From positions 3,812 through 67,811 of the forward strand of contig CBDCMQ010000007.1 in NCBI GenBank assembly GCA_965219205.1: a stretch of DNA of 64,000 nt. Direction: 5' to 3'. Both the position numbers and the translations under genes were made by a program. Position 1 is the first letter of the stretch, and every line of letters begins with the position of its first letter. Shown one piece after another: positions 1 to 64,000 of the stretch. The notes under the pieces were generated by a model that was not told where the DNA came from, did not search any database, and worked only from the letters and a program-made list of their open reading frames with translations. This DNA comes from Dehalococcoidia bacterium (GTDB lineage Bacteria; Chloroflexota; Dehalococcoidia; DSTF01; WHTK01).

Positions 1-343
1 CTGGCTAGCAGCGGCGGCAGCCGGGGCCTTTCGCGAGAGTACGGAACAACTCCTTGAGACCTGGGCTCGAGCCGGCCGGCAAGGAAAGCCGCGAGTCATT
101 GCCCTTGGCAACTTCTCACTCGGCCCCAGTGCGGAGGCGGACGCGCTTAGTTCCCTCACATACTCTTATGGCCCACTCGGTGAAACAATGCTATCTGGCG
201 TGCCGACTAGCGCGACTGCGGTGCAGGAGTTCGTCTCTCGGTTTGAGGAGGAAGGTTGCGACGAACTTATCTTGGCCCCGAGCTCTCAGGACCCGGAGCA
301 GCTTGACCTGTTTGCTGCGGCGGTCTCGCAAGTGCGGCCGTAA
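1..343 (+). CDS. LLM-class flavin/F420-dependent oxidoreductase, C-terminal end (gene begins upstream of window)
   Basis: Frame-2 translation ...GAFRESTEQLLETWARAGRQGKPRVIALGNFSLGP...VQEFVSRFEEEGCDELILAPSSQDPEQLDLFAAAVSQVRP* parallels the C-terminus of the LLM protein at 48128-49045 (..GDAGCELMILGLPGPDLAQLEALASQVVPLVR). Confidence 0.5.
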   Translation, partial: WLAAAAAGAFRESTEQLLETWARAGRQGKPRVIALGNFSLGPSAEADALSSLTYSYGPLGETMLSGVPTSATAVQEFVSRFEEEGCDELILAPSSQDPEQLDLFAAAVSQVRP

Positions 344-470
344 ACAAATCAATATCTAGCCGAGCACGAAAACGGCAAACAAACGGTACGCTTTCGCCGC
401 GCGGCGAACAAAGAAGGAAAACGCTCCAGCGCCGATCGCCAGCTCACCGCCAATATATAAGCTCTTGGAT

Positions 471-530
471 TCGTAATATAATGCCTTGAATCTTGCCGCA
501 AGCTCCGAGATTTAGATTTAAAAGGAGAGC
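471..530 (+). promoter_or_regulatory. Leader of Rieske paralog 1: TATAATGCC -10-like box plus TTTAG-box (gatttagatttaaaaggagag) abutting the RBS
   Basis: Motif seen by eye; same architecture upstream of paralogs 2,3,4,5,10. Confidence 0.35.
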
Positions 531-537
531 ACTCCCA

Positions 538-1869
538 ATGACGATCGCGTACCGAGGCGAAGAGATGCTGCGCATGGTGGACCCGGAGACCGGGACGGTT
601 GACCGGCGGATTTTCGCCGACCGGGATATCTACGAAATGGAACTGGAACGCATCTTCGCACGCGCCTGGAATTTCATGTGCCACGACTCCCAGATTCCCA
701 ACCCGGGCGACTTCTTCATGACCTTCATTGGCGAGGACCGCGTCATCTGCGTCCGCGACAACGATGGCAATCCTCAGGTCCTGGTAAACACCTGCCGCCA
801 CCGCGGCAACGCCGTCTGCCGCGCTGAAGAAGGCCACGCAACCAGCTTCATGTGCACCTACCACGGCTGGACCTATGACCTAAAGGGCTCTCTCGTCGGT
901 GTTCCCGGCTTTAAAGAGGTCTACCACGAAGAGCTCGACCGCGAAAATTGGGGCCTAATCAAGGCCGGCAAGGTCGATTCCTTCAAGGGCTTTATTTTCG
1001 CCACGATGGACTCGCAGGCTGTGGATCTCGATGAATTCCTTGGCGATGTCGGCACTATCGGCCTCAGCCTGCTCGCCGAACGCGGTGACCCTATGCAAAT
1101 CGTACCTGGAGTCCAAAAGTACACCATGCAGTGCAACTGGAAGCTGGCCGTCGACAACCTGTTCGACTGGTACCACCCCTTCATCAGCCATTACTCCGCC
1201 TTCGCTCTGAGAATGTTCGGCGAACCGAAGCCTGGTGGCGCCCTGGCCGACCCGCTCAAGCAGGAGCATCTGGTCAGCCTCGGTGACTACGGGCACGCCA
1301 TGAGTGGTCCCTTGTCCTATCTCGACAAGAACGGTGAGTCCATTCCCGGTTTTGATGAAAGCTGGCGCGAGCGGCCCCAGGCCAAGGAAGCCATCCCGCC
1401 CGGCATGATCAACACCTCCGCCCATCCCAACATCTTCCCCAACCTCTGGGTTTCGCAAAGCAGCGGCCAGCTGAGCTTGAGGGTTCCCAAGGGCCCCGGC
1501 ACAACCGAGATTTGGTGGTTCACCTACACTGACAAAAACGACCCGGCCGAGACCTTTCAAATCAAACGCGGAGCGGCTAACCACGTCTTTGGTCCCGCCG
1601 GGCTGCTTGAGATGGACGATGGTGAGAACTGGGGTGAAAGTACCAAGGGGGCTAAAGGAGTCATAAGCTCCCGCGCGCCGCTCAACTACTCGATGAACCG
1701 CAACCACGGCGAGATTATCGACGACGAGTCCGGCCCGTTGCGAATTGAGACCAACGTTAGTGAGCACGCTCAGTTGTGGACTTATCGCGCCTGGTCGGAG
1801 TGGATGGCGGCTGATAGCTGGGACGAACTAAAAGCCAATCACACGCCCTCACCTGGAGATCGCGTTTAA
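538..1869 (+). CDS. Rieske [2Fe-2S] non-heme iron oxygenase alpha subunit, alpha-only type (paralog 1)
   Basis: MTIAYRGEEM start with AGGAG RBS; CRHRGNAVCRAEEGH..CTYHGW Rieske motif; NWKLAVDNLFDWYHPFISH mononuclear Fe motif; 443 aa. Confidence 0.85.
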   Translation: MTIAYRGEEMLRMVDPETGTVDRRIFADRDIYEMELERIFARAWNFMCHDSQIPNPGDFFMTFIGEDRVICVRDNDGNPQVLVNTCRHRGNAVCRAEEGHATSFMCTYHGWTYDLKGSLVGVPGFKEVYHEELDRENWGLIKAGKVDSFKGFIFATMDSQAVDLDEFLGDVGTIGLSLLAERGDPMQIVPGVQKYTMQCNWKLAVDNLFDWYHPFISHYSAFALRMFGEPKPGGALADPLKQEHLVSLGDYGHAMSGPLSYLDKNGESIPGFDESWRERPQAKEAIPPGMINTSAHPNIFPNLWVSQSSGQLSLRVPKGPGTTEIWWFTYTDKNDPAETFQIKRGAANHVFGPAGLLEMDDGENWGESTKGAKGVISSRAPLNYSMNRNHGEIIDDESGPLRIETNVSEHAQLWTYRAWSEWMAADSWDELKANHTPSPGDRV

Positions 1870-1970
1870 ACGCCAGATCTCCCATCCCCAAAAAAGAGCG
1901 CGGCCTGAGGCTGCACTCTTTTTTGGTTGCGCTCTTGCGATCCGGTGATAGGCTAACGGTTCTTGGCCGG

Positions 1971-2102
1971 TACTATAATGGTGCCAACGCCGCGCGGTCG
2001 GCTGGTTTTGAATCTCAAGAACAGCCCGCACCAAGCGGTTATAAACCTCTTTAGTAGAGTTTTTAGAAGTCAGCCCGTTTAGTAAACGTCTTTCAAAGTG
2101 AG
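1971..2102 (+). promoter_or_regulatory. Leader of paralog 2: tactataatggtgcc then two TTTAG-boxes (ctttagtagagtttttagaag; gtttagtaaacgtctttcaaagtgagg)
   Basis: Direct sequence inspection. Confidence 0.4.
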
Positions 2103-2111
2103 GTTACTCCC

Positions 2112-3440
2112 ATGACTATCGCCTACCGCAGCGAAGAGATGCTCCGCATGGTGGACCCCGAGACCGCGACGGTCGACCGGCGAATATTCGCCGACCGGGA
2201 CATCTACGAGATGGAACTGAAGCGGATCTTCGCCCGCGCCTGGAACTTCATGTGTCACGACTCCCAGATCCCCAACCCCGGCGACTTCTTCCAGACGATC
2301 ATCGGTGAAGACCGCGTCATCTGCGTCCGCGACAACGATGGAAACCCCCAGGTGCTGGTCAACACCTGCCGCCACCGCGGCAACGCCATCTGCCGTGCCG
2401 AGGAAGGCCACGCCACCTCCTTCATGTGCACTTACCACGGCTGGACCTACGACCTCAAGGGCGCCCTGGTCGGCGTACCGGGCTTCAACGAGGTCTACCA
2501 CGAGGAGCTGGACCGCGAAAACTGGGGCTTAATCAAGGCTGGCCGAGTCGACACCTATAAGGGCTTCGTCTTTGCCACCATGGACCGGGAGGCCGTCGAG
2601 CTCCAGGAGTTCCTCGGCGATGTCGGCACCATTGGCCTTAGCCTGATCGCCGAACGCGCCGACCAGATGCGGATCATCCCCGGTGTCCAGAAGTACACGA
2701 TCCCTTGCAACTGGAAGCTTGCCGTCGACAACCTGTTCGATTGGTATCACCCCGGCATCAGCCATTATTCCGCCTTCGCCTTGAGGATGTTCGGCGAACC
2801 CAAGCCCGGCGGCGCTCTCGCCGATCCATTGAAGCAGCCTCAGCTAGTCAGCCTCGGCGACTACGGCCACGCCATGAGCGGACCGCTTTCCTACATCGAC
2901 GAAATCGGCGAGACCTGGTCAATGGACGAAAAGTGGCGCGACCGGCCGGCCGCGAAGGAAGCCATACCGCCAGGAATGGCTATGACCCAGGCCCATCCCA
3001 ACATCTTCCCCAATCTTTGGGTGTCTCAAAACGGTTCTCAGCTCTGCCTCCGCGTGCCCAAAGGCACATCAAAAACCGAAATCTGGTGGTTCAGCTTCGT
3101 CAACAACGACGAGCCGCCGGAGACCTTTCCCATGAAGCGCGCGATGGCCATAAACGTCTTCGGCCCCGCCGGGTTTCTTGAGATGGACGACGGCGAAAAC
3201 TGGGGCGAGAGCACTAAGGGAGCCAAGGGAGTCATCAGCAGCCGCGCTCCGCTCAACTACGCCATGAACCGCAACCACGGTGAGGTAATCGACGACGAGT
3301 CCGGACCTCTGCGCATTGAGACAAACGTCAACGAGCACGCCCAGTTTTGGACTTACCGCGCGTGGGCCGACTGGATGGCCGCCGAGAGCTGGGCAGAGCT
3401 CAAGGCTAACCACACACCATCGCCCGAAGGACGCGTCTAG
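2112..3440 (+). CDS. Rieske oxygenase alpha subunit, alpha-only type (paralog 2)
   Basis: Same motifs as paralog 1; 442 aa. Confidence 0.85.
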   Translation: MTIAYRSEEMLRMVDPETATVDRRIFADRDIYEMELKRIFARAWNFMCHDSQIPNPGDFFQTIIGEDRVICVRDNDGNPQVLVNTCRHRGNAICRAEEGHATSFMCTYHGWTYDLKGALVGVPGFNEVYHEELDRENWGLIKAGRVDTYKGFVFATMDREAVELQEFLGDVGTIGLSLIAERADQMRIIPGVQKYTIPCNWKLAVDNLFDWYHPGISHYSAFALRMFGEPKPGGALADPLKQPQLVSLGDYGHAMSGPLSYIDEIGETWSMDEKWRDRPAAKEAIPPGMAMTQAHPNIFPNLWVSQNGSQLCLRVPKGTSKTEIWWFSFVNNDEPPETFPMKRAMAINVFGPAGFLEMDDGENWGESTKGAKGVISSRAPLNYAMNRNHGEVIDDESGPLRIETNVNEHAQFWTYRAWADWMAAESWAELKANHTPSPEGRV

Positions 3441-3478
3441 AGCTTTGCGCCGTCCCTCGCAGGGGGGAATCAAAAGAA

Positions 3479-3516
3479 GCGAGGAAGAGCGCGACAGATC
3501 TGTCGCTCTTCCTCGC
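3479..3516. repeat. Near-perfect inverted repeat (gcgaggaagagcgcgacaga / tctgtcgctcttcctcgc) between Rieske 2 stop and transposase start
   Basis: Palindrome centred on agatct; no U-tract follows, so could be a stem-loop terminator or an IS terminal structure. Confidence 0.4.
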
Positions 3517-4650
3517 TGATCTCGTTCAGAAAGATGCCGTACACGACAATGATGAGAAGGCGGGGACGATACGGAGTCCCAATGCAGACGTACGGGTCGA
3601 TCATCCCAGGCGGTCCAACCCTGGCTCGTCTCCTCCCAGAGGGAGCGCAGGAAGGCAGGGAGGAGCCACGACTATCACGTGAGGCGAAGGCGCGCCTCAG
3701 GGCTGTTGAGTGGCACAAGGATCACGGCGAGAAGGTGAGTCTGACGGCAAGACGCTTTGGACGCAGCCGCTCAACCCTTTACCAGTGGCTAGAGTGCTAC
3801 CGGCTCCAGGGTCCGCGGGGTCTGCAAGACCGCAGCCATAGGCCACACCAGGTCCGCAAGCCGACTTGGAGCCTAGAGTTCGAAGCAGCGGTGCTACGCC
3901 TGCGCCAAGACAATCCCGTCTGGGGCAAAGACAAGCTACAGCCGATCCTCAGACGCCAAGGGGTCACTATCTCGGTCTCGATGGTGGGCCGCATCCTCAG
4001 CCGGCTCAGACGCCAAGGCAAACTGGGGCCTGCGAGTCTGAAGGACCCTTGCATCGTCTCTCGGCCTCAGGTGCGGCCCTATGCCGTGCGTAAGCCCAAA
4101 GACTACGTCGTCAAGGCGCCGGGAGATCTGGTTCAGGTGGACAGCGCCGACGTGCGCTGGACCGGTATTACCCATGCCTACAAGCACTTCTCGGCGCGTG
4201 ATATTGTCAGCCGCTGGGACGTCTTGGGTGTCTACGGCCGCGCTACCGCCGGCACGGCGCGCGACTTCCTCGATACGGTCATCGAGCGTATGCCGGGTCC
4301 GGTGAAGGCGATCCAGGTGGACGGTGGCTCTGAGTTCAGGGCCGAGTTTGAGGCCGCCTGTGAGCAGAAGGGGCTGCGGCTTTTTGTGCTGCCACCACGC
4401 TCCCCCAAGCTCAACGGCTGCCTGGAACGAGCCCAGCGCACCCACAAAGAGGAGCTTTACCAGTTGGTTGACCCACCCGACTCGCTCAGCCAACTGAGAA
4501 CCCAGCTGCTCCAACAGGAGCAGCGTTACAACACTTACCGGCCCCATCAGGCCCTTGGCCATCTAACGCCGCAAGAGTGGCTGCTAGCATTCACCGAGAG
4601 GAGGTAAGTGTCCGGCATCTACTGGACGAGTACACTCGCTTTCGTCATTG
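3500..4650 (+). mobile_element. IS481-family insertion sequence (boundaries approximate; terminal inverted repeats not resolved)
   Basis: Single transposase ORF with N-terminal HTH and rve-type integrase core inserted between a Rieske gene and an MFS gene. Confidence 0.45.
3534..4607 (+). CDS. IS481-family transposase (HTH + DDE integrase core domain)
   Basis: HTH region ..RSRSTLYQWL..; integrase core ..PRSPKLNGCLERAQRTHKEE.. typical of IS481/rve transposases. Confidence 0.8.
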   Translation: MPYTTMMRRRGRYGVPMQTYGSIIPGGPTLARLLPEGAQEGREEPRLSREAKARLRAVEWHKDHGEKVSLTARRFGRSRSTLYQWLECYRLQGPRGLQDRSHRPHQVRKPTWSLEFEAAVLRLRQDNPVWGKDKLQPILRRQGVTISVSMVGRILSRLRRQGKLGPASLKDPCIVSRPQVRPYAVRKPKDYVVKAPGDLVQVDSADVRWTGITHAYKHFSARDIVSRWDVLGVYGRATAGTARDFLDTVIERMPGPVKAIQVDGGSEFRAEFEAACEQKGLRLFVLPPRSPKLNGCLERAQRTHKEELYQLVDPPDSLSQLRTQLLQQEQRYNTYRPHQALGHLTPQEWLLAFTERR

Positions 4651-4761
4651 AAACAAGTCGCTTCATAATATGATGCTGCCAGCAGACGGAGGAGTTGATT
4701 GGCTAGCGGCGCGCCGGACCCAATCTCCGGTTCACAACTCTCAGCGTCGATAACCAGCCAA

Positions 4762-4800
4762 TGCCTTTAAGCCCGTTTTAGAAAACATTCAGGGTAGAAG
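4762..4800 (+). promoter_or_regulatory. TTTAG-box-like element upstream of MFS transporter (gcctttaagcccgttttagaaaacattcagggtagaag)
   Basis: Resembles agcccgtttagtaaacg / ctttagtagagtttttagaag upstream of Rieske paralog 2. Confidence 0.3.
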
Positions 4801-4827
4801 TAACGAACTGAAAAAGTTTCCGCCCCC

Positions 4828-6129
4828 ATGCTAGACCAACGACCCCCACCGGGCGTGCCGGCCAGCACATCCCGGCAGGAGCGCTTTAGAAAAGCAAGGT
4901 CGGGTCCTGGCACCTTCGACTCGTTTGGCAATCGCGAGTTTAGTTGGTTCTACGTTGCCATGCTTGGCCAAATGGCGGCCATGAACATGCAGTTGGTCGT
5001 GCCGGCATTGCTCGCCTTTGAGCTGACCGGTTCCTACGCTGCACTAGGCTTGATCGGCGTCTTCAGCGGCTTGCCGATGTTCGTGCTCTCCATGTTTGGC
5101 GGTGTGCTAGCCGATCGGATGCCGAAGCGAACTGTCCTGCAGGCCGGGCAGCTACTCAGCCTGATCAATTCTGCCATTATGGCAGCTTTGGTTTTTGGCG
5201 ACATGATGTCAATGGAATGGATCTACGTTTCAGCCTTTGCCCAGGGTGCCATCTTAGCCCTCCTCATGCCCGCCACTCAGGCCATTCTTCCCGACATCGT
5301 CAGCATGGACCGCCTGATGAACGCCGTCTCTTTGAATATGGCCGGTATGCATGTCACCCAGTTGCTGGCACCTGCAGCCGCGGGCTTTATCATTTCTGCA
5401 GCCGGCTTCGATTGGGCATTTATGGCGATGGCCGCCTTTTACGGCGCAGCGTTCCTCAGTCTTGCTCGTCTCAAGTGGCAAGCGGCTACGGTTGCGAGCG
5501 AGACCGGCATGACGCTGGTTCAATTGGGTTTGAAGAGTCTCAATGACATCGGTGAAGGGCTTCGTTACATCTGGCGCGATCCGCTGATGCTCACGCTTCT
5601 TTCAATCAGTTTTGGCACTTCGATTTTTGCAATGCCGCATCTATTCTTGCTGCCGGGCTACGTGGCCGACATTTTCGACGGCGGTGGTTCCGAGGTCGGC
5701 ATCATGTTCAGTGTGAGCGGGATCGGATCTCTGGTGGCAATGCTTGGGCTTGCGGCAGCACCCGGGCGCCGCCGCGGAAGGCTGCTTCTGGTCTCCATGA
5801 TTGCGCTTGGCGCTGCAATCTTGGTCTTTGCTCAAACCGCGAACTACTGGACCGCCGCGGCGATCATGATTCCGATAGGAGTTGGGTCCGCCCTCCGTTT
5901 GGCCTTGCTACAGGGTCTACTCCAGCAGTTCGCCGAGCATGAGTACCGCGGACGCGTAATGGCTGTTTTCATGATGCAATGGAGTGTTATGCCCATTGGC
6001 ACCTTACTGGTTGGCATCGTTGCCGAAGTCACAGGAGTCCGACCCGCCTTTATGGGCCTCGGAGTAGGCCTAATGTTGGTGACTATTGCCGTCTATGCCT
6101 TTAGTCCGAGGACACGTCAGCTCAGTTGA
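4828..6129 (+). CDS. MFS transporter (12-TM type; true start may be an internal Met near 4960)
   Basis: Long hydrophobic repeats, MFS-like loop motifs; 433 aa. Confidence 0.7.
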   Translation: MLDQRPPPGVPASTSRQERFRKARSGPGTFDSFGNREFSWFYVAMLGQMAAMNMQLVVPALLAFELTGSYAALGLIGVFSGLPMFVLSMFGGVLADRMPKRTVLQAGQLLSLINSAIMAALVFGDMMSMEWIYVSAFAQGAILALLMPATQAILPDIVSMDRLMNAVSLNMAGMHVTQLLAPAAAGFIISAAGFDWAFMAMAAFYGAAFLSLARLKWQAATVASETGMTLVQLGLKSLNDIGEGLRYIWRDPLMLTLLSISFGTSIFAMPHLFLLPGYVADIFDGGGSEVGIMFSVSGIGSLVAMLGLAAAPGRRRGRLLLVSMIALGAAILVFAQTANYWTAAAIMIPIGVGSALRLALLQGLLQQFAEHEYRGRVMAVFMMQWSVMPIGTLLVGIVAEVTGVRPAFMGLGVGLMLVTIAVYAFSPRTRQLS

Positions 6130-6198
6130 ATCCCCCCGGCCGGGTCTTGGCCTACCAAGAACCAGCACAAAAGCCACTAGATGAAAAACTTGCTAAAG

Positions 6199-6377
6199 CA
6201 ACGTATAATGCCGCCAAGTAAGAGCGCTAGTGTCATAAAATCCCGGCAACCTCGTTTAGTAAGATCTTCACAAGCAATCTGGACACGTGTTCCAAGGCAC
6301 CGCTTTCACAAGCCTGCAGCCCAAATCCTCAGCCAACGCCTGCAACCCCATTTAGTAAGAATCTCTAAAAGTAGGAG
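6199..6377 (+). promoter_or_regulatory. Leader of paralog 3: cgtataatgcc then TTTAG-boxes at 6253-6274 and 6349-6377 (catttagtaagaatctctaaaagtaggag)
   Basis: Direct sequence inspection. Confidence 0.4.
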
Positions 6378-6383
6378 CCCAGA

Positions 6384-7712
6384 ATGACTATCGCCTATCG
6401 CAATGCGGATATGTTGGGCATGGTCAACACTGAGACCGGTACGGTCAACCGCCGGATCTTCTCTGACCAGGACATTTATGAGCTGGAGCTGGAGCGGATC
6501 TTCGCCCGAGCCTGGAACTTTATGTGTCACGACTCTCAGATTCCCAACCCCGGTGACTTCTTCCAGACCGTCATTGGTGAGGACCGCGTCATCTGTGTTC
6601 GTGACAACGATGGCATGCCTCAGGTTCTGGTCAATACCTGCCGCCACCGCGGAAACGCCATCTGCCGCGCTGACGAGGGCCATGCCACCTCCTTCATGTG
6701 CACCTATCACGGCTGGACCTACGACTTGAAGGGTGCCCTGGTTGGCGTACCCGGCTTCAAAGAGGTCTACCACGAGGAGCTGGACCGCGAAAACTGGGGC
6801 CTGATTAAGGCGGGCCAAGTCGATACTTATAAAGGTTTCATTTTTGCCAACATGGACCCTGAGGCTCCCTCCTTCCCCGAGTACCTCGGCGATGTCGGTC
6901 GGATGTCGATCGACCTTGTCGCCGAGAAGGGCGAGGAAGTCATCGCGGCCGCCGGGGTTCAGAAATACACGATTCCCTGCAATTGGAAATTCGCCGTCGA
7001 CAACGTCTGGGATTTCTATCACGGCCTTACCCACCAGTCGTCGCTCATGTCCGGTTGGCAGCGGAACGACCGGCGCCGCCCCGGTGATTTGACTACCAAC
7101 TTCAATCGCCCCAACATGGCTCTTCTCGGAGAATACGGTCATGTCATTGGCGGACCGGAAAACAGCCCGGACAACCCACAAAGTGCCATGCGATCCCAGG
7201 AATGGCGTGAGCGGCCCCAGGCCAAGCAGGCCTTGGGGCCGCTTGTCGACCGGATTCCCGCTGGACACCCGCAGATCTTCCCCAACTTCTGGGTGACCGG
7301 CCCGGGACTGGGCCAGGTCAGCATGCGCATGCCCAAAGGGCCGATGAAGACCGAGATCTGGTGGTTCACCTTCCTGGACAAGACCACTCCCGATAAGCAT
7401 CCAGGGCATCTCCAGCAGGCGATGCGCACCTTCGGCCCGGCCGGAATGCTGGAGCAGGATGACGGCGAGAATTGGGGACAGAGCACTCGCGGCATGGTCG
7501 GGACGGCTAGCCAGAAGCATGCCTTGAACTACTCCATGGACATCGGCCGCGGCGAGATCATCGACGACGAACTCAGCCCGCCGCGAATCGAGACATCGAG
7601 TGTTAGCGAGCACCCACAGCTCTGGCATTATCGTGCCTGGTCTGAGTGGATGTCAGCCGAGAGCTGGTCCGACCTCAAGGCCAATCACTCGGAGCCCAAG
7701 GGCCGCGTGTAG
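6384..7712 (+). CDS. Rieske oxygenase alpha subunit, alpha-only type (paralog 3)
   Basis: Same motifs; closely related to paralog 4. Confidence 0.85.
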   Translation: MTIAYRNADMLGMVNTETGTVNRRIFSDQDIYELELERIFARAWNFMCHDSQIPNPGDFFQTVIGEDRVICVRDNDGMPQVLVNTCRHRGNAICRADEGHATSFMCTYHGWTYDLKGALVGVPGFKEVYHEELDRENWGLIKAGQVDTYKGFIFANMDPEAPSFPEYLGDVGRMSIDLVAEKGEEVIAAAGVQKYTIPCNWKFAVDNVWDFYHGLTHQSSLMSGWQRNDRRRPGDLTTNFNRPNMALLGEYGHVIGGPENSPDNPQSAMRSQEWRERPQAKQALGPLVDRIPAGHPQIFPNFWVTGPGLGQVSMRMPKGPMKTEIWWFTFLDKTTPDKHPGHLQQAMRTFGPAGMLEQDDGENWGQSTRGMVGTASQKHALNYSMDIGRGEIIDDELSPPRIETSSVSEHPQLWHYRAWSEWMSAESWSDLKANHSEPKGRV

Positions 7713-7812
7713 CGGCAAGCGAAGGCGACGCGTGTAGCGGCAAGCGAAGGCGACGCGTGTAGCGGCAAGCGAAGGCCGCGTGTAGCGGCAAGCGAAGCCA
7801 AACCGTCTAGCG
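7708..7812 (+). repeat. Tandem direct repeat, about 25-bp unit GTGTAGCGGCAAGCGAAGGCGACGC x 4-5, seeded by the last codons and stop of Rieske paralog 3
   Basis: Visible contiguous repeats; a 2-copy version follows paralog 4 at 9478-9540. Confidence 0.7.
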
Positions 7813-7860
7813 GCAAGCAAGGCCCCAGCCCTTAGTTTCCAAGCCGATTGACAGGCAAAG

Positions 7861-7897
7861 AGAAGCGCGACTTAACGGCCGCGCTTCTTTATTTATT
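7861..7897 (+). terminator. Rho-independent terminator-like hairpin (agaagcgcg..cgcgcttct) + T-rich tail
   Basis: Inverted repeat followed by ttatttatt. Confidence 0.5.
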
Positions 7898-7908
7898 GGC
7901 AGCAGGCG

Positions 7909-8140
7909 TTTGAAAACCTCTCAGAGCGCCGTATAATGCCGTCAAGCAGCGAAGATCGCAGGTGCAACCTTCGCAACGCGCTTACATCTTTCGAAGGCAA
8001 AATCCACCCAACCTCTACTACCGCCTTTAGTAACAATCTTTCCGGCACGCTGCACCTTTTCCTAAACCCCACGTTTAGAATCCCAACGACCCAAAGCTCA
8101 CCAAACCCCTGTAACCCCCTTTAGTGAAAATCTTTAGAAG
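7909..8140 (+). promoter_or_regulatory. Promoter (TTGAAA-17-TATAAT at 7909-7937) and leader of paralog 4 with three TTTAG-boxes (8021-8040, 8071-8087, 8117-8140)
   Basis: Direct sequence inspection; near-identical to region 9611-9705. Confidence 0.45.
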
Positions 8141-8158
8141 CCAAAAGGAGGCCGGAAA

Positions 8159-9487
8159 ATGACAATCGCTTACCACAACGAAGAGATGCTGGCAATGGTG
8201 GACACAGAAAAGGGCATCGTCGACCGTCGGATCTTCTCCGACCAGGACATCTATGAACTGGAGCTGGAGCGGATCTTCGCCCGCGCCTGGAACTTTATCT
8301 GCCACGATTCCCAGATCCCCGAGCCCGGTGACTTCTTCCAGACCGTCATTGGCGAGGACCGCGTCATCTGTGTTCGTGACAACGATGGCATGCCTCAGGT
8401 CCTGGTCAATACCTGCCGCCACCGCGGCAACGCCATCTGCCGCGCGGACGAGGGCCACGCCACCAGCTTCATGTGTACCTACCACGGCTGGACTTACGAC
8501 CTCAAGGGCGCCTTGGTCGGCGTGCCGGGCTTCAAAGAGGTCTACCACGAGGCGCTCGACCGTGAAAATTGGGGCCTGATCAGGGCAGCCCAGGTGGATA
8601 CCTACAAGGGCTTTGTCTTCGCCAATATGGACCCGGAAGCCCCTTCCTTCCCGGAGTATCTTGGTGACGTCGGGCGCATGTGCATCGACATGGTCGCTGA
8701 AAAAGGCGAAGAGATCGTTGTAGCCGCCGGTGTCCAGAAATACACCATTCCCTGCAACTGGAAGTTTGCCGCGGACAACGTCTGGGACTTCTATCATGGC
8801 TTAACCCACCAGTCCTCGGTGATGTCAGGCTGGCAGCGCAATGATCGGCGCCGCCCCGGCGACTTGATAACCAACATCGCGCAGCCCAACATGGCTTTCC
8901 TTGGCGAATACGGTCACGTCCATGGTGGACCTGAGAACAGTCCGAATAACCCGCTAAACTCCATCCGCCCCCAGGAATGGCGTGAGCGCCCCCAGGCCAA
9001 ACAGGCCTTGGGGCCGCTGATTGACCGGATCCCGGCAAGCCACCCTCAGATCTTCCCCAACTTCTGGGTTACCGGCCCCGGCCTGGCCCAGGTAAGCATG
9101 CGCATGCCCAAGGGGCCGATGAAGACCGAGATCTGGTGGTTCACCTTCCTGGACAAAACCACTCCAGAAAAGCATCCGGGGCATTTGCAACAGGCGATGC
9201 GTACCTTCGGTCCAGCCGGTATGCTGGAGCAAGACGACGGCGAGAACTGGGGCCAAAGTACCCGTGGCATGGTTGGCACGGCCAGTCAGCGGCACCCTCT
9301 GAACTACTCCATGAATATCGGACGCGGCGAGATTATCGACGACGAAATCAGCCCGCCTCGCATCGAAACTCCAACTGTAAGTGAGCACCCCCAGCTCTGG
9401 CACTACCGGGCTTGGTCCGAGTGGATGTCAGCCGAGAGTTGGTCCGACCTCAAGGCCAATCACTCGGAGCCCAAAGGCCGCGTGTAG
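8159..9487 (+). CDS. Rieske oxygenase alpha subunit, alpha-only type (paralog 4)
   Basis: Same motifs; 442 aa. Confidence 0.85.
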   Translation: MTIAYHNEEMLAMVDTEKGIVDRRIFSDQDIYELELERIFARAWNFICHDSQIPEPGDFFQTVIGEDRVICVRDNDGMPQVLVNTCRHRGNAICRADEGHATSFMCTYHGWTYDLKGALVGVPGFKEVYHEALDRENWGLIRAAQVDTYKGFVFANMDPEAPSFPEYLGDVGRMCIDMVAEKGEEIVVAAGVQKYTIPCNWKFAADNVWDFYHGLTHQSSVMSGWQRNDRRRPGDLITNIAQPNMAFLGEYGHVHGGPENSPNNPLNSIRPQEWRERPQAKQALGPLIDRIPASHPQIFPNFWVTGPGLAQVSMRMPKGPMKTEIWWFTFLDKTTPEKHPGHLQQAMRTFGPAGMLEQDDGENWGQSTRGMVGTASQRHPLNYSMNIGRGEIIDDEISPPRIETPTVSEHPQLWHYRAWSEWMSAESWSDLKANHSEPKGRV

Positions 9488-9560
9488 CGGCAAGCGAAGC
9501 CGGACCGTATAGCCGCAAGCAAGGCCGCAGCACTTAGTTTCCAGGCCGATTGACAGCCAA

Positions 9561-9598
9561 GAGAAGCGCGACTTAACGGTCGCGCTTCTTTATTTATT
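9561..9598 (+). terminator. Rho-independent terminator-like hairpin + T tract (copy of 7861-7897)
   Basis: gagaagcgcgacttaacggtcgcgcttctttatttatt. Confidence 0.5.
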
Positions 9599-9610
9599 CG
9601 CAGTAGGCGT

Positions 9611-9705
9611 TTGAAAACTTCTCAGAGCGCCGTATAATGCCGCCAAGCTGCGAAGATTGCAGGTGCAACCTTAGCAACGCGTTTACAATCTTTCAAAGTA
9701 GGAGG
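9611..9705 (+). promoter_or_regulatory. Promoter (TTGAAA-16-TATAAT) and leader of paralog 5 with TTGCAggTGCAA dyad and TTTAG-box (cgtttacaatctttcaaagtaggagg)
   Basis: Direct sequence inspection. Confidence 0.45.
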
Positions 9706-9711
9706 CAGGAA

Positions 9712-11040
9712 ATGACAATCGCCTACCGCAACGAAGAGATGCTCAATATGGTCAGCAGTGAGACTGGCACCGTAGACCGGCGCATTTTCTCTGACAGGGA
9801 CATATACGAGCTGGAGCTCGAGCGTATCTTCGCCCGAGCCTGGAACTTCATGTGTCACGACTCCCAGATCCCCAATCCGGGCGATTTCTTCATGACAGTC
9901 ATCGGTGAAGACCGGGTCATCGTCGTCCGCGATGACGATGGCATGGCCCAGGTTCTGGTCAATACCTGCCGCCACCGCGGCAACGCGATCTGCCGGGCGG
10001 ACGAGGGCCACGCCACATCATTTATGTGCACCTACCACGGCTGGACCTACGACTTGAAAGGTGCGCTGGTTGGAGTGCCTGGCTTCAAAGAGGTCTACCA
10101 CGAGGAGCTCGACCGCGAAAATTGGGGGCTGATAAAGGCCGCCCAGGTGGATACCTACAAGGGCTTCATCTTCGCCAACATGGACCCCGAGGCTCCTTCT
10201 TTCCCCGACTACCTCGGCGAGGTCGGCCGCATGGCTCTCGACTCGATGGCGGAACGAGGCGATGAAATCACCATTCTCGGCGGTGTGCAGAAGTACACCA
10301 TCCCCTGCAACTGGAAGCTGGCCGCCGACAACGTCTGGGACTACTACCACGGCATCAGCCACCAGTCCGCCATGATGTCCGGCAGCTATGACGACGAAAG
10401 ATTGCGCAGTTGGGTTTACAGCAAAGATGACTACATGGTGATTCCGGGTGAGTACGGCCACGCCATCGGCGGACCGCAAATAACCGACCTGCAACAAGTC
10501 GCCATGGAGAAGCTCACTCAGATGCACGACTGGCGCGAACGTCCCCAGGCCAAGCAGGTGCTCGGCCCGGTTGGCATGAAGCACGCCGGCCATCCTCAGA
10601 TCTTCCCCAACTGTTGGCTCACCTTTGTCGGTCTCGGCCAAATCAGCATGCGCATGCCCAAGGGCCCCAACAAGACCGAGGTCTGGTGGTTCACCTTCGT
10701 CGACAAGAAAACGCCGGAAAAGCACCCCTTGCACCGGGGAATGGCGATCCACGTCTTCGGCCCCGCCGGCAGCCTCGAACAGGACGATGGCGAAAACTGG
10801 ACCCAGAGCACCATGGGCATGGTTGGCAAGGTAAGTGGGCGCTATCCGCTCAATTACTCGATGAACCTAGGCCGTGGCGAAATTATCAACGAAGAGGGCG
10901 GGCCGCCCCATATCTACTCTAAAGCCGTCAACGAGCATCCCCAGCTCTGGCACTACCGCGCCTGGGCCGATTGGATGGCCGCCGACAGCTGGGGCGAACT
11001 CAAGGCCAACCACACCCGGCTGCCCGACGACCGCCTGTAA
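9712..11040 (+). CDS. Rieske oxygenase alpha subunit, alpha-only type (paralog 5)
   Basis: MTIAYRNEEM start 7 nt after AGGAGG; same motifs. Confidence 0.85.
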   Translation: MTIAYRNEEMLNMVSSETGTVDRRIFSDRDIYELELERIFARAWNFMCHDSQIPNPGDFFMTVIGEDRVIVVRDDDGMAQVLVNTCRHRGNAICRADEGHATSFMCTYHGWTYDLKGALVGVPGFKEVYHEELDRENWGLIKAAQVDTYKGFIFANMDPEAPSFPDYLGEVGRMALDSMAERGDEITILGGVQKYTIPCNWKLAADNVWDYYHGISHQSAMMSGSYDDERLRSWVYSKDDYMVIPGEYGHAIGGPQITDLQQVAMEKLTQMHDWRERPQAKQVLGPVGMKHAGHPQIFPNCWLTFVGLGQISMRMPKGPNKTEVWWFTFVDKKTPEKHPLHRGMAIHVFGPAGSLEQDDGENWTQSTMGMVGKVSGRYPLNYSMNLGRGEIINEEGGPPHIYSKAVNEHPQLWHYRAWADWMAADSWGELKANHTRLPDDRL

Positions 11041-11167
11041 GCGGTCAGGCGCAGCCGACTGGCTATAGCCGGTCGGATGCTGCCCGATTACAAGCTGAAG
11101 ACGAGGGGAGCTGCCGGCGCATCTGCCCTCGTTTGATTCTCGCGAGGTTGCCTGGAGGCGAATCCTG

Positions 11168-11992
11168 GTGAATCGATCCCGGTTATCCGAATACATCGAA
11201 ACCAACCGCCGGTTCTGGGATGAAGCTGTCGCCATCCACGCCGCGTCGTCCTTTTACGATGTCGACTCTTTCAAGGCCGGAAAATCGACCCTCTTGCCGG
11301 TCGAGCGAGACGAAATGGGCGATGTCACCGGGAAAACACTCCTACATCTGCAATGCCATTTCGGTCTGGACACGCTTTCCTGGGCGCGAGAAGGGGCACT
11401 TGTGACTGGCGTTGACTTCGCACCCGAAGCGATCCGCACAGCTCAAGGTCTGGCGGAGGAACTCGGCATCAGCGCCCAATTCGTCGAATCCAACATTTTT
11501 GGCCTGCCGGAAGTCCTCGAGGGAAAGTTTGACCTGGTCTTTGCCTCCTACGGCGTGCTCAACTGGCTACCTGACCTGCGCGAATGGGCAGCCATTGTTG
11601 CCAACTACGTGAAGCCAGGCGGTACCTTCTACATCGTCGATTTCCATCCGCTCTACAACACGTTCTGGGATTCTCCCGCTTCAGACCAAGTCGCCATTCG
11701 CCATGGTTACTTCGGCACATCGGACCCGCCACCAACCGAAGAGTCAGGAACCTACGCGGACGGCGCGGCAAGTCTGACCAACCAGCGTACCTTTGAGTTT
11801 GACCACCCGTTGGGCGAGGTGGTCACGTCGCTAATCGACGCGGCTCTTCGGATTGAATTCTTGCACGAGTTCCCCTTCACCGCCTTTCAAGCATTGCCAG
11901 ACTTGCAGAAGGAGCGCGACGGTTACTTTCACCTACCGGCGGAGTCACCAAAAATCCCACTTATCTTCTCGCTGCGAGCGACGAAGCCGTAG
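11168..11992 (+). CDS. Class I SAM-dependent methyltransferase
   Basis: ..FDLVFASYGVLNWLPDLREW..VKPGGTFYIVD.. methyltransferase fold motifs. Confidence 0.65.
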   Translation: MNRSRLSEYIETNRRFWDEAVAIHAASSFYDVDSFKAGKSTLLPVERDEMGDVTGKTLLHLQCHFGLDTLSWAREGALVTGVDFAPEAIRTAQGLAEELGISAQFVESNIFGLPEVLEGKFDLVFASYGVLNWLPDLREWAAIVANYVKPGGTFYIVDFHPLYNTFWDSPASDQVAIRHGYFGTSDPPPTEESGTYADGAASLTNQRTFEFDHPLGEVVTSLIDAALRIEFLHEFPFTAFQALPDLQKERDGYFHLPAESPKIPLIFSLRATKP

Positions 11993-11996
11993 TTTT

Positions 11997-12431
11997 ATGG
12001 AGCCAGCCCAACCCGCAGCCTCAGTCGGAGTCTTGTTCGTCAATTCCAAGGGTGAACTGCTTCTCCATCTGCGTGACGACAAACCGGAAATCGCCAACCC
12101 AAATCTCTGGGGCTTCATCGCCGGCCGCTTGGAATCGGGCGAGACAGTAGAAGAGGCGCTTCTGCGCGAGGTGCAAGAGGAAATTGGCGTTCAGCTCCGC
12201 GAACACACTTTCTATTCCACTGTCGAAGAAGCCACGGGACCGCTAGACGTTTATAGCGCCCCGCTAGAGACTGAAGCTGAACAACTTGAACTCACCGAAG
12301 GCCAGAGAATTGCTTTTTTCACTCCTGAGAGTGCATTTGAGCTGCGGCTAGCTCCAGTCCTCGCGGAATTGCTTCCTGGCTTCCTTGCATCGGATGTCTA
12401 TGAACGGACGCGGCTGTTGAAAAAAACCTAG
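11997..12431 (+). CDS. NUDIX hydrolase
   Basis: Nudix box GRLESGETVEEALLREVQEEIGV (G-x5-E-x7-REVxEExGV). Confidence 0.8.
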   Translation: MEPAQPAASVGVLFVNSKGELLLHLRDDKPEIANPNLWGFIAGRLESGETVEEALLREVQEEIGVQLREHTFYSTVEEATGPLDVYSAPLETEAEQLELTEGQRIAFFTPESAFELRLAPVLAELLPGFLASDVYERTRLLKKT

Positions 12432-12508
12432 CCGGGCCGCGTCAGTTTTTTAGGAAGCGACTCGTTTAAGGCAACCCTGAAACCTAAAGCCCATAGAGGG
12501 AGCCGCTC

Positions 12509-13000
12509 ATGCCCTACCCGATTCGCGAATTCGACCCGGACGAATACAACCGACGCTCGCAAACCGGCCCCTGCTTCATCTGCGCCATCGTCGCCGACGA
12601 CCCCGGCTTTGCGCACCACATGGTCTATGAGGATGAGACGGCAATCGCCTTTCTTGACCGCATGCCGACTCAATTCGGCTACGTGCTGGTGGCGCCGCGT
12701 GCCCACCTCGCACATGTAACCGGAGATTTCAGTTACGAGGACTATCTAAGTTTCCAAAGTGTGGTTTTTCGGGTCGCGGAGGCGGTGCGAGCCGAGCTCA
12801 AGCCCGAACGTCTCTATCTACTGTCACTCGGCAGCCAGCAGGGCAACAGCCACGTCCACTGGCACGTCGTACCGCTTCCATCCGGCGTGCCCTACGATCA
12901 GCAGCAACTCGCCACCTTGCACAAGAACGGGCGTGTCCTCGACATACCAGAGGCCGAGCTGGCAGCCCTCGCCGAGCGATTACGTGGCCGTCTCAATTAG
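12509..13000 (+). CDS. HIT (histidine triad) family protein
   Basis: HVHWHVVP histidine-triad motif near C-terminus. Confidence 0.75.
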   Translation: MPYPIREFDPDEYNRRSQTGPCFICAIVADDPGFAHHMVYEDETAIAFLDRMPTQFGYVLVAPRAHLAHVTGDFSYEDYLSFQSVVFRVAEAVRAELKPERLYLLSLGSQQGNSHVHWHVVPLPSGVPYDQQQLATLHKNGRVLDIPEAELAALAERLRGRLN

Positions 13001-13097
13001 AAAAAAGTGAGAGGCCAGTTTCACGGCCGCTCACTTCAAGGCCTTTCGGGCTTCGACTGCCTGGCGACGTGGCGACCGGCCCAGCGGCGCTTCGCCC

Positions 13098-13532
13098 TCA
13101 GGTCTCGATAGTATCAGACGAATCGACCGAGTCCGCATCGGGCTCCACGGTGTCCGCGGGTACCAAAAACTGCGTGTTCATTCGCATGCTGCTCTGAATA
13201 GCCTCTGTGTCTGGCAAAAGGGTTGAGCCAGAACCCTCGTCTCCTGTCAACCTGCCGTGCTCGTCAAGGTAGATGCCCTGAGTGGCAGCGTCTTGAAGGT
13301 TGTCGAGTTCGTGATCGCCCTGTGGCATCAAACCGTCGCTGGCTGGCGCGGTCTGTGCCTGGGAAATGGTTTCGTCGTCAGCGACGACATTATGCTCGCC
13401 CCAGGGGGCGGTTTTGCTGAACTCGTCAGCCTTCGGCAGGGCATCGCCCGTGCCGGAGGCGCTCGATTCCGTGGCGTCCACCTCTCCGGAGGTCTGACGG
13501 CTAAATGGTTTTTTCCAGTTCGGCGGCATCAA
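13098..13532 (-). CDS. Highly acidic low-complexity protein, paralog of upstream gene (unknown family)
   Basis: Starts MMPPNWKK, ends ..LTGDEGSGSTLLPDTEA..; ATGA overlap with upstream gene. Confidence 0.55.
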   Translation of the reverse strand: MMPPNWKKPFSRQTSGEVDATESSASGTGDALPKADEFSKTAPWGEHNVVADDETISQAQTAPASDGLMPQGDHELDNLQDAATQGIYLDEHGRLTGDEGSGSTLLPDTEAIQSSMRMNTQFLVPADTVEPDADSVDSSDTIET

Positions 13533-13999
13533 ACCGGCTCGCTGTCGGTCTCGTCGTAGATGACCACGGATTCGTCGTCACCACCGAGATCGTCCCCACC
13601 TGCTGGCATCTTGAGGAAGGACTCATGACCTCCGAGCGACTTGGTTTCCGGCAGCAAGGTCGAGCCGGCGTCGTCCCCGGTCAACTCGGGGTCCATACTC
13701 CGCGGCCCACCGGGGTCTTTGACCTCATCGGTGAACTCGGCGTCCATGCGCTGCGGCCCACCGGGGTCTTTGACCTCATCGGTGAACTCGGCGTCCATGC
13801 GCTGCGGCCCGCCGGGGTCTTTGACCTCATCGGTGAACTCGGCGTCCATCTTATTAATTGTGACGTTGCCATCGCCATCGGCCGCGTCGTCTACCGCCTG
13901 ACGGGTATCGGCCTGCATTTTGCCTTGCAGGCTATCGGGCTTGGCCGCATCATCGACACTCTCGTTTTTCTTGAAAATATTCCTGATCTTTGGCATCAT
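13529..13999 (-). CDS. Highly acidic protein with three perfect 17-aa repeats (MDAEFTDEVKDPGGPQR), unknown family
   Basis: Starts MMPKIRNIFKK with ATGA overlap onto stop of 13996-15588 gene; C-terminal ..LTGDDAGSTLLPETKS.. shared with next gene. Confidence 0.55.
   Translation of the reverse strand: MMPKIRNIFKKNESVDDAAKPDSLQGKMQADTRQAVDDAADGDGNVTINKMDAEFTDEVKDPGGPQRMDAEFTDEVKDPGGPQRMDAEFTDEVKDPGGPRSMDPELTGDDAGSTLLPETKSLGGHESFLKMPAGGDDLGGDDESVVIYDETDSEPV
13681..13850. repeat. Perfect 51-bp tandem repeat (about 3.3 copies) inside coding sequence
   Basis: gcggcccaccggggtctttgacctcatcggtgaactcggcgtccatgcgct repeated head-to-tail. Confidence 0.75.
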
Positions 14000-15588
14000 C
14001 GCACCGCCTTTTTGGAGATGGCTCCACTGTAACAGGCGTGTAAAGATTGTTGGGCGCGAACCTCGCGGATCGCCACCAGACCGCAAATCGTGGTTGGCAG
14101 AGGGTTCGGCCCTAAGGTCGCGACCAACTCCAGGGTCGATGGGTTGATCAAGATGATGGCACTGCTGGCCCGGTCGGCGATGATGATACCGCGGCCGACC
14201 CGCGCGATGCCACAGGGTTCGGCAGACTCCAGGCCCGCCACCTTGCCGAGGCTGTTGGTCGTCATGTCATCGACGACCAGCAATAACAGTTCGGTCTCGG
14301 CGACGATCAGGACGCGCTTGATCACCGGGTCGTAGCCGGCGGCGTCAATCCTACGGTCGAGATCGCCGACCTGCCGCAATGCACCCTCCTCCTCGATCAG
14401 CAGGATGGCTCCATCGGACTCGAAAATCAGCAGTCCAAGGCTCGCCACGACTGCCAGTCCAACCGCATCGACGCGTCGCTCCAACAAGCCAAGCGGCGTA
14501 CGATGGCCCGTCGCAACGTCCACATTGATAAGCAGCGAGACATCAGAGTTGGAGACGACGGCCAAAACGACCTGGCGGCGCACCACGACACCGGAGGGGA
14601 GCGGGACTCCGCGCGGCACGACGGCTAAAGGCGAGAAGACATCAGCCGTGCCTTCGCCGCTCACGTGAGATAGCGAGCCGTCTTCCGGCTGTAGCCGGAA
14701 GATTGTGCCGTCAGCACCACCGAACCCAACCAGATCAAAGCCTGGGTCCTCCGGGAAGACCAGTGGAGCCAGACTGGCGCTACCAAAAGCCACAGCGGCC
14801 GCACCAGTAAACGCCGTCTTCATGACTAGGCTGGAGCCCGCGTAGATACGCGATGAGTCGTAGAAGGCACGGCGCCCGATCTGCACCGGAGAGCCACGCC
14901 ATCCAGCCTGCCCCAAGACCCGCACAAACTGAACGTAGACGGCGAGCCCCGCGAAGGCCGCGCCGAGCAGCAGCCCCGTCTCGAAGCCATTCTGAATGGC
15001 GCTAGAAACCAGCACCGCGATCAATGAAACAACGGCCAGTCCGCCGCCGCCAACCGCGATTTGGCTGACTAGGCGCGCGGATTTCGCCGAAAGGCCGGCA
15101 AAACGCCGGCGGTCTGGCGCTGAAGCGAAACCGAAACGAAGCTCGCTGACCTGGTGTAACGGGATCGGTGGTGGCCTTGCCGATTGGTTTGGGCCCGGCG
15201 ACCCGCTGCGGTCGAAGCGCCGCCCGAGCGGGGTGAGCGACACTAAACTGCGTAGCTGAGTGAGTGCGGCTACTCCCAGGAAGATGCCGAAGACGACCGT
15301 GACCAGATCCGCCACCGCGAAGGAGCCATCGTCAGCAAGCTCGATGATCTGACCTATGATGCCGACAAGCGCGAATAGTGTTACTGCCAGGAACAGCAAG
15401 CGCAAACCGTGGCGGCGAAAGAAGCTGCGCGAGCCAAGCATGCGCGTTTGGTCAAAATCGAGATCAACCGACGAAGTCGGCCATCCCGATCGGTGCCCGA
15501 GGGCCTGTGCGACGCCGGCTGATCGCGCCCGGCAAAGCCGTTCGGCGATCAGACTGTTGCGCGACCGATCAGGCATCTTCCCTGTCAA
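13996..15588 (-). CDS. Membrane-anchored protein with C-terminal YVTN-type beta-propeller-like repeats (hypothetical)
   Basis: N-terminal TM helices, then four repeats of the type ..SNSDVSLLINVDVATG.. / ..ESDGAILLIEEEG.. / ..AIILINPSTLELVATLG. Confidence 0.5.
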   Translation of the reverse strand: MTGKMPDRSRNSLIAERLCRARSAGVAQALGHRSGWPTSSVDLDFDQTRMLGSRSFFRRHGLRLLFLAVTLFALVGIIGQIIELADDGSFAVADLVTVVFGIFLGVAALTQLRSLVSLTPLGRRFDRSGSPGPNQSARPPPIPLHQVSELRFGFASAPDRRRFAGLSAKSARLVSQIAVGGGGLAVVSLIAVLVSSAIQNGFETGLLLGAAFAGLAVYVQFVRVLGQAGWRGSPVQIGRRAFYDSSRIYAGSSLVMKTAFTGAAAVAFGSASLAPLVFPEDPGFDLVGFGGADGTIFRLQPEDGSLSHVSGEGTADVFSPLAVVPRGVPLPSGVVVRRQVVLAVVSNSDVSLLINVDVATGHRTPLGLLERRVDAVGLAVVASLGLLIFESDGAILLIEEEGALRQVGDLDRRIDAAGYDPVIKRVLIVAETELLLLVVDDMTTNSLGKVAGLESAEPCGIARVGRGIIIADRASSAIILINPSTLELVATLGPNPLPTTICGLVAIREVRAQQSLHACYSGAISKKAVR

Positions 15589-15824
15589 CTTCGGGAGTTT
15601 CTTTGGCCGCGTCTATAAAGAAGCTGGTGCTCGCGGCCAGCGGCGCAGCATCGGCAAGAAGGTCCGAGAGTTTCGCCCGGCCAAAGGCGAAGCCGCCTGC
15701 TGGATCGGCGCTGATCAGGGTCAAAACCTGAGATGGCTGATAGAAACGGCCCAGGTACCTGAGCAAGAGCCCGAAATCGAGTGCTGAACTGTCGCTCGGC
15801 GCCGCGAGCCCGAAGGCGGCGAGG

Positions 15825-16386
15825 TTAAGAACCAGAACCGGGAGCCCGCGAATTTAAGGAGAGGTCGTTGGTTACCAGCCAGTGCGCATCGAAAACCTGG
15901 AGACCAAATAGGCCAACGTCGACGCCAATGTCGTTTATCAGAACGTCGATCGCGGAGACGCCGGGCAGTATTTGCACTGTCAACCCGAGTCGCCTGCCCT
16001 CTATCACCAGGGCCCGAGCGACCGCTATTGAGGAACAAGTGATTCCCCGGGCACAGCAGAACCACAGGGCGTTCCACCGCCGTATGTTCGATCAGCTGCG
16101 CCACAACCTCCGAATAGATGTCCTCAAAAGGCCGCTCAGCTGTAAAGCTGGCGTCGAGATCGACGACCTTTACCCGCATTGACTTGAGCAATGCGCGCGG
16201 TGCGGCCGCCATTCCAATGGCGAAGACCTTGCCGTAGCGCGCGATAACACGCTGGGTTTCGACCGTGAGCTCCAAACGATCGTGCACACCGCTGCCCGCC
16301 AGAATGATATGCGGCACGGCCGCAGATCCGGAGGCAGCACCGCCGGCCTTTCGGTTTTTGCCAAAGGGACCAATGCTGGGCATCAC
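15825..16386 (-). pseudogene. Tetrapyrrole-methylase-family (SAM-dependent) gene, frameshifted near 16000-16030
   Basis: ..HIILAGSGVHDRLELT..VVLLCPGNHLF.. in one frame continues as ..LGLTVQILPGVSAIDVLINDIGVDVG.. in another. Confidence 0.35.
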
Positions 16387-16633
16387 GTTTCAACCCAAAT
16401 ATAGTCCGTTTTCGATTGTTATCGGCGACTATCGCCGGCCTGATGACAGAAAACAGTGAGCCGTAGGTTTCTCAACCGCTCTATGGAGCCTCTCTTTATC
16501 GCGTCGCAAATGTCGTGGCGGTATCTCCAAGTCCAGAAATCGACAATCTCGAATTATGCTCGTCGATTTCTAGTCCAAGCAGCGACTATTCAAAAGCGAA
16601 CAATAACTTCAATTTTGACTGTAACAAGTTCTC

Positions 16634-17590
16634 CTAGCCAGCTCGCTCGGCGATTTTCGCCTCCATCCAGTTGATCACCATCTCGTTGAACTCGTCCGCC
16701 ATCTCGAATTGCACCCAGTGACCACAGTTTCGATAGACGTGCAGCTCAGAGTTGGGGTAGTGGCGCATCAGCGAAGTGCTGCTGTCTAAAGCAGCGAAGC
16801 GATCGTGGGCGCCGAATATGACCAGCGTGGGATTTGGAACCTTGTGGAGCAGGTGGGTCTGATTCTGCGCGTTGCGGTCCTGCGGGTTGACCTTGGCGAT
16901 TTCGAGACGCGTCTTGCGGTGGTCTCGCTTGTCGGCGTCCATCGTCGACTGCCAGCGCATCTCCAGCCATTCGTCGGTGACAAAGGAATCGTCGAAAACA
17001 AACAGGTGCAGAACCTTCTCCACCAGCTCCCGCGTGGGCTCTCGCAGAATATCGCCAAGCAGCGCCGTGCCCTGGGGCGGCATCACGTCGCTAATCGATG
17101 GTCCAGTCGAGGCACCCATCAGAATGTTGAGGTCCAGCTGGTCAGTGTGGTCGACCGAGAAGCGTATGGCGTCGGCGCCACCCTTGGAGTTGCCCATCAG
17201 CGTAGCCTTGTCGATGCCCTTGGCCTTGAGGAACTCACTCAGCAGGTTAGAATCGTAGCCTGCCTCGTCGATGTCCTTGATCAGCAGAGCATCCGAGCGG
17301 CCGAAGTTCGGCATGTCGATCAAAATAGTGCGGAAGTGATCGGCAAAGGGCTCGATGTTCAAGTAGAAGTTGAACCAGCCATTGGCGCCCAGGCCGCCAC
17401 CATGCAGAAAGACAATAGTATGGGGGTGCTCTTCGCCGGCCTCGTGGTAGTGGATCTTGACTTCGTCTTTGTCGCCGCCCGGCACCCGCAGCTTGATGTA
17501 TTTTTCCGTGTTCTCGTAGGTCAGTATGTCGCTCTGGGTTTTTCCAGGGGCCGTCTTAATCGATTTCGTCGCTGTCTTCCCTGTAGTCAT
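16634..17590 (-). CDS. Alpha/beta hydrolase, meta-cleavage-product (C-C bond) hydrolase-like
   Basis: AGGAGG-ATG start MTTGKT; HGGG oxyanion region; GNSKGG nucleophile elbow resembling GNSMGG of BphD-type hydrolases. Confidence 0.65.
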   Translation of the reverse strand: MTTGKTATKSIKTAPGKTQSDILTYENTEKYIKLRVPGGDKDEVKIHYHEAGEEHPHTIVFLHGGGLGANGWFNFYLNIEPFADHFRTILIDMPNFGRSDALLIKDIDEAGYDSNLLSEFLKAKGIDKATLMGNSKGGADAIRFSVDHTDQLDLNILMGASTGPSISDVMPPQGTALLGDILREPTRELVEKVLHLFVFDDSFVTDEWLEMRWQSTMDADKRDHRKTRLEIAKVNPQDRNAQNQTHLLHKVPNPTLVIFGAHDRFAALDSSTSLMRHYPNSELHVYRNCGHWVQFEMADEFNEMVINWMEAKIAERAG

Positions 17591-17813
17591 GATCCTCCTA
17601 ATTTCTGCGGGCTTTGATCTCCGAGTCCGCGAATGATCGTAAGGTCGCCGCAATGCGAGATCAACAGCCACCCAGTTCGACCAAGGCGCGCCTTCTCTGA
17701 CACGCTGGTGCCTGAGCGATTTCATCACTTCTCCCCGTTTTGACCTTGACGCTCCTGTCCCAAGCCGTAAACTCGCTAACAAACCAGGCCAAAACCACAA
17801 ATCGAGGTGCCGC

Positions 17814-18839
17814 ATGCCGCTTGAAGGCAACGACTGGCTCGCCCAAACCCAGGAACCGGCCCTGGAACCCGAGCTGCCAATCTGCGATCCTCACCACCAT
17901 TTCTGGGACTTTCGCGGCGAGCGCGCTCCCTATGACCGCTACCTGCTGCCCGAGCTGGTCGAAGACCTAAACAGCGGCCACAACCTACGCTCAACCGTGT
18001 TCGTCGAGGCCCGCGCCATGTATCGCGCCCACGGCTCGATTGACATGCGGCCGGTGGGCGAAGTCGAATTCGTCCAGGGTCTGGCAGCGGCCAGCGCCAG
18101 CGGCCTCTACGGCGAAACCCAGGCCGCCGCGGCCATCGTCGGCCACGCCGACCTCACCCTTGGCAGTAACGTGTACCGGGTTTTGGAGGCTCTGGAAGCC
18201 GCCAGCCCCAACCGCTTCCAGGGCATCCGTCACTCAACCACCTGGGACCCGGACCCTTCGGTGCCGAACACCCTGGTCGACAACGAAGAGGGCATGCTGG
18301 ACACGGCCCAGTTCCGCGCCGGCGCCGAGGTGCTGGTCGAACGCCGCCTCTCCTTCGACGCCTGGCTCTTCGCCCATCAGATGCCCGACCTGGCCCGGTT
18401 CGCCCGCGCCCTGCCCGACCTGCCGATCATTCTCAACCATATCGGCGGCCTCAACCGGGTTGGCCCTTACGCCGGCCGTGAAGAAGAGAGCATGGCCGAG
18501 TGGCGCGCCGGCATCATCGACCTGGCCAGCTGCCCCAACGTCAACGTCAAGCTCGGCGGCCTCGGCATGCCACGCAACGGCTTCGACTGGCATCTGCGCG
18601 AAAAGCCGGTTGGCTCCGAAGAGCTGGCCGAGGACATGGCGCCCTTGTTCAACTTTTGCATCGAGCAGTTTGGCTCCGACCGCTGCATGTTCGAAAGCAA
18701 CTTCCCGGTCGATAAGGTCTCGTTTTCCTACAACATCCTCTGGAACGCCTTCAAGCGTCTCTCCGCCGGCTACTCCACTGAACAACGCGCCGACCTCTTC
18801 CACGACACCGCCGTCCGCGTCTACCGCATCGACGTTTAG
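17814..18839 (+). CDS. Amidohydrolase-2 family metal-dependent hydrolase (LigI/ACMSD-like)
   Basis: PICDPHHHFWDF N-terminal metal-binding motif; divergent from the hydrolase gene. Confidence 0.65.
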   Translation: MPLEGNDWLAQTQEPALEPELPICDPHHHFWDFRGERAPYDRYLLPELVEDLNSGHNLRSTVFVEARAMYRAHGSIDMRPVGEVEFVQGLAAASASGLYGETQAAAAIVGHADLTLGSNVYRVLEALEAASPNRFQGIRHSTTWDPDPSVPNTLVDNEEGMLDTAQFRAGAEVLVERRLSFDAWLFAHQMPDLARFARALPDLPIILNHIGGLNRVGPYAGREEESMAEWRAGIIDLASCPNVNVKLGGLGMPRNGFDWHLREKPVGSEELAEDMAPLFNFCIEQFGSDRCMFESNFPVDKVSFSYNILWNAFKRLSAGYSTEQRADLFHDTAVRVYRIDV

Positions 18840-18986
18840 GGTCGCGCAGCACTATTGACTAAGCGCATCGTTCAGAAATGCGACGAGAGCTTTGCGTAGC
18901 AATGCGACCCACGGCCGCCCGCGTCTGCCGAATAGACGCTTAGGGGCGCAGGGAGTGGGGCCAGCCTCGCGTCAGCAGCCCTGCCC

Positions 18987-20276
18987 TCAGTTCAACTGGC
19001 GGTAGCTCTTCATCGTCGTGAAGTAGAAGATCTGCAACCCCGCCACCAGTAGCCCGAAGATCAGGTAGGCATCCTGGATGCCTACCGCGTCCGAGGTCAG
19101 GCCGTAGAACAGGACGCCGACAGAACCCAGGTTGTTGACCATTGCAATCAGCGAGGCGACGCGACCGCGTAGGGCGTCCGGGGTTGCCTTCATCACCGCG
19201 GTCTGGGTGGTCGGCTGGTACTGGGAGCTCAGGGCGCCGAAGATGCAGGCCGCCAGTAACGTGGCTATGACGAAATCGGTTTGACTCATGATGATCGCCG
19301 CCATGGCCGGCGAAAGCACCGCCAGGAACAGCAGGCGGCCCTTGTATTTGTAGTCGCCCAGAGAGGCAGCGAACAGGCCGCCGGCGATGGTCAGAACCCC
19401 AGGAATCGCCATGATCAGACCGACCGTGGCCGGGCCCCGGTCCAAAATCTCTTTGACGTACAGGGGCATCAACTGCAGGAACGGCATGCCGAAGGTGATC
19501 GTCGTGATGCTGACGATCATTACCACGCGCACGGCCGGCTCCTTTACAGCGAAGGCCATCCCCTCCCGGAAGCTCTGCCAGAAGGGAACATGGACCTGGC
19601 CGGGGCGCTGCTCAACCTTGATCGGCTTCATCGCCAGGTACATGACCACCGGCAGCACCAGGAAGACCGTCATCAGGATGTAGGAGCCGGCCACTCCCGT
19701 GATCGCCAGCATCGCACCGGCCATGGAAGGCCCCATGATCCGGCTGGAGCCCATCAGCACCGATTGCAGGCTGGTCGCGTTCATGATCTTGTCCCGCGGC
19801 ACCAGATTGGGAATAACCGCCTGCAAGCCGGTCTGCTGCACCGTTATTGCCGCTCCGGCCACGATGGCGCTGGCCACGACGTGCCAGACTTCGATCACAT
19901 CGGTCATGTAAAGCGCGGCAATCAGCAGAAAGAAAATCGCGTTGAGCAGGTTCGAGGCGATCAGAATGTAGCGCCGGTCGATGCGGTCGGCCAAAACCCC
20001 CGCGATCGGCGTGATGCCAACGCTGCCAATCGCCCTGGTCAGGTGCACCAGCCCGATCATCAGCGCTGAATCGGTCAGCTCCAGGATCAGCCAAGTGCGG
20101 GTGAGCATCTCCGCCTGCTGCGCCATTGCCGAGCCGATCCGGCCGAACCACATCAGGCGGTAGTCGCGATACTGCAGCGAGTCGAACGTGTTGGGGTTGA
20201 GCCGAGGCAGGCGCCGGCGCGGAGGCGCTCCTTGAGGGTCGCTAGTTTGCGTCAAGGTTAGACTCTCGCCAGACAA
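18987..20276 (-). CDS. MFS transporter
   Basis: 429 aa, 12 predicted TM segments. Confidence 0.75.
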   Translation of the reverse strand: MSGESLTLTQTSDPQGAPPRRRLPRLNPNTFDSLQYRDYRLMWFGRIGSAMAQQAEMLTRTWLILELTDSALMIGLVHLTRAIGSVGITPIAGVLADRIDRRYILIASNLLNAIFFLLIAALYMTDVIEVWHVVASAIVAGAAITVQQTGLQAVIPNLVPRDKIMNATSLQSVLMGSSRIMGPSMAGAMLAITGVAGSYILMTVFLVLPVVMYLAMKPIKVEQRPGQVHVPFWQSFREGMAFAVKEPAVRVVMIVSITTITFGMPFLQLMPLYVKEILDRGPATVGLIMAIPGVLTIAGGLFAASLGDYKYKGRLLFLAVLSPAMAAIIMSQTDFVIATLLAACIFGALSSQYQPTTQTAVMKATPDALRGRVASLIAMVNNLGSVGVLFYGLTSDAVGIQDAYLIFGLLVAGLQIFYFTTMKSYRQLN

Positions 20277-20348
20277 TCTGCCTTAAGAGGTCACTTGTCA
20301 AGAGCCGGCTGCCGAAGAGGGCCTCGCAAGACCGATCCTTGCAACCAG

Positions 20349-21101
20349 CTATAGCAGACCGAAACTAAAGCAACGCCATAGATCGTCGGCAACTGCCCAA
20401 GCGTCCGTCTCAACACCGAGGTCCTCAAAGAAACGACAAACGTTGGCGACATCCCGGACCAGCAGTTCCTGAGAGCTGGGGTTAAAGCGCGGGTCAGTCG
20501 CCTGAGGAAAATCGATCACCTTCAACTCATCACGGAAGTAGAGGATATTGTGTGGTGAGAGGTCGCCGTGAACGCGGTTGATGCTCAACCAGATTTCAAT
20601 GTTGTCGATCAGCTTCGCATACAGACGCCGCGCCTCAGCGGTCGAACTGATTTCTGCCTGGTTCAGCTGTGGCGCCGGCCCATTCTCGTCACCGATGTAC
20701 TCCATTAAGACGATATCGCCAGCTGCCGCAATTGGGCGCGGCACATCGCTGCCAGCGTCGTAGACCAGCTTGAGCGTGGCGTACTCCTGATGATGCCAGG
20801 TTGATTCCTTGATCTTGCGGCCGAACTCGCTCTTGCTGGCCAGCGCCCGTTCGGCGCGCGGCGGCAGGCCGAGCTCCCGCACCCGGGCCTGCTGGTAGAC
20901 GGCATCATTTTTGAACCGAAACTGCCTAGCGCGAAAAACCTTTGCGGCAACGAGGCCAGCTCCGGCCGCCGCTCCACCGCGGCAGCAATAGACGGACGCC
21001 TCCTTGCCCGTCTTGATTACACCGAGGACCTCTTCGATGAAGCCGAGGTCGATAAATTCTTCAACCTGAGGGAGATGATCTCTCCCCTGAGACCTGCGCA
21101 T
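20349..21101 (-). CDS. RIO-type serine protein kinase
   Basis: ..GKEASVYC.., ..HGDLSPHNILY.., ..IDFPQA.. RIO kinase signatures. Confidence 0.7.
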   Translation of the reverse strand: MRRSQGRDHLPQVEEFIDLGFIEEVLGVIKTGKEASVYCCRGGAAAGAGLVAAKVFRARQFRFKNDAVYQQARVRELGLPPRAERALASKSEFGRKIKESTWHHQEYATLKLVYDAGSDVPRPIAAAGDIVLMEYIGDENGPAPQLNQAEISSTAEARRLYAKLIDNIEIWLSINRVHGDLSPHNILYFRDELKVIDFPQATDPRFNPSSQELLVRDVANVCRFFEDLGVETDAWAVADDLWRCFSFGLL

Positions 21102-21156
21102 CCATGCGACTCCTTGGCTAGCGGCTTCGGCACTTCACGCCGACGCCGCGTCAAAT

Positions 21157-21182
21157 CAAAAGGCCGCCTGGAAGGCGGCCCT
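21157..21182 (-). terminator. Terminator-like hairpin downstream of RIO kinase (ggccgccttccaggcggcc + T tract on minus strand)
   Basis: Inverted repeat with U-run on the transcribed strand. Confidence 0.4.
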
Positions 21183-21469
21183 GGAGCCATCACAAAATTG
21201 CGGTCAGGCTTCTAGCACACGTTTCCTTCCAGTGGCAGAGCAAGGCGAACTACAGATCCTGCCATGTCGTGCCTCCTTTCCAGCCATGCTGTCCTACTCA
21301 AATCGGCACACCGTTGTGAGCCAAGACTTGCTGTCGTCCAGATTATATCAGGCCTAATGGCAATCGGATCACAACTATCCTTGGCGTAGGCGAGGCGACG
21401 CCAGCTCAGCGATAATCGCCGCCACGGCTAGGGTGCCTCCAGTTATGGCTAACGCCGCCTGGATTCCCA

Positions 21470-21655
21470 GGAGCCATCGCGGTCAAAAAAGCAGAGCCCG
21501 TCTCATCCAGAACCAACCACCCACCGCCACCTGTTCCAGCGCCAGGGCAAGGTAGAACAACACCGCCGCGACCCACAGAGGCCTGAAGCCGGGATGTGAG
21601 AAGGCCACCAAAGGCCTGCCGCCTTTGACTGGCGGCGCTGGTTCGTTACTCATTG
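21470..21655 (-). pseudogene. Remnant N-terminal fragment of an MFS transporter paralogous to 21669-22898
   Basis: MSNEPAPPVKGGRPLVAFSHPGFRPLWVAAVLFYLALALEQVAVG..(frameshift)..WLVLDETGSAFLT matches N-terminus of adjacent MFS (..AFAYPGFGYLF..LEQLAVGWLVLDETGSAFLTG). Confidence 0.45.
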
Positions 21656-21668
21656 GCGCCGCTCCGAA

Positions 21669-22898
21669 CTAGCCCTGGCGCAGCCGCGGCAAAGTTAGGG
21701 TAGCAACTATCGCGGTCGCGGCGAGGCCGATGCCAAACGCCGCCAGCGCCGCTTGCACTCCCCAGATGGTCGCTATTGCTCCCAGGACTAGCGGTCCAAC
21801 CCAGCCCATGCCCGTCGTGGCGCTCCAGGCGCCGAGCGCGCGGCCTCGCAGGTCGCGCGGCACGCTGGATTGCAGCAGAACCCATTCCAGCGTATCGACC
21901 ATCGCCGTCGCCACCCCAACACCGCCAACCACCAGCAACGAAATCGCGAAGATGTCGGAGGCTCCGAGCAAGATCAGAAAAATACCAAACCCGAATACTA
22001 CGGCCAGGAGAAGAGCACCCTTTCGCCTGTAATCGCCCAACATTGCCAGGCCGGCCATGCCGATTAGCGACCCGGCCGCGGCGGCGGACGTTAAAGCGCC
22101 CAAACCTTCCGGCCCGACATCCAGAACATCCTCGGCCAGGACCGGCAACAGCGACATGTAAGAGAAGCCGAGGATCTCGACGATGATCATGAGGCCCAGA
22201 AGCATCGTCACTATCGGCACTGTGAGAATCAGCCCAAGCCCATCGCGAACCTCTGTCCAGACTCGACGGCCTGAGGATTGCGGCGGCGCCAGCGACCGCA
22301 CCCGCGTGTAACCCACACCGGCGACGAGGGCAATAACACTCGCCAGGATGAATACCGCCGCCGGGCTGACGCCGGCAATGATAAAGCCGGCGGTTAGCCC
22401 GCCGGCGATGCCGATACCTCGCTGGCCGAGATTGCCGATGCTCGTCGCGCTCAAAGCGTTGGTCTGACCGACGACGTCCGGGATGATCGCACCGTAGGCC
22501 GAAGTGCGCAACGACATGGAGATGCCGCCGAGGCCCACCAAGAACAACAGGACGGCGATGGCACCGCTATCGATTGACACGAGGGCAAACATCAGCGCCA
22601 GAACCGCTGCCTTTATCACACCGGCGCTGGCCATCACCTGAGAACGCGCGTGGCGATCGGCGAGCGCGCCGGAGATTGGGCCGAAGATCAGGTTCGGGCC
22701 CATGCGCACGGCAAAGGCCACTCCGGTGAGGAAGGCGGATCCAGTTTCGTCCAAAACCAGCCAGCCAACCGCTAGCTGCTCCAGGGACATGGCAAACGCG
22801 AATAGGACAGTCGAGCTAAAAAGATAGCCGAACCCAGGATAGGCGAACGCCGCCAGGGGTCCGGTGTCCTTGATCGAGACTTGGGGTTCATTTGTCAT
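21669..22898 (-). CDS. MFS transporter
   Basis: 409 aa, 12 TM. Confidence 0.75.
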   Translation of the reverse strand: MTNEPQVSIKDTGPLAAFAYPGFGYLFSSTVLFAFAMSLEQLAVGWLVLDETGSAFLTGVAFAVRMGPNLIFGPISGALADRHARSQVMASAGVIKAAVLALMFALVSIDSGAIAVLLFLVGLGGISMSLRTSAYGAIIPDVVGQTNALSATSIGNLGQRGIGIAGGLTAGFIIAGVSPAAVFILASVIALVAGVGYTRVRSLAPPQSSGRRVWTEVRDGLGLILTVPIVTMLLGLMIIVEILGFSYMSLLPVLAEDVLDVGPEGLGALTSAAAAGSLIGMAGLAMLGDYRRKGALLLAVVFGFGIFLILLGASDIFAISLLVVGGVGVATAMVDTLEWVLLQSSVPRDLRGRALGAWSATTGMGWVGPLVLGAIATIWGVQAALAAFGIGLAATAIVATLTLPRLRQG

Positions 22899-22928
22899 CG
22901 GCGCCTGCAGTAGGGCGTCCGGCCGCCG

Positions 22929-23743
22929 TTAGCTGACTCGGCCGCGCAGCGCCAGCAGCGCCGCCGTGAAAGTGATAACACCGAATAACACCACCGCGAG
23001 CAGCGCCTCCGAAAGCGCCCCCAGATCCCAGCCTTCCATCGAAAGCGATCGCATGCCTTTGAGCACGTAGGTCATCGGATTGAAGGTGGCGGCGGTCTTC
23101 AGCCAGCCGGAAAGGGAGTCCAGCGGTGCGAACGCAGTGGTAAGGAACATGAACGGGATGAACAGCGTCCAAACACTCTGGGTCGCCTGCGAGTTCCCCG
23201 TCTTAATCGCAATCGCAAAGCCGATCGCGGAAAATGCCGCCCCCAGACACTGGTCACCAGGATCAGCACCACCATGCCGAGAATGCCAGTCTCGAAGTGC
23301 AAGCCCAAGGGCAGAGCCACCGCCAGCACTAGGGTTGCCTGCGCCATAATCCGGAAGAAATCGGCGCTCATCGCTCCGACCAGCACTGCCAGGCGGTTGG
23401 CCGGTGTCAGCAGCAGCTTGTCGAAATAGCCGCTTTCGATGTCTGTAACCATGTTCAGTCCGGCGCTGCCGCTTTGCACGGCGAACATGATCCCCACTGG
23501 TAGCTGAAATGCGCGCCAGTTTGTAATGCCTGACTCGCCGGCGAATTCCTCCAGCGCCCCGACCATGACGAAGTAGAAGAAGATCGGGATCATCAGGTTG
23601 GGTATTAGGTAGGCCGGCGTCCGAATTACGGTTCGAACCTCGCGCGCACCTAGCAGCGCCGTTGCACGAACTGCCTCGCCCCAGAAATTCCAGGCTGGCA
23701 GCGTGCGCCTTAGGCGTGGTGTCTCAGTCAGCTCCATCTTCAT
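22929..23743 (-). pseudogene. ABC-2 type transporter permease, frame broken near 23230-23260 (C5 homopolymer); may be sequencing error
   Basis: N-terminal part in 23099-23743 ORF, C-terminal part (..FNPMTYVLKGMRSL..) in 22929-23150 ORF in another frame. Confidence 0.5.
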
Positions 23744-24704
23744 CCTCGGCGACTCCAGCCGTCGCGCCCTCGAGGCGAGACCCGGTCGCCTGAAGAAATA
23801 CTTCGTCCAACGAAGGGTGCGAGACTGCAACTTGGCCCAGTCCGACCCCGGCGCCGTCCAGCACCCGGATCACCTGTGCTACTGCTTGCGTACCCTGATC
23901 GACGAACAACGTCAGGCGTGTGTTTTCCGGTCGCATTTCGCGCAGTCCATCGAGGTCGCTGAGCAATGATTTCGCGATTTCGAGATTGCCACGGTCGAGC
24001 TCCACGGTCCCGATGTCTGAACCGATCGTCGCCTTCAGCGCCGCCGGCGTGCCCTCGGCAACGATGCGGCCGTGATCGATTATCGCCACCTGATCGGCGA
24101 GACGGTCTGCTTCCTCCATATAGTGCGTAGTCAGGAACACTGTCATTCCCAGTTCCTGGTTGAGTTTTTGCACTTCCTGCCAGACGGTCTGGCGGCTGGC
24201 AGGATCCAGTCCCTCAGTCGGTTCGTCTAGGAACAGCAGCAGCGGTTTGTGCACCAGCGCACTGGCCAAGTCCAGCCGCCGCTTCATGCCGCCGGAGAAG
24301 GTCTTCACCTGGCGTTCCGCCGCCTCGGTCAGACCCACAACCTCCAGCATCTCTGCCGCCCTCTCACGGGCCTCGCCGTTTCTCAGCCCACAAAGCTTGG
24401 CCTGCAGCTCAAGCAGCTCGCGCGCCGTGGCCAGCGCATCGAGCCCCGCCTCCTGCAACGCCACACCGATCGAGTGCCGGATGTCATGCGGCTGAGTCGC
24501 GAGATCGAGCCCCGCGACGCTGGCCCGACCCGAGGTCGGCCGCAGCAAAGTTGTGAGAATGCGCACCGTGGTCGTCTTGCCGGCGCCGTTAGGACCGAGA
24601 AAGGCGAAAATCTCGCCTTCGTTGATCTGAAGGTCGACGCCCGCGACTGCCTCGATGCCCCCGGAGAATTCCTTACGTAGCTTTTCTGTTTCCACCGCCA
24701 GCAA
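23724..24704 (-). CDS. ABC transporter ATP-binding protein (DrrA-like, ABC-2 subfamily)
   Basis: Walker A GPNGAGKTTT, signature LSGGMKRRLDLA, Walker B LFLDEPTEGLD. Confidence 0.85.
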   Translation of the reverse strand: MLAVETEKLRKEFSGGIEAVAGVDLQINEGEIFAFLGPNGAGKTTTVRILTTLLRPTSGRASVAGLDLATQPHDIRHSIGVALQEAGLDALATARELLELQAKLCGLRNGEARERAAEMLEVVGLTEAAERQVKTFSGGMKRRLDLASALVHKPLLLFLDEPTEGLDPASRQTVWQEVQKLNQELGMTVFLTTHYMEEADRLADQVAIIDHGRIVAEGTPAALKATIGSDIGTVELDRGNLEIAKSLLSDLDGLREMRPENTRLTLFVDQGTQAVAQVIRVLDGAGVGLGQVAVSHPSLDEVFLQATGSRLEGATAGVAEDEDGAD

Positions 24705-24887
24705 GGCCGCACTCCCGTAGTTTACTCTGGGCGGGCGTCACCAAGCCCAGCCATCAGTGTACTGGGGAGGACGAGTCTGAAGGTAGACGCGCCGCGAGTG
24801 CTCAGACGCACTTACGACGCGCAAGAAGAGAGGCAGAGCCCGGTGGTGTTGGACTCTGCCTCTGGGGAACAGTAAGAAGGCTAGCTT

Positions 24888-25259
24888 CTAGTCATTATCC
24901 TCGCCTTCGTGTCCCTCGCTGTCGTCGTCATGGCCCTCCCCGTCCTCATCTTCGTTCTCGTCGTCAATTTCCTCGCCGACAACGTTGAAATTCTCGTCCA
25001 GTTGGACGTCGGCTTGGCGGCCATCGTCCAGGGTGACCTCGACTTCGTAGTAACTCTCCTCGTCGCCGACTTCAGTTTCGGTCACGCGGCCGCCACCGGT
25101 ATGCTCGAGCGCCGCCGCGGTGGCCAGCTCGTAAGCCTCGCCAGTGATTGGTGTGTCGGTGTCATTAGCGACACCGGATCCTACCGCGACCCCTGCGCCG
25201 ATAGCGCCCAGCGCGGCAACGGCGACCACAATGACAATCAGCTTCTTTCTACCCTTCAT
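24888..25259 (-). CDS. PepSY-domain secreted protein with acidic tail
   Basis: Signal-like N-terminus; ..ALEHTGGGRVTETEVGDEESYYEVEVTLDDGRQADVQLDENFNVV.. Confidence 0.55.
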   Translation of the reverse strand: MKGRKKLIVIVVAVAALGAIGAGVAVGSGVANDTDTPITGEAYELATAAALEHTGGGRVTETEVGDEESYYEVEVTLDDGRQADVQLDENFNVVGEEIDDENEDEDGEGHDDDSEGHEGEDND

Positions 25260-25358
25260 TTCCCATCTCCTTCTTCCCCATCTTAGGGCTTCAAGCGGTC
25301 CGCGACTTCAATCTACCTCGGTTTGATGAAGATTTGGTGAACCGGATATGAAAACCGA

Positions 25359-26783
25359 TCACGCGGCCGGCAAACTCAGTCTGAAGGTCGTTCCCTCACC
25401 CAGCTTGCTCTCGACGGTGATCGAACCGCCGTGGGCCTCGGCAATCCAGCGGCAAATCGAAAGGCCGAGGCCGGCGCCGCCCTGCGCCCGTGAGCGGGCC
25501 TGGTCGACTCGAAAGAAGCGCTCGAAGACGTGCGGCAACTTGTCAGCAGCGATGCCCGGCCCCGTATCGGCGATGGATAATTCAATGCGGTTCCCGTCAG
25601 CCTTCCATGACATCCTGATTGAACCGCCGGCCTGGGTGTACTTGACCGCGTTGTCCAAGAGATTGAGCAATAGCTGCAGCATCAAGTCCTGGTCGGCAAG
25701 GATGTGAGCATCGGCGCCGGGCTCCACGGTCAGGCTTTGACCCTTCCGCGCCGCTGCCGGCCGCACACTCTCGATCGCGTCGGAAACCAGACTCTCGACG
25801 CTCAACTCCTCGCGATTGATCGGTATCCGCGCCGCATCGGCTCGCGCCAGAGTCAGCAGGCTTCCGACCAGCCGGATCAGGCGGTCTACCTCGGCGTTGA
25901 CCCGGCCGAGGACATCCCGATATTCCTTCGGGCTGCGATCCCACTGCAGGGCCACCTCGGTCTGACCTTTGATCGCCGTCAGCGGCGTGCGCATCTCGTG
26001 TGAGGCATCGGCCGTGAATTGGCGCTGACGCCGAAATGCCTCGTCAAGGCGCTCGATCATCTGGTCGAAAGTCGTGGCCAGCCGCCCGGCCTCGTCGTCC
26101 GGCAGGTCCAGCGCCAACCGCTGACTAAGGTCCTCCGCCCCTATCTGGCGCGCCATGCGTGTCACCGAGTCGATCGGTGCCAGCGCCCGTCCGGCCAAGA
26201 AGACCCCGCCACCGCTGGTCACGACCAACGCAAGCGGATAGGCGATAGCGATGATCACCAGGAGCGCGGTCAGAGTTTCGCGCGCGTCTTCGTCCGATAA
26301 ACCGACTTCAACAGCGCCGACAACGCCGGAGTCGGTCCGGATTGGCGCTGTGATCACTCGCAGACTCCCGTCCCCGGCCGCTGCGCGACGTGTAGTTCTG
26401 TTGCCGGCCAATGCCTCCTGAACCGCATTGGCATCAGTCGACGGACGATGCTCCTCGCCAGAATTGTCGAATATCAGCTGACCATTGGCGTCGTAAACAC
26501 GTGCGAATTCTTCCCCCTCACGCGGGTCACCGGGGATCGTAAGGCCGGCCGGCGCCAAGTCGCCATCTTCGATACTCAGAACGCGGATGATGCTAATTCG
26601 GCTCTGGATCGAGTCGTCCAGGCTTCTGTAAACACTCGCCTGTAAGGCCAAGTAGACGCCGCCGCTAAAAATCGCCAGCGTGACCGCCAGGATTACCATG
26701 TACCACAACGTCAGGCGGGCGCGGATCGAGGTGAAGCGGGGCACTCTAATCGTGCGGCCCGGCGGAGATTCGATAGCCCGCAC
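25359..26783 (-). CDS. Sensor histidine kinase (HAMP + HisKA + HATPase)
   Basis: H-box [15 protein letters not shown]-box [11 protein letters not shown]-box GGAGLGLSI. Confidence 0.85.
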
Positions 26784-27426
26784 CGCGCACGGTCTGAATC
26801 AATTTTGGCGCGATACCATCATCAATCTTCCGCCGCAGATTCTTGACGTGCACATCGATAACGTTGGTTGCGTTGTCGAACTCATAGCTCCACACGTGTT
26901 CAGCGATCGTCGTGCGAGTCAGCACCTGGTTTGGATGCCGCATCACATACTCCAGCAAAGCAAATTCCTTCGCCGTCAGGTCAATATCGCGGCCGGATCG
27001 AGTCACCCGCCGGGTCAGGGTGTCAATTACTAGGTCACCCACTCGCAACTCATTCCCGAGCAGCGCCGGGTCGCGCCGGCCCAACGCCCGAAGCCGGGCC
27101 AGAAGCTCGGCAAATGCAAACGGTTTGACCAGGTAGTCGTCAGCGCCCGAGTCTAGCCCGGTTACTCTATCCTCTACCGCGTCACGTGCCGTCAGCATCA
27201 AAATCGGCGTCTGCACACCCTGCTTACGCAGCCGCCGACAGACTTCAAACCCGTCGATCAGAGGCAGCATTATGTCAAGAATAATGACATCGAACTCAGC
27301 TACTCACGGCCACGCCTCAGCCTCGGCTCCGTCCGCCGCCGTATCGACGCTAAAGCCGTTCTCGGTCAGCCCGCGGGCGACAAAATCGGCGATTTGCGGT
27401 TCATCTTCAACAACCAGAACCCGCAT
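26746..27426 (-). pseudogene. OmpR-family response regulator interrupted by a single in-frame TGA (27305-27307), otherwise intact
   Basis: [65 protein letters not shown]...winged-helix C-terminus. Confidence 0.65.
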
Positions 27427-27527
27427 AGCCTCATTTTAGGCCCCGGTTCATGAACCGGGGATGAAGCTTCTAAATTTTGCTGGGGCTGGGCTTCCCGTCG
27501 AGGCGTCCGGTACCGAGTTCGCCGCCG

Positions 27528-28067
27528 CTAGCCGCGCGAGTCGTAATCTGCCCGGCTTAGTTCATAAACCACGACTTCCACCTCTTCGCCGTCCATCTCC
27601 TGGCGCCGCTCGGCGATCTGCTTCATGCCGGCCTTTTCCATCACCCGCCGGCTGGCAATGTGGTCCGGGAAGGTGTCCGCTTCCACAGCCTCAACCTCCG
27701 GCAGCGTGAACAGGTATTCGATCAGGCGCCGCGTGGCCTCCGTTGTGTACCCTTGGCCCCGCAACGACTCGACTAATGAGTAGCCGATGGAGGCCCGTGA
27801 GGCTTCTTTCCCCAGAGAGTAGCCCGCCTCGCCGATCAGCGCGTCGTCAGACTTTCGAATAATGAACCAGGGCGAGAAACCGCTGGTCTCGTTGCTACGC
27901 TCTCCGGCCAGCAGGTCCATCACCTCGAGCGAAAACTGGCTCGGATAGCCATCGGCCAGCGGCATGCCCTCGGGCATGCCGCTGGCCAGGAACGCCTTCG
28001 CCTCCTCCTGAGTGATCTGGCGCAGGCGCAGCCGTTCAGTTTCCAATTCTTCCATGGGGTCAGTCAA
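27528..28067 (-). CDS. GNAT family N-acetyltransferase (RimJ/RimL-like)
   Basis: 179 aa acetyltransferase fold motifs; overlaps amidase stop. Confidence 0.65.
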   Translation of the reverse strand: MTDPMEELETERLRLRQITQEEAKAFLASGMPEGMPLADGYPSQFSLEVMDLLAGERSNETSGFSPWFIIRKSDDALIGEAGYSLGKEASRASIGYSLVESLRGQGYTTEATRRLIEYLFTLPEVEAVEADTFPDHIASRRVMEKAGMKQIAERRQEMDGEEVEVVVYELSRADYDSRG

Positions 28068-29568
28068 CGCTGTTGGATGACATGTCGGCGGATGGTAGGA
28101 AACGCGGTGGCCGCCGAACCGGCGCCGCCTGCTCGAAGGCCCCAGCCAACCTCATCAGCTTCGCATCCTCACCGCCGCTGCCGAAGAAGGAAACTCCCAG
28201 CGACAAGCCGCGAAAGTAACCGGACGGCACCGTGACAATCGGATAGCGCGACAGGACCGCGGCTTGCCCGGTGCTGACCCGCGGTGGACTGTCACCGTTG
28301 ACCAGGTCGATCAAATGAGTAGGCGAGTTGCTCGGGGCGACTATCGCGTCGAGCTTATGCTCCGCCATCGGCGAGTCCATCGCCTGCCTCGCCGCAGAGG
28401 TGATGGCGTCCAGAGCGCTCAGGTACTCCTCGTCCTCCAGCGAGCCCGTCGCCTGGCTCTGCAGCAGCCTCTCCTGGCCATAAATCGGCATGACCCGGTC
28501 TGCGTTGGCTGAGTTGAATTCGATCAGCTCGTCCAGGTTGTGGACCGGCAAAGCTGGGTCGACTTCCGCCAGGTAATGGTTCAAGTCGGCCTTGAACTCA
28601 TAGTTCATCGCGGTCAGACCTTGATTTCGCAACTCATCCATCCCCTCGAAGACGATGTCATCCACTGTCTCAGCGCCCAGATCGCTCAGCACCCGAACGG
28701 CAGTGTCAAAAGTTCGATCGACATTGGGGTCGATACCTCGGCCCTCACTGGCCACACCGATCCGCACGCCCTTCAGGTTCGCAGGCGGCTGCATCGGCTC
28801 GAGCTTGGTCTCAGCGATCGCGTCCAAAATGATCGCGGCATCCGCGACACAGCGGGTCATCGGCCCGGCCGTGTCCAGCGTGTGGCTGATCGGTATGATC
28901 CCGGCCTGGCTTACCAGGCCAATCGTCGGTTTCACACCCACCAGCGAAGTGCGCGAGGATGGCGAGATTATCGAACCGTTGGTCTCGCTGCCGATCGCGG
29001 CGGTGCAGAGATTGGCCGCAACCGCTGCCGCCGACCCGGCGCTGGAACCGCTGGTGCTGCGATCGAGCGCGTAAGGATTTAGCACCTGGCCGCCGCGACT
29101 GCTCCAGCCGCTGGAAGACTTGGTCGAGCGAAAGTTGGCCCACTCGCTGAGATTGGCCTTGGCGAGGATTACGGCACCTGCCGCACGCAGCTTTGCGGCA
29201 ACGACGGCGTCCGTGGGCGCGTGCCAGCCCTCCAAGGCTAGCGAGCCCGCGGTAGTCATCATCTTGTCGCCGGTATTGATATTGTCCTTTAGCACCATCG
29301 GAACGCCGTGCAAGGGTCCGCGCGGACCGCGTTGCCGGCGCTCCTCGTCTAGAGCCGCGGCGATCTCTTGGGCGTCCGGATTAATTTCGATAATCGATCG
29401 CAATGTCGGCCCCGCCCGGTCAATTTCATCGATGCGCTGTAGATAGGTCCGCGTCAGCCACTGAGAGCTGATTTGGCCGGAACTCATGGCATCCTGGACT
29501 TCGGCAATCGTCGCTTCGAGCATCCCTTGCCCTCCGATCCTTCTAAGATATCGCCATTTCTCGTTCAC
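28060..29568 (-). CDS. Amidase (amidase-signature family)
   Basis: Gly/Ser-rich AS signature region ..STSGSSAGSAAAVAANLC.., 502 aa. Confidence 0.8.
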   Translation of the reverse strand: MNEKWRYLRRIGGQGMLEATIAEVQDAMSSGQISSQWLTRTYLQRIDEIDRAGPTLRSIIEINPDAQEIAAALDEERRQRGPRGPLHGVPMVLKDNINTGDKMMTTAGSLALEGWHAPTDAVVAAKLRAAGAVILAKANLSEWANFRSTKSSSGWSSRGGQVLNPYALDRSTSGSSAGSAAAVAANLCTAAIGSETNGSIISPSSRTSLVGVKPTIGLVSQAGIIPISHTLDTAGPMTRCVADAAIILDAIAETKLEPMQPPANLKGVRIGVASEGRGIDPNVDRTFDTAVRVLSDLGAETVDDIVFEGMDELRNQGLTAMNYEFKADLNHYLAEVDPALPVHNLDELIEFNSANADRVMPIYGQERLLQSQATGSLEDEEYLSALDAITSAARQAMDSPMAEHKLDAIVAPSNSPTHLIDLVNGDSPPRVSTGQAAVLSRYPIVTVPSGYFRGLSLGVSFFGSGGEDAKLMRLAGAFEQAAPVRRPPRFLPSADMSSNSVD

Positions 29569-29575
29569 GGCTTCC

Positions 29576-31366
29576 TCAGACTGCCGCGAATAGGTCCGTC
29601 TCCTTCATCTGATATTGATACCAACAGTTGAAAACAAACCATTGCCAGGCTTCCTTGTCCACTCGCTTTCGCCTGGTCCCGGCGTTCTTCTCCAGCCAGG
29701 CCATGTACTCGCCTTTGATGATGCCATCGTTAACCAGGACCTCAAGACTTGGGATCAGCATCCGTTGGAGCCAACCCGGCAGCGGCAGACCAGGAAAGCC
29801 GCGCTGCTCGCGTTGCTTAAAGTCGATCCCCAGTTGATCGCCAAAGCTACCTTGGAGCAGCAGCCTATTCTCACCCGACTCCAACCCGCGATGATTCGGC
29901 GGCACCGAGACGATGAAGGACGCGATCTGAGTGTCGAGGTATGGTGTTCGCTCATCGCAGCCCAGGAGCGGCGGTATGTACTGGTAGAAGAGGCTGGTCC
30001 GGTTCAAGGGGGCACGCAGACGCGCCGCCAGCGACAACGCCGGCACATCCTCCAATCCCTCTAGCAGGTCCCGGTTCGCTAGAGCTGCCTCGTCCCAGCC
30101 ACTCAAATCAGCCGGTTGCTTCAGGGCCCGGTTCATTTGCTCCGCATTCATGTATTTTGGTGGGCCAAACAGGACTCGCAGCGCTTCGTCTCGGGATTCG
30201 GCCAGGGCTGGTTCTAAGCTCCCCTCGTTCTTCATCCGCCGCACGCGGTCCATGGCGAATAGGGGAGTTCCGCCACTCAGAATCGAGTCGAAACCGGCCT
30301 CCGATGCGGCCTGCATTAGGAAGTACTCGCCGACCACTCGCGATCCCGCCTCAAAAGGCTCATCGATTTGGCGCATCAATCGCGACATCAGCTCAGGAGT
30401 GACCTCGGCCTCCGCATCGACCAGCAACGTACGTTGAGGCGAGTTCACGGCTTTCGCCACCCGTTCCGCCCACTGAATTTCGTACTCGCTTTCGTGGCCC
30501 TTGAAGGCCAAGGTTAAAGCCAAAGTGTTGGAGACGCCGTTTTCCTTCAGGGCAGCCAAGATCACTGAGGAATCAATGCCACCGCTAAGGAGTACTCCGA
30601 CGCCGGAAACACCGCCGACAGCCTGCTCGGTGGCTCGCAGGCTTTCGCTGCGCGCCCGTTTCACCCAATGTTCTAAATCCTCAGGACCGCTTTCCGGACT
30701 GGCTCGCCAGTAACGTCTGCTTTGCGTTTCTTCTGAGGTATAGATCCGGCACTCGGCCGCGCGGAGTTTGCGAACATTTTTCGCCGGGGTCAACGGCGCC
30801 GGCGTTGCGCTGATGCCCAAATTGAGTGCCAAACCTCGCTGATCCAGGCCCCGCGGCACAGCAGGATGCGCCAGCACTCCCTTGAGTTCGGTGGAAAACA
30901 CCAGCAGGCCGAGCTCCGGAGCCTCGTAAAAATAAACCAGTTTGTGGTCCATAGGGTCGCTGCTCAGATAGAGCACTTTTGGGCTTCGGTCCCAAAGGAA
31001 CAGGCTGAAAATGCCATCGAGTGCGGACGGAAATGCCTCCGCATTCTGCTCAAAGCTTGCCACGACTGCACCGGCATGTGGGCTCTTAAAAGACGACGCT
31101 CGCTCCCGGAGATGCGACGCGGTGTCATAGATGTCTCCGTCCACCGCCGCGACGAAAGCATCGTCCTCGTGCCCGGATGGAACGTCCTTGCGCTGAGCAA
31201 ATGTGGCGGTGTGGCAGTAGCCAACGGCAATTCCTTCGGCCGGATCCACGAATGTCTCGCGTCCATCCCGGGCTCGATGGCCGCTGACGCTCATCATTAG
31301 CTCAAGCGCTTCCGCTGAAGCCACGTCGGGATTTTCTCTACTCAGGATGCCGCAAATCAGGCTCAA
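29576..31366 (-). CDS. Asparagine synthetase B-like amidotransferase/ATP-pyrophosphatase homologue
   Basis: N-terminal ..LICGILSRENPD.. (Cys at position 5 from a TTG start), PP-loop SGGIDSS; 596 aa. Confidence 0.75.
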   Translation of the reverse strand: MSLICGILSRENPDVASAEALELMMSVSGHRARDGRETFVDPAEGIAVGYCHTATFAQRKDVPSGHEDDAFVAAVDGDIYDTASHLRERASSFKSPHAGAVVASFEQNAEAFPSALDGIFSLFLWDRSPKVLYLSSDPMDHKLVYFYEAPELGLLVFSTELKGVLAHPAVPRGLDQRGLALNLGISATPAPLTPAKNVRKLRAAECRIYTSEETQSRRYWRASPESGPEDLEHWVKRARSESLRATEQAVGGVSGVGVLLSGGIDSSVILAALKENGVSNTLALTLAFKGHESEYEIQWAERVAKAVNSPQRTLLVDAEAEVTPELMSRLMRQIDEPFEAGSRVVGEYFLMQAASEAGFDSILSGGTPLFAMDRVRRMKNEGSLEPALAESRDEALRVLFGPPKYMNAEQMNRALKQPADLSGWDEAALANRDLLEGLEDVPALSLAARLRAPLNRTSLFYQYIPPLLGCDERTPYLDTQIASFIVSVPPNHRGLESGENRLLLQGSFGDQLGIDFKQREQRGFPGLPLPGWLQRMLIPSLEVLVNDGIIKGEYMAWLEKNAGTRRKRVDKEAWQWFVFNCWYQYQMKETDLFAAV

Positions 31367-31389
31367 CCAATTTCTCTCTCTTTGTAATT

Positions 31390-31403
31390 TGGGACAATTG
31401 TCC
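31390..31403. promoter_or_regulatory. Perfect palindrome GGGACAATTGTCCC in divergent intergenic region (AsnB-like <-> Rieske 6), candidate operator
   Basis: Direct sequence inspection. Confidence 0.3.
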
Positions 31404-31582
31404 CGGACTAGACTAAGAGTTTATGACACTCACCGCGTCAGACCAGGATATTCGCCCGCAACCCAAGCCATGATGAAAAACCGCAAAACATCATTGACAC
31501 CCCAGCTATCATTCTCCTAGGTCATTTCCGATGACACCTGCTGGGCGGCACCTGATATGACGGTGATTGGAGAGAGCGTTTC

Positions 31583-32917
31583 ATGACCATCGCTTACCGC
31601 AATGAAGAAATGCGCCAAATGGTCAATCACGAAAATGGCACCGTTGACCGCCGGATTTTCAATGATCAGGAAATATACGGACTAGAACTTGAGCGTATTT
31701 TCGCGCGGGCCTGGAACTTCATGGCCCACGATTCGCAATTGCCCAACCCGGGCGACTTCTTCATGACCTTCATCGGCGAAGATCGTGTGATTTGCGTTCG
31801 TGACAACGATGGCAATCCTCAGGTGCTCGTAAACTCCTGCCGGCACCGAGGCAACGCCGTCTGCCGGGCCGAAGAAGGCCACGCCACATCGTTCATGTGC
31901 ACCTACCACGGCTGGACCTACGATCTAAAAGGTGATCTTGTAGGAGTACCTGGCTTCAAGGAGGTCTACCACGAGGAACTTGACCGCGAAAACTGGGGTC
32001 TGATCAAGGCGGCACAGGTGGGCACCTACAAGGGTTTTATTTTCGCCTGCATGGATGCGGAGGCCCCGGACCTCGATGACTTCCTCGGTGAAGTCGGCCG
32101 GATGAGCATCGACTTCATTGCCGAGCGCGGTAACATCGCCGCTGTCCCCGGCATCAGCAAATACACAATCCCCTGCAATTGGAAGTTCGCCGCCGACAAC
32201 GTCTGGGATTACTACCACGGCATCACCCACTCGTCCGCCGGGATGTCCGGTTTCATGAGCGGCGGCAATCGCAGTCGCACAATGACACCAGGATCCCTCT
32301 TCACGCGGCCCCAGATAACCATGCTCGGCGAGTACGGCCACGCTATCGGCGGACCCTCGTACAACGAAGCGACCGCAGAGGCCACCAGTCACTCCGCCTT
32401 TAGCGAGGACTGGCGCAAGCGGCCCGAAGCCCGACAGGCGCTCGGCCCAGCCGGACTCAAAATCCACGGCCACCCCCACGTCTTCCCCAACTTCTGGGTC
32501 ACGCAGTTCGCGCAGATCAGCTTGCGAATTCCCAAGGGACCCGATTCCACTGAGATTTGGTGGTGGACCTTTATCGAAACTGACGTGCCCAATGAAACGT
32601 CTAAGGCCCAACAGCGCCGATCCACCCACACTTTCGGCGCCGCCGGAATGCTGGAGCAGGACGATGGCGAAAACTGGGGCCAGAGCACGATGGGATCTAA
32701 GGGGGTAGCCAGCGGCCGCTATCCTTTGAATTACTCCATGAATCTTGGACGCGGAGAAGTAATCGACGATGAACTCGGCCCGCCGCGCATCGAAACAGAT
32801 GCGGTCACCGAGCACCCTCAGCTATGGCACTACCGCGCCTGGGCTGACTGGATGGCGGCCGAGAACTGGTCGGAACTCGTGACCAACCACACGCCGGTAC
32901 CGCGAGACTTGGTCTAG
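31583..32917 (+). CDS. Rieske oxygenase alpha subunit, alpha-only type (paralog 6)
   Basis: MTIAYRNEEM..CRHRGNAVCRAEEGH..CTYHGW; 444 aa. Confidence 0.85.
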   Translation: MTIAYRNEEMRQMVNHENGTVDRRIFNDQEIYGLELERIFARAWNFMAHDSQLPNPGDFFMTFIGEDRVICVRDNDGNPQVLVNSCRHRGNAVCRAEEGHATSFMCTYHGWTYDLKGDLVGVPGFKEVYHEELDRENWGLIKAAQVGTYKGFIFACMDAEAPDLDDFLGEVGRMSIDFIAERGNIAAVPGISKYTIPCNWKFAADNVWDYYHGITHSSAGMSGFMSGGNRSRTMTPGSLFTRPQITMLGEYGHAIGGPSYNEATAEATSHSAFSEDWRKRPEARQALGPAGLKIHGHPHVFPNFWVTQFAQISLRIPKGPDSTEIWWWTFIETDVPNETSKAQQRRSTHTFGAAGMLEQDDGENWGQSTMGSKGVASGRYPLNYSMNLGRGEVIDDELGPPRIETDAVTEHPQLWHYRAWADWMAAENWSELVTNHTPVPRDLV

Positions 32918-33141
32918 CCTGCCGAGCGGCGGCCCCGCCATCCTTGAGAAGCGAACGCCGCGGAGCGGACCCTATATTCAAGCCGAACTGCAGCCCAACT
33001 GCTAAGCCGACCGTCTCGAGTTCCAGCGCTAGGAACTTATCTCGTAGACCCGCAAGCCGTAGGGATCGGGAGCTTTAAGGGAGTTGGCCGTCGTAAGTAA
33101 CGAAAAGCACGGCTCAGGGGGATAGGCGAGCCTATCGCCTC

Positions 33142-34119
33142 CTAGAAGGACTGCGCCGGAGGCACCAAGGGAACCAGCTCCGAGTGCAATTCAACGTGCA
33201 ACAGCCGCGCGACTTCTTCGATGGTTTCGATACCGTACTCTTTGCTAGGCTGCCGGGCAGTCAGCACCACGATCGCGTACGCTTGGTGCCCGTTTGCCGG
33301 CAGGATCAGAGCGCCGCTGTGAACCCGCCACCCAGCGCGGTCCGGATACCAGCCGTTCTTTAGGCCGATTACCGATCCTGGACCTTGGTGGTTTTCCGCC
33401 GTCGTCACACCCCATGACTGGTCCGGGTGGACCCTCTGCAGCAGCTCGAGGGCCAGCGAGCGCATCTCTTCGTCAAGAATTTCGCCAAAGCCTATCAGGC
33501 CAAAAAGGCCGGCAATTTCAAAGGCGGTACCAAGACTATTGCCCCAATCATCGGTGCGGTCAGCGAATATCTCACGAATGCCAATTGAATGGAGATAGTG
33601 CTCGACTGACCGCCCTCCGCCGAGCTCCTGCCAAAAAAAGTCTGCCGAATCGTTGTCACTTATCGTGATCATCGCCGTCATCAAGGCCAGTTGTTCATCG
33701 GTCAAGTCCCTGCCGGCCTCTACAGCCTCGGTCATGACCGATAGCATAATCGGCACCTTCATAATGCTAGCCAGGCGAAACCTTTCATCGCCACGCCAGG
33801 TGTAGATGATCGATTCTGACGGCGCCAGCGCTGACAGCACCAAGACGGCAACGGCCACGTCACCTTCGCGTTCTTCGATGTAGTCGATAACCGCTCTGGA
33901 GAGGTCGGTGAGCGGGCGTTCCTCAAATTCGGGATTGCTCGGCGCTAGTTCTGGTGTTGCGTTTGCGACAGCGGTGCCAGTTGCCGTTGCAGCGTAAGTT
34001 GGTGTTTCAGAGGCTATAGCTTCCGTGACCTCGCCCACGCCTAGCCCGTCTCCCCGATTGCAGGCCGCCGTCACGAGGAGGAGCAAGGCTGATGCGGCGA
34101 TGGTCCGATAGCGCGGCAT
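33142..34119 (-). CDS. Serine hydrolase with class A beta-lactamase-like motifs, lipoprotein signal
   Basis: LVTAAC lipobox; SIMK (SxxK), SDN, KNG motifs. Confidence 0.55.
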   Translation of the reverse strand: MPRYRTIAASALLLLVTAACNRGDGLGVGEVTEAIASETPTYAATATGTAVANATPELAPSNPEFEERPLTDLSRAVIDYIEEREGDVAVAVLVLSALAPSESIIYTWRGDERFRLASIMKVPIMLSVMTEAVEAGRDLTDEQLALMTAMITISDNDSADFFWQELGGGRSVEHYLHSIGIREIFADRTDDWGNSLGTAFEIAGLFGLIGFGEILDEEMRSLALELLQRVHPDQSWGVTTAENHQGPGSVIGLKNGWYPDRAGWRVHSGALILPANGHQAYAIVVLTARQPSKEYGIETIEEVARLLHVELHSELVPLVPPAQSF

Positions 34120-34127
34120 TCCGCCGA

Positions 34128-34861
34128 TCAGGCGTTGACCACGCGTCTCTGAATTTGCAGGAATGGGATGTTAAGAACGCCCACAAGACTAAGCCCAAGC
34201 ACGATCAGCAGAGCACCCGCAAAGCGGTTGAATATATCATCCCGCAGGATGGTTCCAATTAGCCCAACTGACGCGCCAAGGACGATGAAGATCACGCCAA
34301 AGCCGACTACGAAAGCTAGTGAATGCGCGAACGGGGAGCGTGGGGACGCCAGTTCGCCCTTCTCGTCGACCGAGGAGCCAGTGATGTAGAGCATGTAGAC
34401 GGGGACCATCGGCAGAACACAGGGCGAGAATACCGAGACAATACCGGCTCCAAACGCCACCGCCAGTCCGACAATTCCCAGGCTCGCGCTACCGCTGACT
34501 TGGTCAACCTCAATAAATGTGAATACCGTATTGAGGTTGATTAGGGAGTTTGTAAAGATCAAGATGCCAACGACGATGATCAGCACGCCGCTAAAAAACG
34601 ATATCCTCTCCAGAAATGGATTGAGAATCTTGAACACCCGCCGGGCGGCGCCAAAAATAGACCCATAGCCAGAAATGGAACCGAGAACCCGGCCGTATAG
34701 GCCGAGAGCAGAATTGTCGCCTCCGCCACGCCGGCCTGGGTTGATGCGAGGCCGAGGATCGCACCAAGCACAGGTCCGACGCAGGGTGTCCAACCCATCG
34801 CAAAGGCCGAACCGACTCCAACCGAGCGTAGATATCCGGGTGATGCGTCTTGTCCGATCAT
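34128..34861 (-). CDS. ccdA: CcdA/DsbD-family thiol-disulfide transporter, reading frame split by a frameshift
   Basis: TPCVGPVLGAILGLAST motif in 34580-34861 ORF, SPCVLPMVPVYMLYITG motif in 34128-34910 ORF. Confidence 0.45.
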
Positions 34862-34984
34862 AACTTTTTCTCTTAAAGGCCCGGTTTCTTAGCCTGGGCC
34901 TGATATCCATTATGTAACCAACCGGCAGATCCTGCGAGGCCCGGCCTGCCGGAGCCGGCGGAGCGGAACCGGCAGAGCAGAGCG

Positions 34985-36212
34985 TCAGGGAGCGGATGGA
35001 GTCAGTGCCTCCGTCGCCTGCCGGTCGTTCGCCGCTCGCTCGTGCAGGAATTGTCGCACCATCAACAGCGCCTCGGCGCCTTCGCCGGCAGCGCTGACAA
35101 GTTGCTTGGTGCTGCCAGAGCGAACGTCGCCGGCAGCGAAGACACCCGGCACCGAGGTCTGCAGCGATTCATCAGTCTTTATAAAGCCGCCGGCTTCCAA
35201 TTCAACGGCGCCGTCGAGAAACTCAACGTTCGGCCGCATGCCAATGAAGATGAATGCTCCGGACGCTTCCAGCTGGCTGACTTCGCCCGTGTCACGGTCG
35301 CGCGTCAGAATGGTTCTGAGCTTGCTGTCACCCTGAAATTCCAGAACCTCCGTGTTAGTCAGCACCCTGAATTTTGGGTTGGAGCGAATCTGGTCCTGGA
35401 GGATTCGGCTAGCCTTTAGCTCTGGCATGAACTCGATCAACGTAATGTGGTCGACAAATTGGGAGAGGAACAGTCCATCTTCAACTCCCGAGTTCCCGCC
35501 GCCCACAACCACCAGCTCCTTCGCACCCTTGTAGAACGGACCGTCGCACGTGGCACAGAAATGAACTCCGGCGCCGAGGTGGTCATCCTCGCCGGGAACA
35601 CTGAGGCGGCGATAGGTCGAACCAGTTGCCAGAATAACGGCGGCGGCACTGTAGTGGTCGCCGGTCGCCGTGGTCACAATCGTTTTGTCTCTCTGCCGCT
35701 CAATCGAAGCAACCGAGACCGCCGACAAGAGCTCAACACCGTATCGCTCTGCTTGGACAACAAAGCGCTGGGTCAGCTCACGGCCTGACACACCTTCCGC
35801 GAAGCCGGGGTAGTTGTCGATGCGTTCGGTTATTGCCGCCTGCCCTCCCAGACCGCCTTTATCGATTACCAAGCAGTCCAGGCCTTCCCGGGCACCGTAA
35901 ATCGCCGCGGTTAAGCCGGTCGGGCCGCCGCCAATTACGATCAGATCGTAATTCTCTTGTTTCGCTCTCAGGACCAGGCCGAGCTTGCGGGCAAGTTCGT
36001 CGTTGCTGGGCTCAACCAGAAAGGAGCCGTCGCCAAACACAACCGTGGGAATAATCTGAGCCCCACCGTTCTTCGCTCTTACAAAACTCGCGGCGTCCTC
36101 ATCCTCATCGATTATCAAACCAGTCGAATTGGATCGCCAGGTCGATTAGCAATTGCTCTGACTGGCGGCAATCGGGGGACCATGGCGCACCGTAAACTTT
36201 TATTTCTGCCAT
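34985..36212 (-). CDS. trxB: Thioredoxin-disulfide reductase with N-terminal mycoredoxin/NrdH-like domain; +1 frameshift between domains near 36105-36120
   Basis: TrxR: GGGPTG FAD motif, CATCDG redox motif, GGGNSG NADPH motif. Upstream GAGAGG-ATG then MAEIKVYGAPWSPDCRQSEQLLIDLAIQFDWFD | (frame shift) IDEDEDAASFVRAKNGGAQIIPTVVFGDGSFL.. reads as one glutaredoxin-like fold. Confidence 0.7.
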
Positions 36213-36271
36213 AGTGTACCTCTCGAAATCCTTCTCTAGCCCCAGAGCGACTCGTTGCTTCTGGCAGCCGT

Positions 36272-36442
36272 CTAAGCCGCTTCCGCACCAGGAATTGCTA
36301 CGTTTGGCGAAACGCTCCCGGTTACCGCGCGGCCACACTGAATGCACCGCCATTCCCGGTCATCGTCAATCATTTCCAAGTAAGCGTCGCCGCGGCAGCG
36401 AGTGCAGGCCTTGGGTCGAAATGCCGTTCTTCGTCGATTCAT
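36272..36442 (-). CDS. Small zinc-ribbon protein (CxxC-x15-CxxC), hypothetical
   Basis: GGTGG RBS 10 nt upstream of ATG; MNRRRTAFRPKACTRCRGDAYLEMIDDDREWRCIQCGR.. Confidence 0.4.
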   Translation of the reverse strand: MNRRRTAFRPKACTRCRGDAYLEMIDDDREWRCIQCGRAVTGSVSPNVAIPGAEAA

Positions 36443-36704
36443 CGCAGGTACCACCTTTCTCGTGTTCTCACCATACCCCCTGGGAGTATGGTGCAATGAT
36501 CGTCCTTCTCTCGAGGCATATGCGTGACCCGGATCACAATTGGCCAACTTTTCACAAAAATTGGCACCCCGAAGGCGACGTTTCCTCAAATCTCGCCCGG
36601 AGGCACCAAGACATCCCCATCAAAGCATTGGAGCCCCAGACGGGGGAGGAACCGCCTGAGGCTCTGGATAGGTTTTTGGCCCTAATCGTTTTTTGAAGGA
36701 GAAT

Positions 36705-37139
36705 TCAGGCTGCGCGTGGCGACTCACGACGCATGTGCAAGAGCCACTCAGGGTCATCCTCTGGCTTGGTTCTCAGTCCATGCCAATAGATCGCATCCTT
36801 ATCGGTCGCGAGGCCGCGCCTGACAACCATTTCCCGGATTGTCATTAGTCCGAGGTTGGGATCGCCGCTGACGTTGACCCAACTGACATCCTCCGGCAAC
36901 GAATCCTCTTCGCAGATCTTCGCGAAGACCTCGTTGCCCTCACCGCTGAAATAGATTCCGTTTGTATCCACCACCACAACCACCACCACCACTCCGTTCT
37001 CGCTCTTGCCCTCTTTCATTTCAAAGAAGACGTTGATGAGCGTCCATCTGAGCCTCAAGGAGCCGACCACCGTCCCGGCAGTCGCATTTTCCCTGAGAGT
37101 GAATATCCGAGGGCTAGCACCCTCGCGGATATCCTCCAA
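36705..37139 (-). CDS. Hypothetical protein (contains Val8 run encoded by a short ACC/CAC microsatellite)
   Basis: ORF only; no recognisable domain. Confidence 0.25.
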   Translation of the reverse strand: MEDIREGASPRIFTLRENATAGTVVGSLRLRWTLINVFFEMKEGKSENGVVVVVVVVDTNGIYFSGEGNEVFAKICEEDSLPEDVSWVNVSGDPNLGLMTIREMVVRRGLATDKDAIYWHGLRTKPEDDPEWLLHMRRESPRAA

Positions 37140-37527
37140 ACCTAGTTTCTGCCTTTGTCAGGGCCCCAGCTGTGACGGCGATCACCCTGCAGAAAAATCC
37201 TCCGCCAGATCGTCAGGCGCCTTGGCGTGATCGGACCCGGCCAAACCCGCAGCGACTCACCGAGAGGTACGGGGCGAACTCCACCCGTGCCTTTTCGTTT
37301 CAGAATGCCGTTTCCTAAGCCGTGCGGCCTCTCATAGACCGACTATCTGAAACCGTTCAAGAAGCACAGCGAGAATTTGGCCCTGGGGCGGTAGCCTCTT
37401 ACCGGCCGCCAAGCCAAAGGCGCAGTAAAGCCCGCGTAGCGGGCGACCCTTGACCGCCACAGACTCATTTACAATCATCATCATTGGATATCATCACTGG
37501 GAAATCGTGAATCAAAGGGGAATGACC

Positions 37528-38856
37528 ATGACCATCGCCGACCGCCACACTGAAATGCGCGGACTCGTGGACCCGGAAACTGCTTTGGTCGACCGCCGGA
37601 TCTTCTCTGACCAGGAGATCTATGAAATGGAATTGGAACAGATCTTCGCGCGCGCCTGGAACTTCATGTGCCACGACTCCCAGATCCCCAATCCGGGCGA
37701 TTTCTTCATGACAGTCATCGGTGAAGACCGGGTCATCGTCGTCCGCGATGACGATGGCATGGCCCAGGTTCTGGTCAATACCTGCCGCCACCGCGGCAAC
37801 GCGATCTGCCGGGCGGACGAGGGCCACGCCACATCATTTATGTGCACCTACCACGGCTGGACCTACGACTTGAAAGGTGCGCTGGTTGGAGTGCCTGGCT
37901 TCAAAGAGGTGTATCACGAGGAACTCGACCGCGAGAACTGGGGACTGATCAAGGCTAACACGATCTCCTACAACGGCTTTGTCTTCGCCTGCTTAGACCC
38001 AGAAGCACCAGAGCTTTACGACTACCTCGGTGAAGTCGGGCGCCTAAGCCTCGACTACCTTGCCGTCCGCGGGGAAATCCAAGTCGTTGGCGGCGTGCAG
38101 AAGTACACCATTCCCTGAAACTGGAAGCTCGCGGCCGATAACGTCTGGGACTACTACCACACAACTACCAGCCATGCGTCATCGATCGCCGCGCGTCCCA
38201 CCGGCAACCGCAGCGGTATGAGCATAATCCAGGACCCCAAACGCTTCACCCAACCTCACATAGTCATTCTTGGCGAATACGGCCACGCGATCAGTGGGTA
38301 CCACGTCACGCCGGACTCGGATTCCCTGGGCGCGATCAACGCTCGCAATGACGCCTGGCGCGAGACTCCGGAAGCCAAACGGGTTCTCGGGCCTGTGGGA
38401 GGCAGCCACGCCGGCCACCCTCACGTCTTTCCCAATATGTGGATGACGGGCAACCAAATCAGCATGCGCTTTCCCAAGGGCCCCACTACGACCGAAATCT
38501 GGTGGTTCACCCTTCTGCAGAAAGAGCTTTCTCCGGAAGACAGGAAAACCAAGGTTCAGGGAGCCAACCGCGCCTTCGGACCTGCCGGAATGCTGGAACA
38601 GGAAGACGGCGAAAACTGGGGCGAAAGCACCAAGGGATCTGGCGGAACTATCAGTTGCCGGTGGCCGCTCAATTATTCGATGAACCTCGGTCTGGGCACG
38701 GTAATCGATGACGAGACCGGCCCGCCCCATATCGAGACCCGGATTAACGAGCACGCCCAACTCTGGCTGTACCGCGCTTGGGCCGACTGGATGAGTGCAG
38801 ACAGTTGGTCCCAGCTCAAGGCCGACCACACTCCCGTCCCCCGGGACACGGTCTAA
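37528..38856 (+). pseudogene. Rieske oxygenase alpha subunit paralog 7 with single in-frame TGA (38116-38118) at the conserved Cys of TIPCNWK; otherwise intact
   Basis: MTIADRHTEM..CRHRGNAICRADEGH..TIP*NWKLAADNVWDYYH.. same frame continues to 38856. Confidence 0.7.
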
Positions 38857-39046
38857 GCACAGCGCCTTACGCACCATTGCGGCCAAGGTAGAAAAAAACC
38901 AGGCCTCATGGTCAGCAAGGCCGTCCAGCAGACGTCTTCTGGATGAATTTTGTCTAGGCACTGGACGACTTCATGCGATCTCGCGCGCCCAGCGATTCGC
39001 GTGACAGGTTGGTCTTTCAGGTGGTTCAATTACAAGAGAGCCGTGA

Positions 39047-40402
39047 AAAACCAGGCCGATAGCTGGAAAGGCTACATCACTGACCCTGCTAGGAAACCAG
39101 GAGAAAATCGTCGGTCTGGTCGACCCGGAAAAGGGCCTGGTGGACCGCCGCATCTTCTCCGACCAGGAGATTTACGACCTGGAACTTGAACAGATCTTCG
39201 CCCGCGCCTGGAACTTCATCTGCCACGACTCCCAGATCCCCAGCCAAGGCGATTTCTTCATGAGTTACATTGGTGAGGATCGTGTCATCTGTGTGCGGGA
39301 CAACGATGGCAACCCCCAAGTCCTGATCAACTCCTGCCGCCACCGCGGCAACGCGATTTGTCGGGCAGATGAAGGCCACGCCACCTCCTTCGTGTGCACC
39401 TACCACGGCTGGACCTATGATCTAAAGGGTGCGCTTGTCGGCGTGCCTGGCTTTAAAGAGGTGTACCACGAGGAACTCGACCGCGAGAACTGGGGCCTGA
39501 TCAAGGCCAGCGCTGTCTCCTACAAGGGCTTCGTTTTTGCCTGCCTCGATCCCGAAGCGCCCGAGCTCTACGAGTATCTCGGCGAAGTCGGACGCATGAG
39601 CCTCGACTACCTTGCCGTACGCGGCGAAATGGAAATAGTTGGTGGTGTGCAAAAGTACACCATCCCCTGCAACTGGAAGCTCCCCGTCGATAACGTCTGG
39701 GACTTCTACCACTCGACAACCACTCATTTTTCTTCAATCGCCGCGCGCCCCCCAGGTGTCACCACGATTCCAATCCACGATCCGACGCGCTTCACCCAGC
39801 CCCACGTCACCATCCTGGGTGAATACGGTCACGCCATCAGCGGCTACCAGCTTACGCCGGAATCAGAGTCGATTGGCGCCATAAACGCCCGCAATGACGC
39901 CTGGCGCCAGGAACCCGAAGCCAAGCGAATCCTCGGCCCGGTTGGCAGCAGCCACGCCGGACACCCGCACATCTTCCCCAACATGTGGATAACCGGAAAC
40001 CAGGTCAGCATGCGCTTCCCAAAGGGCCCCGCGAAGACCGAGATTTGGTGGTTCTGCCTTCTGCAGAAGGAACTCTCTGCGGCGGAACGCCAGGCCAGAC
40101 TGACCAACGCCAACCACGCATTCGGACCGGCCGGCATGCTGGAGCAGGAAGACGGCGAAAACTGGGGCGAAAGCCCCAGGGGCGCTATCGAGACCATCAG
40201 CCGCCGCTGGCCGCTCAATTACTCAATGAACCTCGGCCGCGGCACCGTGATCGATGACGAAACCGGCCCCCCCACGTGTCGAAACTCGGATCAACGAGCA
40301 CGCTCAGGTCTGGCTCTACCGCGCCTGGGCCGACTGGATGGGCGCCGATGGTTGGGACCAGCTCAAGACCAACCATACGCCTGTCCCGCGAGACGTGGTG
40401 TA
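39047..40402 (+). pseudogene. Rieske oxygenase alpha subunit paralog 8: 5' end replaced (no MTIAYR start) and +2 frameshift near 40272-40280
   Basis: ..QEKIVGLVDPEKGLVDRRIF.. without start; ..GPPTCRNSDQ.. instead of ..GPPHIETRINEHAQ; correct C-terminus readable in another frame to 40402. Confidence 0.65.
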
Positions 40403-40410
40403 GGAAGGCT

Positions 40411-40737
40411 ATGGCCTCACTGGATGCGATCGGTATCGTCGTCAGAGACATCGAGGTAGCAGCCCGCTTCTACCGGCTCCTTGGCCTGAATTTTCCCGAG
40501 GGCGGTGGCGACCACATAGAGGCCACGGCTCCCAGTGGCTTGCGCGTAATGCTGGACTCTCTCGAACTGGTCAAACGCACGACTCCCGAATGGACCGAGC
40601 CGGCCGGCAACCGCATCATTCTGGCCTTCCTGTGTGATTCGTCCGCTGGCGTCGACATGACCTTTGCAAAAATCACCGAGGCAGGCTATGCCGCCAAAAC
40701 CGCGCCCTGGGATGCGTTCTGGGGCCAAATTACATAG
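40411..40737 (+). CDS. VOC/glyoxalase-family protein (short; C-terminus possibly truncated)
   Basis: MASLDAIGIVVRDIEVAARFYRLLGLNF.. Confidence 0.5.
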   Translation: MASLDAIGIVVRDIEVAARFYRLLGLNFPEGGGDHIEATAPSGLRVMLDSLELVKRTTPEWTEPAGNRIILAFLCDSSAGVDMTFAKITEAGYAAKTAPWDAFWGQIT

Positions 40738-40842
40738 AATCGAAGTCCGAAATCCCGAGTTCCGGGATCGGCAACTAGCCTTGTTCCGTACGAGAACAAA
40801 CTCGTTGCTTGAATGCAGTCCGCTACCCTAGTATCAAGGGCA

Positions 40843-41586
40843 ATGCGAATCGTTGCCTGGAACATCAGAGCCGGTGGTGGCGTCCGGGTTGACGGCATCC
40901 ACGCCCAAATCCAACGCTGGCAGCCGGACATCGTTTGTCTCTGTGAGTTTCGGGCCACACCTCCAAGTCTCCAACTGGCCGAAGAACTAGCAAACCTTGG
41001 TCTTAGCCACCAGGAGACGACCGCAACTGCCGCGACACCTGCCCGAAACAGCCTGCTTCTAGCGTCGGGATGGCCCCTCCGGCGCATCGCCCTGCGCCAG
41101 GGGCCCTCAGAACCCGGACGCTGGCAGGCGGTCGCAATCAACGCCGACCAACCCTTCGTTCTTGGGCAGATGCACATCCCCAACATGGTCACGGGACGCA
41201 AGCCAACTTTTCAGGAAGCCGTTGAAACGCTCGCAACGCGCTGGCGCCGCGGCCCGGCCGTTTTCCTCGGCGATACGAACTGTGGCTGACCTGGTATCGA
41301 CGAAGAGCGGCCGGTATTCGGCCCTGAAACCAAACGTTGGCTCGATTCGCTGGCCGGGCTCGGTTGGCGCGATGCGTTTCGCTATCTGAAAGCAGAGGAG
41401 CGCTTTTATACCTGGTACTCACCCAATGGTGGCAACGGCTTTCGTCTAGACCAGGCTTTCATCAATCGGACGATGATTGGCCGGCTCAAAGACGCCGGCT
41501 ATGCCTGGGGCCAGCAGGAAAGAGATGAGCAACCGCGAAGGGAGGCCCTGAGTGACCACGCCGCTCTTCTCCTTGACCTCGACTGA
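40843..41586 (+). pseudogene. Endonuclease/exonuclease/phosphatase (EEP) family protein with single in-frame TGA (41287-41289)
   Basis: MRIVAWNIRAGGG..DIVCLCEF..LGDTNCG*PGIDEERPVFGPE..FRLDQAF..LSDHAALLLDLD in one frame. Confidence 0.6.
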
Positions 41587-41736
41587 CCGAGGCGCCCACA
41601 CATCACCAACCGGTCTATGCGAAAGCGGCGATTAAGCCGGCGATTATCCCGGCTGTCGCCGCCAATATCACCAGCATGCTGCCAGGGCCGCGATAGTCAC
41701 GCGGCAGCGGGCGCAGCAGGTCCGCCATCCTGCCGG

Positions 41737-42369
41737 CTACTTCCATCGGCGGGGCCGAGAGTTCCAGGTCACGGTGGGCTTGAGGCCGGCTCTGTCCATC
41801 GTTTCTTTGACGTAGCCAATTGCACGCATTACTTGGGGGACCATCGAGACGCTTTGGCGCTTGGCAGGTGTGCCTCCTCTGGACACCGCAGCCAGTGCTC
41901 GCCCAATCGCGGACTCGTCGCGTGCCCAAAGGCTGCGGAACCATACCTCTCCGCTGCTGTCGATCAGGTAGGCCGTGTTCGGTTTGCTATCCAGTTCCTT
42001 GTGCAAGCTTCCGTCTATGTCATCGACAACCACGGGCCAGGGTATGTCGTAAAGCTCTCGCAGTCCTCTTGCGTGTTCGATTTTCTCTGCCGAAGTGCCC
42101 GGCTGCGGCACGTTCTCTCCCGGGTGAGCCTCTCGGACATTGAGCGTGACGAAGTCAACTTCGGCGCCGAATTCCCGAAAGAGTCGCATCAATGTCGGCA
42201 TCGAGCTGGCCGTCATCGGGCAAGTCAGCGACCCGGTCACGAGCAGGACAGGCTTGCCTGTGACCAAGTTACTCACCGAGACCGCTTTTCCGTCAAGCCC
42301 GGCAATTGTCAAATTCGGAACCTTCTGGCCGGGCTTAAGGGCGGATCCGCCGTATCGCATGTCTCGCAT
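41737..42369 (-). CDS. Thioredoxin-fold (redoxin/AhpC-TSA-like) protein, single active-site Cys (TCP)
   Basis: ..KPVLLVTGSLTCPMTASSMPTL.. thioredoxin-like fold signature; start position uncertain (42369 or 42531). Confidence 0.5.
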   Translation of the reverse strand: MRDMRYGGSALKPGQKVPNLTIAGLDGKAVSVSNLVTGKPVLLVTGSLTCPMTASSMPTLMRLFREFGAEVDFVTLNVREAHPGENVPQPGTSAEKIEHARGLRELYDIPWPVVVDDIDGSLHKELDSKPNTAYLIDSSGEVWFRSLWARDESAIGRALAAVSRGGTPAKRQSVSMVPQVMRAIGYVKETMDRAGLKPTVTWNSRPRRWK

Positions 42370-42511
42370 AAGAAGCGGGACCGTAAAATGCCTGTAACGA
42401 TAGCGGTCCGTAACGCCGCCACTTTCAACCTGAGTAACTAGAGCTTCTTTCACCTTCAACCCCTTTGTTTCTTGCTCTGAAATCTGTCTATCCGCTGCTT
42501 CAAGCCACCGG

Positions 42512-43645
42512 TTACGATGCCGCCGGATCAAAACTCGCGGTTTTGAGAATTACCAAAGTCTCTTGGAGTTGGCTGTCGCGGTAGAAAGTGACGCGCAGCG
42601 CGGCACCTCGGTCGTACTCTGAGAGGATCTGTAGCAAATCCCCGCTGTTCCGGACTGCCTTGCCAGACACCTCGATGATGATGTCGAATGCTTCCAGTCC
42701 TGCCGTGGCCGCTGGGGAGTTGGGTTCAACCACGCTGATCGCGGCGCCGGTTCGGGTAGGTAGCGAAAAATTGGCCGCCGCTTCCGGTGTAACGTCTACC
42801 AGAATCGCACCGAGGAAGGCTCGCTGCACTTTGCCGTGAGCCAGCAGTTCTTCGACGATCGACTTTGCCAGGTCAATCGAGATCGCAAAGCCGATGTCGG
42901 CAGTCCCGTCGATTACGGCAGTATTGATGCCTATCACTCGGCCGAACTCGTCCACAAGCGGGCCGCCACTGTTTCCCGGGTTAATGCTCGCATCCGTCTG
43001 AATCGCTCCGCCGATTGAGTAGGGTTCTAGCCGAATCGCCCTGTTTTTGACGCTGACAACACCGCGGGTCACGCTGGGCTCACCCGCGAGACCAAGGGCA
43101 TGGCCGATTGCTACAACGTCCGCTCCGACCTCAAGGGTCCCTGAGTCACCTAAAGTAGCTGAGCTCAGTCCGGGCGCATCAATTCTGATCAGCGCAAGGT
43201 CTGTCGGCGGATCCGTCCCAACGATTCGGGCAGGGAACTGGCGGGCGTCACTCAACGTGACCACTATTTCGATGTCTTGGAGATCATCTCCGGCAACGAC
43301 GTGATTGTTCGTGATGATCAGACCGCTCGAGTCAATGATCAGACCAGTCCCAACCCCATGGGTTGATTGAGGACCGCTAGGCTCGTCGACATCTATAGCA
43401 TCCACATCGATTCTTACGACAGATGAATTCACCCGGCGTACAATCTCGACCGTCGATAGCGGGGATTCAACGACCGGATTCACAGGCAATGTCTGAGCCA
43501 GGTCTGATACGGACGCCGGTGATTCAACCACGGTTGGGGTGTCGGTTGAGCCATCACGTGCCGCTGCTCCACAGCCAATTGCCAGTACCGCCGTCGCGGC
43601 AGTCAGGCCAATAAAAAATCGTGGCAATCGCATCTCAGAAACCAC
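42512..43645 (-). CDS. HtrA/DegP-family trypsin-like serine protease with C-terminal PDZ domain, lipoprotein-type signal
   Basis: GNSGGPL catalytic Ser motif, His/Asp regions, PDZ-like C-terminus, N-terminal LAIGCG. Confidence 0.8.
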   Translation of the reverse strand: MVSEMRLPRFFIGLTAATAVLAIGCGAAARDGSTDTPTVVESPASVSDLAQTLPVNPVVESPLSTVEIVRRVNSSVVRIDVDAIDVDEPSGPQSTHGVGTGLIIDSSGLIITNNHVVAGDDLQDIEIVVTLSDARQFPARIVGTDPPTDLALIRIDAPGLSSATLGDSGTLEVGADVVAIGHALGLAGEPSVTRGVVSVKNRAIRLEPYSIGGAIQTDASINPGNSGGPLVDEFGRVIGINTAVIDGTADIGFAISIDLAKSIVEELLAHGKVQRAFLGAILVDVTPEAAANFSLPTRTGAAISVVEPNSPAATAGLEAFDIIIEVSGKAVRNSGDLLQILSEYDRGAALRVTFYRDSQLQETLVILKTASFDPAAS

Positions 43646-43676
43646 CTCAACAAAACAACGCGGGCACCTCAGCTCG

Positions 43677-43715
43677 CTCTCTTAGATATACCCCTGGGGG
43701 GTATATCTAAGAGAG
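43677..43715. promoter_or_regulatory. Perfect palindrome, 18-bp arms + 3-nt spacer (ctctcttagatatacccc tgg ggggtatatctaagagag) upstream of htrA-like gene
   Basis: Direct sequence inspection; candidate operator. Confidence 0.35.
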
Positions 43716-43937
43716 GTGCTCTAGGAGCTTATTTCTGTGACTCTCCTCACATTGAAGTGAGTCTCTGAGCTGAAGGAGAAGGTGGTTGAGGCCGGGTTTG
43801 CGGTCTGGCTGAAGCCTTTATCAAAAACGTAGGAAAGGCCGCTGCCTTTGACTGATCGGAAAATGCGTCCAGCGGCTTGAAGAACGGAGGCAAGGCCTCA
43901 CCGGACTACAAGCCGCCGCAACTAGACATCGTAAGGG

Positions 43938-44378
43938 CTAAGCTGCCTCGGCCTGCTCCTTGATGTTGCTGGCCGTTGTCACCACTTCTTCGGAGAAGTC
44001 CAGACCGCTCATTGCCTTCATCATTGGCGCGATCATCATTGCGCTCTTGAACCTGGCGGTCACCTTGGATGCGTTTTCCCCAGCTGGGTCAATCGAGATG
44101 CTGACTCTCATGGGCATCATCATCATGTGAGCCATGGCCGGCCCCGCATTCCAGGCAATCTGCCGGTTCGTATCCACTGTCCCAAATCGCAGACTCCCAC
44201 CGTTGGCGTTGCCGAGCTGTACCCTCATCCTGCGGCCAACTGTAATCGGACCCGACTCCTTTTCCTCTGTGCTCTTTATCGGCGACAGCCAGTTCAACAG
44301 GTTTTCAGCATTGCTGATTACCGACCAAACCTTCGCCGGGGCCGCGTTCACCGTCACACTGTGCTCATTTATTGGCAT
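43938..44378 (-). CDS. SRPBCC-superfamily protein (polyketide cyclase/AHSA1-like fold)
   Basis: ..VNAAPAKVWSVISNAENLLNWLSP.. Confidence 0.5.
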   Translation of the reverse strand: MPINEHSVTVNAAPAKVWSVISNAENLLNWLSPIKSTEEKESGPITVGRRMRVQLGNANGGSLRFGTVDTNRQIAWNAGPAMAHMMMMPMRVSISIDPAGENASKVTARFKSAMMIAPMMKAMSGLDFSEEVVTTASNIKEQAEAA

Positions 44379-44705
44379 CTCCAAACTCCGTTCTCTTTCT
44401 CTCTGGGTACCCCAGATACTTGATGCGAGTGGCCTGTTACCTTTTTTCAGGCACACTCCTCCGTCTCAATCCTGTCCCGCGGCCATCTCTCGAACCCTCG
44501 TCATTTGGAATCGAAGCACGATGATAATCGCGTAGAGGAACATAGTTATCCCGGCCAGCATGATGGCCACACCAACGAATCGAAGCGGATCCACCCAGGT
44601 TTCCCAGCTCTGGAGACTCGCTAAATCGTTCATCAGTTCTGTAGTCACCTGGCCGGTGAAACAATCGTTGTCGTCAGCTGCGGCGCAATAAACTCGGCGG
44701 CTCTC

Positions 44706-45427
44706 CTTTTGCGCTCAGCCAATGACAAACATCCCGCTGGCCTCGCCAACCGCTCCGATCAAGTCGGCCGTAATTACATGGCACACAACAATACGGCCAT
44801 GCTCGCCGTCTCGCGCAGACCCAACCCCAGCAAGTTCACCAAGACTCTCGGACTCAACGACTTCTACTGGGGTGCCGACGACTTCGAATTTCCTCTCGGT
44901 CACATCCAGACGCTCGGCAAATCACTCCCGGCTCAGCTCGAAAGCGATGCGCCACGTCTCAAGCTGCCTGGCGTCGGCCGTACCCTCGACTACATCGCAC
45001 AGCACTCGGTTGATTGGTGGGCGACGACTGAAGACCTCGCCCGGCCGGAAAACCGTGTCACGCTGGATGCCCAGACACCATCGTCCTCAGCTACACTCCA
45101 AACAACACGGTTCCGCATCAACGCCTAATCGACCGTCTCAAAAAGGCGATAGAGCACATCGACGGCGAAACTCACATTCTGGCCCAGGCTGTCTATCTCA
45201 AAAAGCAGATTCCCGTCGCCGGCGTGGCCCACCAATGCGGCACACTTCGCTTCGGAACCGACCCGGATACCTCGGTTCTGGACGTCAATTGCAAGGCCCA
45301 CGACCTTGACAATCTCTATGCTGTCGATTCCAGCTTCTTCCCTTCAAGCTCGGCCACCAATCCTTCTCTGACCATCATCGCCAACGCTCTCCGGGTTGGA
45401 GACCTGCTTCGGGAACGGCTTCATTAG
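44706..45427 (+). pseudogene. GMC-family oxidoreductase, C-terminal remnant with internal frameshift (no FAD-binding N-terminus present)
   Basis: ..HQCGTLRFGTDPDTSVLDVNCKAHDLDNLYAVDSSFFPSSSATNPSLTIIANALRV.. matches GMC C-terminal signature. Confidence 0.5.
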
Positions 45428-45653
45428 AGGGTCAGCTCTGAAGACCAGCCATCTATCAAAGTTCAAGAGGTCAATTTGTCGGGCTGGAGAGGCCTGCGGC
45501 TGCGCCTCAAGCCGGCGGTCGAGTCCTGAGCCTAAGACTGGGCGGTGCGGAGGCGTTTTTTCTAGTCTCGCTACTCTGCGTGGCGCCAAGTCGACAAAAA
45601 AGATCTTCGTTTTGGGTATTTCATGATGTTAATCAATAACATATGCTGCTACC

Positions 45654-46259
45654 ATGAAACGCAACTACGACGGAACTCGCCGGGCTGATGCCGCTAAACG
45701 TACCCGCGACCAGATTGTCGCCGCCGCCTTTCGGCTCCACGGTGGCGGCATCATCGATATGGACGCCCTGGCCGACGAAGCAGACGTGTCCGGCGCCACC
45801 GTCAGAAAACATTTCCCCACACGCGAGACCGTCTTCGAGAACTGCACGGCCTATGGTTTCCACCTCGTTCCAGCGCCAGACCTGGAACTAATTCGCCAAA
45901 TCGAAGACCCTGCTGGCCGAACGCGGCAGGCAGTCCACGAAGCATATTCCTTTCACGAGGCTCTTCTCGGCCAAACCTGGAGCTCATTCAAGTACGAGCA
46001 CGAGTCACCTGCCCTGGCAAACGCGCTGGTTCAGATGGAAAACTTAACCTCACTGATCGCCGGGGCCGTTCTCGAAGTTTGGCCCAGCGCCGATCACACC
46101 AGTCGTGGCCTGCTTCTCGCTATGCTCGGCCCACTGAGCTACCGTGCTCTGCGGGTGGACGGCGGTCTAACATTGGCCAAGGCAATCGACCAAACTACCG
46201 CCATGCTGGTCGGCGTTTTGACCAGCGGCGCTTCCCGAGAGGAGGCTGCTTATCGTTAA
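45654..46259 (+). CDS. TetR/AcrR-family transcriptional regulator
   Basis: N-terminal HTH ..TRDQIVAAAFRLHG..; 201 aa. Confidence 0.75.
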   Translation: MKRNYDGTRRADAAKRTRDQIVAAAFRLHGGGIIDMDALADEADVSGATVRKHFPTRETVFENCTAYGFHLVPAPDLELIRQIEDPAGRTRQAVHEAYSFHEALLGQTWSSFKYEHESPALANALVQMENLTSLIAGAVLEVWPSADHTSRGLLLAMLGPLSYRALRVDGGLTLAKAIDQTTAMLVGVLTSGASREEAAYR

Positions 46260-46413
46260 CATCGCCTTCGCCCGGAGCTAACCGTCGAACAAGAAGATTC
46301 ACATGAGCTGCTGGTTTAGCAGACTGGTTTCTTGCGTCGAAAATTTGGCGGCGCTCACCTCGGAGCAAGCCAAAATCTACAGTGAAGAATGAGCAATCAG
46401 GAGGAATCCACAA

Positions 46414-47220
46414 ATGGAAAAGCCGATCAAAGTTACGCATGACATTCACGTACTACCATCTCATTTCCCCATTCCCGGCCTCGGAGTGGTGCCGGTGAAC
46501 GCTTTCGTCCTCAAGGCAGAGCAACCCGTCTTGGTCGACACGGGTCTGCACCAGGACAGTGGCACCTTCCTTGAAGCGCTGGAGTCGGTCATTGACCCAC
46601 CCGACCTGCGTTGGCTCTGGCTCACTCACACGGACCAAGACCACGTCGGCAGCCTCAGGGCCATACTCGACCTGCTGCCCGACCTCCGTCTGGTCACTAC
46701 ATTTCTAGGCTACGGCATTTTGAGCCTCTTCGAGACGGTGGCGCTGGACCGGATCTACCTGCTCAATCCAGGCCAACAACTCGATGTCGGCAACCGGACC
46801 CTAACCGCGGTGAAACCACCTACCTTCGATAATCCGGCGACTACCGGCTTCTTTGACAGCAAGTCAAGGGCGCTGTTCAGCTCCGACTGTTTTGGCGCCC
46901 TTCTCTCAGCCCTAGCCCATGACGCGCGTGAACTCGATGAATCTACGCTTCGCGAGCAGATGACACTGTGGACGAGCCTAGATTCGCCCTGGCTCCACAA
47001 GGTTGATCAGGGGAAATTCGCCAACGAGCTCGAAAACGTCCGTCAGCTCGAGGCTGAGCTTCTGCTAAGCTCCCACCTGCCACCAGCGCGTGGTCTCATC
47101 AACGCCTTCCTGGCCAATCTCGCCGGCGTGCCGGACGCCGCACCTTTCGTCGGACCCGATCAGGAGCCTCTTACGGCGATGCTCGCGGGCATGACCGGCG
47201 GAACAGCCGCCCCCGCCTGA
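46414..47220 (+). CDS. MBL-fold metallo-hydrolase
   Basis: ..LTHTDQDHVG.. (HxHxDH-type motif). Confidence 0.7.
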   Translation: MEKPIKVTHDIHVLPSHFPIPGLGVVPVNAFVLKAEQPVLVDTGLHQDSGTFLEALESVIDPPDLRWLWLTHTDQDHVGSLRAILDLLPDLRLVTTFLGYGILSLFETVALDRIYLLNPGQQLDVGNRTLTAVKPPTFDNPATTGFFDSKSRALFSSDCFGALLSALAHDARELDESTLREQMTLWTSLDSPWLHKVDQGKFANELENVRQLEAELLLSSHLPPARGLINAFLANLAGVPDAAPFVGPDQEPLTAMLAGMTGGTAAPA

Positions 47221-47232
47221 TCCTGGGAGCCC

Positions 47233-47287
47233 AAAAAAGTCACGGCTTGAGAGGACTGTGTTAATGCTTCCCAAGCCGTGACTTTTC
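47233..47287. terminator. Bidirectional terminator-like hairpin between convergent genes (aaaagtcacggcttg ... caagccgtgactttt)
   Basis: 15-bp perfect stem flanked by A/T runs. Confidence 0.5.
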
Positions 47288-47476
47288 ATGAACCAAGCCC
47301 AACGATACCTTCGGACGCGGATTCGCATCGCTGGCCGTACCCTTCACCCAACGGCAATTCTGGGTGATTCGGGTTTGTGCACCACGCGCCGCAGGTGAGG
47401 TCGGGCTGGGACTGGCCAGTGCAGCCAGATCACAGGCAGCATCCGGCGATGAAGATTGCCAAAGAATCCCCATCCA

Positions 47477-47980
47477 TTAACCCAGCTGCCTGACATAGAA
47501 AAACATATCCACGTCTCCCGGCGATTGGCCGAGCTGGGTCAACCGCACGCTGGCTTCGCTGCGAAACTGCGTGCCGTGATTGACCACGTGAGCGATCATT
47601 GCCCATAGCGGCTGGGTTTCAGTCGGGCCGTCTCTAAGGGAAAAACTAACCGGCCCGGCAACCTGCTCATCGCTAAGCCCGGCGAGGAAAGCGCGCTGCC
47701 TCTCCTCCTCGCCGACCCAGTGTTCACGTAGCTTCGCCAAGTCCGGCGTGTTCTCTGGATTCAGGCGCTCCGGCGCCACATCGCCGCGCCAGCGCGCCAC
47801 CCAACCACGCTCGGCACCGAGCGTGTGCAACAGCGTGGTATGCAGACTGCCAAAACTGAGACCGTCAGCCGTCGCAAAGTAGTCCGCGTCACTAACCTCG
47901 GCCGACTTATCCAGCACCAATTTGTTGGCCCATGCGTTGTAGTCGAAAAGCAGCCGAGCGTACTCGTTGTTCATCGCCAT
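47477..47980 (-). CDS. DinB/YfiT-like family protein
   Basis: ..YARLLFDYNAWANKLVL.., ..HVVNHGTQFRSE.. Confidence 0.55.
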   Translation of the reverse strand: MAMNNEYARLLFDYNAWANKLVLDKSAEVSDADYFATADGLSFGSLHTTLLHTLGAERGWVARWRGDVAPERLNPENTPDLAKLREHWVGEEERQRAFLAGLSDEQVAGPVSFSLRDGPTETQPLWAMIAHVVNHGTQFRSEASVRLTQLGQSPGDVDMFFYVRQLG

Positions 47981-48127
47981 TCCCTCAATTCCATGATCTA
48001 TCGCCAGGGATTTCCTCGCCGCGGTTCGCGTCTTCAACGCTGTCGTGATTATAGGTGTTTGGCCTGCCTCGTCGGCTAAAATCACACTGTTCAACTTCAC
48101 GCGAAAGGAAAGCCAGGAGGAGAAGAA

Positions 48128-49045
48128 ATGCCGCCAAAGCTAGGGTTGATCATCCCGACAAACTTCGGCCCTGACGCTCCGCCAACCGTCGACCTTAGCC
48201 GCTTCTGTGCTCGCGCCGAGGAACTGGGTTTTGACTCTCTTTGGATTATCGACCGCCTTTTCCATCAGTACGGCGTTCCCCATCCCTTCGTCATGCTCAG
48301 CTACGCCGCGGCCGCAACTCAAACCATCGGCGTCGGGTCCGGTGTTATCCTACTCAGCGTCCGTCACCCGGTAGAAGTCGCCCAGCAGGCCGCCACCCTC
48401 AACGCTATGTCCGGCGAAAGACTCACTCTCGGCGTCTCCCAAGGCGGTCGGGACAACGAATACCTCGCGACCAACATGCCCAAGGACCAGCGCACGGGAC
48501 GCCTTGTTGAAGGCGTCAGGATTATGCGCCGTCTCTGGAGCGAAACGGATGTGACATTCAAGGGGCGCTATTACAACTTGGAGGGCGCCAATATCGAGCC
48601 CAAACCGGCACGCCACGGCGGCATTCCCCTGATCTTTGGTGGCTCAACCGCCCCATCTTTCAGGCGGGCGGGCCGCATCGCCGATGGCTGGATGCAGGGC
48701 GCCCGAGGCACGCCCGAAAGTTTCGCCGCGTCCTGGAACACGGTGATCGAGGGAGCGCGCGAGGCCGGGCGCGATCCTTCGACTCTCCATAGCAGCAAGC
48801 TTATGTATGTCAATCCCGGCCAGGATGAGCAAGCCGCGTCAGAACAGCTGGAGAGCTATCTCTCCTTCTACTACGGACCCAACTACCCCATGGAGCACAC
48901 CGGCTTCGGCGATCCAGCCGGCATAGCCGCCAAGGTCAGTGCTTTCGGCGATGCCGGTTGCGAACTGATGATCCTCGGCCTGCCCGGCCCTGATCTAGCG
49001 CAACTCGAAGCGCTGGCGTCTCAGGTCGTGCCCTTGGTGCGGTAA
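48128..49045 (+). CDS. LLM-class (luciferase-like) flavin/F420-dependent oxidoreductase
   Basis: ..FDSLWIIDRLFHQYG..LTLGVSQGGRDNEYLA.. LLM fold signatures; 305 aa. Confidence 0.8.
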   Translation: MPPKLGLIIPTNFGPDAPPTVDLSRFCARAEELGFDSLWIIDRLFHQYGVPHPFVMLSYAAAATQTIGVGSGVILLSVRHPVEVAQQAATLNAMSGERLTLGVSQGGRDNEYLATNMPKDQRTGRLVEGVRIMRRLWSETDVTFKGRYYNLEGANIEPKPARHGGIPLIFGGSTAPSFRRAGRIADGWMQGARGTPESFAASWNTVIEGAREAGRDPSTLHSSKLMYVNPGQDEQAASEQLESYLSFYYGPNYPMEHTGFGDPAGIAAKVSAFGDAGCELMILGLPGPDLAQLEALASQVVPLVR

Positions 49046-49160
49046 AAGGACAGAGGCCGCTCCTCCGGCACGCGCCAGCCGGATAACTCCGCTTCTGAAG
49101 CTTTCGCCAGTTTACAATCGCTATCAGGAGGTTTGATTTGCCAGGCGTGGGTCAACTTCT

Positions 49161-51029
49161 ATGAGCACGATATTCGGGATTTTCAGCCCGAAGAACCCGG
49201 ACCTATTCTCGACCGACCATCTGGCGGCCATGGCCGCCGCGATGCGCCATTCCAGCCCCATGACGAAGACATTCGCGGATCCGGCTGCTGGAGCAGGGCT
49301 GGGCCTTGCCTACATACCCGCATTCCTCGCCTCCGGTGAGGCCGGCGAGCCGGCCTGGCTGGATGACGAAAATCTTCTCGTTGCTCTGGCTGGAACCCTT
49401 GATCTCAATGTCATTCCGGACCACGCGACCAACGGCCACAACGCTCAGGCTATCGCCGTGAAAGACCAATACGAAGCCGCTGACGAAAACTTTCCCCTTG
49501 GCCTTGACGGAGTCTTCAACCTCGCGGTTTGGGACAAAGGCAAAGCAGCCCTGACTCTCGCAACCGATATTCTCAGAAATCGGCCGCTCTACTATCATCA
49601 CAACCCGGTCACTGGCTACTTCGCCTTTGCTTCAGAGCTGAGCGCACTGCTTCGATTGTCCACCGTGCTTCGTGAAATCGACTACGATGGCCTCGCGAGC
49701 TACTTGGTGATTGGCTATGTGCCTGCGCCATTTATGATCGTCCGCGACATCCGCACGGCTCTCCCCTTTGAAAAACTGACGCTTGATCGGGCGGGACAAT
49801 TGGCCAGCAAGCGCTACTACCGCCTGCCCCTGGCTGAACCGGGCCCACTTGACCTCGATTATTGGACGCCTCGCCTGGAACAAGAACTGGTTGGCGCCAT
49901 GGAGCGCGTCACCAGAAAGACACCGGCGATCGCACTAGCGTTTAGCGCTGGTGTCGACTCGGCTGCGGTTTTGGCCGCCTTGCGCGAACTGGGCGGACCC
50001 CATGTAACCGCAATCACGGTCGCCTACCTTGACGGAGTCGAGAATGAGATCGAACCGTCGGCGACGCTGGCCCGCTCTTTAGGAGCGGAACCCCTCGAAC
50101 TTCTTGTGCGGCCGGCTGAGCTGACGCCGGAGCTGCTGTCAACCGCGTTTCGCCAATTTGACCAGCCGGTTGACACTTTTTCACGTGGCCCAACTCAGTA
50201 TTTACTCGCCGCCGCCGCCCAGAAGCAGGGAATCACTGCCTGCGTGACGGGGTTGCTGGGAGAAAATGTGATCGGCGAGCTGTCTTGGGAGCCTGGCCTG
50301 CGAAGGCTCGCCAAACGAAGCCCTCAAACCGCCGGGGACAATCTCATCCTGCGCTTGCTTGCCGATGGCAAAGATTTTTTCACCACAGCCGACCTCAAGA
50401 CCATCATGCGCCCGGAAATTTCGATTGATGCCGATGGCCGCGCCCAAATCAGCCGGGCAATCGACAAACTTACTGTTGGTGTCTCCGGCAACCCGGAATT
50501 CGAAGCGTATATGAACTTCACCGTTCTGCTTGCTCGTACCGGCAATCTTTCGGTTGCCGGTCAGGTAATCCCAGTCCTCCTTGGTGTCGAAGAACGGGCC
50601 GCCTTCGCTGACCGCAGGCTTTGGGAATTTGTTCAATCGATTCCTGCAGACCATAAGAGCAGCGATACTAGTAAAGGACGCAAGCGAGCCCTGCTCACCG
50701 CCGCTTTCCAGGAGCAGTTGGCCACGGAAGGCCAAGGGCGTGTACATAGGCGGGACAAGGGCTCTTATCCGGGTGTGCCCTGGCACGCTCAGCCGTGGTT
50801 CGAAGCATTGGTGCTCCGACAGGCGAAGCGCGCAGCTGGCGAAGGATTGATCGAGCCGAATGCAGTAGAGAAGGTTCTCCGAAAACACAACGAGCGTCGT
50901 GCCAAGCGCGACAAGAAAAACGTCTGGCATCTCTTCGTCCTTCAAGCTTGGCTGGACTTCCACTTCAACGACATCGATCCGTTCGAAGAGTCGCCAGAAC
51001 CAACACTTGGCGAGACCTTCTATGAGTAG
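49161..51029 (+). CDS. Asparagine synthetase B-like protein lacking the N-terminal Cys nucleophile (MSTIFGIF..), PP-loop present
   Basis: In-frame stop 25 nt upstream fixes the start; ..FSAGVDSAAVLAAL.. PP-loop; 622 aa. Confidence 0.75.
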   Translation: MSTIFGIFSPKNPDLFSTDHLAAMAAAMRHSSPMTKTFADPAAGAGLGLAYIPAFLASGEAGEPAWLDDENLLVALAGTLDLNVIPDHATNGHNAQAIAVKDQYEAADENFPLGLDGVFNLAVWDKGKAALTLATDILRNRPLYYHHNPVTGYFAFASELSALLRLSTVLREIDYDGLASYLVIGYVPAPFMIVRDIRTALPFEKLTLDRAGQLASKRYYRLPLAEPGPLDLDYWTPRLEQELVGAMERVTRKTPAIALAFSAGVDSAAVLAALRELGGPHVTAITVAYLDGVENEIEPSATLARSLGAEPLELLVRPAELTPELLSTAFRQFDQPVDTFSRGPTQYLLAAAAQKQGITACVTGLLGENVIGELSWEPGLRRLAKRSPQTAGDNLILRLLADGKDFFTTADLKTIMRPEISIDADGRAQISRAIDKLTVGVSGNPEFEAYMNFTVLLARTGNLSVAGQVIPVLLGVEERAAFADRRLWEFVQSIPADHKSSDTSKGRKRALLTAAFQEQLATEGQGRVHRRDKGSYPGVPWHAQPWFEALVLRQAKRAAGEGLIEPNAVEKVLRKHNERRAKRDKKNVWHLFVLQAWLDFHFNDIDPFEESPEPTLGETFYE

Positions 51030-51173
51030 CAAACCAAAATCGGCGCGCTGCATCGTCCTCTCCTATACTCCTAGCAGCGAAACGGCGCTCAAAAAAACTG
51101 CCCTTTCGACAGCCTGAGGCCGCGCGCCCTGGCTGCAATCCAACATAGCCCCGCCTCAGAAAGGCAAGAATGA

Positions 51174-52295
51174 ATGTCAAATAAAATTCGAGTGGGAATT
51201 GTCGGAGCCAGTGTGAGTGGCGGTGGCAGCAGCTGGGGCGAGAGAGCCCACATTCCTGGCCTACAAGCGCTGCCAGATTACGAAATCAAAGCGGTTTGCA
51301 CCGCCCACGAAGAGACTGCGAAGGCTTCGGCCGAAGCCTTCGGCGCCGAGTTTGCCTTCGCTGACATCAACCAGATGGTGGCCCATCCTAACCTCGATTT
51401 GATTGTGGTCTCGGTGCGAGTTCCTGTTCATCGCGATCTAGTAATGGCTGCCCTGAAGGCCGGCAAGAACACATTCTGTGAGTGGCCTTTAGGCGCCAAC
51501 TTGGCGGAGGCGGAGGAGATGAGCCGTGAAGCGCGCCAGTATGGCTTGCAGACGATGGTCGGCCTCCAGGCCCGAAGCGACCCAGCCTTGCTTTATGCAC
51601 GCGATACCATTCAGCAGGGCAAGATCGGTGAAGTCCTGACCGCAAATCTCACAGTGTTTGGCGCCGGTCAGATCGAACGCCCGCCGGACCGCGCCTGGGC
51701 CGCCGATCGCGACGCCGGCGCCAACACACTAACCATTGCTGCCGGCCACAATATCGACACGCTCTGTTTCCTCCTCGGCGAGTTCACTGAGGTCACGGGA
51801 AGGGTTGCAACGCGCGTCAAAGAGTGGCGCCTTAACGACACTGGCGGCAGCGTTAAGGTCGATGCACCCGATAGCGTTGCCTTCGCCGGCCGCCTGCAAA
51901 GCGGCGCGGAAGTCTCGGTGAATGTCTTGTCCATGCCGGCCGCTCAAGGCGGCGTACGCCTGACGGTATTTGGACACGAAGGCACCCTTAGCGTTGGCAC
52001 GGCCATGATGACCAACATTGGCCCCAACTTGCTCTCCCTGGCTCGCCCCGGCGCTGCTCCTGAGGAGCTGCCCGTGCCGGACAGCTATAAACTGGTACCG
52101 GAAGGAACACCATCGGGCCCACCGCTCAACGTGGCGCAGGCCTACGTCCGCTTTTCCGACACAGCCAACGGCTCGTCCTCCACAGGCGGTGGGGGCGCGT
52201 TCGACGCCGATTTCCATCTCGCCGTTCGGCGCCATCGCCTGCTGGACGCTGTCGAGCGCTCCTCGAACGAAGGCCGGTTGATTCACCTGCCCTGA
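51174..52295 (+). CDS. Gfo/Idh/MocA-family NAD(P)-dependent oxidoreductase
   Basis: ..IRVGIVGASVSGGG.. Rossmann N-terminus, ..FCEWPLG.. motif. Confidence 0.8.
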   Translation: MSNKIRVGIVGASVSGGGSSWGERAHIPGLQALPDYEIKAVCTAHEETAKASAEAFGAEFAFADINQMVAHPNLDLIVVSVRVPVHRDLVMAALKAGKNTFCEWPLGANLAEAEEMSREARQYGLQTMVGLQARSDPALLYARDTIQQGKIGEVLTANLTVFGAGQIERPPDRAWAADRDAGANTLTIAAGHNIDTLCFLLGEFTEVTGRVATRVKEWRLNDTGGSVKVDAPDSVAFAGRLQSGAEVSVNVLSMPAAQGGVRLTVFGHEGTLSVGTAMMTNIGPNLLSLARPGAAPEELPVPDSYKLVPEGTPSGPPLNVAQAYVRFSDTANGSSSTGGGGAFDADFHLAVRRHRLLDAVERSSNEGRLIHLP

Positions 52296-52433
52296 GCTCT
52301 CGTTCGAGATGCCGGCCTCGCCAGCCCAGCATTGCCGTATCCACAGCCTGTGCTCATTTCCGAGGCCGGACGCCAGCGTTGTATGCGGTCAGATCAGGCC
52401 CGTCGACCCCCGCTGGAATCCACTAATTTTGCC

Positions 52434-52460
52434 GATTCTTTAATGCGGTCTTTAGGAAGC
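52434..52460 (+). promoter_or_regulatory. TTTAG-box-like element (gattctttaatgcggtctttaggaagc) in AT-rich region upstream of ABC exporter operon
   Basis: Resembles ctttagtgaaaatctttagaag upstream of Rieske paralog 4; local AT-richness atypical of coding sequence. Confidence 0.3.
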
Positions 52461-52517
52461 TATAGACAGCGAAACTCTATCTATAAGAGGGCAAGATTCA
52501 CTAATCTGGCTTAACGT

Positions 52518-54284
52518 GTGGCTGGCTTGAGATACGACCGACTTTCCATTTTCAGAGCCGCTAAATTGAGCGCTCCGGGCGGTGATTCTCCAGGTGAGAA
52601 CGCGGCTCCGACCGGCGGCAGTGTCATACGTGGCATGCTTCGTTCGCGCTGGCGCTCCATGGCCGCCGGCTGCGCCTTCATGATGGGCCACCAAACCGGC
52701 GAGTCCTTGGTCCCGGTCGCCATCGGCTTCTTTATCGATCGAGCCGTGCGCAGCGGCGATTACTCGGATCTCCTTCCCGGCGTTCTCGTGCTGATCCTGG
52801 TCTTCGCCGGCCTCTCTAACTCCTGGCGCTTCGGCGCCAAGTTCTTGCAACGCGCCGCTAAGGGAGCCGAGCACGACCTGCGCGTAGCCGTCGTCCGCCG
52901 GGTCCTTGACCCCGCCGGCCCGGCCGAGGGCAACCGCCTGCCCGGCGAGCTGCTCAACATCGCTGCGGTCGATGCCGAACGTGTCGGACGCATCGCCAAC
53001 GTCACCGCAACCGCCTGCGGCGCCCTCGCCGCCCTGGTGGTGACCACTTTTGTCCTACTGCGCATCTCAATACCGCTTGGACTGCTCGTCATCGTCGGGA
53101 CGATTCCCCTGATCGCCTTGATCCAGCTCCTCGGCCGGACGCTCGAAAGAAACAGCGGCACCGAGCAAGCGGAAGCGGCGCGAGCCGCCGGCATCGCCAA
53201 CGACCTCGTTTACGGCCTGAGGGTTCTCAAAGGCATCGGAGCCGAAGACGCGGCCGTCGAACGCTACCGCGGCGCCAGTCGCTCTTCTTTGACCGCCACG
53301 GTCCGCGCCGCCAAAACCCAAGCCACCTACCAGGGCCTCAATATGGCCCTGACCGGCGCCTTTCTCGCCCTGGTTGCCCTGGTCGGTGGCAGATTGGCCG
53401 CCGCCGGTGAAATTAGCATCGGTGACCTGATCGCCGCGCTCGGTCTCACTCAGTTTCTGATCGGGCCGATGCAGCGGCTAACCAACGTCGGCGCCCTGTT
53501 TGCCCGTGGCCGCGCGTCAGCAGCACGCCTTGCCCGAGTCCTAACACCGCCACGAGATGCGGATCGGGTGGCCTCACCCTTGCCCGCCGCGTTCAGCGCC
53601 GAGCTTCAAGTCCACGGGCTCAGCTTCGGGCCCCTTCATGACCTGAATTTTGATATTGCCGAAGGCGAGACAGTTGGCGTCGTCGCGGCCGATCCCAACG
53701 ATGCCCTGTCCTTACTCGATTGTCTAAGCGGCTCTGAGCACCCCAAAACGGGAGAAATACTCCTGTCAAAGATTCCAATAGATGACTTGAGCCCCGCTGA
53801 CCTCCACGCCGCCATCGTGGTAACGCCTCACGAATCCTACCTCTTCGCCGAGACCATGCTCGACAACATTCTTGAACCGGCACCCGATTCAGAGGCCGAA
53901 TGGGCTATTACAGCTTCGGCCGCCGATGAAGTAGCCGAGAACCTGCCGGAAGGTGTCCAGACTGTCGTCAGCGAAGGTGGCCGCTCTTTGTCCGGCGGTC
54001 AACGACAACGTGTTGCCCTGGCCCGCGCCCTCGCCACCATGGCGCCAGTTCTTGTGCTTCACGACCCTACCACCGCGGTTGATTCGGTCACCGAAGCTCG
54101 GATCGCCGCTGGCATCAGCAAAACCCGAGCAGGACGGACAACGATTCTCGTCACTACAAGTCCAGCCCTCTTGGCGGTCACCAGCCGGGTGATCTTTATC
54201 GAGGGCGGTCGTGTGGCTTCGCAGGACAGTCACTCGGCTCTTTTGGATACTCGGCCCGACTATCAAGAATTGGTCGTCACATGA
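52518..54284 (+). CDS. ABC exporter, fused permease + ATP-binding protein (half-transporter 1)
   Basis: 6-TM N-terminus, C-terminal NBD with LSGGQRQRVALARAL signature; ATGA overlap with next gene. Confidence 0.8.
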   Translation: MAGLRYDRLSIFRAAKLSAPGGDSPGENAAPTGGSVIRGMLRSRWRSMAAGCAFMMGHQTGESLVPVAIGFFIDRAVRSGDYSDLLPGVLVLILVFAGLSNSWRFGAKFLQRAAKGAEHDLRVAVVRRVLDPAGPAEGNRLPGELLNIAAVDAERVGRIANVTATACGALAALVVTTFVLLRISIPLGLLVIVGTIPLIALIQLLGRTLERNSGTEQAEAARAAGIANDLVYGLRVLKGIGAEDAAVERYRGASRSSLTATVRAAKTQATYQGLNMALTGAFLALVALVGGRLAAAGEISIGDLIAALGLTQFLIGPMQRLTNVGALFARGRASAARLARVLTPPRDADRVASPLPAAFSAELQVHGLSFGPLHDLNFDIAEGETVGVVAADPNDALSLLDCLSGSEHPKTGEILLSKIPIDDLSPADLHAAIVVTPHESYLFAETMLDNILEPAPDSEAEWAITASAADEVAENLPEGVQTVVSEGGRSLSGGQRQRVALARALATMAPVLVLHDPTTAVDSVTEARIAAGISKTRAGRTTILVTTSPALLAVTSRVIFIEGGRVASQDSHSALLDTRPDYQELVVT

Positions 54285-56086
54285 CCACAACCATAACCGC
54301 GGCCGACGAACGCGTCCTGCTGCCCACAGCCAGCGGTCGCCAAACCCGCGGCACGGTTTGGGATCTGATGCGGCCTTATAGCTCGCGGGCCGTATTGACG
54401 ATTCTGACGCTCGGTCTCGCGAGTACCGCGGGACTGATCGGGCCATTGATGATGGGCCGAATCGTCGACCTGGTCGTCGATGGCCGCCCGGCCAGCGCGG
54501 TCACATCACCGGTCGCGATCCTGCTGGTCGTCGCCGGCCTGCAGGGTCTGCTCACCGTAATCGGCTTTGGCTCGCTCACCAGCCTCGGTGAAACGATGCT
54601 GGCTGACCTGCGCGAACAAGTTGTCGATCGAGCGCTGAACCTCTCTTTGGGCCAAATCGAGGCAGCCGGCAGCGGAGACATCGCCGCGCGCGTCGGCGGC
54701 GATGTCTCCGTCATCGCCAACGCGGTCCGCAACGTTTTTCCGATCTTGATCGGCTCGGTCCTTACGATAGCGCTGACTGTCGGCGGCCTCGCGGTGGTCG
54801 ACTGGCGGTTCGCCCTCGCCGGCCTCTGCGCGGCTCCAGTCCAGCTCCTCACGCTGCGCTGGTACCTCAACCGCTCAACGCCGCTCTTCGCCCGGCAGCG
54901 GGTATTGGAGGGCGAGCGAGCTCAAAAGCTGCTCGACGCTGTCGAAGGCTCGCGCACGGTACGCGCCTTCAGCCTCCACGAGCCCAAAACCGCTATGGTG
55001 GAAGAACGCTCCCAGAGCGCGCTGAACTGGTCATTCATCGTCTTGGCCCTGAGAGTGCGGTTCTTCGCGCGCGTCAACGCGGCAGAATTCGTCGGCGTGA
55101 CGGCGATATTACTCACCGGTTTTTTTCTGGTGCGAGCTGACGCTTCGACGGTCGGCGCCACAACCGCCGCAGCTTTGCTCTTCCATCGAATCTTCGACCC
55201 GGTGTCCGGTCTGCTGCTCAACTTTGACGAGGGCCAGAACGCAGCTTCCGGGCTGGCACGTTTGGTGGGAATCGCTCGTCTGCCGGCCATGGACGATGCC
55301 GAGCCGCCGAGCATAATCGATTCATCCGTAACCGCCACCGGCGTCAACTTTGCCTACATCACCGGCCACGACGTCCTCACTGACATCAACCTCCGAATCG
55401 CCCCTGGCGAACGGATCTCGCTGGTGGGCGCCAGCGGCGCTGGCAAAACTACGCTTGCCAAGCTGCTGGCCGGCATCCATCAGCCCGGCAGCGGCGAAAT
55501 CAAGCTCGGCGGTGTCTCGCATCATGAAGCCAGCTCAGAACTCACCGGCAGCCGCGTGTCCCTGGTCACTCAAGAGGTTCATGTCTTTTCCGGCTCGTTA
55601 GCCGACGACTTGCGTCTGGCCAGGCCCGATGCTTCCGATCAAGATCTTGAAGGGGCCCTGACCAAGGTCGGCGCACTGGCATGGGCTGAAGCCCTACCAC
55701 TGGGCATCAACACGATGGTCGGCGAAGGCGCCTTCCGCCTAACCGCCAGCCAGGCTCAGCAACTGGCCCTCGCCCGCCTGATCCTTACAGACCCGCTGAT
55801 CGCCATTCTCGACGAGGCCACGGCCGAAGCCGGCAGCGCCGGCGCTCGCGTTCTCGAAAGATCTGCCAACGCCGCGCTCGAAGGCCGAACCGCCATTGTT
55901 GTCGCCCATCGTCTAACCCAGGCTCGCCAGGCCGACCGCATTCTAATGATGGACCGCGGCCGCATTATCGAAGCCGGCACCCACGAAGAACTAATCGCCG
56001 CCCGAGGCAGGTACGCGACCCTTTGGGCCGCCTGGTCAGACTCCCGTGACTCCGTCGCCCGGCCTGAAGCCGCGGGGCCGGCTTAG
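54281..56086 (+). CDS. ABC exporter, fused permease + ATP-binding protein (half-transporter 2)
   Basis: Walker A GASGAGKTT, signature region, Walker B ILDEAT. Confidence 0.8.
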   Translation: MTTTITAADERVLLPTASGRQTRGTVWDLMRPYSSRAVLTILTLGLASTAGLIGPLMMGRIVDLVVDGRPASAVTSPVAILLVVAGLQGLLTVIGFGSLTSLGETMLADLREQVVDRALNLSLGQIEAAGSGDIAARVGGDVSVIANAVRNVFPILIGSVLTIALTVGGLAVVDWRFALAGLCAAPVQLLTLRWYLNRSTPLFARQRVLEGERAQKLLDAVEGSRTVRAFSLHEPKTAMVEERSQSALNWSFIVLALRVRFFARVNAAEFVGVTAILLTGFFLVRADASTVGATTAAALLFHRIFDPVSGLLLNFDEGQNAASGLARLVGIARLPAMDDAEPPSIIDSSVTATGVNFAYITGHDVLTDINLRIAPGERISLVGASGAGKTTLAKLLAGIHQPGSGEIKLGGVSHHEASSELTGSRVSLVTQEVHVFSGSLADDLRLARPDASDQDLEGALTKVGALAWAEALPLGINTMVGEGAFRLTASQAQQLALARLILTDPLIAILDEATAEAGSAGARVLERSANAALEGRTAIVVAHRLTQARQADRILMMDRGRIIEAGTHEELIAARGRYATLWAAWSDSRDSVARPEAAGPA

Positions 56087-56242
56087 CCTGATCACCTGCT
56101 AAAAGGGGGCATCCAGCTTGAGCGAGAACCTAGTAATTGCCTTGACAACCTTGTTATTATTAGTCAACCAAAAAGCTCTTTAATGGGACAGTTCTGCCTG
56201 TTCAAATATCTGAAAAAATACGGTCTGTTGGAGGAGTAACTC

Positions 56243-57607
56243 ATGACAATCGCCTATCGAAACGAAGAGATGCTGGGAATGGTCAACCAAGAGACCGGTT
56301 TAGTGGACCGCCGCATCTTCTCCGAGCAGGACATCTATGAGATGGAGCTGGAGCGGATCTTCGCTCGCGCCTGGAACTTCATGTGTCACGACTCGCAAAT
56401 TCCCAACCCGGGTGACTTCTTCATGACACGCATCGGTGAAGACCGGGTCATCGTCGTACACGATAAAGATGGCAGCCCTCAGGTGCTGGTCAACACCTGC
56501 CGCCACCGCGGCAACGCCGTCTGCCGCGCCGAGGAGGGTCACGCAACCTCGTTTATGTGCACTTACCACGGCTGGACTTACGACCTCAAAGGCGCCCTGG
56601 TCGGCGTTCCCGGTTTCAAAGAGGTTTACCACGAGGAACTAGACCGCGACAACTGGGGCTTAATCAAGGCCGCCCAGGTTGAGACCTACAAGGGCTTCAT
56701 CTTTGGCAACATGGACCCTGAGGCGCCGGACCTCAACGAGTACCTCGGTCAGATCGGCCGCATGAGCCTCGATCTGGTCGCCGAGCGCGGCGACGTGACG
56801 ATCTCCGCTGGAATCCAGAAGTACACCATCCCTTGCAACTGGAAGCTCGCGGCCGACAATGTCTGGGACTTCTATCACCCTGGCATCAGCCACGCTTCTT
56901 CGGTCATGAGCGGCGTGAACGCGCGCGCGCGCCCGCCAAACGCGAAAACGCCGCCGCCGCCGAATCAGACTCCGGCCGCCAACCGCGCCTCGCGTCTGAC
57001 TAGCGCTCACATTATTCTTCTTGGTGAGTACGGACACGCTTTGTCCGGCCCTGAGCACAACGATGAAAATGCCGCATCCCGCCAATCGGATGAGACTTGG
57101 CGAGAAAAGCCGGAGGCCCAAGCTGTCCTGGGGCCAATCGGCATGCGAGCCAACTCCCACCCCCACATCTTTCCCAACATGTGGATCACCTACCCCGGTT
57201 TCGCCCAGGTCTGCATGCGTATGCCGAAGGGCCCCATGACAACCGAAATCTGGTGGTTTTCATTCCACGACAGCCAAATGGACAACGATATGAAAGCCTA
57301 CGCCCGTGAGCGGTCCACGCACGTCTTTGGTCCGGCCGGCATGCTGGAGCAGGACGACGGTGAGAACTGGGGCGAAAGCACCCGCGGCATGAAGGGCGTG
57401 GTCAGCAGCAGGTACCCGATCAACTACTCCATGAGCATCGGCCACGGTGAGATCATCGATGATGAAACCGGACCGCCCCGGATTGAGGGCCACGTCAATG
57501 AGCACGCCCAGCTCTGGCACTACCGGGCCTGGTCCGAGTGGATGGCAGCCGACAATTGGTCCCATCTGCGAGATATCCACTCTCGGGTGCCCGAGGACAA
57601 GGTCTAG
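56243..57607 (+). CDS. Rieske oxygenase alpha subunit, alpha-only type (paralog 9)
   Basis: MTIAYRNEEM..CRHRGNAVCRAEEGH..CTYHGW; 454 aa. Confidence 0.85.
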   Translation: MTIAYRNEEMLGMVNQETGLVDRRIFSEQDIYEMELERIFARAWNFMCHDSQIPNPGDFFMTRIGEDRVIVVHDKDGSPQVLVNTCRHRGNAVCRAEEGHATSFMCTYHGWTYDLKGALVGVPGFKEVYHEELDRDNWGLIKAAQVETYKGFIFGNMDPEAPDLNEYLGQIGRMSLDLVAERGDVTISAGIQKYTIPCNWKLAADNVWDFYHPGISHASSVMSGVNARARPPNAKTPPPPNQTPAANRASRLTSAHIILLGEYGHALSGPEHNDENAASRQSDETWREKPEAQAVLGPIGMRANSHPHIFPNMWITYPGFAQVCMRMPKGPMTTEIWWFSFHDSQMDNDMKAYARERSTHVFGPAGMLEQDDGENWGESTRGMKGVVSSRYPINYSMSIGHGEIIDDETGPPRIEGHVNEHAQLWHYRAWSEWMAADNWSHLRDIHSRVPEDKV

Positions 57608-57626
57608 GCTTTACGCAAGAATCGTG

Positions 57627-57664
57627 AAAAGGTGGGAGGCCGCTAGCGGCCTCCCACCTTTTTG
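57627..57664. terminator. Bidirectional rho-independent terminator (aaaaggtgggaggccgctagcggcctcccaccttttt)
   Basis: Perfect GC-rich stem flanked by A and T runs between convergent genes. Confidence 0.6.
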
Positions 57665-57685
57665 TCGCCAACTTGACCAATCGAC

Positions 57686-58798
57686 CTAATCGATCGTGAA
57701 GGCGCCAACCGAAGAAATTGGCGGCAGGTCGGAAACCAAGCGACGCCATGTGTCGCCCTCGTCCGCGCTGGCATATAGCTGCCCAGTATTGGTACGAAAG
57801 TAAATGCCGGCCGGCTCCAGGCTGTCAGTGCACATCGCTTCGCGATATGTCCCCATGTAGGCACCATCCTGCGGCAGCCCGCTTGCGAGCGGCTGCCAGC
57901 TAGCTCCGGCGTCACGGGTGCGGTAAACGCGTAGCTTGCCCTCCGGGGGACAGCGGAATACATCTGCCTGCAACGGCAGGACATAAGCCGTGTCGGGATC
58001 TTTCGGATGGGCAGCCATCACCAAACCAAAATCGGAAGGCAAGCCATCGGTGATATCAACCCATGTCTCGGCACCATCGTCACTGCGGTAGGTTCCCCAG
58101 TGCGTCTGGGCGTAGAGCCGGTCACCCTTACCAGGCGCGCGCACCAGGTGATGAACGCATTGGCCCACTTCCGGATACAGCTCCGAGCTGGCGTCGTGCT
58201 TCGCCTGGACGCTCTTAATCTTGTGGTTCATCGCCTGCCAGCTGGCGCCGTCGTCCTCGCTGCGAAACACACCGGCCGCGGAGGTCGCGATCCACATTCG
58301 CCGAGCATTCAGTGGGTCCAGGACTATAGAGTGCGTGATCAAACCTCCCGCTCCGGGGTACCACTGATCACGCGTTGGATGGTTGACCAGCGCCTCATTC
58401 TGCGACCAGGTTTCGCCCGAATCGGCCGAACTAAAAAGCGTAGCCGGATCCACACCGCAATAAAACTGACCCGGTTGAGAATCTCGGCCTGGCTCGATCC
58501 GCCAGATTCGCTCGACGGTAAGCCCGGTTGCCGGCGCAAAACGCGGCCGAGAAGCATCTTCCTCCCAGATCGCGCCCAAATCAAGAGAAGTTGCGATTCG
58601 GCTACCAAACCAGGGGTCGTTTGCCGTGGCGTAAATCTTTCCGGTGCGTGGGTCGAGCATCGCATGGTTGACTTCGCTTCCGGGCAAGAACGGCCCTTCA
58701 AGCCCCCACTCGCGGCGCTGACCGTCGTTCTTTAGTAGAAACACACCTTTGCGTGTGCCGAGTACCAGAATGAGCCCAGAGAATCCAGCCACCGCCAT
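57686..58798 (-). CDS. BNR/Asp-box repeat beta-propeller protein (sialidase/Ycf48-like fold)
   Basis: Repeated SxDxGxTW motifs (SADSGETWSQ, SEDDGASWQAM, RSDDGAETWVDI, TRDAGASWQPL, SADEGDTWRRL). Confidence 0.6.
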   Translation of the reverse strand: MAVAGFSGLILVLGTRKGVFLLKNDGQRREWGLEGPFLPGSEVNHAMLDPRTGKIYATANDPWFGSRIATSLDLGAIWEEDASRPRFAPATGLTVERIWRIEPGRDSQPGQFYCGVDPATLFSSADSGETWSQNEALVNHPTRDQWYPGAGGLITHSIVLDPLNARRMWIATSAAGVFRSEDDGASWQAMNHKIKSVQAKHDASSELYPEVGQCVHHLVRAPGKGDRLYAQTHWGTYRSDDGAETWVDITDGLPSDFGLVMAAHPKDPDTAYVLPLQADVFRCPPEGKLRVYRTRDAGASWQPLASGLPQDGAYMGTYREAMCTDSLEPAGIYFRTNTGQLYASADEGDTWRRLVSDLPPISSVGAFTID

Positions 58799-58928
58799 CG
58801 AGTTACCTCCAGATTTCGGCTGTCACCGCCATCGACGCCGGTCGCCAGTATAGACCTCTATCACTACTTCGAACCGTACATTCTTGCTCGCGCGGCCAGC
58901 CCTTCCGGCAGGCTGCTAAACTTTTTCC

Positions 58929-59279
58929 ATGACCAAAACCCGGCGTGTTTACTCGTCCGATGGCGATACCATCGACTTCCGCAAAGTCCAAAAGCCCAAG
59001 GCCAAAAAACCGGCGTCAGGCGCGCCGCCTGTGCCAGAGGACGGCGTGGTGCGGATCTTCCGCGAAACTGGCAAACGCGGCGGGAAGACCGTTACGGTGA
59101 TCCGCGGTCTGCCGGAACGCGGCCCCGCCCTCGAAGCGCACGCGCAGGAGCTCAAACGCCTCTGCGGCGCCGGCGGCACGCTAAAGGACAACACGATCGA
59201 AATCCCGGGCGACCATCGCGATCGGGTTGCCCAGCGTTTGCGAGACCTCGGGCATACCGTCAAGCTAGCCGGTGGTTAA
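58929..59279 (+). CDS. SUI1/YciH-family translation initiation factor-like protein
   Basis: ..GKRGGKTVTVIRGL..LKRLCGAGGTLKDNTIEIPGDHRDRV.. Confidence 0.8.
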   Translation: MTKTRRVYSSDGDTIDFRKVQKPKAKKPASGAPPVPEDGVVRIFRETGKRGGKTVTVIRGLPERGPALEAHAQELKRLCGAGGTLKDNTIEIPGDHRDRVAQRLRDLGHTVKLAGG

Positions 59280-59350
59280 CTTTAAAAGCCCAAAAAAACC
59301 CTTTCGCGAAAGATCTATCAAAACTACCTCACAACGTCTGCTGCTTCGCG

Positions 59351-59423
59351 TTTACAATGCCCAGGTACCAGCATTCGCCGGACCCCGGTAACCCCCTTTA
59401 GTCAGAATCCTTCAAAGTAGGAG
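59351..59423 (+). promoter_or_regulatory. Leader of paralog 10: tttacaatgccc -10-like box and TTTAG-box (ccctttagtcagaatccttcaaagtaggag)
   Basis: Direct sequence inspection. Confidence 0.4.
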
Positions 59424-59430
59424 CCCTGCC

Positions 59431-60790
59431 ATGACAATCGCCTCTAGAAGCGAAGAAATGCTGCGGACCGTGAACCTCGAGACCGGTACCGTTGACCGGC
59501 GAATTTTCTTCGAACAAGACATCTACGACTTGGAGATGGAGCGTATCTTCGCCCGCGCCTGGAATTTCATGGCTCATGATTCGCAAATCCCCAACCCCGG
59601 TGACTTCTTCATGACTTTCATTGGCGAGGACCGCGTAATCTGCGTGCGCGATAACGAAGGAAAGCCCCAGGTGCTGGTCAACAGCTGCCGTCACCGCGGC
59701 AACGCCATCTGCCGGGCCGACGAGGGCCACGCAACTAGCTTCATGTGTACCTACCACGGCTGGACTTACGATCTAAAAGGCGCTCTTGTCGGCGTGCCGG
59801 GCTTCAAGGAGGTCTATCACGAAGAACTCGACCGGGGAGAGCTGGGGCCTAATCAGGGCCACGCAGGTCGACACCTACAAGGGATTCATTTTCGCCAATT
59901 TGGACCCTGAAGCCTCTGGCCTTGAAGGATACCTCGGCGAAGTCGGCAACATGTGCCTTGACCAGTTGGCCGAACGCGGTGATATCCGTATCGTCGCCGG
60001 CATTCAGAAATACACTATTCCTTGCAACTGGAAGTTTGCTGCCGACAATGTTTGGGATTTCTACCACCCAAGCATCACTCACGTATCCTCTTTTATGGCC
60101 GGCAACTGGCGCAAAGCGGCGCCAGGCGCCGAGCCGCAGGCCCCGGCCCGTCAGGGCCATACGATCAACAGCCTCGAGCGAGCGCATGTCGTCGTCCTCG
60201 GTGAGTACGGTCACGCACTCTCTGGTCCCAAGCTCGACGAGCAGGGATTGGAAATGCGCCGCAATTTCGGCGGCGACAATCGCTGGCGCGAGCGCCCCGA
60301 AGTCAAGGCGACTCTCGGACCGGTCGGGCTCAAAGTCAGCGAACATCCCCAAATCTTCCCCAACCTCTGGCTCGCGACCGGCGGCGGCCAACTCAGCCTC
60401 AGGCTGCCCAAGGGTCCCGGCAAAACTGAGATTTGGTGGTTTACATTGATCGACAAGGATACAGAGGCGGAGATGCACGAAGTTCAGAGGCATCGCGCCA
60501 CTCATGTTTTCGGCCCGGCAGGCATGCTGGAGCAAGAGGATGGTGAGAATTGGGGCGAAAGCACTCGCGCCAATGCCGGCGTCGTTAGCCGTCGATTCCC
60601 GTTGCACTATGCAGCGGGCCACGGCCACGATGAGGTCATCGAAGACGAAGGCGGCCCACCCTATGCCGAAACGATGGTCAACGAGCACGCCCAACTCTGG
60701 CACTATCGCGCCTGGTCGGAATGGATGGCCGCCGATAGCTGGCAGGACCTGAAAGCCACTCACTCGCAGGTGCCGCGCGACCGACTTTAG
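59431..60790 (+). pseudogene. Rieske oxygenase alpha subunit paralog 10 with +1 frameshift in a G-run near 59835-59840 (possible sequencing error)
   Basis: ..ELDRGELGPNQ.. instead of ..ELDRENWGLIRATQVDTYKGF; correct continuation found in 59786-60790 frame. Confidence 0.55.
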
Positions 60791-60836
60791 GAGGTCGAAG
60801 CGTAGCCTGACCGCCTGTAGGCGGGGAGCAAAGCGG

Positions 60837-61287
60837 CTATCTTATTTCTCTAAGCAAATCCAGGGCGGCTGCGTATTTCTCGTCCAGGCGAGTTCTGGTT
60901 GCCTCGTCTTGGATCATTTCAAGTCGCCCTTGGTTATTACGAATGTCCGCCTCCTTGATGACAAGGGCTCCCGGAGTGTCAGCCGTACGGTGCAAAAATG
61001 CATCGTACTCTTCGCCCTCCCGTCGAGTGAGAGCATCCAACTAGGTCGCAAATCTCTGGTGAAAAGCGCAGTGACAAAGCCTCTAGTGACACGTCGCAGT
61101 CCTCAACGATGTCATGCATTACGGCCGCCGCCTGTTGGTCAAAGTTGCCGCCCTTGTCTCTGACGGCCGCCATCACCCGCAGCGGGTGCAAGATGTACGC
61201 CTCACCGCTCTTGTCTACCTGCCCGGTGTGAGACACAACAGCCAGCTCAATTGCGCGTTCAATGACTGAGTTAAGAGATTCGTTCAT
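60837..61287 (-). pseudogene. HD-domain phosphohydrolase, frame disrupted near 61020-61090
   Basis: ..LHPLRVMA..AAVMHDIVED.. HD motif in one frame, ..LTRREGEEYDAFL..IKEADIRNNQ.. continuation in another. Confidence 0.4.
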
Positions 61288-61328
61288 CTGCAATAATCTC
61301 GTATCGCTTGAAGTAATATGACCTAGTC

Positions 61329-62066
61329 GTGGAGCACACTCTAAACCAATTTGACCAGCCGATTGGGCTACCTTTGCCAGGTTGGCAACCGCCGGCGTCA
61401 CCGGCTCGCGAGCCGATGGTTGGCCGCCTCTGCCATCTTGACCCTGTGGACCCTCCAAAGCACGCCACTGAACTGTTCGATGCGTTCTCTCTAGACTCAG
61501 ATGGCCGCAACTGGACCTATCTTCCCTATGGGCCCTTTGCAAATTTCGAGTCCTTCCGAGAGTGGCTAGTCTCCTTTTGCTTGGGAGACGACCCTCTCTT
61601 CTTTTCCATCGTCGCTGAGTCCACAGGCAAGGCGTCGGGAGTAGCCAGCCTAGTGAGAATTGAGCCGCGCGGCTCGATCGAGGTTGGCCACATTCACCTT
61701 TCGCCTCTCCTTCAAGGCAAGGCCGCCGCAACCGAGGCGATGTACTTGATGATGAAACGGGCCTTTGAACTTGGCTACCGCCGCTATGAATGGAAATGTG
61801 ACGCCCTCAACGCGCCTTCGCGGGCCGCGGCCCAACGCCTTGGTTTTTCTTTCGAGGGCATCTTCCGCCAGGCCGTCGTCTACAAAGACCGTAACCGCGA
61901 TACCGCCTGGTTCGCCATGACTGACACGGACTGGCCGGCGATTCGTGAAGCTCTCGAATCATGGCTCGACCCGGCAAATTTCGAACGGGACGGCCGCCAG
62001 AAAACCCGGCTTTCTCACCTGACCATGCCACTACTTCACGAACCCCTCGGTTCGACGACGTCCTAG
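61329..62066 (+). CDS. GNAT family N-acetyltransferase
   Basis: 245 aa; acetyl-CoA-binding-type motifs (..GKAAATEAMYLMMKRAFE.., ..RLGFSFEG..). Confidence 0.7.
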   Translation: MEHTLNQFDQPIGLPLPGWQPPASPAREPMVGRLCHLDPVDPPKHATELFDAFSLDSDGRNWTYLPYGPFANFESFREWLVSFCLGDDPLFFSIVAESTGKASGVASLVRIEPRGSIEVGHIHLSPLLQGKAAATEAMYLMMKRAFELGYRRYEWKCDALNAPSRAAAQRLGFSFEGIFRQAVVYKDRNRDTAWFAMTDTDWPAIREALESWLDPANFERDGRQKTRLSHLTMPLLHEPLGSTTS

Positions 62067-62093
62067 ACCTTTAACCTTCGATAGGAGAGTTAC

Positions 62094-63491
62094 CTAAATC
62101 TCCGGATGCCTCTCGTGCCAGGGAGTAGCCTCCTCATACGCCTGGCCAATTCGAAACACGGTCGCCTCTTCAAAGGCGCGTCCGGCGATCTGCATACCTA
62201 GCGGCAATCCCGACTCGGAGAACCCGCACGGCACCGATATCGCCGGCAAACCTGAAAGATTGAATGGGCTCATGTAGCTCGGAATTCTATTCCTCAAGTC
62301 AGCGTCCAAGCCGGCAAAAGCATCTGCCGGCTGCCCGCCGGTAGGCGAGAGAATAGAGTCCACTCCTTTGAGGATTTCTTGAATTTGGCCAGTGATTCGC
62401 GTTCGTGCACGCTGTGCCTGAATGTAGTCAACCGCGGTGAAGAAGGCTCCTTCTCGGACCCGGTTACGCACGTCCGCTCCCAAGTCCTCAGGACGCTCTT
62501 GCAGTGTCTTTTCGTGATACGCCGCCGCCTCCGCCAAAAGAATTGTGGTGTTGGCGGCCCGGGCGTTGATAAACGGCTCCGCGTCCACTTCCACAAGTGT
62601 CGCCCCCAAGCCCTCGAAGACTCTCAGCGCCGCTTCGAAAGCCGCCATTATCTCCGGGTTGGTCCCTTCCTTCTCGTCAAACCAGGCGCAAGGCACGCCT
62701 AGCCGCATCCCGCTCACTCCAGCATGCAAATCAGCGCTGAAGTCAGGCACGGGCAGGTTGGCCGAAGCAGCATCCTGGGCGTCATAGCCGGAGATTGCCT
62801 GTAGAAGCAAGGCGCAATCTTCAACTGTGCGCGCCATCGGCCCAGCATGGTCCAGCGACCAGCTTAGCGGCACCACTCCGTAACGGCTTACGCGGCCGTA
62901 GCTCGGCTTGATGCCGACAATGCCACAAAATGAGGCCGGTCCTCGAATCGATCCCCCTGTGTCCGAGCCCAGCGCGCCGTAGCACAGGCCCGCCGCCAAG
63001 GCAGCACCGCTGCCACTGCTCGAGCCTCCCGGCACATGGTCCAGGTTCCAAGGATTGCGCGCCGGGCCGAACTGATGCTCAAAGTCGGGCGCTCCGAAGG
63101 CGAATTCATGCATGGTCAGCTTGCCCAGCAGCACCGTCCCGGCCTCACGCAACAGTCTCGTCGTCGTTGCGTCCTCGTCCGGTATCCAGGTTGCCAGCGC
63201 ATCGGAGTTCGCGGTCGTACGGATTCCCTTAGTCGCGTAGAGATCCTTCAGGCCGATTGGAACACCGTGCATCGCGCCTCGGTCCCGGCCCTGAGTCAAC
63301 TCCTGCTCCATTTCCTTCGCAGCGGCCATGGCGAGGTCGCGGGTCGGTGTGATGAAGCTGTTTATCTTTCCATCAACTGCGTCGATCACCTCAAAGCAGG
63401 ACTCGGTCAGCTCGACCGGTGAGACCTTCTTGGATTTCACCAATGCCGCGGCGTCCGCCAACGTCAGATATCGCAGATCCTCGCCCGCCAT
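62094..63491 (-). CDS. Amidase-signature family amidase (GatA/AtzE-like)
   Basis: ..DHVPGGSSSGSGAALAAGLC.. AS signature; 465 aa. Confidence 0.8.
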   Translation of the reverse strand: MAGEDLRYLTLADAAALVKSKKVSPVELTESCFEVIDAVDGKINSFITPTRDLAMAAAKEMEQELTQGRDRGAMHGVPIGLKDLYATKGIRTTANSDALATWIPDEDATTTRLLREAGTVLLGKLTMHEFAFGAPDFEHQFGPARNPWNLDHVPGGSSSGSGAALAAGLCYGALGSDTGGSIRGPASFCGIVGIKPSYGRVSRYGVVPLSWSLDHAGPMARTVEDCALLLQAISGYDAQDAASANLPVPDFSADLHAGVSGMRLGVPCAWFDEKEGTNPEIMAAFEAALRVFEGLGATLVEVDAEPFINARAANTTILLAEAAAYHEKTLQERPEDLGADVRNRVREGAFFTAVDYIQAQRARTRITGQIQEILKGVDSILSPTGGQPADAFAGLDADLRNRIPSYMSPFNLSGLPAISVPCGFSESGLPLGMQIAGRAFEEATVFRIGQAYEEATPWHERHPEI

Positions 63492-63493
63492 GA

Positions 63494-63694
63494 TTATTCC
63501 CCGTCCTCACCGGCTGTGAAGATCGGAGCTGGTTCCAGCTCGGGGCTGATAACTTTTCGTATTTCGTCTGCCATCTGGCGGGTTCGTTGCAGGCCGGGGG
63601 CCAGCTTCTCTACATCCTCATCATTCAGGTTGAAGCCGGCACGTGCCGCCAACGCCTTCAACGTTTCACTTTGTACCGCGTCCTCTTCCGACAT
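63494..63694 (-). CDS. Small GatC/AtzG-like protein, translationally coupled to the downstream amidase
   Basis: 66 aa; ..ETLKALAARAGFNLNDEDVEKLAPGLQ..MADEIRKV..EPAPIF resembles GatC fold; stop 2 nt from amidase ATG. Confidence 0.4.
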   Translation of the reverse strand: MSEEDAVQSETLKALAARAGFNLNDEDVEKLAPGLQRTRQMADEIRKVISPELEPAPIFTAGEDGE

Positions 63695-63828
63695 GCTTCG
63701 TTCCTTCCTCCTATGGTTCGACTGCACCTGTGCCGCGTGCTAGCCTCTCTCGTCAGCTTTAACTCTTGGTCCTACACTATGGCGCCGCAGAAAGCGCTCT
63801 TCGACGCACCGTTCGGCCCTCTCCAGCA

Positions 63829-64000
63829 CTAAATGTCCGGATGTTTCTGGTGCCAGTCTGTCTTGCTTTCATACGCTTGGGCAATTCTTAGCACGGTGGC
63901 CTCATCGAAAGCCCGGCCTGCTATCTGCAACCCAATCGGCAGCCCGCCGTTCGAGAATCCACATGGTATCGAAATCGCCGGCAGTCCCGTCGTATTGAAG
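63829..64000 (-). CDS. Second amidase-signature amidase, C-terminal end only (continues beyond window)
   Basis: ..WHQKHPDI* and preceding sequence closely parallel the C-terminus of the amidase at 62094-63491. Confidence 0.5.

Follow-up and report, generated by a model that had tools for sequence, protein, structure and literature searches.

A 64-kb stretch from a Dehalococcoidia bacterium (64,000 nucleotides, hereafter the window) carries ten genes for alpha subunits of Rieske oxygenases with no partner genes beside them. This raises the question of what kind of oxygenase these alphas form, and of how so many of them could be supplied with electrons.

Ten alpha genes and their family

In a six-frame translation of the window, the motif CRHRGNA[IV]CRA[DE]EGHATSF[MV]CTYH occurs exactly ten times, always on the plus strand, and gene calls on near-identical metagenome contigs assign PF00355 and PF00848 (Rieske and Ring_hydroxyl_A) to the ten alphas. 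The first-pass annotation had listed ten such genes, seven of them intact and three disrupted as assembled. The motif scan and the translations confirm the genes at their positions, apart from one start discussed below, and all three lesions could be located.

Each intact copy is preceded by a Shine-Dalgarno-like sequence. The first, R1 (538–1869; 443 amino acids), has both domains assigned on a near-identical contig and a 96% identical ortholog (amino acids; dN/dS of 0.10) in the related complete genome OZ252017.1, to which all ortholog comparisons here refer. R2 (2112–3440; 442 amino acids) is 84% identical to R1. R3 (6384–7712) is a recent tandem duplicate of R4 (8159–9487; dN/dS of 0.086), with 90% amino acid identity, and a separate R3 ortholog was not found in OZ252017.1. 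R5 (9712–11040) has an ortholog dN/dS of 0.058 and R6 (31583–32917) one of 0.13, the latter gene lying downstream of a minus-strand block of GNAT, amidase and AsnB-like genes in divergent orientation (27528–31366). R9 (56243–57607; 454 amino acids; dN/dS of 0.086) carries a proline-rich insertion in a variable loop.

Among the disrupted copies, R7 (37528–38856) has an in-frame TGA at 38116–38118, where YTIPCNWK has its Cys codon. Given that its ortholog is intact, keeps the Cys and shows a dN/dS of 0.065, the lesion is either recent or a base-call error. R8 (39110–40403), a tandem duplicate of R7 with 80% amino acid identity, is a candidate pseudogene: it has lost its start codon and about ten N-terminal codons, it carries an extra C in a C7 run (40268–40274), and no ortholog was found in OZ252017.1. 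The annotation was right to place a gene here, but the start it gave (39047) does not hold, as homology begins near 39110 and the MTIA start is absent. R10 (59431–60790; dN/dS of 0.068) has an extra G in a G4 run (59834–59837), a lesion also present in contig_18 of another assembly, while its ortholog is interrupted by TAG stops at amino acids 236 and 431 instead.

Substitution patterns mark the copies as old and constrained by purifying selection: pairwise amino acid identity among the ten is 60–90%, synonymous sites are near saturation (pS of 0.43–0.76), and ortholog dN/dS values fall between 0.06 and 0.13. We found at least 40 full-length family copies in OZ252017.1, of whose chromosome 16% was inspected at loci picked for carrying alphas. 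JBFWZE01 has at least 45; both are Dehalococcoidia genomes, and the loci examined held at most two beta-like genes in each. In a neighbor-joining tree the window copies are interleaved with paralogs from two other genomes. One clear gene-conversion tract, of 239 nucleotides, was copied from R5 (9856–10094, the donor) into R7 (37672–37910). The family is best explained as a genome-wide, birth-and-death set of alphas, here in a marine, SAR202-like member of the Dehalococcoidia.

Enzyme lineage and partner genes

By homology and predicted fold, all ten alphas belong to the toluene/biphenyl/HcaE lineage, in which the solved structures are those of alpha3beta3 enzymes. In a comparison with the PDB, the closest solved relatives were the alphas of such enzymes (TodC1 at 5e-74, then BphA1, HcaE and CumA1; for R2 the best match was TodC1 at 4.6e-74), while alpha3-only enzymes aligned over the Rieske domain only (1e-25 to 1e-6). 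An AF2 model of R2 (pLDDT of 83, pTM of 0.85) has a two-domain fold, Rieske plus START-like catalytic domain, and matches HcaE, BphA1, CumA1 and TodC1 in Foldseek with TM scores of 0.79–0.84. With this query, ranks 1–49 were all alphas of alpha-beta enzymes, and the first alpha3-only match, CntA, came at rank 50 (TM of 0.61). All ten copies contain the Rieske [2Fe-2S] motif (C-x-H ... C-x2-H), which does not vary among 90 of 90 family members. Equally conserved, in agreement with the TodC1 alignment, are the counterparts of BphA His233, His239 and Asp388, which are the Fe ligands, and of the bridging residue Asp230. Identity as the HcaE equivalog, the 3-phenylpropionate dioxygenase alpha, is not supported: the family scores 284–312 bits (R2, 284) against a curated NF042946 cutoff of 830. 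The nearest cultured homologue, at 46% identity, is that of Rhodococcus sp. YL-1, in which beta, ferredoxin and reductase genes adjoin the alpha.

We searched the window's six-frame translation with profiles built from four bona fide betas, four Rieske ferredoxins and four reductases, and found no beta, Rieske ferredoxin or oxygenase-type reductase; Cys-motif scans of the window found no other type of ferredoxin. The one reductase-like gene, a flavoprotein at 34985–36118 on the minus strand, can be dismissed as an oxygenase reductase: its TIGR01292 score (323 bits), CATC motif and adjoining DsbD/CcdA gene identify a thioredoxin reductase. The initial claim of no beta, ferredoxin or reductase was therefore correct for the first two and overlooked this gene. 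Loss of the beta extends beyond the window. A beta lies directly downstream of the alpha in 12 of the 12 nearest non-Dehalococcoidia relatives with downstream sequence (48–55% identity), whereas PF00866 was found beside none of about 90 family alphas at 59 Dehalococcoidia loci; gene order thus indicates that the family has lost the alpha-beta operon retained by its nearest relatives.

Partners were found elsewhere, as the annotation had allowed, although none is adjacent to or dedicated to the ten genes. An orphan beta lies on contig_36 from the same sample as the window, probably in the same organism. This gene (loci L041 and L081) is intact, with a PF00866 score of 132 bits, canonical motifs, synteny kept between two species and a dN/dS of 0.05. 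A Rieske ferredoxin (98 amino acids) and a candidate NAD_binding_1 FNR-like reductase gene occur together at one locus (L018) of OZ252017.1, and so come from a related species (80–92% nucleotide identity) rather than from the window's organism; as with the beta counts, only the alpha-bearing loci of that chromosome were covered.

The window contains no dihydrodiol dehydrogenase or ring-cleavage gene, and BphB-like or BphC-like genes stand beside alphas at seven other loci (L018, L011, L054, L024, L012, L034 and L063), which places some family members among genes of aromatic metabolism. The alphas' neighbors in the window are amidase, AsnB-like, GNAT, LLM and MFS genes, which may point to substrates or chemistry other than classical arene cis-dihydroxylation.

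A uniform Rieske domain and diversified pockets

Across the aligned family, the Rieske domain is almost invariant, while the catalytic domain is hypervariable at pocket-lining positions and in its lid loops. Rieske-domain identity is 84–91% where catalytic-domain identity is 35–65%, compared with 55–69% in beta-coupled relatives at equal catalytic divergence, and column entropy over residues 81–140 is 0.04–0.3 bits in the family versus 0.45–1.07 bits in the relatives. Between paralogs, pN is 0.04–0.13 in the Rieske domain; in the catalytic domain it is 0.23–0.34 for most pairs and 0.05–0.13 in three recent tandem pairs. The loop after the Rieske domain had been described at first as among the most variable regions, but residues 121–140, right after the cluster ligands, are the most conserved part of the protein. 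Variation falls in residues 221–260, 271–320 and 341–360 and, moderately, in 141–190, and the C-terminal helix is also well conserved. A comparison of pocket residues between copies, which the annotation had proposed, revealed the diversification it expected, with entropies of 1.7–3.7 bits at the equivalents of BphA M231, A234, V287, G321, L333 and F336.

An identical 20-mer, GVPGFKEVYHEELDRENWGL, is found in 93 of 120 database cluster representatives and spans the equivalents of CumA1 K141 and D158/W159/L162, which have been tested as residues of the ferredoxin-docking surface (PMC9361823). In alpha3beta3 enzymes, a conserved alpha Lys (CumA1 K117) takes part in Rieske-ferredoxin docking at the alpha/beta groove (PMC9361823). 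At the equivalent position, 83 of the 90 members of our family have Thr and the other 7 have Ser, with no Lys or Arg in any; 9 of 15 beta-coupled relatives lack this Lys as well. The substitution may mean that the donor is not a Rieske ferredoxin.

A Rieske domain that stays this uniform while the catalytic domain diverges fits many alphas using one donor encoded elsewhere, although contacts between alphas or between alpha and beta, instead of donor docking, could account for part of the conservation. The conversion tract shared by R5 and R7 also counts against such a reading. The explanation we favor overall, and consider reasonably probable on these comparisons, is a dispersed alpha family with one common donor chain and alpha-specific pockets, whose alpha-beta operon has been lost. 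In such a hub-and-spoke arrangement, one common electron-transfer chain, encoded elsewhere in the genome, would pass electrons to the invariant Rieske domain of any alpha being expressed, with the 98-residue ferredoxin and the FNR-like gene of OZ252017.1 as candidates for the chain. Each alpha's own pocket would determine which aromatic or DOM-derived substrate is hydroxylated, and a few common dihydrodiol dehydrogenases and extradiol dioxygenases would process the products. More tentatively, and at somewhat less than an even chance, we propose that a clade descended from alpha3beta3 ancestors dropped its dedicated beta, leaving either beta-free alpha3 enzymes or a single universal beta that more than 40 alphas share, and that its Rieske domain became fixed as a standard "plug" for a single donor, freeing the catalytic domains to diversify. 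If true, such a modular architecture would be one not yet described in this enzyme lineage.

Alternative explanations and known systems

It is hardly conceivable that the array consists of assembly-duplicated copies of one ordinary enzyme, a concern raised at the outset, or mostly of dead genes. Three of the ten copies are disrupted, and near-identical assemblies often differ by single-nucleotide indels, with 6 in 21 kb in one comparison and 3 in 21 kb in another. However, 43–76% of synonymous sites differ between copies, syntenic orthologs in another species are constrained, the catalytic residues are all intact, and other samples, assembled independently, carry the same genes. This reading is refuted for the whole family, and the single lesions in R7, R8 and R10 could be sequencing errors. 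It is also very improbable that the alphas are of the alpha3 type and never had a beta, although the annotation filed them with KshA, GbcA, Stc2, CarAa and CntA of that phthalate-family-like group. The lack of a beta gene in the window agrees with that filing, and Saw et al. (2020; PMC6946804) likewise proposed that excess alphas work without a beta; yet the weak, Rieske-only matches, the late rank of CntA, a catalytic domain that is PF00848 and not VanA_C, and the beta genes of the nearest relatives all point to the alpha-beta lineage. Membership in the alpha3-type family is already contradicted, and only the functional claim of working without a beta survives, within the explanation we favor.

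A rival that deserves more weight, though we consider it unlikely, is that every alpha assembles with the single orphan beta into a canonical alpha3beta3 hexamer, the invariant surface being the alpha-beta/ferredoxin groove. The beta is intact, syntenic and constrained, close relatives and solved structural neighbors are all alpha-beta enzymes, the C-terminal helix is conserved, and the equivalent of CumA1 K141, at the alpha/beta "side-wise" site, lies within the invariant 20-mer. One beta would then have to serve at least 40 alphas, a gene ratio of at least 40:1, and among about 90 family alphas none adjoins or is co-oriented with a beta. All 90 members lack the alpha Lys with which beta Arg65 acts in ferredoxin docking. 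The ortholog of the orphan beta in JBFWZE01 lies downstream of a divergent alpha (331 bits) after a gap of 4 nucleotides, an arrangement expected of ordinary cognate genes, and the docking Lys is retained in that alpha; the orphan beta thus already has a plausible dedicated partner. Beta-free alpha3 assembly seems slightly more likely than assembly with a single orphan beta.

The alphas of TodC1 (3EN1), BphA1 (1ULI/2XR8), CumA1 (1WQL) and HcaE (8K0A) show full-length homology to the family (31–34% identity in structure-based alignments, E of about 1e-70) and resemble it in fold (TM of 0.8), Rieske and Fe ligands, bridging Asp and length. Unlike those systems, the window alphas have no adjoining beta, ferredoxin, reductase, dehydrogenase or ring-cleavage genes, the family has more than 40 paralogs per genome, its docking-Lys position is Thr or Ser, and its HcaE equivalog scores lie far under the cutoff. 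The alpha3-only enzymes (CARDO CarAa, KshA, CntA, Stc2 and the VanA/phthalate family) possibly share the same beta-less quaternary logic, with top-wise ferredoxin docking, but their catalytic domain is of another family and their similarity is weak and Rieske-only, so they are not the evolutionary origin of the window alphas.

Many oxygenases also depend on one electron-transfer chain in Mycobacterium and Novosphingobium, each alpha having its own beta. Among sphingomonads, the report on Sphingobium yanoikuyae B1 (PMC1847435) describes one ferredoxin and reductase common to several oxygenases. As in our proposal, the terminal oxygenases of such systems are scattered and the single ferredoxin and reductase are encoded elsewhere, but each alpha has its own beta beside it, whereas the expanded family here has lost its beta genes and shows much greater uniformity in the Rieske domain.

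The closest parallel is the SAR202 expansion of COG4638 alphas, the same phenomenon in the same class (Saw et al. 2020, PMC6946804; Colatriano et al. 2018, PMC6123686). SAR202 genomes carry 1–62 alpha and 1–3 beta genes each (PMC6946804), dozens of alphas facing 1–3 betas, and part of the alphas are annotated HcaE-like; OZ252017.1 and JBFWZE01, with tens of COG4638 alphas and few betas, show the same pattern. The proposed role is the oxidation of resistant aromatic DOM (PMC6946804; PMC6123686), and HcaE-type transcripts have been found in SAR202 in situ. The reading of the locus as a lineage-specific expansion of this kind, in which pockets have diversified and the window contains no partner genes, has stood up. 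An expansion in which alphas far outnumber betas is already published (PMC6946804), and our window is a further member. Those two papers count COG hits over all RHD types, do not separate the HcaE/BphA-lineage clade, and describe neither alpha-beta operon loss relative to sister clades nor an invariant Rieske domain. What marks the copies here is the combination of a near-invariant electron-receiving domain with loss of the neighboring beta gene that all nearest relatives have kept.

Ten alpha genes and their lesions

The motif CRHRGNA[IV]CRA[DE]EGHATSF[MV]CTYH occurs exactly ten times in the six-frame translation of the window, always on the + strand, so the ten Rieske alpha genes recognized in the first-pass annotation are all present where it had placed them. 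Gene calls on metagenome contigs 99.5-99.8% identical to the window assign PF00355 and PF00848 domains to these copies (R1 to R10, numbered by position). In all ten, the iron ligands (two His and one Asp) and the bridging Asp are retained and align with BphA H233, H239, D388, and D230. As assembled, seven are intact and three disrupted, in agreement with the earlier tally. The intact genes, all on the + strand, are R1 (538-1869), R2 (2112-3440), R3 (6384-7712), R4 (8159-9487), R5 (9712-11040), R6 (31583-32917), and R9 (56243-57607). In R7 (37528-38856, +) a TGA at 38116-38118 replaces the CNWK Cys codon found in every paralog; R8 (about 39110-40403, +) lacks the MTIA... start and has an extra C in the C7 run at 40268-40274; and R10 (59431-60790, +) has an extra G in the G4 run at 59834-59837.

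The R10 frameshift is also found in contig_18, an assembly from another sample, and the R10 ortholog in the related Dehalococcoidia chromosome OZ252017.1 (OZ) instead carries two TAG stops (CAG to TAG and TGG to TAG). R10 was thus inactivated recently and independently in the window and OZ lineages, which makes it a probable true pseudogene. R8, which has no counterpart in OZ, carries two lesions; the R7 lesion is a single base change, and the OZ ortholog of R7 is intact. Selenocysteine recoding of the R7 TGA was rejected, given that all paralogs and the OZ ortholog have an ordinary Cys there. Since the window and near-identical assemblies differ by a single-nucleotide indel about every 3.5-7 kb, a lone frameshift or stop in these assemblies is weak evidence of a pseudogene unless reads confirm it. 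Indels relative to the 99.5-99.8% identical assemblies lie at 41785, 45078, 45356, 47209, 61037, 62043, 1489, 13918, and 16022. The one at about 41785 frameshifts the window's T4_deiodinase/redoxin-like gene (41615-42454, -), which is intact in contig_18, and in contig ctg804708 the indel at 1489 splits R1. Contig look-ups with R6, 33142-34119, 62094-63491, the R7 N-terminal fragment, 40813-41289, and P0122 matched no record.

About 60 nt upstream of R2, R3, R4, R10, and partly R5, we observed a shared motif, GTAACCCC-N-TTTAGT-N-A-N-AATC-N-TT-N-AAAGTAGGAG, which runs into the Shine-Dalgarno sequence (for example at 6330-6383, 8105-8158, and 59377-59430). This could be a promoter or operator common to these genes, or just a duplicated leader. 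TACAAT/TAGAAT-like hexamers lie farther upstream of R4, R5, R7, and R10.

Descent, spread, and age of the family

The first-pass annotation had filed these genes with the alpha3-type oxygenases. As a statement of family membership this is wrong, because the closest structures, models, and cultured homologue all belong to alpha-beta enzymes. By sequence, the best solved structure is TodC1 (3EN1; 4.6e-74 over residues 5-433), and BphA1, HcaE, and CumA1 rank next; all four are alphas of alpha3beta3 enzymes. With the alpha3-only enzymes (CntA, Stc2-like, CarAa), the Rieske domain alone aligns (1e-25 to 1e-6). An AF2 model of R2 (pLDDT 83) gave TM values of about 0.8 to HcaE, BphA1, CumA1, and TodC1; its first 49 PDB matches were all alphas of alpha-beta enzymes, with CntA at rank 50. 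The nearest cultured homologue (46% identity) is on plasmid pYLC1 of Rhodococcus sp. YL-1, with beta, ferredoxin, and FAD-reductase genes alongside. These comparisons argue for descent of the clade from alpha3beta3 enzymes. HcaE was the top NCBIfam model, but its scores of 284-312 bits fall well short of the 830-bit cutoff, indicating that the copies are not orthologs of any characterized enzyme.

Homologues at 57-95% identity are numerous (3746 matches at E <1e-20), and those with a named source come from Dehalococcoidia MAGs. Scanning GTDB species genomes yielded 71 loci, mostly in OZ (complete, 3.06 Mb) and the draft genome JBFWZE01, both titled Dehalococcoidia bacterium. OZ shares synteny with the window, at 74-92% nucleotide identity, and the 16% of its chromosome examined holds at least 40 full-length family members plus fragments, scattered from 47 kb to 2.75 Mb. 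In a neighbor-joining tree, read only at the level that a tree without support values allows, the window copies were not each other's closest relatives. Each paired with its syntenic OZ ortholog, except R3 and R8, which arose by recent tandem duplication of R4 and R7, respectively, and these pairs interleaved with about 80 paralogs of other genomes. The tree also suggests, at the same level, that the clade of beta-coupled relatives is a nested one.

Divergence among the copies bears on whether the array could have been duplicated by assembly artifact, an alternative raised in the first-pass annotation. Values of pS among the ten copies are 0.43-0.76 throughout, near saturation. The Rieske domain has a pN of 0.04-0.13; pN in the catalytic domain is 0.23-0.34 in most pairs and drops to 0.05-0.13 in the three recent tandem pairs (R1/R2, R3/R4, and R7/R8). 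Between the window and OZ, ortholog dN/dS is 0.06-0.13, including 0.065 for R7 and 0.068 for R10. These rates show that the family is old and functional, and they exclude duplication by assembly.

Exchange between copies has clearly occurred at one place within the Rieske domain, to judge from the alignments. R5 (9856-10094) and R7 (37672-37910), which lie 28 kb apart, share a 239-nt identical tract; the next longest identical run in any other pair is 47 nt. We read the tract as R5-to-R7 gene conversion, and as recent because the OZ ortholog of R7 lacks it. Synonymous divergence between window and OZ orthologs (L009, L025, and L015) is very uneven, at 0.14-0.19 for R6, R2, and R1, 0.36-0.40 for R4 and R5, 0.67-0.73 for R7, R9, and R10, and 1.34 for the beta gene. 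This unevenness may come from recombination between lineages or from mis-assigned orthology.

Rieske domain and catalytic pocket

The first-pass annotation held that the variable regions of the copies are what substrate-diversified paralogs would show, and the catalytic domain fits this description. Loops 221-260, 271-320, and 341-360 are hypervariable in the family (1.9-3.4 bits of column entropy, against 1.1-2.3 bits in beta-coupled relatives). The equivalents of BphA M231, A234, V287, G321, L333, and F336, which we take to be pocket positions and checked against the KF715 sequence, are hypervariable too, with 1.7-3.7 bits where the domain averages 1.69 bits.

The Rieske domain behaves in the opposite way. 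Among 90 family members, residues 40-150 remain 84-91% identical while catalytic-domain identity ranges from 35% to 65%, whereas beta-coupled relatives (n = 15) at the same catalytic divergence are 55-69% identical there. Over residues 81-140 the family has a column entropy of 0.04-0.3 bits and the relatives one of 0.45-1.07 bits, and the 20-mer GVPGFKEVYHEELDRENWGL is identical in 93 of 120 cluster representatives from many metagenomes. Because synonymous sites in the Rieske domain have diverged, this uniformity reflects selection rather than homogenization. The conserved surfaces are candidate ferredoxin-docking surfaces. The position of the critical docking Lys (CumA1 K117) is Thr or Ser in all 90 family members, as opposed to Lys in divergent Dehalococcoidia alphas and in 6 of the 15 beta-coupled relatives. 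In the R2 model, pLDDT falls below 50 at residues 89-110 and 121-138, the cluster-binding loops and invariant 20-mer, likely owing to an alignment without variation and a model without cofactor; since these are exactly the loops concerned, the Rieske surface is not analyzable from that model.

Beta subunits, electron donors, and a working model

Profiles for the beta subunit, the Rieske ferredoxin, and the reductase, each built from four bona fide sources (E. coli HcaF/C/D, Rhodococcus sp. YL-1, R. opacus B4 BphA2-4, and P. putida KF715), were run against the six-frame translation. The first-pass annotation had reported no electron-transfer partners in the 64 kb, and this stands for the beta subunit and Rieske ferredoxin, neither of which had a match in the window. 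Cys-motif scans of the window and 71 loci for 4Fe-4S, 3Fe-4S, plant-type, and adrenodoxin-type ferredoxins and rubredoxin likewise gave only spurious out-of-frame matches. The statement needs amending for one reductase-like gene, a Pyr_redox_2 gene at 34985-36118 (-). It was rejected as a BphA4-like reductase, being a thioredoxin reductase (TrxB; CATC motif, TIGR01292 323 bits, no Reductase_C-type length) with a glutaredoxin-like N-terminal extension. With an adjoining DsbD/CcdA-like membrane protein gene (34128-34910, -) and a beta-lactamase-family gene (33142-34119, -), it forms a three-gene redox cluster (33142-36118, -) unrelated to the oxygenases. Two small ORFs upstream of R7 (36214-36696 and 36705-37139), low in complexity and unconvincing, were dismissed as a cryptic beta, having no Pfam, NCBIfam, or beta-profile match.

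The remaining window genes encode MFS and ABC transporters, luciferase-like monooxygenases (LLMs), GFO/IDH/MocA oxidoreductases, two AsnB-like proteins, two amidases, GNATs, alpha/beta-hydrolases, an amidohydrolase, a two-component regulatory system, and an IS-like gene. No Rfam family at gathering thresholds and no tRNA was found in the window. Across 59 Dehalococcoidia loci with family alphas, MFS genes occur in 15-17 and amidases in 10-11. Near oxygenase copies, AsnB-like amidotransferase, amidase, and GNAT genes form two sets (27528-31366, -; and 49161-51029, +, with 61329-63491); their paired proteins are just 28-31% identical, so the sets are old paralogs. The IS-like gene (3534-4607, +; HTH_23/HTH_28/rve_3 integrase core) sits between R2 and an MFS gene (4828-6129). 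The syntenic OZ region has no blastn match to it and also lacks R3, indicating recent rearrangement of this part of the array. Acidic ORFs at 13098-15588 (-) with tandem MDAEFTDEVKDPGGPQR repeats match no Pfam or NCBIfam model, and their lengths differ across two near-identical metagenome contigs (129 versus 173 aa; 526 versus 481 aa), so repeat number is variable.

Beyond the window, a beta gene lies directly downstream of 12 of 12 alphas with sequence available from non-Dehalococcoidia relatives (48-55% identical; Alpha- and Gammaproteobacteria, Myxococcota, and Pseudonocardia among them), as against none of about 90 Dehalococcoidia members in the fetched loci. The gene order points to complete loss of alpha-beta linkage in the Dehalococcoidia clade relative to its sister clades. 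One reading, which we regard as a serious possibility falling short of probable, is that the family enzymes are beta-free. That they share a single orphan beta is a slightly more tentative proposal, and such a gene does exist. In OZ it is intact (L041:13493-14020, -; PF00866, 132 bits), and its ortholog P0121 (89% identical) is found on contig_36 of ERZ25072587 (L081:10001-10528, +), the sample that also holds the window-like contig_18. The two loci are 83% identical in nucleotides and syntenic (ABC peptide-type transporter, hydrolases, beta, hydrolase, two PNPOx genes, convergent family alpha), and beta dN/dS between the two species is 0.05. In JBFWZE01 the beta starts 4 nt after a divergent alpha (331 bits to the family profile), the two making a canonical pair, and on this ground a divergent alpha outside the expanded family is a plausible cognate partner of the orphan beta; in OZ the same alpha sits 14 kb from the beta. 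In both species the orphan beta is on the same strand as the surrounding oligopeptide-type ABC transporter and alpha/beta-hydrolase genes, and it has Val at the CumA2 R65 position with Arg at +2 and Lys at +3, a pattern described for class III enzymes.

Candidate donors come from an OZ locus, L018, whose gene string lacks a beta and comprises a BphB-like dihydrodiol dehydrogenase, a family alpha, an MFS transporter, a 98-aa Rieske ferredoxin (PF00355, 81 bits), and a 228-aa NAD_binding_1 protein. A homologue of the ferredoxin (P0242, 84% identity) is from a sample unrelated to the window's, so the ferredoxin is placed only in the related OZ genome and not in the window organism. Partners outside its reading, which the first-pass annotation had named as counting against its interpretation, have in part turned up as the orphan beta and these two L018 proteins, none of which adjoins or is dedicated to a window copy. 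About 1 Mb of loci yielded no canonical BphA4-type reductase. We also examined L061, a Steroidobacteraceae locus, for the donor type of alphas without the docking Lys, and found no electron-transfer gene within 10 kb; since its alpha is beta-coupled, distant partners alone are nothing unusual.

The evidence best supports a hub-and-spoke model of the oxygenase system, in which many separately encoded alphas would share a standardized Rieske domain, one donor chain encoded elsewhere in the genome would serve them all, and catalytic pockets would diversify via duplication, divergence, and loss. Because BphB-like or BphC-like genes adjoin some family members, at least part of the family probably performs classical arene dihydroxylation; the neighbors of the window copies differ (amidases, AsnB-like enzymes, GNATs, LLMs, and MFS transporters). 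An HcaE-like expansion in which the electron-receiving module is invariant, the pockets are hypervariable, and cognate beta genes are missing offers a concrete, testable design for expression studies, and a beta-free oxygenase of alpha3beta3 lineage, if real, would be a simpler biocatalyst.

SAR202 bacteria, which are plentiful in the ocean, are believed to oxidize recalcitrant dissolved organic matter via expanded oxygenase families. Their RHD alpha expansion has been published (Colatriano et al. 2018, PMC6123686; Saw et al. 2020, PMC6946804), and HcaE-type transcripts have been seen in situ. As in our family, alphas there far outnumber betas, and most were suggested to act without a beta (Saw et al. 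2020). Beyond these published expansions, our analysis adds alpha3beta3 descent, the lost alpha-beta linkage, a near-invariant Rieske domain, and concrete partner candidates.

Follow-up and report, generated by a model that had tools for sequence, protein, structure and literature searches.

The window, a 64,000-nt stretch of a Dehalococcoidia bacterium contig with a GC content of ~59%, contains ten alpha-subunit paralogs of the Rieske/Ring_hydroxyl_A type (Table 1). Other genes in the window encode MFS and ABC transporters, an IS481-family transposase and various hydrolases. The nearest protein relatives are found in Dehalococcoidia MAGs, while a look-up of the paralog 3 protein itself returned no record. 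Among the genomes in the collections, OZ252017.1 ('Dehalococcoidia bacterium', 3.06 Mb) is the nearest, its syntenic stretches having a nucleotide identity of 82-96%. Expansion of ring-hydroxylating dioxygenase paralogs is a described trait of SAR202-type Dehalococcoidia (PMC6946804), and these oxygenase expansions are thought to target recalcitrant organic matter (PMC6946804, PMC5395668). When the paralogs of the window are compared (e.g. 6384-7712 with 2112-3440), the N-terminal ~150 codons, corresponding to the Rieske domain, are ~77-97% identical at the amino acid level and identity drops to 28-39% in distant pairs within alignment columns 225-300, a pattern in which the electron-transfer domain stays constant and the catalytic region attached to it is hypervariable. 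Paralogs 7 and 10 are probably pseudogenes, or the frameshift in paralog 10 is an assembly error; the promoter-leader unit of paralog 10 is still perfect despite the frameshifted gene. The gene immediately 5' of paralog 10 (58929-59279) has a C-terminus that by eye looks SUI1/YciH-like, making it a candidate translation factor, and its arrangement with paralog 10 is also kept in the related locus L009.

The initial annotation had described a -10-like element and a TTTAG-type box running into the ribosome-binding site upstream of paralogs 1, 2, 3, 4, 5 and 10, and had proposed that these leaders define a candidate regulon of oxygenases and transporters. With copies anchored on TTTAGT, the TATAATGCC box and the TTTAG box turn out to be opposite ends of one ~72-nt unit. 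The order within the unit is CGTTTACAAT or TATAATGCC, a 27/28-nt spacer, TGTAAC-CCCC-TTTAGT-RANAAT-CTTTMRAAG, and then 1-6 nt leading to the Shine-Dalgarno sequence (SD). The 5' end is formed by a -10 hexamer, TATAAT or TACAAT, followed by GCC, the spacer is C/A-rich and G-poor with a weak CTCAYC core, and the box includes the segments TTTAGT and CTTTAGAAG. Eleven diverged units align nearly gap-free with a mean column identity of 64% and the spacer held at 27/28 nt; the columns without variation belong to TTAGT or are individual C, T and A positions in the box. The box contains two half-sites, CTTTAG(T) and CTTTAG(A), which are 13 nt apart. Because the 3' end of the unit stops so close to the SD, the box spans about -34 to -14 from the start codon. 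The last box of a leader lies at a fixed 12-18 nt from the ATG and at anything from ~40 to ~180 nt from the functional promoter.

The -10-like element is present upstream of all six of these paralogs, as TATAAT at paralogs 1-5 and as TACAATGCC at paralog 10. TATAAT occurs only seven times in 64 kb; the five + strand copies each lie upstream of one of paralogs 1-5, and G(C/G)(C/T) comes next in all five. A sigma-70-type promoter, taken as a -35-like hexamer, a 16-18-nt spacer and TATAAT, was found at paralogs 3-5, with 11 of 12 consensus positions matched at paralogs 4 and 5 (TTGAAA-16-TATAAT) and 10 of 12 at paralog 3 (ATGAAA-17-TATAAT). Paralogs 1, 2 and 10 have a good -10 only. Terminator-like hairpins are located 5' of the near-consensus promoters of paralogs 3-5, and a duplicated 14-bp hairpin of this kind precedes the promoters of paralogs 4 and 5, from which we take these two genes to be monocistronic. 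Where a leader contains further units downstream, these have kept the box, and their hexamer has decayed.

Table 1. Window coordinates of the Rieske paralogs and of the promoter, unit, box and SD elements in the leaders
Feature	Position	Strand	Remarks
Rieske paralog starts	538, 2112, 6384, 8159, 9712, 31583, 39140, 56243
Rieske paralog 7	37528-38118		fragment, Rieske domain only
Rieske paralog 10	59431-60790		frameshift near 59900 splits the gene
Paralog 1 leader	477..527	+	TATAATGCC; very weak box-like TTTAGATTTAAAAGGAG
Paralog 2 leader	1974..2103	+	TATAAT at 1974-1979; SD GTGAGG
Paralog 2 extra box	2050-2069	+	more degenerate
Paralog 2 SD-proximal box	2078-2098	+
MFS decayed unit	4731..4800	+	TTCACAAC ... 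TTTAAGCCCGTTTTAGAAAACATTCAGGGTAGAAG; aligns to the two-box L002 MFS leader
Paralog 3 sigma-70-type promoter	6181..6209	+	ATGAAA, 17 nt, TATAAT, GCC discriminator (the TATAATGCC box)
Paralog 3 distal decayed box	6255..6274	+	TTTAGTAAGATCTTCACAAG; weak profile match, 8.8 bits
Paralog 3 SD-proximal unit	6304..6371	+	decayed hexamer TTTCACAAG, 28-nt spacer, TGCAAC-CCCA
Paralog 3 SD-proximal box	6351-6371	+	TTTAGTAAGAATCTCTAAAAG; profile 21.3 bits
Paralog 3 SD and start	6373..6386	+	AGGAG at 6373-6377, ATG at 6384; 442 aa, Rieske + Ring_hydroxyl_A
Paralog 4 leader	7910..8151	+	promoter TTGAAA-16-TATAAT at 7910-7937
Paralog 4 unit 1	7980-7987, 8026-8046	+	GCTTACAT; box, more degenerate
Paralog 4 unit 2	8073-8081, 8110-8115, 8120-8140	+	GTTTAGAAT; TGTAAC; box
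Paralog 4 SD	8145-8151	+	AAGGAGG
Paralog 5 leader	9611..9705	+	promoter TTGAAA-16-TATAAT at 9611-9638; SD AGGAGG
Paralog 5 fused short unit	9681-9698	+	GTTTACAATCTTTCAAAG
Paralog 10 complete single unit	59350..59423	+	GTTTACAAT, 28 nt, GGTAAC-CCCC
Paralog 10 box and SD	59397-59417	+	profile match; AGGAG follows the box

Gene by gene, the leader architecture was borne out at paralogs 2, 3, 4 and 10 and, in truncated form, at paralog 5; it is weak at paralog 1 and indirect at the MFS gene. The paralog 3 box directly precedes the AGGAG, as described, and two boxes were recovered within 2049-2102 at paralog 2, as were the equivalents of those placed at 8117 (paralog 4) and 59393 (paralog 10). The orthologous unit of paralog 10 is kept in L009. 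A box is also present at paralog 5, where it had been placed at 9680, but only as a short unit, which looks like the product of a deletion between AATC microhomologies that would have fused GTTTACAAT to CTTTCAAAG. The supposed middle copy of paralog 4 at 8073-8081 is not a box; it is the decayed GTTTACAAT -10-like hexamer of a unit. The short box assigned to paralog 1 (509-530) is doubtful, the element at 511-527 being too weak to score and giving no profile match. The CDS of the paralog 1 orthologue is ~95% identical and its leader is wholly different; as the box has thus been lost or replaced in both species despite the similarity of the CDS, any constraint upon it is not absolute.

Three further genes had been brought into the proposed regulon. 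In the MFS leader (4762-4800) the window copy (4766-4800) is decayed and gives no significant profile match, yet the orthologue in the related loci L002, L042 and L048 has two clear boxes behind a GTTCACAAT hexamer, so that the claim is partly borne out. The IS481-family transposase gene (3534-4607) lies between paralog 2 and the MFS gene and is absent from the syntenic L002, L042 and L048; in the window, the MFS leader beside this insertion has lost one 34-nt box repeat and the remainder is decayed. Upstream of the ABC exporter (52434-52460) we found a lone CTTTAGGAAG without profile match, and upstream of paralog 9 (56176-56230) nothing box-like, this gene having its own conserved TTGACA-type promoter region. 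Paralog 6 was correctly described as lacking the box and having a palindrome instead, the perfect 14-bp GGGACAATTGTCCC at 31391-31404. Unrelated to the box, this palindrome is also kept at the orthologous L011 locus and looks like a candidate classical dyad operator.

The box is far from randomly distributed. The pattern TTTAGT-NAN-AATCYYT-NN-AAG (TTTAGTNANAATCYYTNNAAG), searched with up to three mismatches, gave five matches in the 64-kb window against 0.08 expected, a number that none of the shuffles reached; all five are on the + strand and within Rieske leaders. With up to two mismatches the 14-nt core TTTAGTNANAATCT gave six matches in the window against 1.2 expected. An nhmmer profile of the box, run over ~400 kb comprising the window and loci from several related genomes, returned ~40 matches, every one of which is on the sense strand and in an intergenic 5' leader, and scanning the window with the profile revealed no antisense copy that might represent an sRNA. 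Exact-pattern scans covered ~186,000 species genomes as well as JGI metagenomes, and OZ252017.1 alone yielded the motif (four copies); the remaining matches were set aside as chance because the AACCCC context is absent and nearly all fall on low-GC contigs. A wider family of boxes for covariation analysis was not obtained from these genome and metagenome scans, and our literature searches found no description of the element. The promoter-leader element is young and restricted to this lineage, within which about eight Rieske orthologue groups carry the box and at least 14 others are without it. Among the other genes sampled, it is present only at the MFS gene.

Such a distribution might arise if the box had simply been inherited with the flank of each duplicated gene. 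However, the box-bearing genes belong to two Rieske clades with a protein identity of only ~62%, and in the tree the box-less paralogs 6 and 9 are equally distant. Identity at four-fold sites among the paralogs is ~0.4-0.65 against a composition baseline of 0.40, which is near saturation even for the closest pair. With synonymous sites in this state neutral leader sequence should be scrambled, and outside the box it is, the remaining parts of the leaders being impossible to align between paralogs. Plain vertical inheritance with the gene flank is therefore insufficient alone. Some exchange between 5' ends is also apparent. Over the first 150 codons, four-fold-site identity is 0.62-0.66 among box-bearers as opposed to 0.17-0.45 in pairs of a box-bearing and a box-lacking gene, and the L002 gene at 7007 has a 55-nt leader tract identical to that of window paralog 4, though it is positioned as paralog 5. 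Both the higher synonymous identity and the tract shared by non-orthologous genes indicate that 5'-end recombination contributes too.

Copy number of the unit varies between strains. In related genomes one Rieske gene is preceded by a 97-nt tandem array of the unit with 95% identity between copies, and this array contains 3, 3, 4, 4 or 5 boxes in five assemblies whose neighbouring protein is identical. Tandem duplication periods in the leaders are 28, 33-36 and 90-97 nt, and the duplicated segments are whole 28-97-nt stretches with their spacers included. A 28-nt extra box is present at paralog 2 but not at the 96%-identical orthologue (L002), and paralog 4 has one whole unit more than its 91%-identical orthologue. 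Orthologous leaders can be aligned only at the promoter and at the last box and SD, and differ by insertions and deletions of whole units. Between leaders, identity is 80% among the SD-proximal copies but only 68% when distal copies are compared with SD-proximal ones (Mann-Whitney p = 0.003). The extra upstream boxes can accordingly be seen from their sequences to be decaying by-products of recent tandem duplication.

These observations bear on the suggestion in the initial annotation that multiple copies per leader form an operator array. In such an array one would look for a fixed distance to the promoter and several sites under selection; the distance to the -10 runs from ~40 to ~180 nt, and the decay of the distal copies indicates that multiple occupancy is not selected. 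As the extra copies are recent duplicates, and box number differs between strains from three to five, multiple copies do not support such an array. In its broader form the idea treats the boxes as operators on DNA, bound by a transcription factor that might, for instance, be a direct-repeat roadblock downstream of RNA polymerase; they would then define a transcriptional regulon. The half-sites are indeed direct repeats, the 27/28-nt spacing from hexamer to TGTAAC would put the box at ~+21 to +51, at the downstream edge of the RNA polymerase footprint, and an orphan unit with neither SD nor gene (described below) keeps a perfect box. The constant 28 nt from the -10-like hexamer also fits a DNA site just downstream of the bound polymerase. 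However, the real promoters of paralogs 3 and 4 are 140-180 nt upstream and the hexamer beside the conserved box is decayed. Conservation follows proximity to the SD and not to the promoter. All ~40 copies have a single orientation, box spacings of 28, 33-36, 46 and 90-97 nt have no helical phasing, and a G-poor, unstructured sense strand is a property of RNA. Nor is a transcription factor gene linked to the boxes, the TetR gene at 45654 being 36 kb from the main cluster. We therefore regard DNA operators as distinctly improbable. What stands of the regulon is a shared, non-random leader that includes the non-homologous MFS gene; the ABC exporter, paralog 9 and the array do not belong to it, and none of the loci examined has a regulator gene linked to the cluster.

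The orphan unit is found in L011 (2608-2715), between an amidase and a GNAT gene and antisense to both, and consists of a TACTAT hexamer, 28 nt, TGCAAC-CCCC and the perfect box. It is absent from the corresponding junction in the window (~28060), where the amidase and GNAT genes overlap. Possibly it could drive a putative antisense transcript into the amidase gene. Examination of the orphan boundaries and of the unit ends for MITE or IS features revealed neither terminal inverted repeats nor target-site duplications.

That such a copy exists, and that copy number varies with strain, could mean that the module is functionless, either an intergenic repeat that is selfish or prone to slippage, or a gene flank that hitch-hiked and was homogenised by 5' gene conversion. 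Other tandem duplications occur in the same region (the 25-nt repeat at 7704-7823), and the 55-nt tract common to the L002 gene 7007 and window paralog 4 and the higher four-fold identity among box-bearers are compatible with 5' gene conversion. Moreover, paralog 1 and close homologues at other loci (L001, L033) no longer have the box. We nevertheless find this improbable, because conservation has sharp edges, with box and promoter kept and the leader scrambled even where the orthologous CDS is ~91% identical, because the SD-proximal copy is consistently the best preserved, and because the orphan insertion lacks the marks of a transposable element. Modular intergenic repeats with variable subunits are known, among them the pneumococcal BOX elements and the Neisseria Correia elements. 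Like these, the unit is lineage-restricted, built of subunits, strain-variable in copy number and gene-adjacent, and can supply promoter or processing signals. Unlike them, it has no inverted-repeat termini or predicted hairpin, is strictly oriented, and has spread narrowly, mostly within one gene family.

In several paralogs the 5' UTRs are long, ~65-215 nt, and the initial annotation had also allowed for a structured RNA element. A consensus fold of ten leaders by RNAalifold contained 0 pairs, single leaders folded no better than shuffles (z-scores -0.2 to +1.5), and Rfam covariance models gave nothing at gathering score across the 64 kb, with relaxed thresholds (E up to 5) yielding noise. 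Leader length and content also differ completely between orthologues. A structured cis-regulatory RNA such as a riboswitch or attenuator is thereby effectively refuted. Instead, the leaders are predicted to be open. Box-bearing leaders have an ensemble energy of -18.8 kcal/mol against -30.7 for the other genes of the window (p = 3e-5) and an unpaired probability of 0.53 against 0.45 in the translation-initiation region (TIR; p = 0.015), where the control genes include operon-internal ones. The longer box-bearing leaders have a G content of mostly 0.13-0.23 against 0.28 in the window, and box-bearing leaders are C-rich, with a C/G ratio of ~2-3.

Several other explanations were tried against the sequences, and most were set aside. 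An upstream ORF running from the ATG within TATAATG to the TAG of the box would start inside the -10 and have no SD before its ATG, and hand translation gave peptides unrelated between paralogs, with the box read in differing frames. As an ECF-sigma promoter, with TGTAAC as -35 and TCAAA/TTTAGA as -10, the unit would lack a -35-like element at paralog 2; the paralog 5 deletion would make its spacing differ by 5 nt, and the spacer would have to accommodate the conserved TTTAGT. Neither the IHF consensus nor integron attC core sites fit the box. Less easily dismissed is a weak internal -10 (RANAAT) in the box, which might give a short-leader transcript; it has no -35 or TG extension and failed the promoter scan.

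Taken as a whole, the module looks like a duplicating expression cassette, and its existence does not prove that a dedicated regulator controls a regulon. More specifically, we give an even chance to the reading that the box is a single-stranded translation-initiation element of a lineage-specific ~72-nt sigma-70-type promoter-leader module, which would serve high expression. The -10 hexamer, with a TTGAAA-type -35 in paralogs 3-5, would make each gene its own sigma-70-type transcription unit; both the transcription start sites and the translational role of the box we infer. On the mRNA the box would be a single-stranded, sequence-specific part of the TIR, acting as an A/U-rich enhancer or standby platform kept open by the unstructured leader, and may set the efficiency of 30S subunit loading on oxygenase mRNAs. 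To judge from its anatomy, the module would have spread among Rieske paralogs by gene duplication and 5'-end recombination, and may additionally have reached the MFS gene by capture and the orphan site by a single copying event. A role on the mRNA at the TIR is favoured by the sense-only occurrence, the fixed distance to the ATG, the conservation of SD-proximal copies and the G-poor unstructured leaders.

The region from about -34 to -14 is the part of an mRNA contacted by the 30S platform and protein S1. A/U-rich translational enhancers or standby sites upstream of the SD are known from the 'epsilon' leader of phage T7 gene 10 and from S1-dependent enhancers. The box resembles them in being A/U-rich and predicted to be single-stranded, and in lying at ~-35 to -14, directly 5' of a good SD, in a GC-rich genome. 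It differs in that base composition suffices for such enhancers, whereas the box has invariant bases and two half-sites. Two points run counter to the enhancer reading: the MFS boxes have no recognisable SD adjacent to them and the distal MFS copy is the better one, and the orphan unit has no gene downstream. Furthermore, the invariant TTAGT...C..T..AAG exceeds what a generic A/U-rich S1 enhancer needs and hints at a specific partner. The strict bases, the paired CTTTAG half-sites and the 28-nt spacing to the hexamer would suit a specific partner that binds RNA or DNA.

If that partner acts on RNA, the box would be an mRNA operator for a dedicated trans-acting factor; an sRNA, an RNA-binding protein and a BoxA-like complex of NusB/NusE are the candidates. 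By masking or freeing the SD, such a factor would co-gate oxygenase translation, and it might shield the C-rich, G-poor leader from Rho. This is in keeping with the invariant bases, the two half-sites with their 13-nt separation, and the SD-adjacent, sense-only and single-stranded context; the C/G ratio of ~2-3 resembles that of Rho-loading regions, and both half-sites resemble BoxA cores (TCTTTA). We consider it unlikely all the same, given that 0 boxes lie within one mismatch of GYTCTTTAANA, that a linked candidate regulator gene is missing in every locus and an antisense copy in the window, and that distal copies decay. In other bacteria BoxA located within 50 nt of start codons regulates mRNAs (Baniulyte et al. 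2017, PMC5725501), and phyla differ in their BoxA consensus (Stringer et al. 2020, PMC7665894). Similarly, the box is a short linear motif with a TCTTTA-type core in an untranslated leader, less than 50 nt from the start codon and in a Rho-prone context. However, its half-sites match only 8 of the 11 positions of GYTCTTTAANA, a gamma-proteobacterial consensus that may not be that of this lineage, and genuine BoxA is usually single where the half-sites here are paired. An rRNA operon, whose leader BoxA would offer the direct comparison, is present neither in the window nor in the related loci. In its fullest form the idea would have a dedicated post-transcriptional regulator, either a diverged Nus-factor/BoxA system or an RNA-binding protein specific to the lineage, dock on the box and gate translation and Rho protection for the Rieske set and the transporter, with copy number as a heritable expression dial; this we hold to be a shade less likely again.

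The element as a whole fits known kinds, namely propagated promoter-leader modules (PMC3488235), SD-adjacent enhancers and modular intergenic repeats. Putative mobile promoters (PMP) were defined by Matus-Garcia, Nijveen and van Passel (2012) as sequences of at least 50 nt and at least 80% identity upstream of non-homologous CDSs (PMC3488235). In like manner, a 50-100-nt promoter-bearing module here recurs before several genes, including the non-homologous MFS gene, and at an orphan site, and its conservation extends up to the start codon as in the Treponema example (-120 to -5) (PMC3488235). Measured against the PMP threshold, the MFS and Rieske leaders share 78 nt at 74% or 35 nt at 91%, which is just under it; the orphan and the L002 gene at 7007 share 52 nt at 85%, the orphan having no downstream CDS. 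The module differs from PMPs in that most copies precede paralogous CDSs, which the PMP pipeline excludes (PMC3488235), and in that it also amplifies in tandem within one leader.

For the oxygenases this means that a subset of the Rieske paralogs are monocistronic units under one shared promoter-leader cassette. A shared cassette, no linked regulator gene and a strain-variable copy number together suggest expression that is constitutive or globally tuned, and not substrate-specific induction. If a specific factor binds the box, it would offer a handle on co-ordinated oxygenase control in an uncultured lineage; if none does, the module would be a tidy case of promoter-leader propagation and tandem amplification, mainly of use in annotation.

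Tandem repeats also occur in the window outside the leaders. At 13678-13849 a 51-nt repeat (3.4 copies, 95% identity) lies inside the overlapping ORFs 13505-14032 (+) and 13529-14086 (-), the + strand ORF being without a Pfam match. The 25-nt repeat at 7704-7823 is present in 4.9 copies with 89% matches and duplicates the final 8 nt of paralog 3, including the stop codon (GCGTGTAG), plus 17 nt of the 3' flank. A similar two-copy version follows paralog 4 (9480-9530); like the leaders, the stretches behind paralogs 3 and 4 tend to duplicate in tandem.

Follow-up and report, generated by a model that had tools for sequence, protein, structure and literature searches.

A Chloroflexota gene module of a borosin-like methyltransferase, acidic disordered proteins, and a predicted membrane-bound beta-propeller protein

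A conserved gene module composed of a methyltransferase gene, one or more genes for acidic proteins, and a gene for a protein with predicted transmembrane helices and a beta-propeller is located on the minus strand of a 64,000-nucleotide stretch of DNA from a Dehalococcoidia bacterium, which was analyzed as a whole and is called the window here. The methyltransferase is the only component of the module with informative homology and, as judged from sequence comparison, is closer to the borosin peptide alpha-N-methyltransferases (NMTs) than to tetrapyrrole, diphthine, or rRNA methylases. Given its matches to borosin NMTs and the large acidic repeat proteins that serve as precursors in validated split borosins, the module may be a divergent split-borosin-like protein methylation system acting on the acidic proteins B and C, its candidate substrates; this assignment by analogy is tentative, at somewhat less than an even chance.

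The three consecutive minus-strand ORFs at positions 13098 to 15588 that had been noted in a sequence-only reading of this DNA were present. They had been described as a three-gene operon, but a fourth member upstream, the translationally coupled methyltransferase gene, had been missed. The operon comprises the following features:

Positions 15569 to 16383, minus strand: methyltransferase gene, TP_methylase fold, borosin-NMT-like, with two +1 frameshifts (three-frame reading and comparison with homologues)
Positions 13996 to 15576, minus strand: gene A, five transmembrane (TM) helices and a beta-propeller, 526 aa from the ATG; the ORF reaches a TTG at 15588
Positions 13529 to 13999, minus strand: gene B, acidic disordered protein of 156 aa (ORF, composition, and AF2)
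Positions 13098 to 13529, minus strand: gene C, acidic disordered protein, 143 aa from the ATG at 13529 or 144 aa from the TTG at 13532
Positions 13013 to 13028, minus strand: terminator-like hairpin with a T-run behind it, located some 70 nt past the stop codon of gene C, which marks the end of the operon, convergent with a HIT gene

The stop codon of the methyltransferase gene and the ATG of gene A share 8 nt (ATGCCTGA), and this overlap was found in the window, in L019, which is the closest relative locus, and in the P0010 contig. Genes A and B are joined by an ATGA at positions 13999 to 13996 of the minus strand, as had been claimed. The same had been stated for the B/C junction at 13532 to 13529, where the sequence is TTGA, leaving two options for coupling: a TTG start codon over the TGA stop codon, or an ATG at 13529 to 13527 that shares 1 nt with the stop codon (TGATG). 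The 530 aa given for protein A correspond to the ORF counted from the TTG at 15588, whereas the ATG at 15576 is most likely the start, judged from the sequence. In a strain variant of protein A, Ile replaces the internal Met chosen as start by gene callers, the sequence upstream of this Met is conserved, and the recurrence of the 8-nt overlap likewise favors the ATG. The length of protein B is 156 instead of 157 aa, and the 144 aa assigned to protein C apply to the TTG start but become 143 aa from the ATG. No tRNA gene and no Rfam family matched in the window.

The methyltransferase gene was reconstructed by three-frame reading against its homologues in L005, L006, and L019. Intact methyltransferase genes occupy positions 6372 to 7190 in L019 and 5311 to 6090 in L009. 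The frameshift-repaired protein of 270 aa matched PF00590 (TP_methylase) at 1.1e-11 with 45.5 bits (cutoff, 27.8), and the L005 homologue did so at 1.6e-07. A profile built exclusively from Chloroflexota methyltransferases (A7) found the borosin NMTs dbOphMA, MroMA, OphMA, and SonM in the PDB at 5.6e-14 to 3e-10, with alignments spanning about 200 to 220 residues, and the next best match was diphthine synthase with an E value of 0.41. Single methyltransferase sequences reached borosin NMTs in the PDB at 9e-8 and 3e-9. The nearest plasmid-borne relative, from Haloarcula, is encoded together with a 71-aa peptide and a prolyl oligopeptidase in a classic borosin-type cluster.

The borosin active site contains Y58, R67, Y71, and Y93 in SonM, with Y93 being part of a YGHP motif (PMC8429565). 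An alignment with MroMA and the Haloarcula and Bradyrhizobium enzymes indicated that one of these four residues, the Y71 equivalent, is kept in the Chloroflexota methyltransferases. The Y58 equivalent is L or F, that of R67 is F, Y, or A with an Arg two positions before, and a Pro in place of Y93 turns YGHP into PGNH or PGHP. The best NCBIfam match was to the model of the YabN N-terminal methylase domain (NF052436; cd11723, the sister group of the borosin NMT domain) at 4e-13, with 49 bits compared to a cutoff of 525 bits; this match does not discriminate since genuine borosin-type enzymes score better on the YabN model. YabN of B. subtilis also carries a PGHP-type motif instead of YGHP, as does the module enzyme, which, unlike YabN, has no MazG domain.

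Two positions interrupt the reading frame of the methyltransferase gene in the window:

Positions 16022 to 16023, minus strand: frameshift 1, an extra G (GG compared to a single G in strain L006 and in the relative L019; sequence comparison)
Positions 15838 to 15842, minus strand: frameshift 2, one surplus base inside CCCGG (sequence comparison)

The window and L001/L002 share frameshift 1, which L006 lacks, and frameshift 2 occurred in the window and in L006. In L001/L002, a 58-nt deletion at about positions 15848 to 15893 of the window takes out frameshift 2 and restores the reading frame. This gene is frameshifted in every strain of this species that was examined. The two frameshifts of the window may be genuine or may stem from the assembly, so that the system was either recently inactivated or mis-assembled at both sites. 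The first of these would mean that the locus is a decaying remnant in this genome, with the methyltransferase gene being a pseudogene and genes A, B, and C freed from selection for their ancestral function. The two frameshifts and the further deletion in L001/L002 agree with such a decay, and so would the 10 nonsynonymous and 2 synonymous changes in gene A between strains, but this ratio is uninformative because many flanking housekeeping-type genes show the same excess of nonsynonymous changes; dN/dS between strains was consequently dropped as a selection test for genes A, B, and C. Moreover, indel errors exist elsewhere in the assemblies, for instance, in split ABC and MFS genes and as a frameshift in gene B of L006, the 58-nt deletion in L001 brings the frame back, about 90 codons past frameshift 2 stay free of stop codons, and genes A, B, and C are intact. 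Decay of the locus is therefore considered unlikely.

The membrane protein A contains the following regions:

Positions 14755 to 15405, minus strand: TM region, aa 58 to 274, with five hydrophobic segments (Kyte-Doolittle scan and K/R distribution)
Positions 14842 to 14934, minus strand: YVQFVRVLGQAGWRGSP....RRAFYDSxR, the motif with the highest conservation in the A family, aa 215 to 245, in the basic loop between TM4 and TM5 (alignments A1 and A2)
Positions 14062 to 14739, minus strand: beta-propeller domain, aa 280 to 505 (AF2, Foldseek, and alignment A2)

The N-terminal TM helices of the earlier description could be assigned to segments at about aa 58 to 80, 87 to 111, 171 to 193, 201 to 221, and 254 to 274. 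From the K/R-rich loops, a topology with the N terminus inside and the C-terminal domain outside is predicted. Conserved elements on the predicted cytoplasmic side are an N-terminal LDQ..S..L and the basic loop QFxRxARxxxxRGxPxxxxxRAFxDSxR. The C-terminal 225 aa are all-beta, with 20 strands at an AF2 pLDDT of 80 to 94, and two nearly invariant cysteines, C455 and C498, are located in the propeller (alignment A2). Foldseek against the PDB yielded nidogen (6.5e-08, TM-target 0.56), LRP2 (YWTD), NHL proteins, and YncE. The proposed beta-propeller was borne out at the level of the fold, but YVTN-like repeats were not recovered as a Pfam match: the propeller families YVTN, DUF4394, and DUF6923 gave no match to the A protein of the window at an E value of ≤1, and relatives of A showed only sub-threshold or marginal matches to DUF4394, DUF6923, or PQQ_2. 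The family has 25 representatives among 1.84 billion proteins and no Pfam model. Its C-terminal domain shares the fold of DUF4394/DUF6923 and the six-bladed YWTD/NHL propellers, whereas the N-terminal half with five TM helices and the basic loop has no described counterpart there. With this combination of regions, protein A represents a new membrane protein family.

Proteins B and C are distinguished by these elements:

Positions 13678 to 13849, minus strand: 51-bp (17-aa) tandem repeat in gene B, unit MDAEFTDEVKDPGGPQR (TRF, 3.4 copies, 95% matches)
Positions 13643 to 13684, minus strand: C-proximal motif LTGDDAGSTLLPET of protein B, aa 106 to 119 (sequence comparison)
Positions 13206 to 13250, minus strand: C-proximal motif LTGDEGSGSTLLPDT of protein C, aa 94 to 108 (sequence comparison)

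Of the three repeats of protein B that had been described as perfect, two are identical and the third ends with RS instead of QR. The number of repeats varies in frame between strains, with three copies in the window and four in L001 (173 aa). The N termini are MMPKIRNIFKK in protein B and MPPNWKKPFSRQ in protein C. Both proteins are acidic, with a pI of 4.07 and a net charge of −23 for B and a pI of 4.05 and a net charge of −21 for C, but the content of D plus E given as above 25% for both is 25.0% in B and only 19.6% in C. No hydrophobic segment exists in either protein, and AF2 on the single sequence predicted protein B without secondary structure (pTM 0.11), in agreement with the expected disorder. 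Similarity between B and C is restricted to a local match of 27 aa with an E value of 0.011 to 0.02 in a tiny database of about 10 proteins, so that the assignment as paralogs depends on this match and the N terminus. As had been stated, no known family could be assigned at the sequence level to A, B, or C, with no match in Pfam, NCBIfam, or PHROGs.

Genes B and C might be spurious ORFs that arose by chance between genes in GC-rich DNA. Their composition is of low complexity, and homologues were confined to their own strains among 5.8 billion clustered proteins. The GC contents at the three codon positions are, nevertheless, of the coding type (0.66/0.40/0.75 for B and 0.60/0.49/0.69 for C), start and stop codons are tightly coupled, and the copy number of the 51-bp repeat changes in frame. 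With all six frames translated, the exact motif GSTLL, expected by chance 0.32 times per window and 4e-4 times per protein, occurred within the window in B and C only and within L019 only in the positional counterpart. Lack of conservation in related genomes had been named as a sign of spurious ORFs, but the acidic counterparts in L019 share position, size (156 aa), pI (4.05), an N terminus of MP followed by basic residues, and the motif GD.GSTLL, and acidic genes were present in every related locus. It is hence very improbable that B and C are not genes.

A locus search with alignment A5 of the distant A subfamily located related loci; one with the window-type A alignment came back empty for both the GTDB genomes and the metagenome collection. 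In all nine distinct loci with enough upstream DNA (L005, L007, L009, which equals L014, L011, L012, L015, L016, L019, and the P0010 contig), the methyltransferase gene, the gene or genes for acidic proteins, and the A-like gene were together on one strand. Acidic proteins with repeats or motifs adjoin the methyltransferase in the window and in these nine loci, and the genes flanking the module differ from locus to locus. All taxonomically labeled loci were from Chloroflexota metagenome-assembled genomes. In the distant subfamily, an 11-mer (MALNISRFFKR and variants) is conserved at the N terminus of the acidic proteins. B and C showed no significant sequence similarity to acidic proteins encoded at more distant loci. 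When the window, translated in six frames, was scanned with an HMM of the C-proximal motif built from the nine other loci, B and C scored no better than background, so that the link of GSTLLP to the distant DADAPTTLVDLH motif is only suggestive. The acidic family keeps short motifs only, while the remaining sequence turns over.

The acidic proteins of other loci also contained the motifs LPEVGDEV and NEVSIESIE and gave sub-threshold Pfam matches to Phage_base_V and T4 gp19. A link to phage tails or contractile injection systems was dropped after PHROGs and PDB searches remained empty. DUF4280-like and terminase-like ORFs near L009 were not conserved neighbors.

Split borosins of type V (RceM/RceA) and types VI to VIII, described by Imani et al. 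(bioRxiv 10.1101/2021.12.24.474128), resemble the module in having a stand-alone enzyme of about 250 to 270 aa with a TP_methylase fold and, adjoining it, separate, sometimes very large acidic repeat proteins with no other recognizable domain. Some validated precursors exceed 600 aa, their acidic tandem repeats include 10 copies of DVIELSSGGEL in RceA as well as DVDV and TEVX repeats, and methylation is on Asp/Glu (bioRxiv 10.1101/2021.12.24.474128). As in types V to VIII, the cytoplasmic SAM-dependent methyltransferase would bind the acidic proteins, possibly through their short basic N-terminal peptide, and would methylate residues in the repeated or conserved motifs. Protein A would then handle the modified acidic proteins on the cytoplasmic side of the membrane, where its basic loops could hold these polyanions, with anchor, exporter, or sensor as candidate roles. 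The module differs from split borosins in three of the four active-site residues and in PGNH/PGHP for YGHP, in its phylum, in the frameshifted enzyme gene of this genome, and in its acidic proteins, with no sequence similarity of B or C to validated borosin precursors and none detectable for the module's acidic proteins in general. Moreover, it always includes the 5-TM/beta-propeller partner, and no A-like protein has been described for borosin clusters in the literature surveyed.

The predicted topology sets the propeller outside and the acidic proteins inside the cell. B and C had been suggested to be secreted or surface polyanions in mineral or metal binding or dehydrin-like protection, or partners of the propeller protein; the latter is conceivable despite this topology, and the former roles found no support, given the lack of a signal peptide and a single loose EF-hand-like loop. 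Export of surface polyanions that bind cations or minerals would need protein A as a dedicated exporter or anchor and the N-terminal peptide as a non-classical export signal. The predicted outward-facing propeller, the signal peptides and PKD/FG-GAP domains found in secreted relatives of it, the conserved 11-mer in the distant subfamily, and dockerin- or EF-hand-like DxNGDG loops in some acidic proteins of other loci would agree with this, including a weak Dockerin_1 match (0.01) in the L009 acidic protein. Of EF-hand loops of the DxDxDGxIxxxE type, B contains one loose match (DGDGNVTINKMD) and C none. Such loops are, however, sporadic (3 of 14 proteins, the strict pattern in 2 only) and were dropped as support for cation binding. 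No acidic protein possesses a Sec or Tat signal or a hydrophobic segment: the maximum 19-residue Kyte-Doolittle mean was −0.05 for B and 0.20 for C, and their N termini are basic, not hydrophobic, and lack a twin arginine. Five TM helices without an ATPase or a known channel domain do not resemble any known exporter design, and the constant methyltransferase partner would be left unexplained, which makes an export function improbable.

Alternatively, protein A may be a transmembrane sensor with a ligand-binding propeller, the acidic proteins cytoplasmic adaptors on its Arg-rich loops, and methylation a means to tune charge or binding, loosely comparable to the methylation of chemotaxis receptors. 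The conserved cytoplasmic elements of A, the LDQ..S..L motif and the basic loop, would fit, and membrane-spanning signaling proteins frequently accompany borosin methyltransferases or are fused to them; type X borosins carry periplasmic TPR domains plus GGDEF, with GGDEF in 56% of the clusters (bioRxiv 10.1101/2021.12.24.474128). The module shares with type X NMTs the coupling of a borosin-type methyltransferase to a membrane protein that displays an interaction domain outside, but its membrane protein has a gene of its own, displays a beta-propeller, and lacks GGDEF as well as all other output domains. Since no kinase, GGDEF, HTH, or sigma/anti-sigma domain exists in A or conserved neighbors and topology is the sole basis of this explanation, signaling is assigned a low probability.

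In a more far-reaching reading, the module would not be a natural-product pathway but a Chloroflexota system not recognized before. A divergent borosin-like methyltransferase and a dedicated 5-TM/propeller protein might jointly process fast-evolving acidic disordered proteins with a short conserved N-terminal targeting peptide, either as a leaderless export or display route or as a methylation-controlled transmembrane signaling device, which is a rather doubtful but conceivable outcome. More than 1,600 clusters with bacterial borosin-type methyltransferases have been predicted, few of them with a known product or biological role, and we know of no explanation so far for the frequent tie of these enzymes to membrane signaling proteins. 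In the literature searched, Chloroflexota had no earlier association with borosins, and the interrupted enzyme gene in this genome means that annotation pipelines overlook the link to the methyltransferase. With an enzyme, a single membrane protein, and an acidic disordered protein as the candidate substrate, the module offers a fixed, minimal, and easily reconstituted three-part context and could therefore reveal the purpose of protein-scale backbone methylation.

The sequence-only reading had described three consecutive minus-strand genes at this locus, for a membrane-anchored beta-propeller protein (A) and two acidic, disordered proteins (B and C), and the ORF listing and the raw sequence of the window agreed. 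A methyltransferase gene upstream of A had been missed, so that the operon is not one of three genes.

ATG 16383 to stop 15569, minus strand: TP_methylase-fold methyltransferase gene, delimited by comparison with intact homologues (L005, L006, L019)
16022-16023: frameshift FS1 in this gene, a one-base insertion (extra G), from comparison with homologues
15838-15842: frameshift FS2 in this gene, one extra base in CCCGG, from comparison with homologues
13996-15588, minus strand: gene A, ORF start TTG, with an ATG in frame at 15576
13529-13999, minus strand: gene B, 156 aa
13098-13532, minus strand: gene C, 144 aa from TTG, 143 aa from ATG 13529
About 70 nt past C, on the end-of-operon side: terminator-like hairpin with T-run

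The A/B junction was indeed ATGA; the B/C junction, read earlier as ATGA too, has the bases TTGA, reading TTGATG. The size of 157 aa given for B was one residue too large, and the 144 aa for C held with the TTG start. All four genes begin with Met-Pro (ATG CCN; window positions 16383, 15576, 13996-13999, and 13529), with MPSIGPF for the methyltransferase, MPDRSRN for A, (M)MPKIRN for B, and MPPNWKK for C, and both acidic proteins of the related locus L019 also have MP at the start. In a GC-rich genome, such a pattern may well arise by chance.

The ORF upstream of A, at 15721-16386, has the TP_methylase match at its start and then nonsense, with the homology going on in other frames. The methyltransferase stop overlaps the ATG of A in ATGCCTGA, and this 8-nt overlap is also present in L019 (GTGGCTGA) and in the contig of the A homologue P0010. 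FS1 was common to the window and the strain loci L001 and L002 and absent from the strain locus L006, and FS2 was common to the window and L006. In L001 and L002, a 58-nt deletion over FS2 (window about 15848-15893 versus L001 9595-9606), flanked by the imperfect 12-bp direct repeats GGTCTCCAGGTT and GGGCTCCCGGTT, restored the frame minus 19 codons. Since indel errors were found elsewhere in these assemblies (split ABC and MFS genes, a frameshift of gene B in L006), the two insertions may either mark a real pseudogene or be assembly artefacts. A less likely rival reading is that the module is a decaying remnant in this genome. Automated calls on the sister contigs yielded only fragments of 118-185 aa, which makes the link between methyltransferase and operon invisible in annotation.

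The frameshift-repaired methyltransferase matched PF00590 (1.1e-11). PDB-wide, single proteins and a Chloroflexota-only profile matched only borosin NMTs, the peptide backbone alpha-N-methyltransferases dbOphMA, MroMA, OphMA, and SonM (5.6e-14 to 3e-10), followed by diphthine synthase at 0.41. In NCBIfam, the YabN N-domain model alone responded (4e-13, far below its cut-off); this match does not discriminate because bona fide borosin-type enzymes score better with it. From the four active-site residues of SonM, the Chloroflexota enzymes kept only the equivalent of Y71, with L/F at the position of Y58, F/Y at that of R67 and an Arg two residues earlier, and P at that of Y93. In SonM, R67 and Y71 matter most, and Y93F costs less than 2-fold (PMC8429565). 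Given the differences at the Y58, R67, and Y93 positions, the methyltransferase is not an established member of the family of validated borosin enzymes; it is a divergent sister within the borosin clade. The nearest plasmid relative belongs to a cluster at 4728-7879 of the Haloarcula locus L017 (NZ_CP010533.1). This methyltransferase kept all four borosin active-site residues and is neighbored by a peptide of 71 aa, whose hydrophobic C-terminus ends in GIQIAGIVLPSSEA, and on the other side by a prolyl oligopeptidase, a textbook-looking layout typical of borosin clusters. The L017 cluster is unannotated.

The true start of A is probably ATG 15576, because the strain variant P0007 has an Ile at the internal Met chosen by gene callers and the sequence upstream of this Met is conserved in the homologues P0008 and P0013. 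Hydropathy gave five TM segments. The N-terminus and the loops 112-170 and 222-252 are rich in K/R, and the loops joining TM1 to TM2 and TM3 to TM4 are short and acidic, which predicts an N-terminus inside and a C-terminal domain outside. An AlphaFold2 model based on the alignment of A relatives contained 20 strands in aa 280-505 (pLDDT 80-94) and a TM part of low confidence, and Foldseek matched the C-terminal domain to YWTD (nidogen, LRP), NHL, and YncE propellers in the PDB. The proposed membrane anchor and beta-propeller were thus supported, as was the absence of a known family, with no Pfam or NCBIfam family for A in searches of both and no family models for the acidic proteins. HMMER, run exhaustively on 1.84 billion representatives, yielded only 25 proteins of the A family at E<=1e-3. 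Their alignment displayed a conserved N-terminal segment and the TM helices, together with a basic loop under strong conservation (YVQFVRVLGQAGWRGSP..RRAFYDSxR in the window, QFxRxARRSAFRGRP..RAFRDSxRxW in the distant branch), and a beta-rich C-terminal domain with two nearly invariant cysteines. Relatives of A gave weak Pfam matches to DUF4394/DUF6923/PQQ_2, and a few secreted proteins with a signal peptide have only the propeller in common with A.

For the window-type loci, exact look-up supplied the contexts of the A homologues. In the P0010 contig, the order is 629-aa protein without Pfam match, TP_methylase, A-like protein, and 155-aa protein without Pfam match. L019 has an intact methyltransferase of 272 aa, then an A-like gene that a frameshift splits in two (5x assembly), and two acidic genes next. 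In the distant branch (L005, the six GTDB loci L007-L012, and the four metagenome loci L013-L016), the order is methyltransferase, acidic protein of 251-837 aa, A-like protein. The methyltransferase was present in all nine distinct loci with enough upstream DNA; beyond the three gene types, neighboring genes were not conserved across loci. Six loci carry a taxonomic label, and each of them is in a Chloroflexota MAG (Anaerolineaceae, Dehalococcoidia, Ca. Amarobacter). In the distant branch, the acidic proteins are a clear family (BLAST E down to 1e-79) and have in common a conserved N-terminal 11-mer (MALNISRFFKR, MALNLSKLFGR, MAFKLSRIFGN), numerous short motifs, a C-proximal DADAP(T/S)TL(V/I/L), and an acidic tail.

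The large acidic proteins of these distant loci (L007 3706-5904, L009 6095-7999, L011 5871-7985, L015 699-2186 and 5488-7980, L016 349-1575) are mosaics of short conserved motifs, such as GFMMQDGELYPRG, LIDTSTGEIVWA, GYTATDDLWKFR, VKWEGPDFDASK, NEVSIESIEIAHEG, and LPEVGDEV, with Gly/Asp/Pro linkers between them. Two motifs resemble, below threshold, the best-conserved strands in the domains of the tail tube (gp19) and the spike (gpV) of phages. The two acidic proteins of L015 are paralogous and echo the B/C pair; one is encoded within the module, the other upstream of a gene for a methyl-accepting chemotaxis protein. A single lineage also has, roughly 4 kb upstream of its module, a DUF4280/PAAR-like and a terminase-like ORF (L009/L014 1067-1486 and 1483-2826), both recognized by eye, which are probably left from an unrelated prophage.

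Elsewhere in the window are many paralogues of Rieske/ring-hydroxylating dioxygenase alpha subunits, 75-86% identical in DNA, at about 6320-11040 (three in tandem) and near 537-1014, 2112-2732, 31583-32250, 37587-38160, and 59490-60066, with MFS transporters, an amidohydrolase_2, and a meta-cleavage-type alpha/beta hydrolase nearby. Such catabolic gene expansion would be typical for some of the marine Chloroflexota. Compared to L006, the window contains an intergenic insertion of 23 nt that lies between two Rieske genes (L006 17778).

A very unlikely rival reading is that B and C are spurious ORFs. Among 5.8 billion protein clusters, word-indexed searches found no relatives beyond their own strains, BLAST against the acidic proteins of other loci gave nothing significant, and a motif HMM built from those loci did not pick them out. 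The closest relative, L019, whose A is 45-53% identical to that of the window, nevertheless has positional counterparts, so that the acidic ORFs do not lack conservation in related genomes. One has 156 aa (pI 4.05, D+E 24%), the N-terminus MPRFIDRRQSDPF, and SGDSGSTLLQG in the same relative place as LTGDDAGSTLLPET in B and LTGDEGSGSTLLPDT in C; a second acidic reading frame contains repeats and AGSPSNLLTP. GSTLL occurred only in B and C across the six-frame window (0.32 occurrences expected), and in L019 it was confined to the 156-aa ORF. In B, Tandem Repeats Finder identified a 51-bp unit with 3.4 copies and 95% identity (13678-13849). The three perfect 17-aa repeats described before were two identical copies of MDAEFTDEVKDPGGPQR and a third ending RS. 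Copy number differed in frame, with 3 (156 aa) in the window versus 4 (173 aa) in the near-identical L001 (11593-11815). GC1/GC2/GC3 of B (0.66/0.40/0.75) and C (0.60/0.49/0.69) resembled neighboring genes and differed from their own shifted frames. From the L019 counterpart, the confinement of GSTLL, and the in-frame change in repeat number, we conclude that both B and C are genuine genes, which diverge rapidly and have kept only short motifs. Both are strongly acidic (B, pI 4.07, net charge -23; C, pI 4.05, net charge -21), and the claimed D/E content of over 25% compares with 25.0% in B and only 19.6% in C. AlphaFold2 of B alone gave no secondary structure (pLDDT about 55, pTM 0.11), which agrees weakly with disorder.

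Split borosin precursors in bacteria can be proteins of up to >600 aa and can have acidic tandem repeats and modification at Asp/Glu, with methylations occurring singly in each repeat or in long runs, and a frequent link of the enzymes to signalling proteins that span the membrane is also reported (Imani et al., bioRxiv 10.1101/2021.12.24.474128). The window module is alike in kind, a small stand-alone enzyme adjoining acidic repeat proteins without other domains, and also has a membrane protein, with its interaction domain facing outward. In the best-supported explanation, with a likelihood somewhat below even, the methyltransferase modifies the acidic proteins, and A would work at the membrane, either on these proteins or together with them; the Arg-rich cytoplasmic loops of A, by pure inference, would be the obvious contact for polyanionic partners. 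Less likely alternatives are that the polyanions are exported or displayed, for which the propeller predicted outside speaks and against which hydropathy found no hydrophobic stretch in B or C, or that the module serves transmembrane signalling. No literature was found that connects borosins with Chloroflexota clusters like these, and none on DUF4394. In the preferred reading, the module would combine an enzyme/substrate pair of split-borosin-like type with a new membrane partner that is obligatory. Without methylation of peptide backbones by the enzyme, the module would be further from anything known.

Follow-up and report, generated by a model that had tools for sequence, protein, structure and literature searches.

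A conserved trio of AsnB-like, amidase and GNAT genes from an uncultured Dehalococcoidia bacterium, with a probable role in making or trimming an amide of a small peptide-like molecule

We analysed a stretch of 64,000 nucleotides (hereafter the window) from an uncultured Dehalococcoidia bacterium. Three co-directional open reading frames lie on its minus strand (27528-31366), encoding an AsnB-like protein (29576-31366), an amidase (28060-29568) and a GNAT (27528-28067). An ORF check returned the coordinates and strand given by a first-pass annotation, and the Pfam matches (Asn_synthase with GATase_7, Amidase, and Acetyltransf_3) agreed with its gene identities. The features of the locus are:

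29576-31366, minus strand: AsnB-family two-domain protein, 596 aa, TTG start (ORF, Pfam/NCBIfam, alignments, AF2, Foldseek)
28060-29523, minus strand: Pam-like amidase of the amidase-signature family, 487 aa with the ATG start at 29523; its ORF reaches a GTG at 29568 (PF01425, NF006006, PDB match, Shine-Dalgarno)
27528-28067, minus strand: small GNAT of the RimJ/RimL-like Acetyltransf_3 type, 175 aa (ATG at 28055) or 179 aa (TTG at 28067) (PF13302)
31374-31380, minus strand: Shine-Dalgarno-like GAGAGAG, 8-14 nt 5' of the TTG of the AsnB-like gene (sequence)
31391-31404, no strand: perfect palindrome GGGACAATTGTCCC, inside what is presumed to be the 5' leader of the AsnB-like gene (sequence search)
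31418-31428, minus strand: TGTCATAAACT, which resembles an extended -10 element, about 50 nt 5' of the AsnB-like start (sequence inspection only)
31493-31517, plus strand: block ATTGACACCCCAGCTATCATTCTCC, which holds TTGACA and TCATTCT (conserved in the window, L001 and L086)
27441-27460, no strand: 20-nt perfect palindrome CCCCGGTTCATGAACCGGGG, 68 nt past the GNAT stop (palindrome search, folding)

The order and direction of the trio are constant in four related Dehalococcoidia lineages (the window and L092; L001; L086; L133 and L134), which makes the proposed operon plausible; we infer that the three genes are co-transcribed. The gene overlaps described earlier were only partly recovered. 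The AsnB-like and amidase genes do not overlap, being separated by 7 nt with the amidase GTG start and by 52 nt with the ATG at 29523. The amidase and GNAT genes share 8 nt only when the GNAT starts at its TTG, and are 4 nt apart with its ATG at 28055. Across the related lineages the spacing between synthetase and amidase is a constant 51-55 nt, and the trio is kept while its flanks are rearranged, with a class-A-like beta-lactamase-fold gene as a constant upstream neighbour. This synteny was seen among close relatives, in which the AsnB-like proteins are 80-99% identical, and would in that respect also fit three mere neighbours that share no pathway, or an AsnB-like protein that is a non-catalytic pseudoenzyme. 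The unrelated neighbours of other AsnB-like paralogues and the degenerate GDGGDE block of the protein point the same way. Yet the order and spacing persist despite the rearranged flanks, purifying selection is strong along the whole AsnB-like protein, and in its synthetase domain the PP-loop and further residues are invariant; we regard the absence of a shared pathway as quite unlikely.

A Rieske alpha-subunit gene (31583-32917) is transcribed divergently from the AsnB-like gene across 216 bp (31367-31582), as first described. It is not a conserved neighbour of the trio, which is kept both in L086, where the Rieske gene has shrunk to a 42-codon remnant, and in L133/L134, where it is absent. 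At least 11 Rieske paralogues are scattered over the window, so the adjacency is expected by chance, and the suggested functional tie to an oxygenase and an aromatic substrate is not supported. The intergenic palindrome GGGACAATTGTCCC exists, at 31391-31404 instead of the 31390-31403 given for it, but its reading as an operator is not supported. It occurs in the window, L092 and L001 but is missing from L086 and L133, and is restricted to sequences that are nearly identical throughout the intergenic region (window, L001); the window has 13 perfect 14-nt palindromes, against about 5 in shuffles. In RNA it could form a 5-bp hairpin (fold -13.8 kcal/mol, z -2.5). The initial model combined a glutamine-dependent AsnB-like enzyme, the amidase, the GNAT and the Rieske enzyme, with an aromatic amide or amine as substrate and a palindromic operator as control. 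The divergent arrangement with the palindrome in the window, L092 and L001 and the richness of the genome in Rieske paralogues are in its favour, but the loss of the Rieske gene beside a retained trio, the unremarkable palindrome and the lack of a glutamine site in the AsnB-like protein (see below) largely refute it, and we consider it highly improbable.

The promoter-like strings TTGACA (31494-31499) and TCATTCT (31509-31515) are likewise real, but TTGACA and CATTCT do not make a sigma-70-type promoter because they are only 10 nt apart, and a promoter scan did not report the pair. The block ATTGACACCCCAGCTATCATTCTCC that holds them is most likely part of the 5' region of the Rieske gene; in L086 it survives beside the Rieske remnant. 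The scan did not report TGTCATAAACT either; CATACT-like elements lie at the same distance upstream of AsnB-like paralogues. The start codon (TTG, ATG or GTG) and the GAGAG-like Shine-Dalgarno element of the AsnB-like gene are conserved among homologues, and this element stands at the same distance from the start in paralogues and orthologues.

The Pfam and NCBIfam matches of the AsnB-like protein all fell under the curated cut-offs: 141.5 bits for TIGR01536 (cut-off 267.1), 48.8 for PRK09431 (499), and, with TIGR03104 (NAGGN amidotransferase) among the best NCBIfam matches, 92 for TIGR03104 (570) and 86 for NF033535 (525). The first two scores clearly set the protein apart from the housekeeping asparagine synthetases. 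It nevertheless has the AsnB fold (AF2 model, pLDDT 94.3) and resembles E. coli AsnB and human ASNS (TIGR01536/PRK09431) in its two-domain architecture (Foldseek TM 0.6-0.7), its length, the spacing from the N-terminus to HR(G)xD, and the ATP-binding PP-loop SGGxDS, which alignments show intact as SGGIDSS. It differs from them in having Ser for the N-terminal Cys, in the replacement of the network of Arg49, Asn74-Gly-Glu76 and Asp98, in which Asn74 is the oxyanion-hole residue, and in a GDGGDE-x-FGGY block of the synthetase domain that is not conserved.

The N-terminus reads (M)SLICGIL, with Cys5 after the TTG start as first reported. The idea that removal of a propeptide bares Cys5 as nucleophile was not supported: HMM coordinates and MAFFT alignments place Ser2 at the catalytic-Cys position, the spacing from Ser2 to His30 of the HRGPD motif is identical to that of the canonical nucleophile, and relatives starting MSTIFGIF, MSGIVGI, MGGIAGI or MSGFSGI have no Cys at position 2 or 5. 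Because the glutamine-binding residues (the RLSIID and NGEIYN motifs and Asp98) are all replaced in the alignments, glutaminase activity is not expected, whichever register holds. The two motifs are absent in 43/43 members of this Cys-less ("Ser2") clade and present in 12/12 canonical neighbours, while the PP-loop is kept in 39/43. The clade is rare: 1.84 billion proteins include about 45 representatives. Its members often occur in tandem pairs.

Within the clade, pairwise identity is 56% in the N-domain against 43% in the synthetase domain, a pattern more in keeping with a domain that has kept some function of its own than with a dead one. The N-domain might thus remain a catalytic Ntn-type hydrolase of new specificity, with Ser1 (Met removed) or Cys5 (MSLI removed) freeing ammonia or another N-nucleophile from a non-glutamine donor. 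Position 2 is Ser in 36/43 members, Cys5 is also frequent, and tblastn at times pairs Cys5 with the canonical Cys. However, we know of no class II amidotransferase that uses Ser as its nucleophile; the members cited above carry neither Cys, position 2 is Gly in three members and Ala in one (the non-Ser residues are mostly small), and the oxyanion-hole Asn is gone. The closest solved structure by sequence and by fold is the hydroxyamidotransferase TsnB9 (7YLZ, TM 0.74-0.77). TsnB9 and FzmA are AsnB homologues whose N-domain handles the non-glutamine donors glutamyl-hydroxamate and glutamyl-hydrazine, but both retain the N-terminal Cys (10.1101/365031), and they share only about 16% identity with the AsnB-like protein. 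The fosfazinomycin pathway of FzmA also includes an amidase and an N-acetyltransferase (10.1101/365031); the other TsnB9/FzmA cassette genes (glutamine-synthetase-like, lyase) do not occur around the trio. On balance a catalytic N-domain seems improbable.

The protein could instead be an ammonia-independent ligase or cyclase that joins its adenylated carboxyl to a substrate amine, the amidase and GNAT serving tailoring or self-protection in a small natural-product or peptide-modification pathway. To our knowledge all characterised Cys-less AsnB homologues are of this kind (beta-lactam synthetase, carbapenam synthetase, lasso cyclases, amide ligases). Like the AsnB-like protein, beta-lactam and carbapenam synthetases and lasso cyclases combine an AsnB fold and an intact ATP site with no glutaminase nucleophile, and the two synthetases are among the best Foldseek matches. 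A conserved, remodelled N-domain could bind substrate or partner, the tandem pairs suggest hetero-oligomers, and the beta-lactamase-fold neighbour would suit such a pathway. Unlike in those enzymes, however, the N-domain is highly conserved and not degenerate; the NF033535 score is far under its cut-off; and a PDB sequence search gave no significant match to beta-LS or CarA. No partner genes of those pathways lie near the trio, where neither a lasso B/RRE protein nor a precursor peptide or other biosynthetic enzyme was found in the window and related-lineage neighbourhoods, and the neighbourhoods of AsnB-like paralogues had no partner gene in common. We consider this reading unlikely.

For the amidase, the ATG at 29523 is the better-supported start over the GTG at 29568, with GGAGG 7 nt upstream and the same start called in three related assemblies; inspection of the N-terminus revealed no signal-like extension. 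The protein scored 280 bits against PF01425 and 564 against NF006006 (cut-off 534). Its best PDB match is the peptide amidase Pam of Stenotrophomonas maltophilia (1M21/1M22, also 5AC3; E 4e-109, full length, about 50% identity), whose LKDN, GSSAGS and ETNGSI triad motifs (Ser-cisSer-Lys) it keeps. We know of no Pam gene described in a context with an AsnB-like gene. Pam uses the triad Ser226/Ser202/Lys123 (PMC11732141) and acts regioselectively on peptide C-termini (PMC9155641). Enzymes of this type hydrolyse C-terminal carboxamides of peptides and release ammonia, a specificity that is predicted for the trio amidase.

The GNAT scored 82.7 bits against PF13302; its PDB and NCBIfam matches, to ribosomal-protein and aminoglycoside acetyltransferases, are weak. 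The trio could both build and break down a small N-acetylated carboxamide (e.g., a compatible solute): an amino acid or peptide would be acetylated by the GNAT and amidated at its carboxyl by the AsnB-like enzyme with free ammonia, and the amidase would degrade unneeded product. Pam-type enzymes also accept N-protected amino acid amides, and one AsnB-like paralogue adjoins three GNAT genes. The NAGGN operon (asnO-ngg-peptidase; PA3459-PA3461) follows the same logic: it unites an AsnB-like enzyme for amidation with a GNAT and a hydrolase, and its product is an N-acetylated C-terminal amide used as osmoprotectant (PMC8070244). TIGR03104, although among the best matches, is far under its cut-off, however, and AsnO uses glutamine via its Cys, which the AsnB-like protein cannot do. 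Ngg is a large bifunctional GNAT-ligase, whereas the trio GNAT, at 175-179 aa, lacks the ligase half; the NAGGN hydrolase is an M42 peptidase and not an amidase-signature enzyme; and one osmolyte hardly accounts for so many paralogues per genome. Such a module is possible but rather doubtful.

We tentatively favour a split amidotransferase. Gene 1 would encode an ATP-dependent, carboxylate-adenylating amide synthetase of AsnB fold that is unable to hydrolyse glutamine, and gene 2 a cytoplasmic Pam homologue whose ammonia replaces that of the dead glutaminase domain. This hand-over of ammonia would follow the example of GatA and GatB. With it the synthetase would amidate the adenylated carboxyl of a small molecule resembling a peptide or an amino acid, whose amino group the RimJ/L-type N-acetyltransferase of gene 3 would acetylate. 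That an amidase-signature enzyme can supply ammonia to a separate ATP-dependent partner has its precedent in GatA of GatCAB; GatA subunits are the next-best solved relatives of the trio amidase, at a much lower similarity (166 bits) than Pam. E. coli AsnB mutants C1A and C1S reportedly lose glutamine-dependent and keep ammonia-dependent activity. The persistent gene order and synthetase-amidase spacing, the Ser at the catalytic position beside a kept PP-loop, the confident AsnB-fold model and the Pam-like amidase are all consistent with the split amidotransferase.

Several observations weigh against it. Equally Cys-less paralogues of about 50% identity have no amidase nearby, being solitary, in tandem pairs, or flanked by an alpha/beta hydrolase or by other GNATs, so the clade as a whole does not require an amidase partner. 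The amidase family is very large and common (>8000 homologues at E<1e-60), and no special feature hinting at complex formation was seen in the amidase sequence. The better-conserved N-domain and the degraded GDGGDE-x-FGGY block fit poorly, and both enzymes acting on the same carboxamide would make a futile cycle. With low confidence, the AsnB-like protein may be an ATP-dependent amide synthetase that either draws ammonia from the neighbouring amidase or opposes it, acting on a small N-acetylated peptide-like substrate.

At the far end of the trio, the palindrome CCCCGGTTCATGAACCGGGG, which has no T-run, is a candidate end-of-operon hairpin.

The first-pass annotation had described three co-directional genes on the minus strand, and both the list of open reading frames and the Pfam matches bear this out.

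Genes of the trio and the divergent Rieske gene (window coordinates, strand, description)
29576-31366, minus strand: AsnB-like gene, 596 aa, TTG start; Pfam Asn_synthase and GATase_7/6
28060-29568, minus strand: amidase gene, 502 aa from GTG; Pfam Amidase
27528-28067, minus strand: GNAT gene, 179 aa from TTG; Pfam Acetyltransf_3
31583-32917, plus strand: Rieske gene, separated from the AsnB-like gene by 216 bp; Pfam Rieske and Ring_hydroxyl_A

The overlaps described between these genes hold at one junction only. The GNAT and amidase genes overlap by 8 nt if the GNAT starts at TTG (its ATG at 28055 would leave 4 nt after the amidase and no overlap), and the AsnB-like and amidase genes are separated by 7 nt even when the latter is read from GTG. 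The amidase ATG at 29523 has a well-placed GGAGG upstream, and three related assemblies use this start as well. With this start the gap between the two genes is 52 nt. All homologues of the AsnB-like protein share one start position (TTG, ATG or GTG) with a GAGAG-like Shine-Dalgarno sequence 8-14 nt upstream. This confirms the start of the AsnB-like gene and, with it, MSLICGI as the true N-terminus of the protein.

The AsnB-like protein belongs to the AsnB superfamily at the level of the fold, given its matches to PF13537 and PF00733, its PP-loop (SGGIDSS), its AF2 model (pLDDT 94.3, pTM 0.94) and the Foldseek matches of this model. The idea that it is not a housekeeping asparagine synthetase was put to the test and stands, since the protein scores far under every curated NCBIfam cut-off.

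Scores of the AsnB-like protein with curated models
TIGR01536: 141.5 bits, cut-off 267.1
XrtA amidotransferase model: 129 bits, cut-off 817
NAGGN amidotransferase TIGR03104: 92.4 bits, cut-off 570
Lasso cyclase NF033535: 85.8 bits, cut-off 525
AsnB PRK09431 / NF006949: 48.8 bits, cut-off 499

We also considered a lasso-peptide or RiPP cluster, and rejected it given the low NF033535 score and the absence of partner genes nearby: there is no transglutaminase-like or PqqD-like gene among the neighbours (amidase, GNAT, Rieske, beta-lactamase-fold, DsbD, response regulator and histidine kinase).

Relatives of the protein are rare. A search of 5.8 billion proteins returned approximately 28 clusters at 33-99% identity. 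Below these the scores drop abruptly, whether the query is the single sequence (296 to 122 bits) or the family profile (406 to 225 bits). No member closer than 33% identity was found in the 241 million records of the JGI metagenomes. An exhaustive HMMER search put the size of the clade at about 45 representatives among 1.84 billion, spread over Dehalococcoidia, Acidobacteriota and other groups.

The defining trait of this clade is the N-terminus, where Ser2 stands in place of the catalytic Cys. Canonical relatives begin with MCGI[C/A]GI. The first-pass annotation had instead proposed that a propeptide is removed to expose Cys5 as the nucleophile, and this register is sometimes chosen by tblastn; Cys5 is also frequent in the clade. 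Several lines of evidence indicate that Ser2, not Cys5, occupies the nucleophile position. In HMM coordinates, residue 4 falls on position 3 of TIGR01536, residue 1 on position 1 of PRK09431 and residue 2 on position 2 of TIGR03108. MAFFT alignments give the same register, with Ser2 opposite the nucleophile Cys. The HR(G)xD motif, with its His30, lies at the same distance from the N-terminus as in the database homologue P0029 and in E. coli AsnB, the latter sequence being used as a guide only. The first strand of the AF2 model begins at residue 2, an observation that is not independent because the input alignment already sets Ser2 opposite Cys.

The distant relatives are decisive. The second Cys-less gene of the window (49161-51029) begins with MSTIFGIF, to be compared with MCSIFGVF in E. 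coli. Some 30 further full-length proteins, found with HMMER among the 1.84 billion representatives, begin with MSGICGI, MSGIVGI, MGGIAGI, MSGFSGI, MTLICGI and similar sequences. No Cys occurs at position 2 of the 43 clade members: 36 have Ser, three have Gly, and Thr, Ala, Gln and Pro are found once each. The motifs RLSIID and NGEIYN are each absent from all 43, and both are present in the 12 canonical proteins ranked just below (12/12). The PP-loop S[GA]Gx[DE]S is retained in 39 of the 43. In the AsnB-like protein itself, HTATFAQ stands in place of RLSIID, DGDIYD in place of NGEIYN and PHAGAV in place of (S/T)D(S/T)E. It thus lacks what defines a glutamine-hydrolysing AsnB: the N-terminal nucleophile Cys, the network of Arg49, Asn74-Gly75-Glu76 and Asp98 (E. 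coli numbering), and a score above the HMM cut-off. In ASNS and AsnB, glutamine recognition and thioester stabilisation depend on the residues that are replaced here (PMC6748925). Hence, whichever register applies, the protein cannot act as a glutamine-dependent amidotransferase. The propeptide, already disfavoured by the register and by the Cys-less relatives, loses its purpose. This also rules the function out for the proteins that these Chloroflexota genomes annotate as "asparagine synthase (glutamine-hydrolysing)".

The AF2 model was compared with solved structures using Foldseek, which matched 7YLZ, 1JGT, 6GQ3, 1CT9 and 1Q15. TsnB9 is also the only clear PDB sequence match to the protein (50 bits).

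Structural matches of the AF2 model (TM ranges cover both normalisations, by query length and by target length)
TsnB9 hydroxyamidotransferase (7YLZ): TM 0.74-0.77
Beta-lactam synthetase: TM 0.54-0.69
Human ASNS: TM 0.60-0.71
E. coli AsnB: TM 0.59-0.71
Carbapenam synthetase: TM 0.52-0.71

Within the family, the N-domain (residues 1-200) has a mean pairwise identity of 56%, against 43% for the synthetase domain, where the canonical G-D-G-G-D-E-x-F-G-G-Y block is not conserved. The substituted N-domain motifs (CHTATFGQ, VDGDIYD and LDGxFSLFLWDR) are themselves conserved. We conclude that selection has remodelled the N-domain, which is not decaying. This strong conservation counts against the simple picture of a dead N-domain, as do the paralogues that have no partner. 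One of the main alternatives to the reading that we prefer below is that the N-domain was re-tooled and still catalyses a reaction, on the model of TsnB9 and FzmA, whose donors are other than glutamine (10.1101/365031). The conserved N-terminal Ser and the new conserved pocket might make the Ntn domain a Ser-Ntn hydrolase acting on a non-glutamine nitrogen donor, or a dock for a separate amide hydrolase, here the Pam-like amidase; we regard this as unlikely. If true, both versions would amount to a novel design of amidotransferase and would probably imply a new small N-acetylated amide metabolite. Unusual amide, lactam, hydroxamate and hydrazide chemistry has come repeatedly from enzymes of the AsnB fold, and a clade that has exchanged the universal Cys nucleophile for Ser, with an N-domain more constrained than its synthetase domain, makes a well-defined target for enzymology.

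Boehlein et al. reportedly found in 1994 that the C1A and C1S mutants of AsnB could no longer use glutamine and were left with ammonia-dependent synthesis. Since the loss of Cys1 spares this activity, the safest inference is that the AsnB-like protein would be an ATP-dependent amide synthetase fed with ammonia or an amine from outside its own N-domain.

The amidase of the trio is a possible source. It passes the equivalog cut-off of NF006006 (PRK08137), with 564.3 bits for 534, and aligns over its full length with the peptide amidase Pam (1M21/1M22, E 4e-109; 5AC3) at ~50% identity. The motifs of the Ser-cisSer-Lys triad (LKDN, GSSAGS and ETNGSI) are kept and aligned with those of Pam, which uses this triad (PMC11732141) and modifies the C-termini of peptides with absolute regioselectivity (PMC9155641). 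The identity to Pam suggests that the amidase, too, may be specific for peptide C-terminal carboxamides. Its next-best solved relatives are GatA subunits, and it belongs to a very common family, with over 8000 homologues at E<1e-60. The third protein, the GNAT, is small and of the RimJ/RimL type (PF13302, 82.7 bits for a cut-off of 25.4, residues 12-149), for which no equivalog-level assignment was found in NCBIfam.

As the neighbouring amidase could release ammonia from terminal carboxamides, we tentatively prefer a split amidotransferase that follows the logic of GatA and GatB and acts on a small peptide-like molecule N-acetylated by the GNAT, with a confidence well short of even. The amidase would release ammonia from a terminal carboxamide, the AsnB-like synthetase would use this ammonia to amidate the small peptide-like molecule at the expense of ATP, and the GNAT would N-acetylate that molecule. 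The analysis shows conserved adjacency of amidase and synthetase; the complex and the transfer of ammonia are putative. Another main alternative is that one enzyme makes an N-acetylated amide and the other turns it over, by analogy with the NAGGN operon (asnO-ngg-peptidase, PMC8070244). The trio differs from the NAGGN system in its low TIGR03104 score, in a GNAT of 175-179 aa with only Acetyltransf_3 instead of the bifunctional GNAT-ligase Ngg, and in a hydrolase of family PF01425, not M42. The protein might also be an ammonia-independent ligase or cyclase, like other known Cys-less homologues of AsnB, which is likewise a main alternative; beta-lactam and carbapenam synthetases are among its structural neighbours in Foldseek, at TM 0.55-0.61 for the two together, yet phmmer gave no match to them at E≤1e-3.

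Four lineages keep the order AsnB-like, amidase, GNAT: the window together with locus L092, its near-twin; L001, from the nearest genome of the species-level collection (Dehalococcoidia MAG OZ252017.1; AsnB-like protein 89% identical); L086 (80% identity); and L133/L134 (AsnB-like protein at 90% and amidase at 87% identity). Other constant neighbours of the trio are thioredoxin-reductase-like, DsbD-like and beta-lactamase-fold genes on the upstream side and, on the downstream side, the paired genes of a response regulator and a histidine kinase. Frameshifts split the AsnB-like and amidase ORFs of L001 (10001-13326, in a long-read MAG) and alter the C-terminus of the AsnB-like protein of L092 relative to the window (~11700-11815). 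They are probably assembly errors, because the window version fits the family consensus. A literature search turned up no description of this gene combination, and PADLOC gave no match to anti-phage defence.

Among the ~130 AsnB-like loci that we fetched, amidase and GNAT homologues accompany AsnB homologues only in the orthologous loci. Elsewhere the contexts of the clade vary, and contigs encode several AsnB-like paralogues, often as tandem pairs. Paralogues of ~50% identity occur alone (L081-83), in tandem pairs (L084, L088 and L089), beside three GNAT genes and a Rieske gene (protein P0016 of L090), or followed by an alpha/beta hydrolase (L091). The Acidobacteriota relative is again within a tandem pair of Cys-less genes.

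Head-to-tail tandem pairs of AsnB-like genes (coordinates in each fetched locus)
L084: 10001-13603
L088: 5975-9791
L089: 6190-9947
L002 (Acidobacteriota MAG): 10001-14244

All-against-all BLAST revealed no common unknown partner gene across the neighbourhoods of the paralogues. Hence, the amidase is a partner of this orthologue group and not of the whole clade. In the trio, a member of an uncharacterised, rare Cys-less AsnB clade has been recruited beside a peptide-amidase homologue and a GNAT, and the function and substrate given above are inferred. This conserved pairing offers a testable hypothesis for the delivery of nitrogen without a glutaminase site. The tandem pairs hint at hetero-oligomers and, with the multiplication within genomes, sharpen the clade as a target.

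Some of these neighbourhoods have features of their own. The three GNAT-like genes of L090 (12537-15674) are paralogous, encode 300-330 aa (two are 58% identical) and lie directly upstream of the gene for P0016, with the Rieske gene beyond. In L084 (7466-9766) a 64-aa ORF, a GT4 glycosyltransferase and a PIG-L deacetylase are divergent from the tandem pair, and resemble MshA/MshB or BshA/BshB. We rejected the ligase/acetyltransferase/amidase logic of a mycothiol- or bacillithiol-like pathway, as this arrangement was seen once and is absent from the window.

The Rieske gene had been taken as a sign of an oxygenase-linked pathway for an aromatic substrate, which our results do not support. Two of the four lineages have lost the gene, which argues against a functional link with the trio. 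L133/L134 have no Rieske gene at this place, the AsnB-like gene coming straight after the one for the beta-lactamase-fold protein. In L086 only codons 403-444 are left, a 42-codon remnant (7688-7813, 90% identical) that lies upstream of the AsnB-like gene and beside an MFS transporter gene, and that records a recent deletion of the oxygenase. Furthermore, the window encodes at least 11 paralogues of the Rieske oxygenase alpha subunit, 52-67% identical to 31583-32917, so the presence of one beside the trio says little. Two (~39080-40400 and 59431-60781) seem broken by frameshifts.

Examples of Rieske paralogues in the window
493-1869
2112-3440
6384-7712
8159-9487
9637-11040
37450-38853
39080-40400
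56243-57607
59431-60781

The regulatory elements proposed for the 216-bp intergenic region fared similarly. The palindrome GGGACAATTGTCCC exists, at 31391-31404, one base off the position first reported. It is kept in L001, where the whole region is almost identical, and absent in L086 and L133. We do not retain it as an operator: it is not conserved beyond near-identical intergenic regions, it is statistically ordinary (13 perfect 14-nt palindromes in the window vs ~5 in shuffles), and the window has no second copy of it, upstream of another gene or elsewhere. TTGACA (31494-31499) and CATTCT (31510-31515) are separated by only 10 nt, the wrong spacing for the promoter they were thought to form, and a promoter scan did not report the pair. 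The block TTGACA...ATCATTCT travels with the Rieske gene or what is left of it, being kept in L086 beside the remnant, and would most simply be part of the 5' region of the Rieske gene. The leader region of the AsnB-like gene gave no Rfam match to a riboswitch or other known RNA.

Downstream of the trio, a perfect 20-nt palindrome, CCCCGGTTCATGAACCGGGG (27441-27460), lies between the GNAT stop and the start of the response regulator, and would form a stable hairpin with no T-run. The regulator that directly follows the GNAT (26746-27425, minus strand, OmpR type) has an in-frame stop after ~36 codons. The near-identical L092 has a truncated version too, and L133/L134 an intact one (224 aa); in the latter lineage the GNAT and the response regulator are parted by an insertion (11111-12297) of an SRPBCC (Polyketide_cyc2) gene and a TetR-family regulator, both absent from the window. 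The second Cys-less AsnB-like gene of the window (49161-51029, plus strand) encodes 622 aa with the PP-loop SAGVDS, 28% identical to the first, and is flanked by a luciferase-like monooxygenase, a GFO/IDH/MocA oxidoreductase and two ABC exporter genes (48128-49045, 51174-52295 and 52518-56086). The window also encodes a second amidase-signature amidase (62094-63491, minus strand) of 465 aa, 34% identical to that of the trio.
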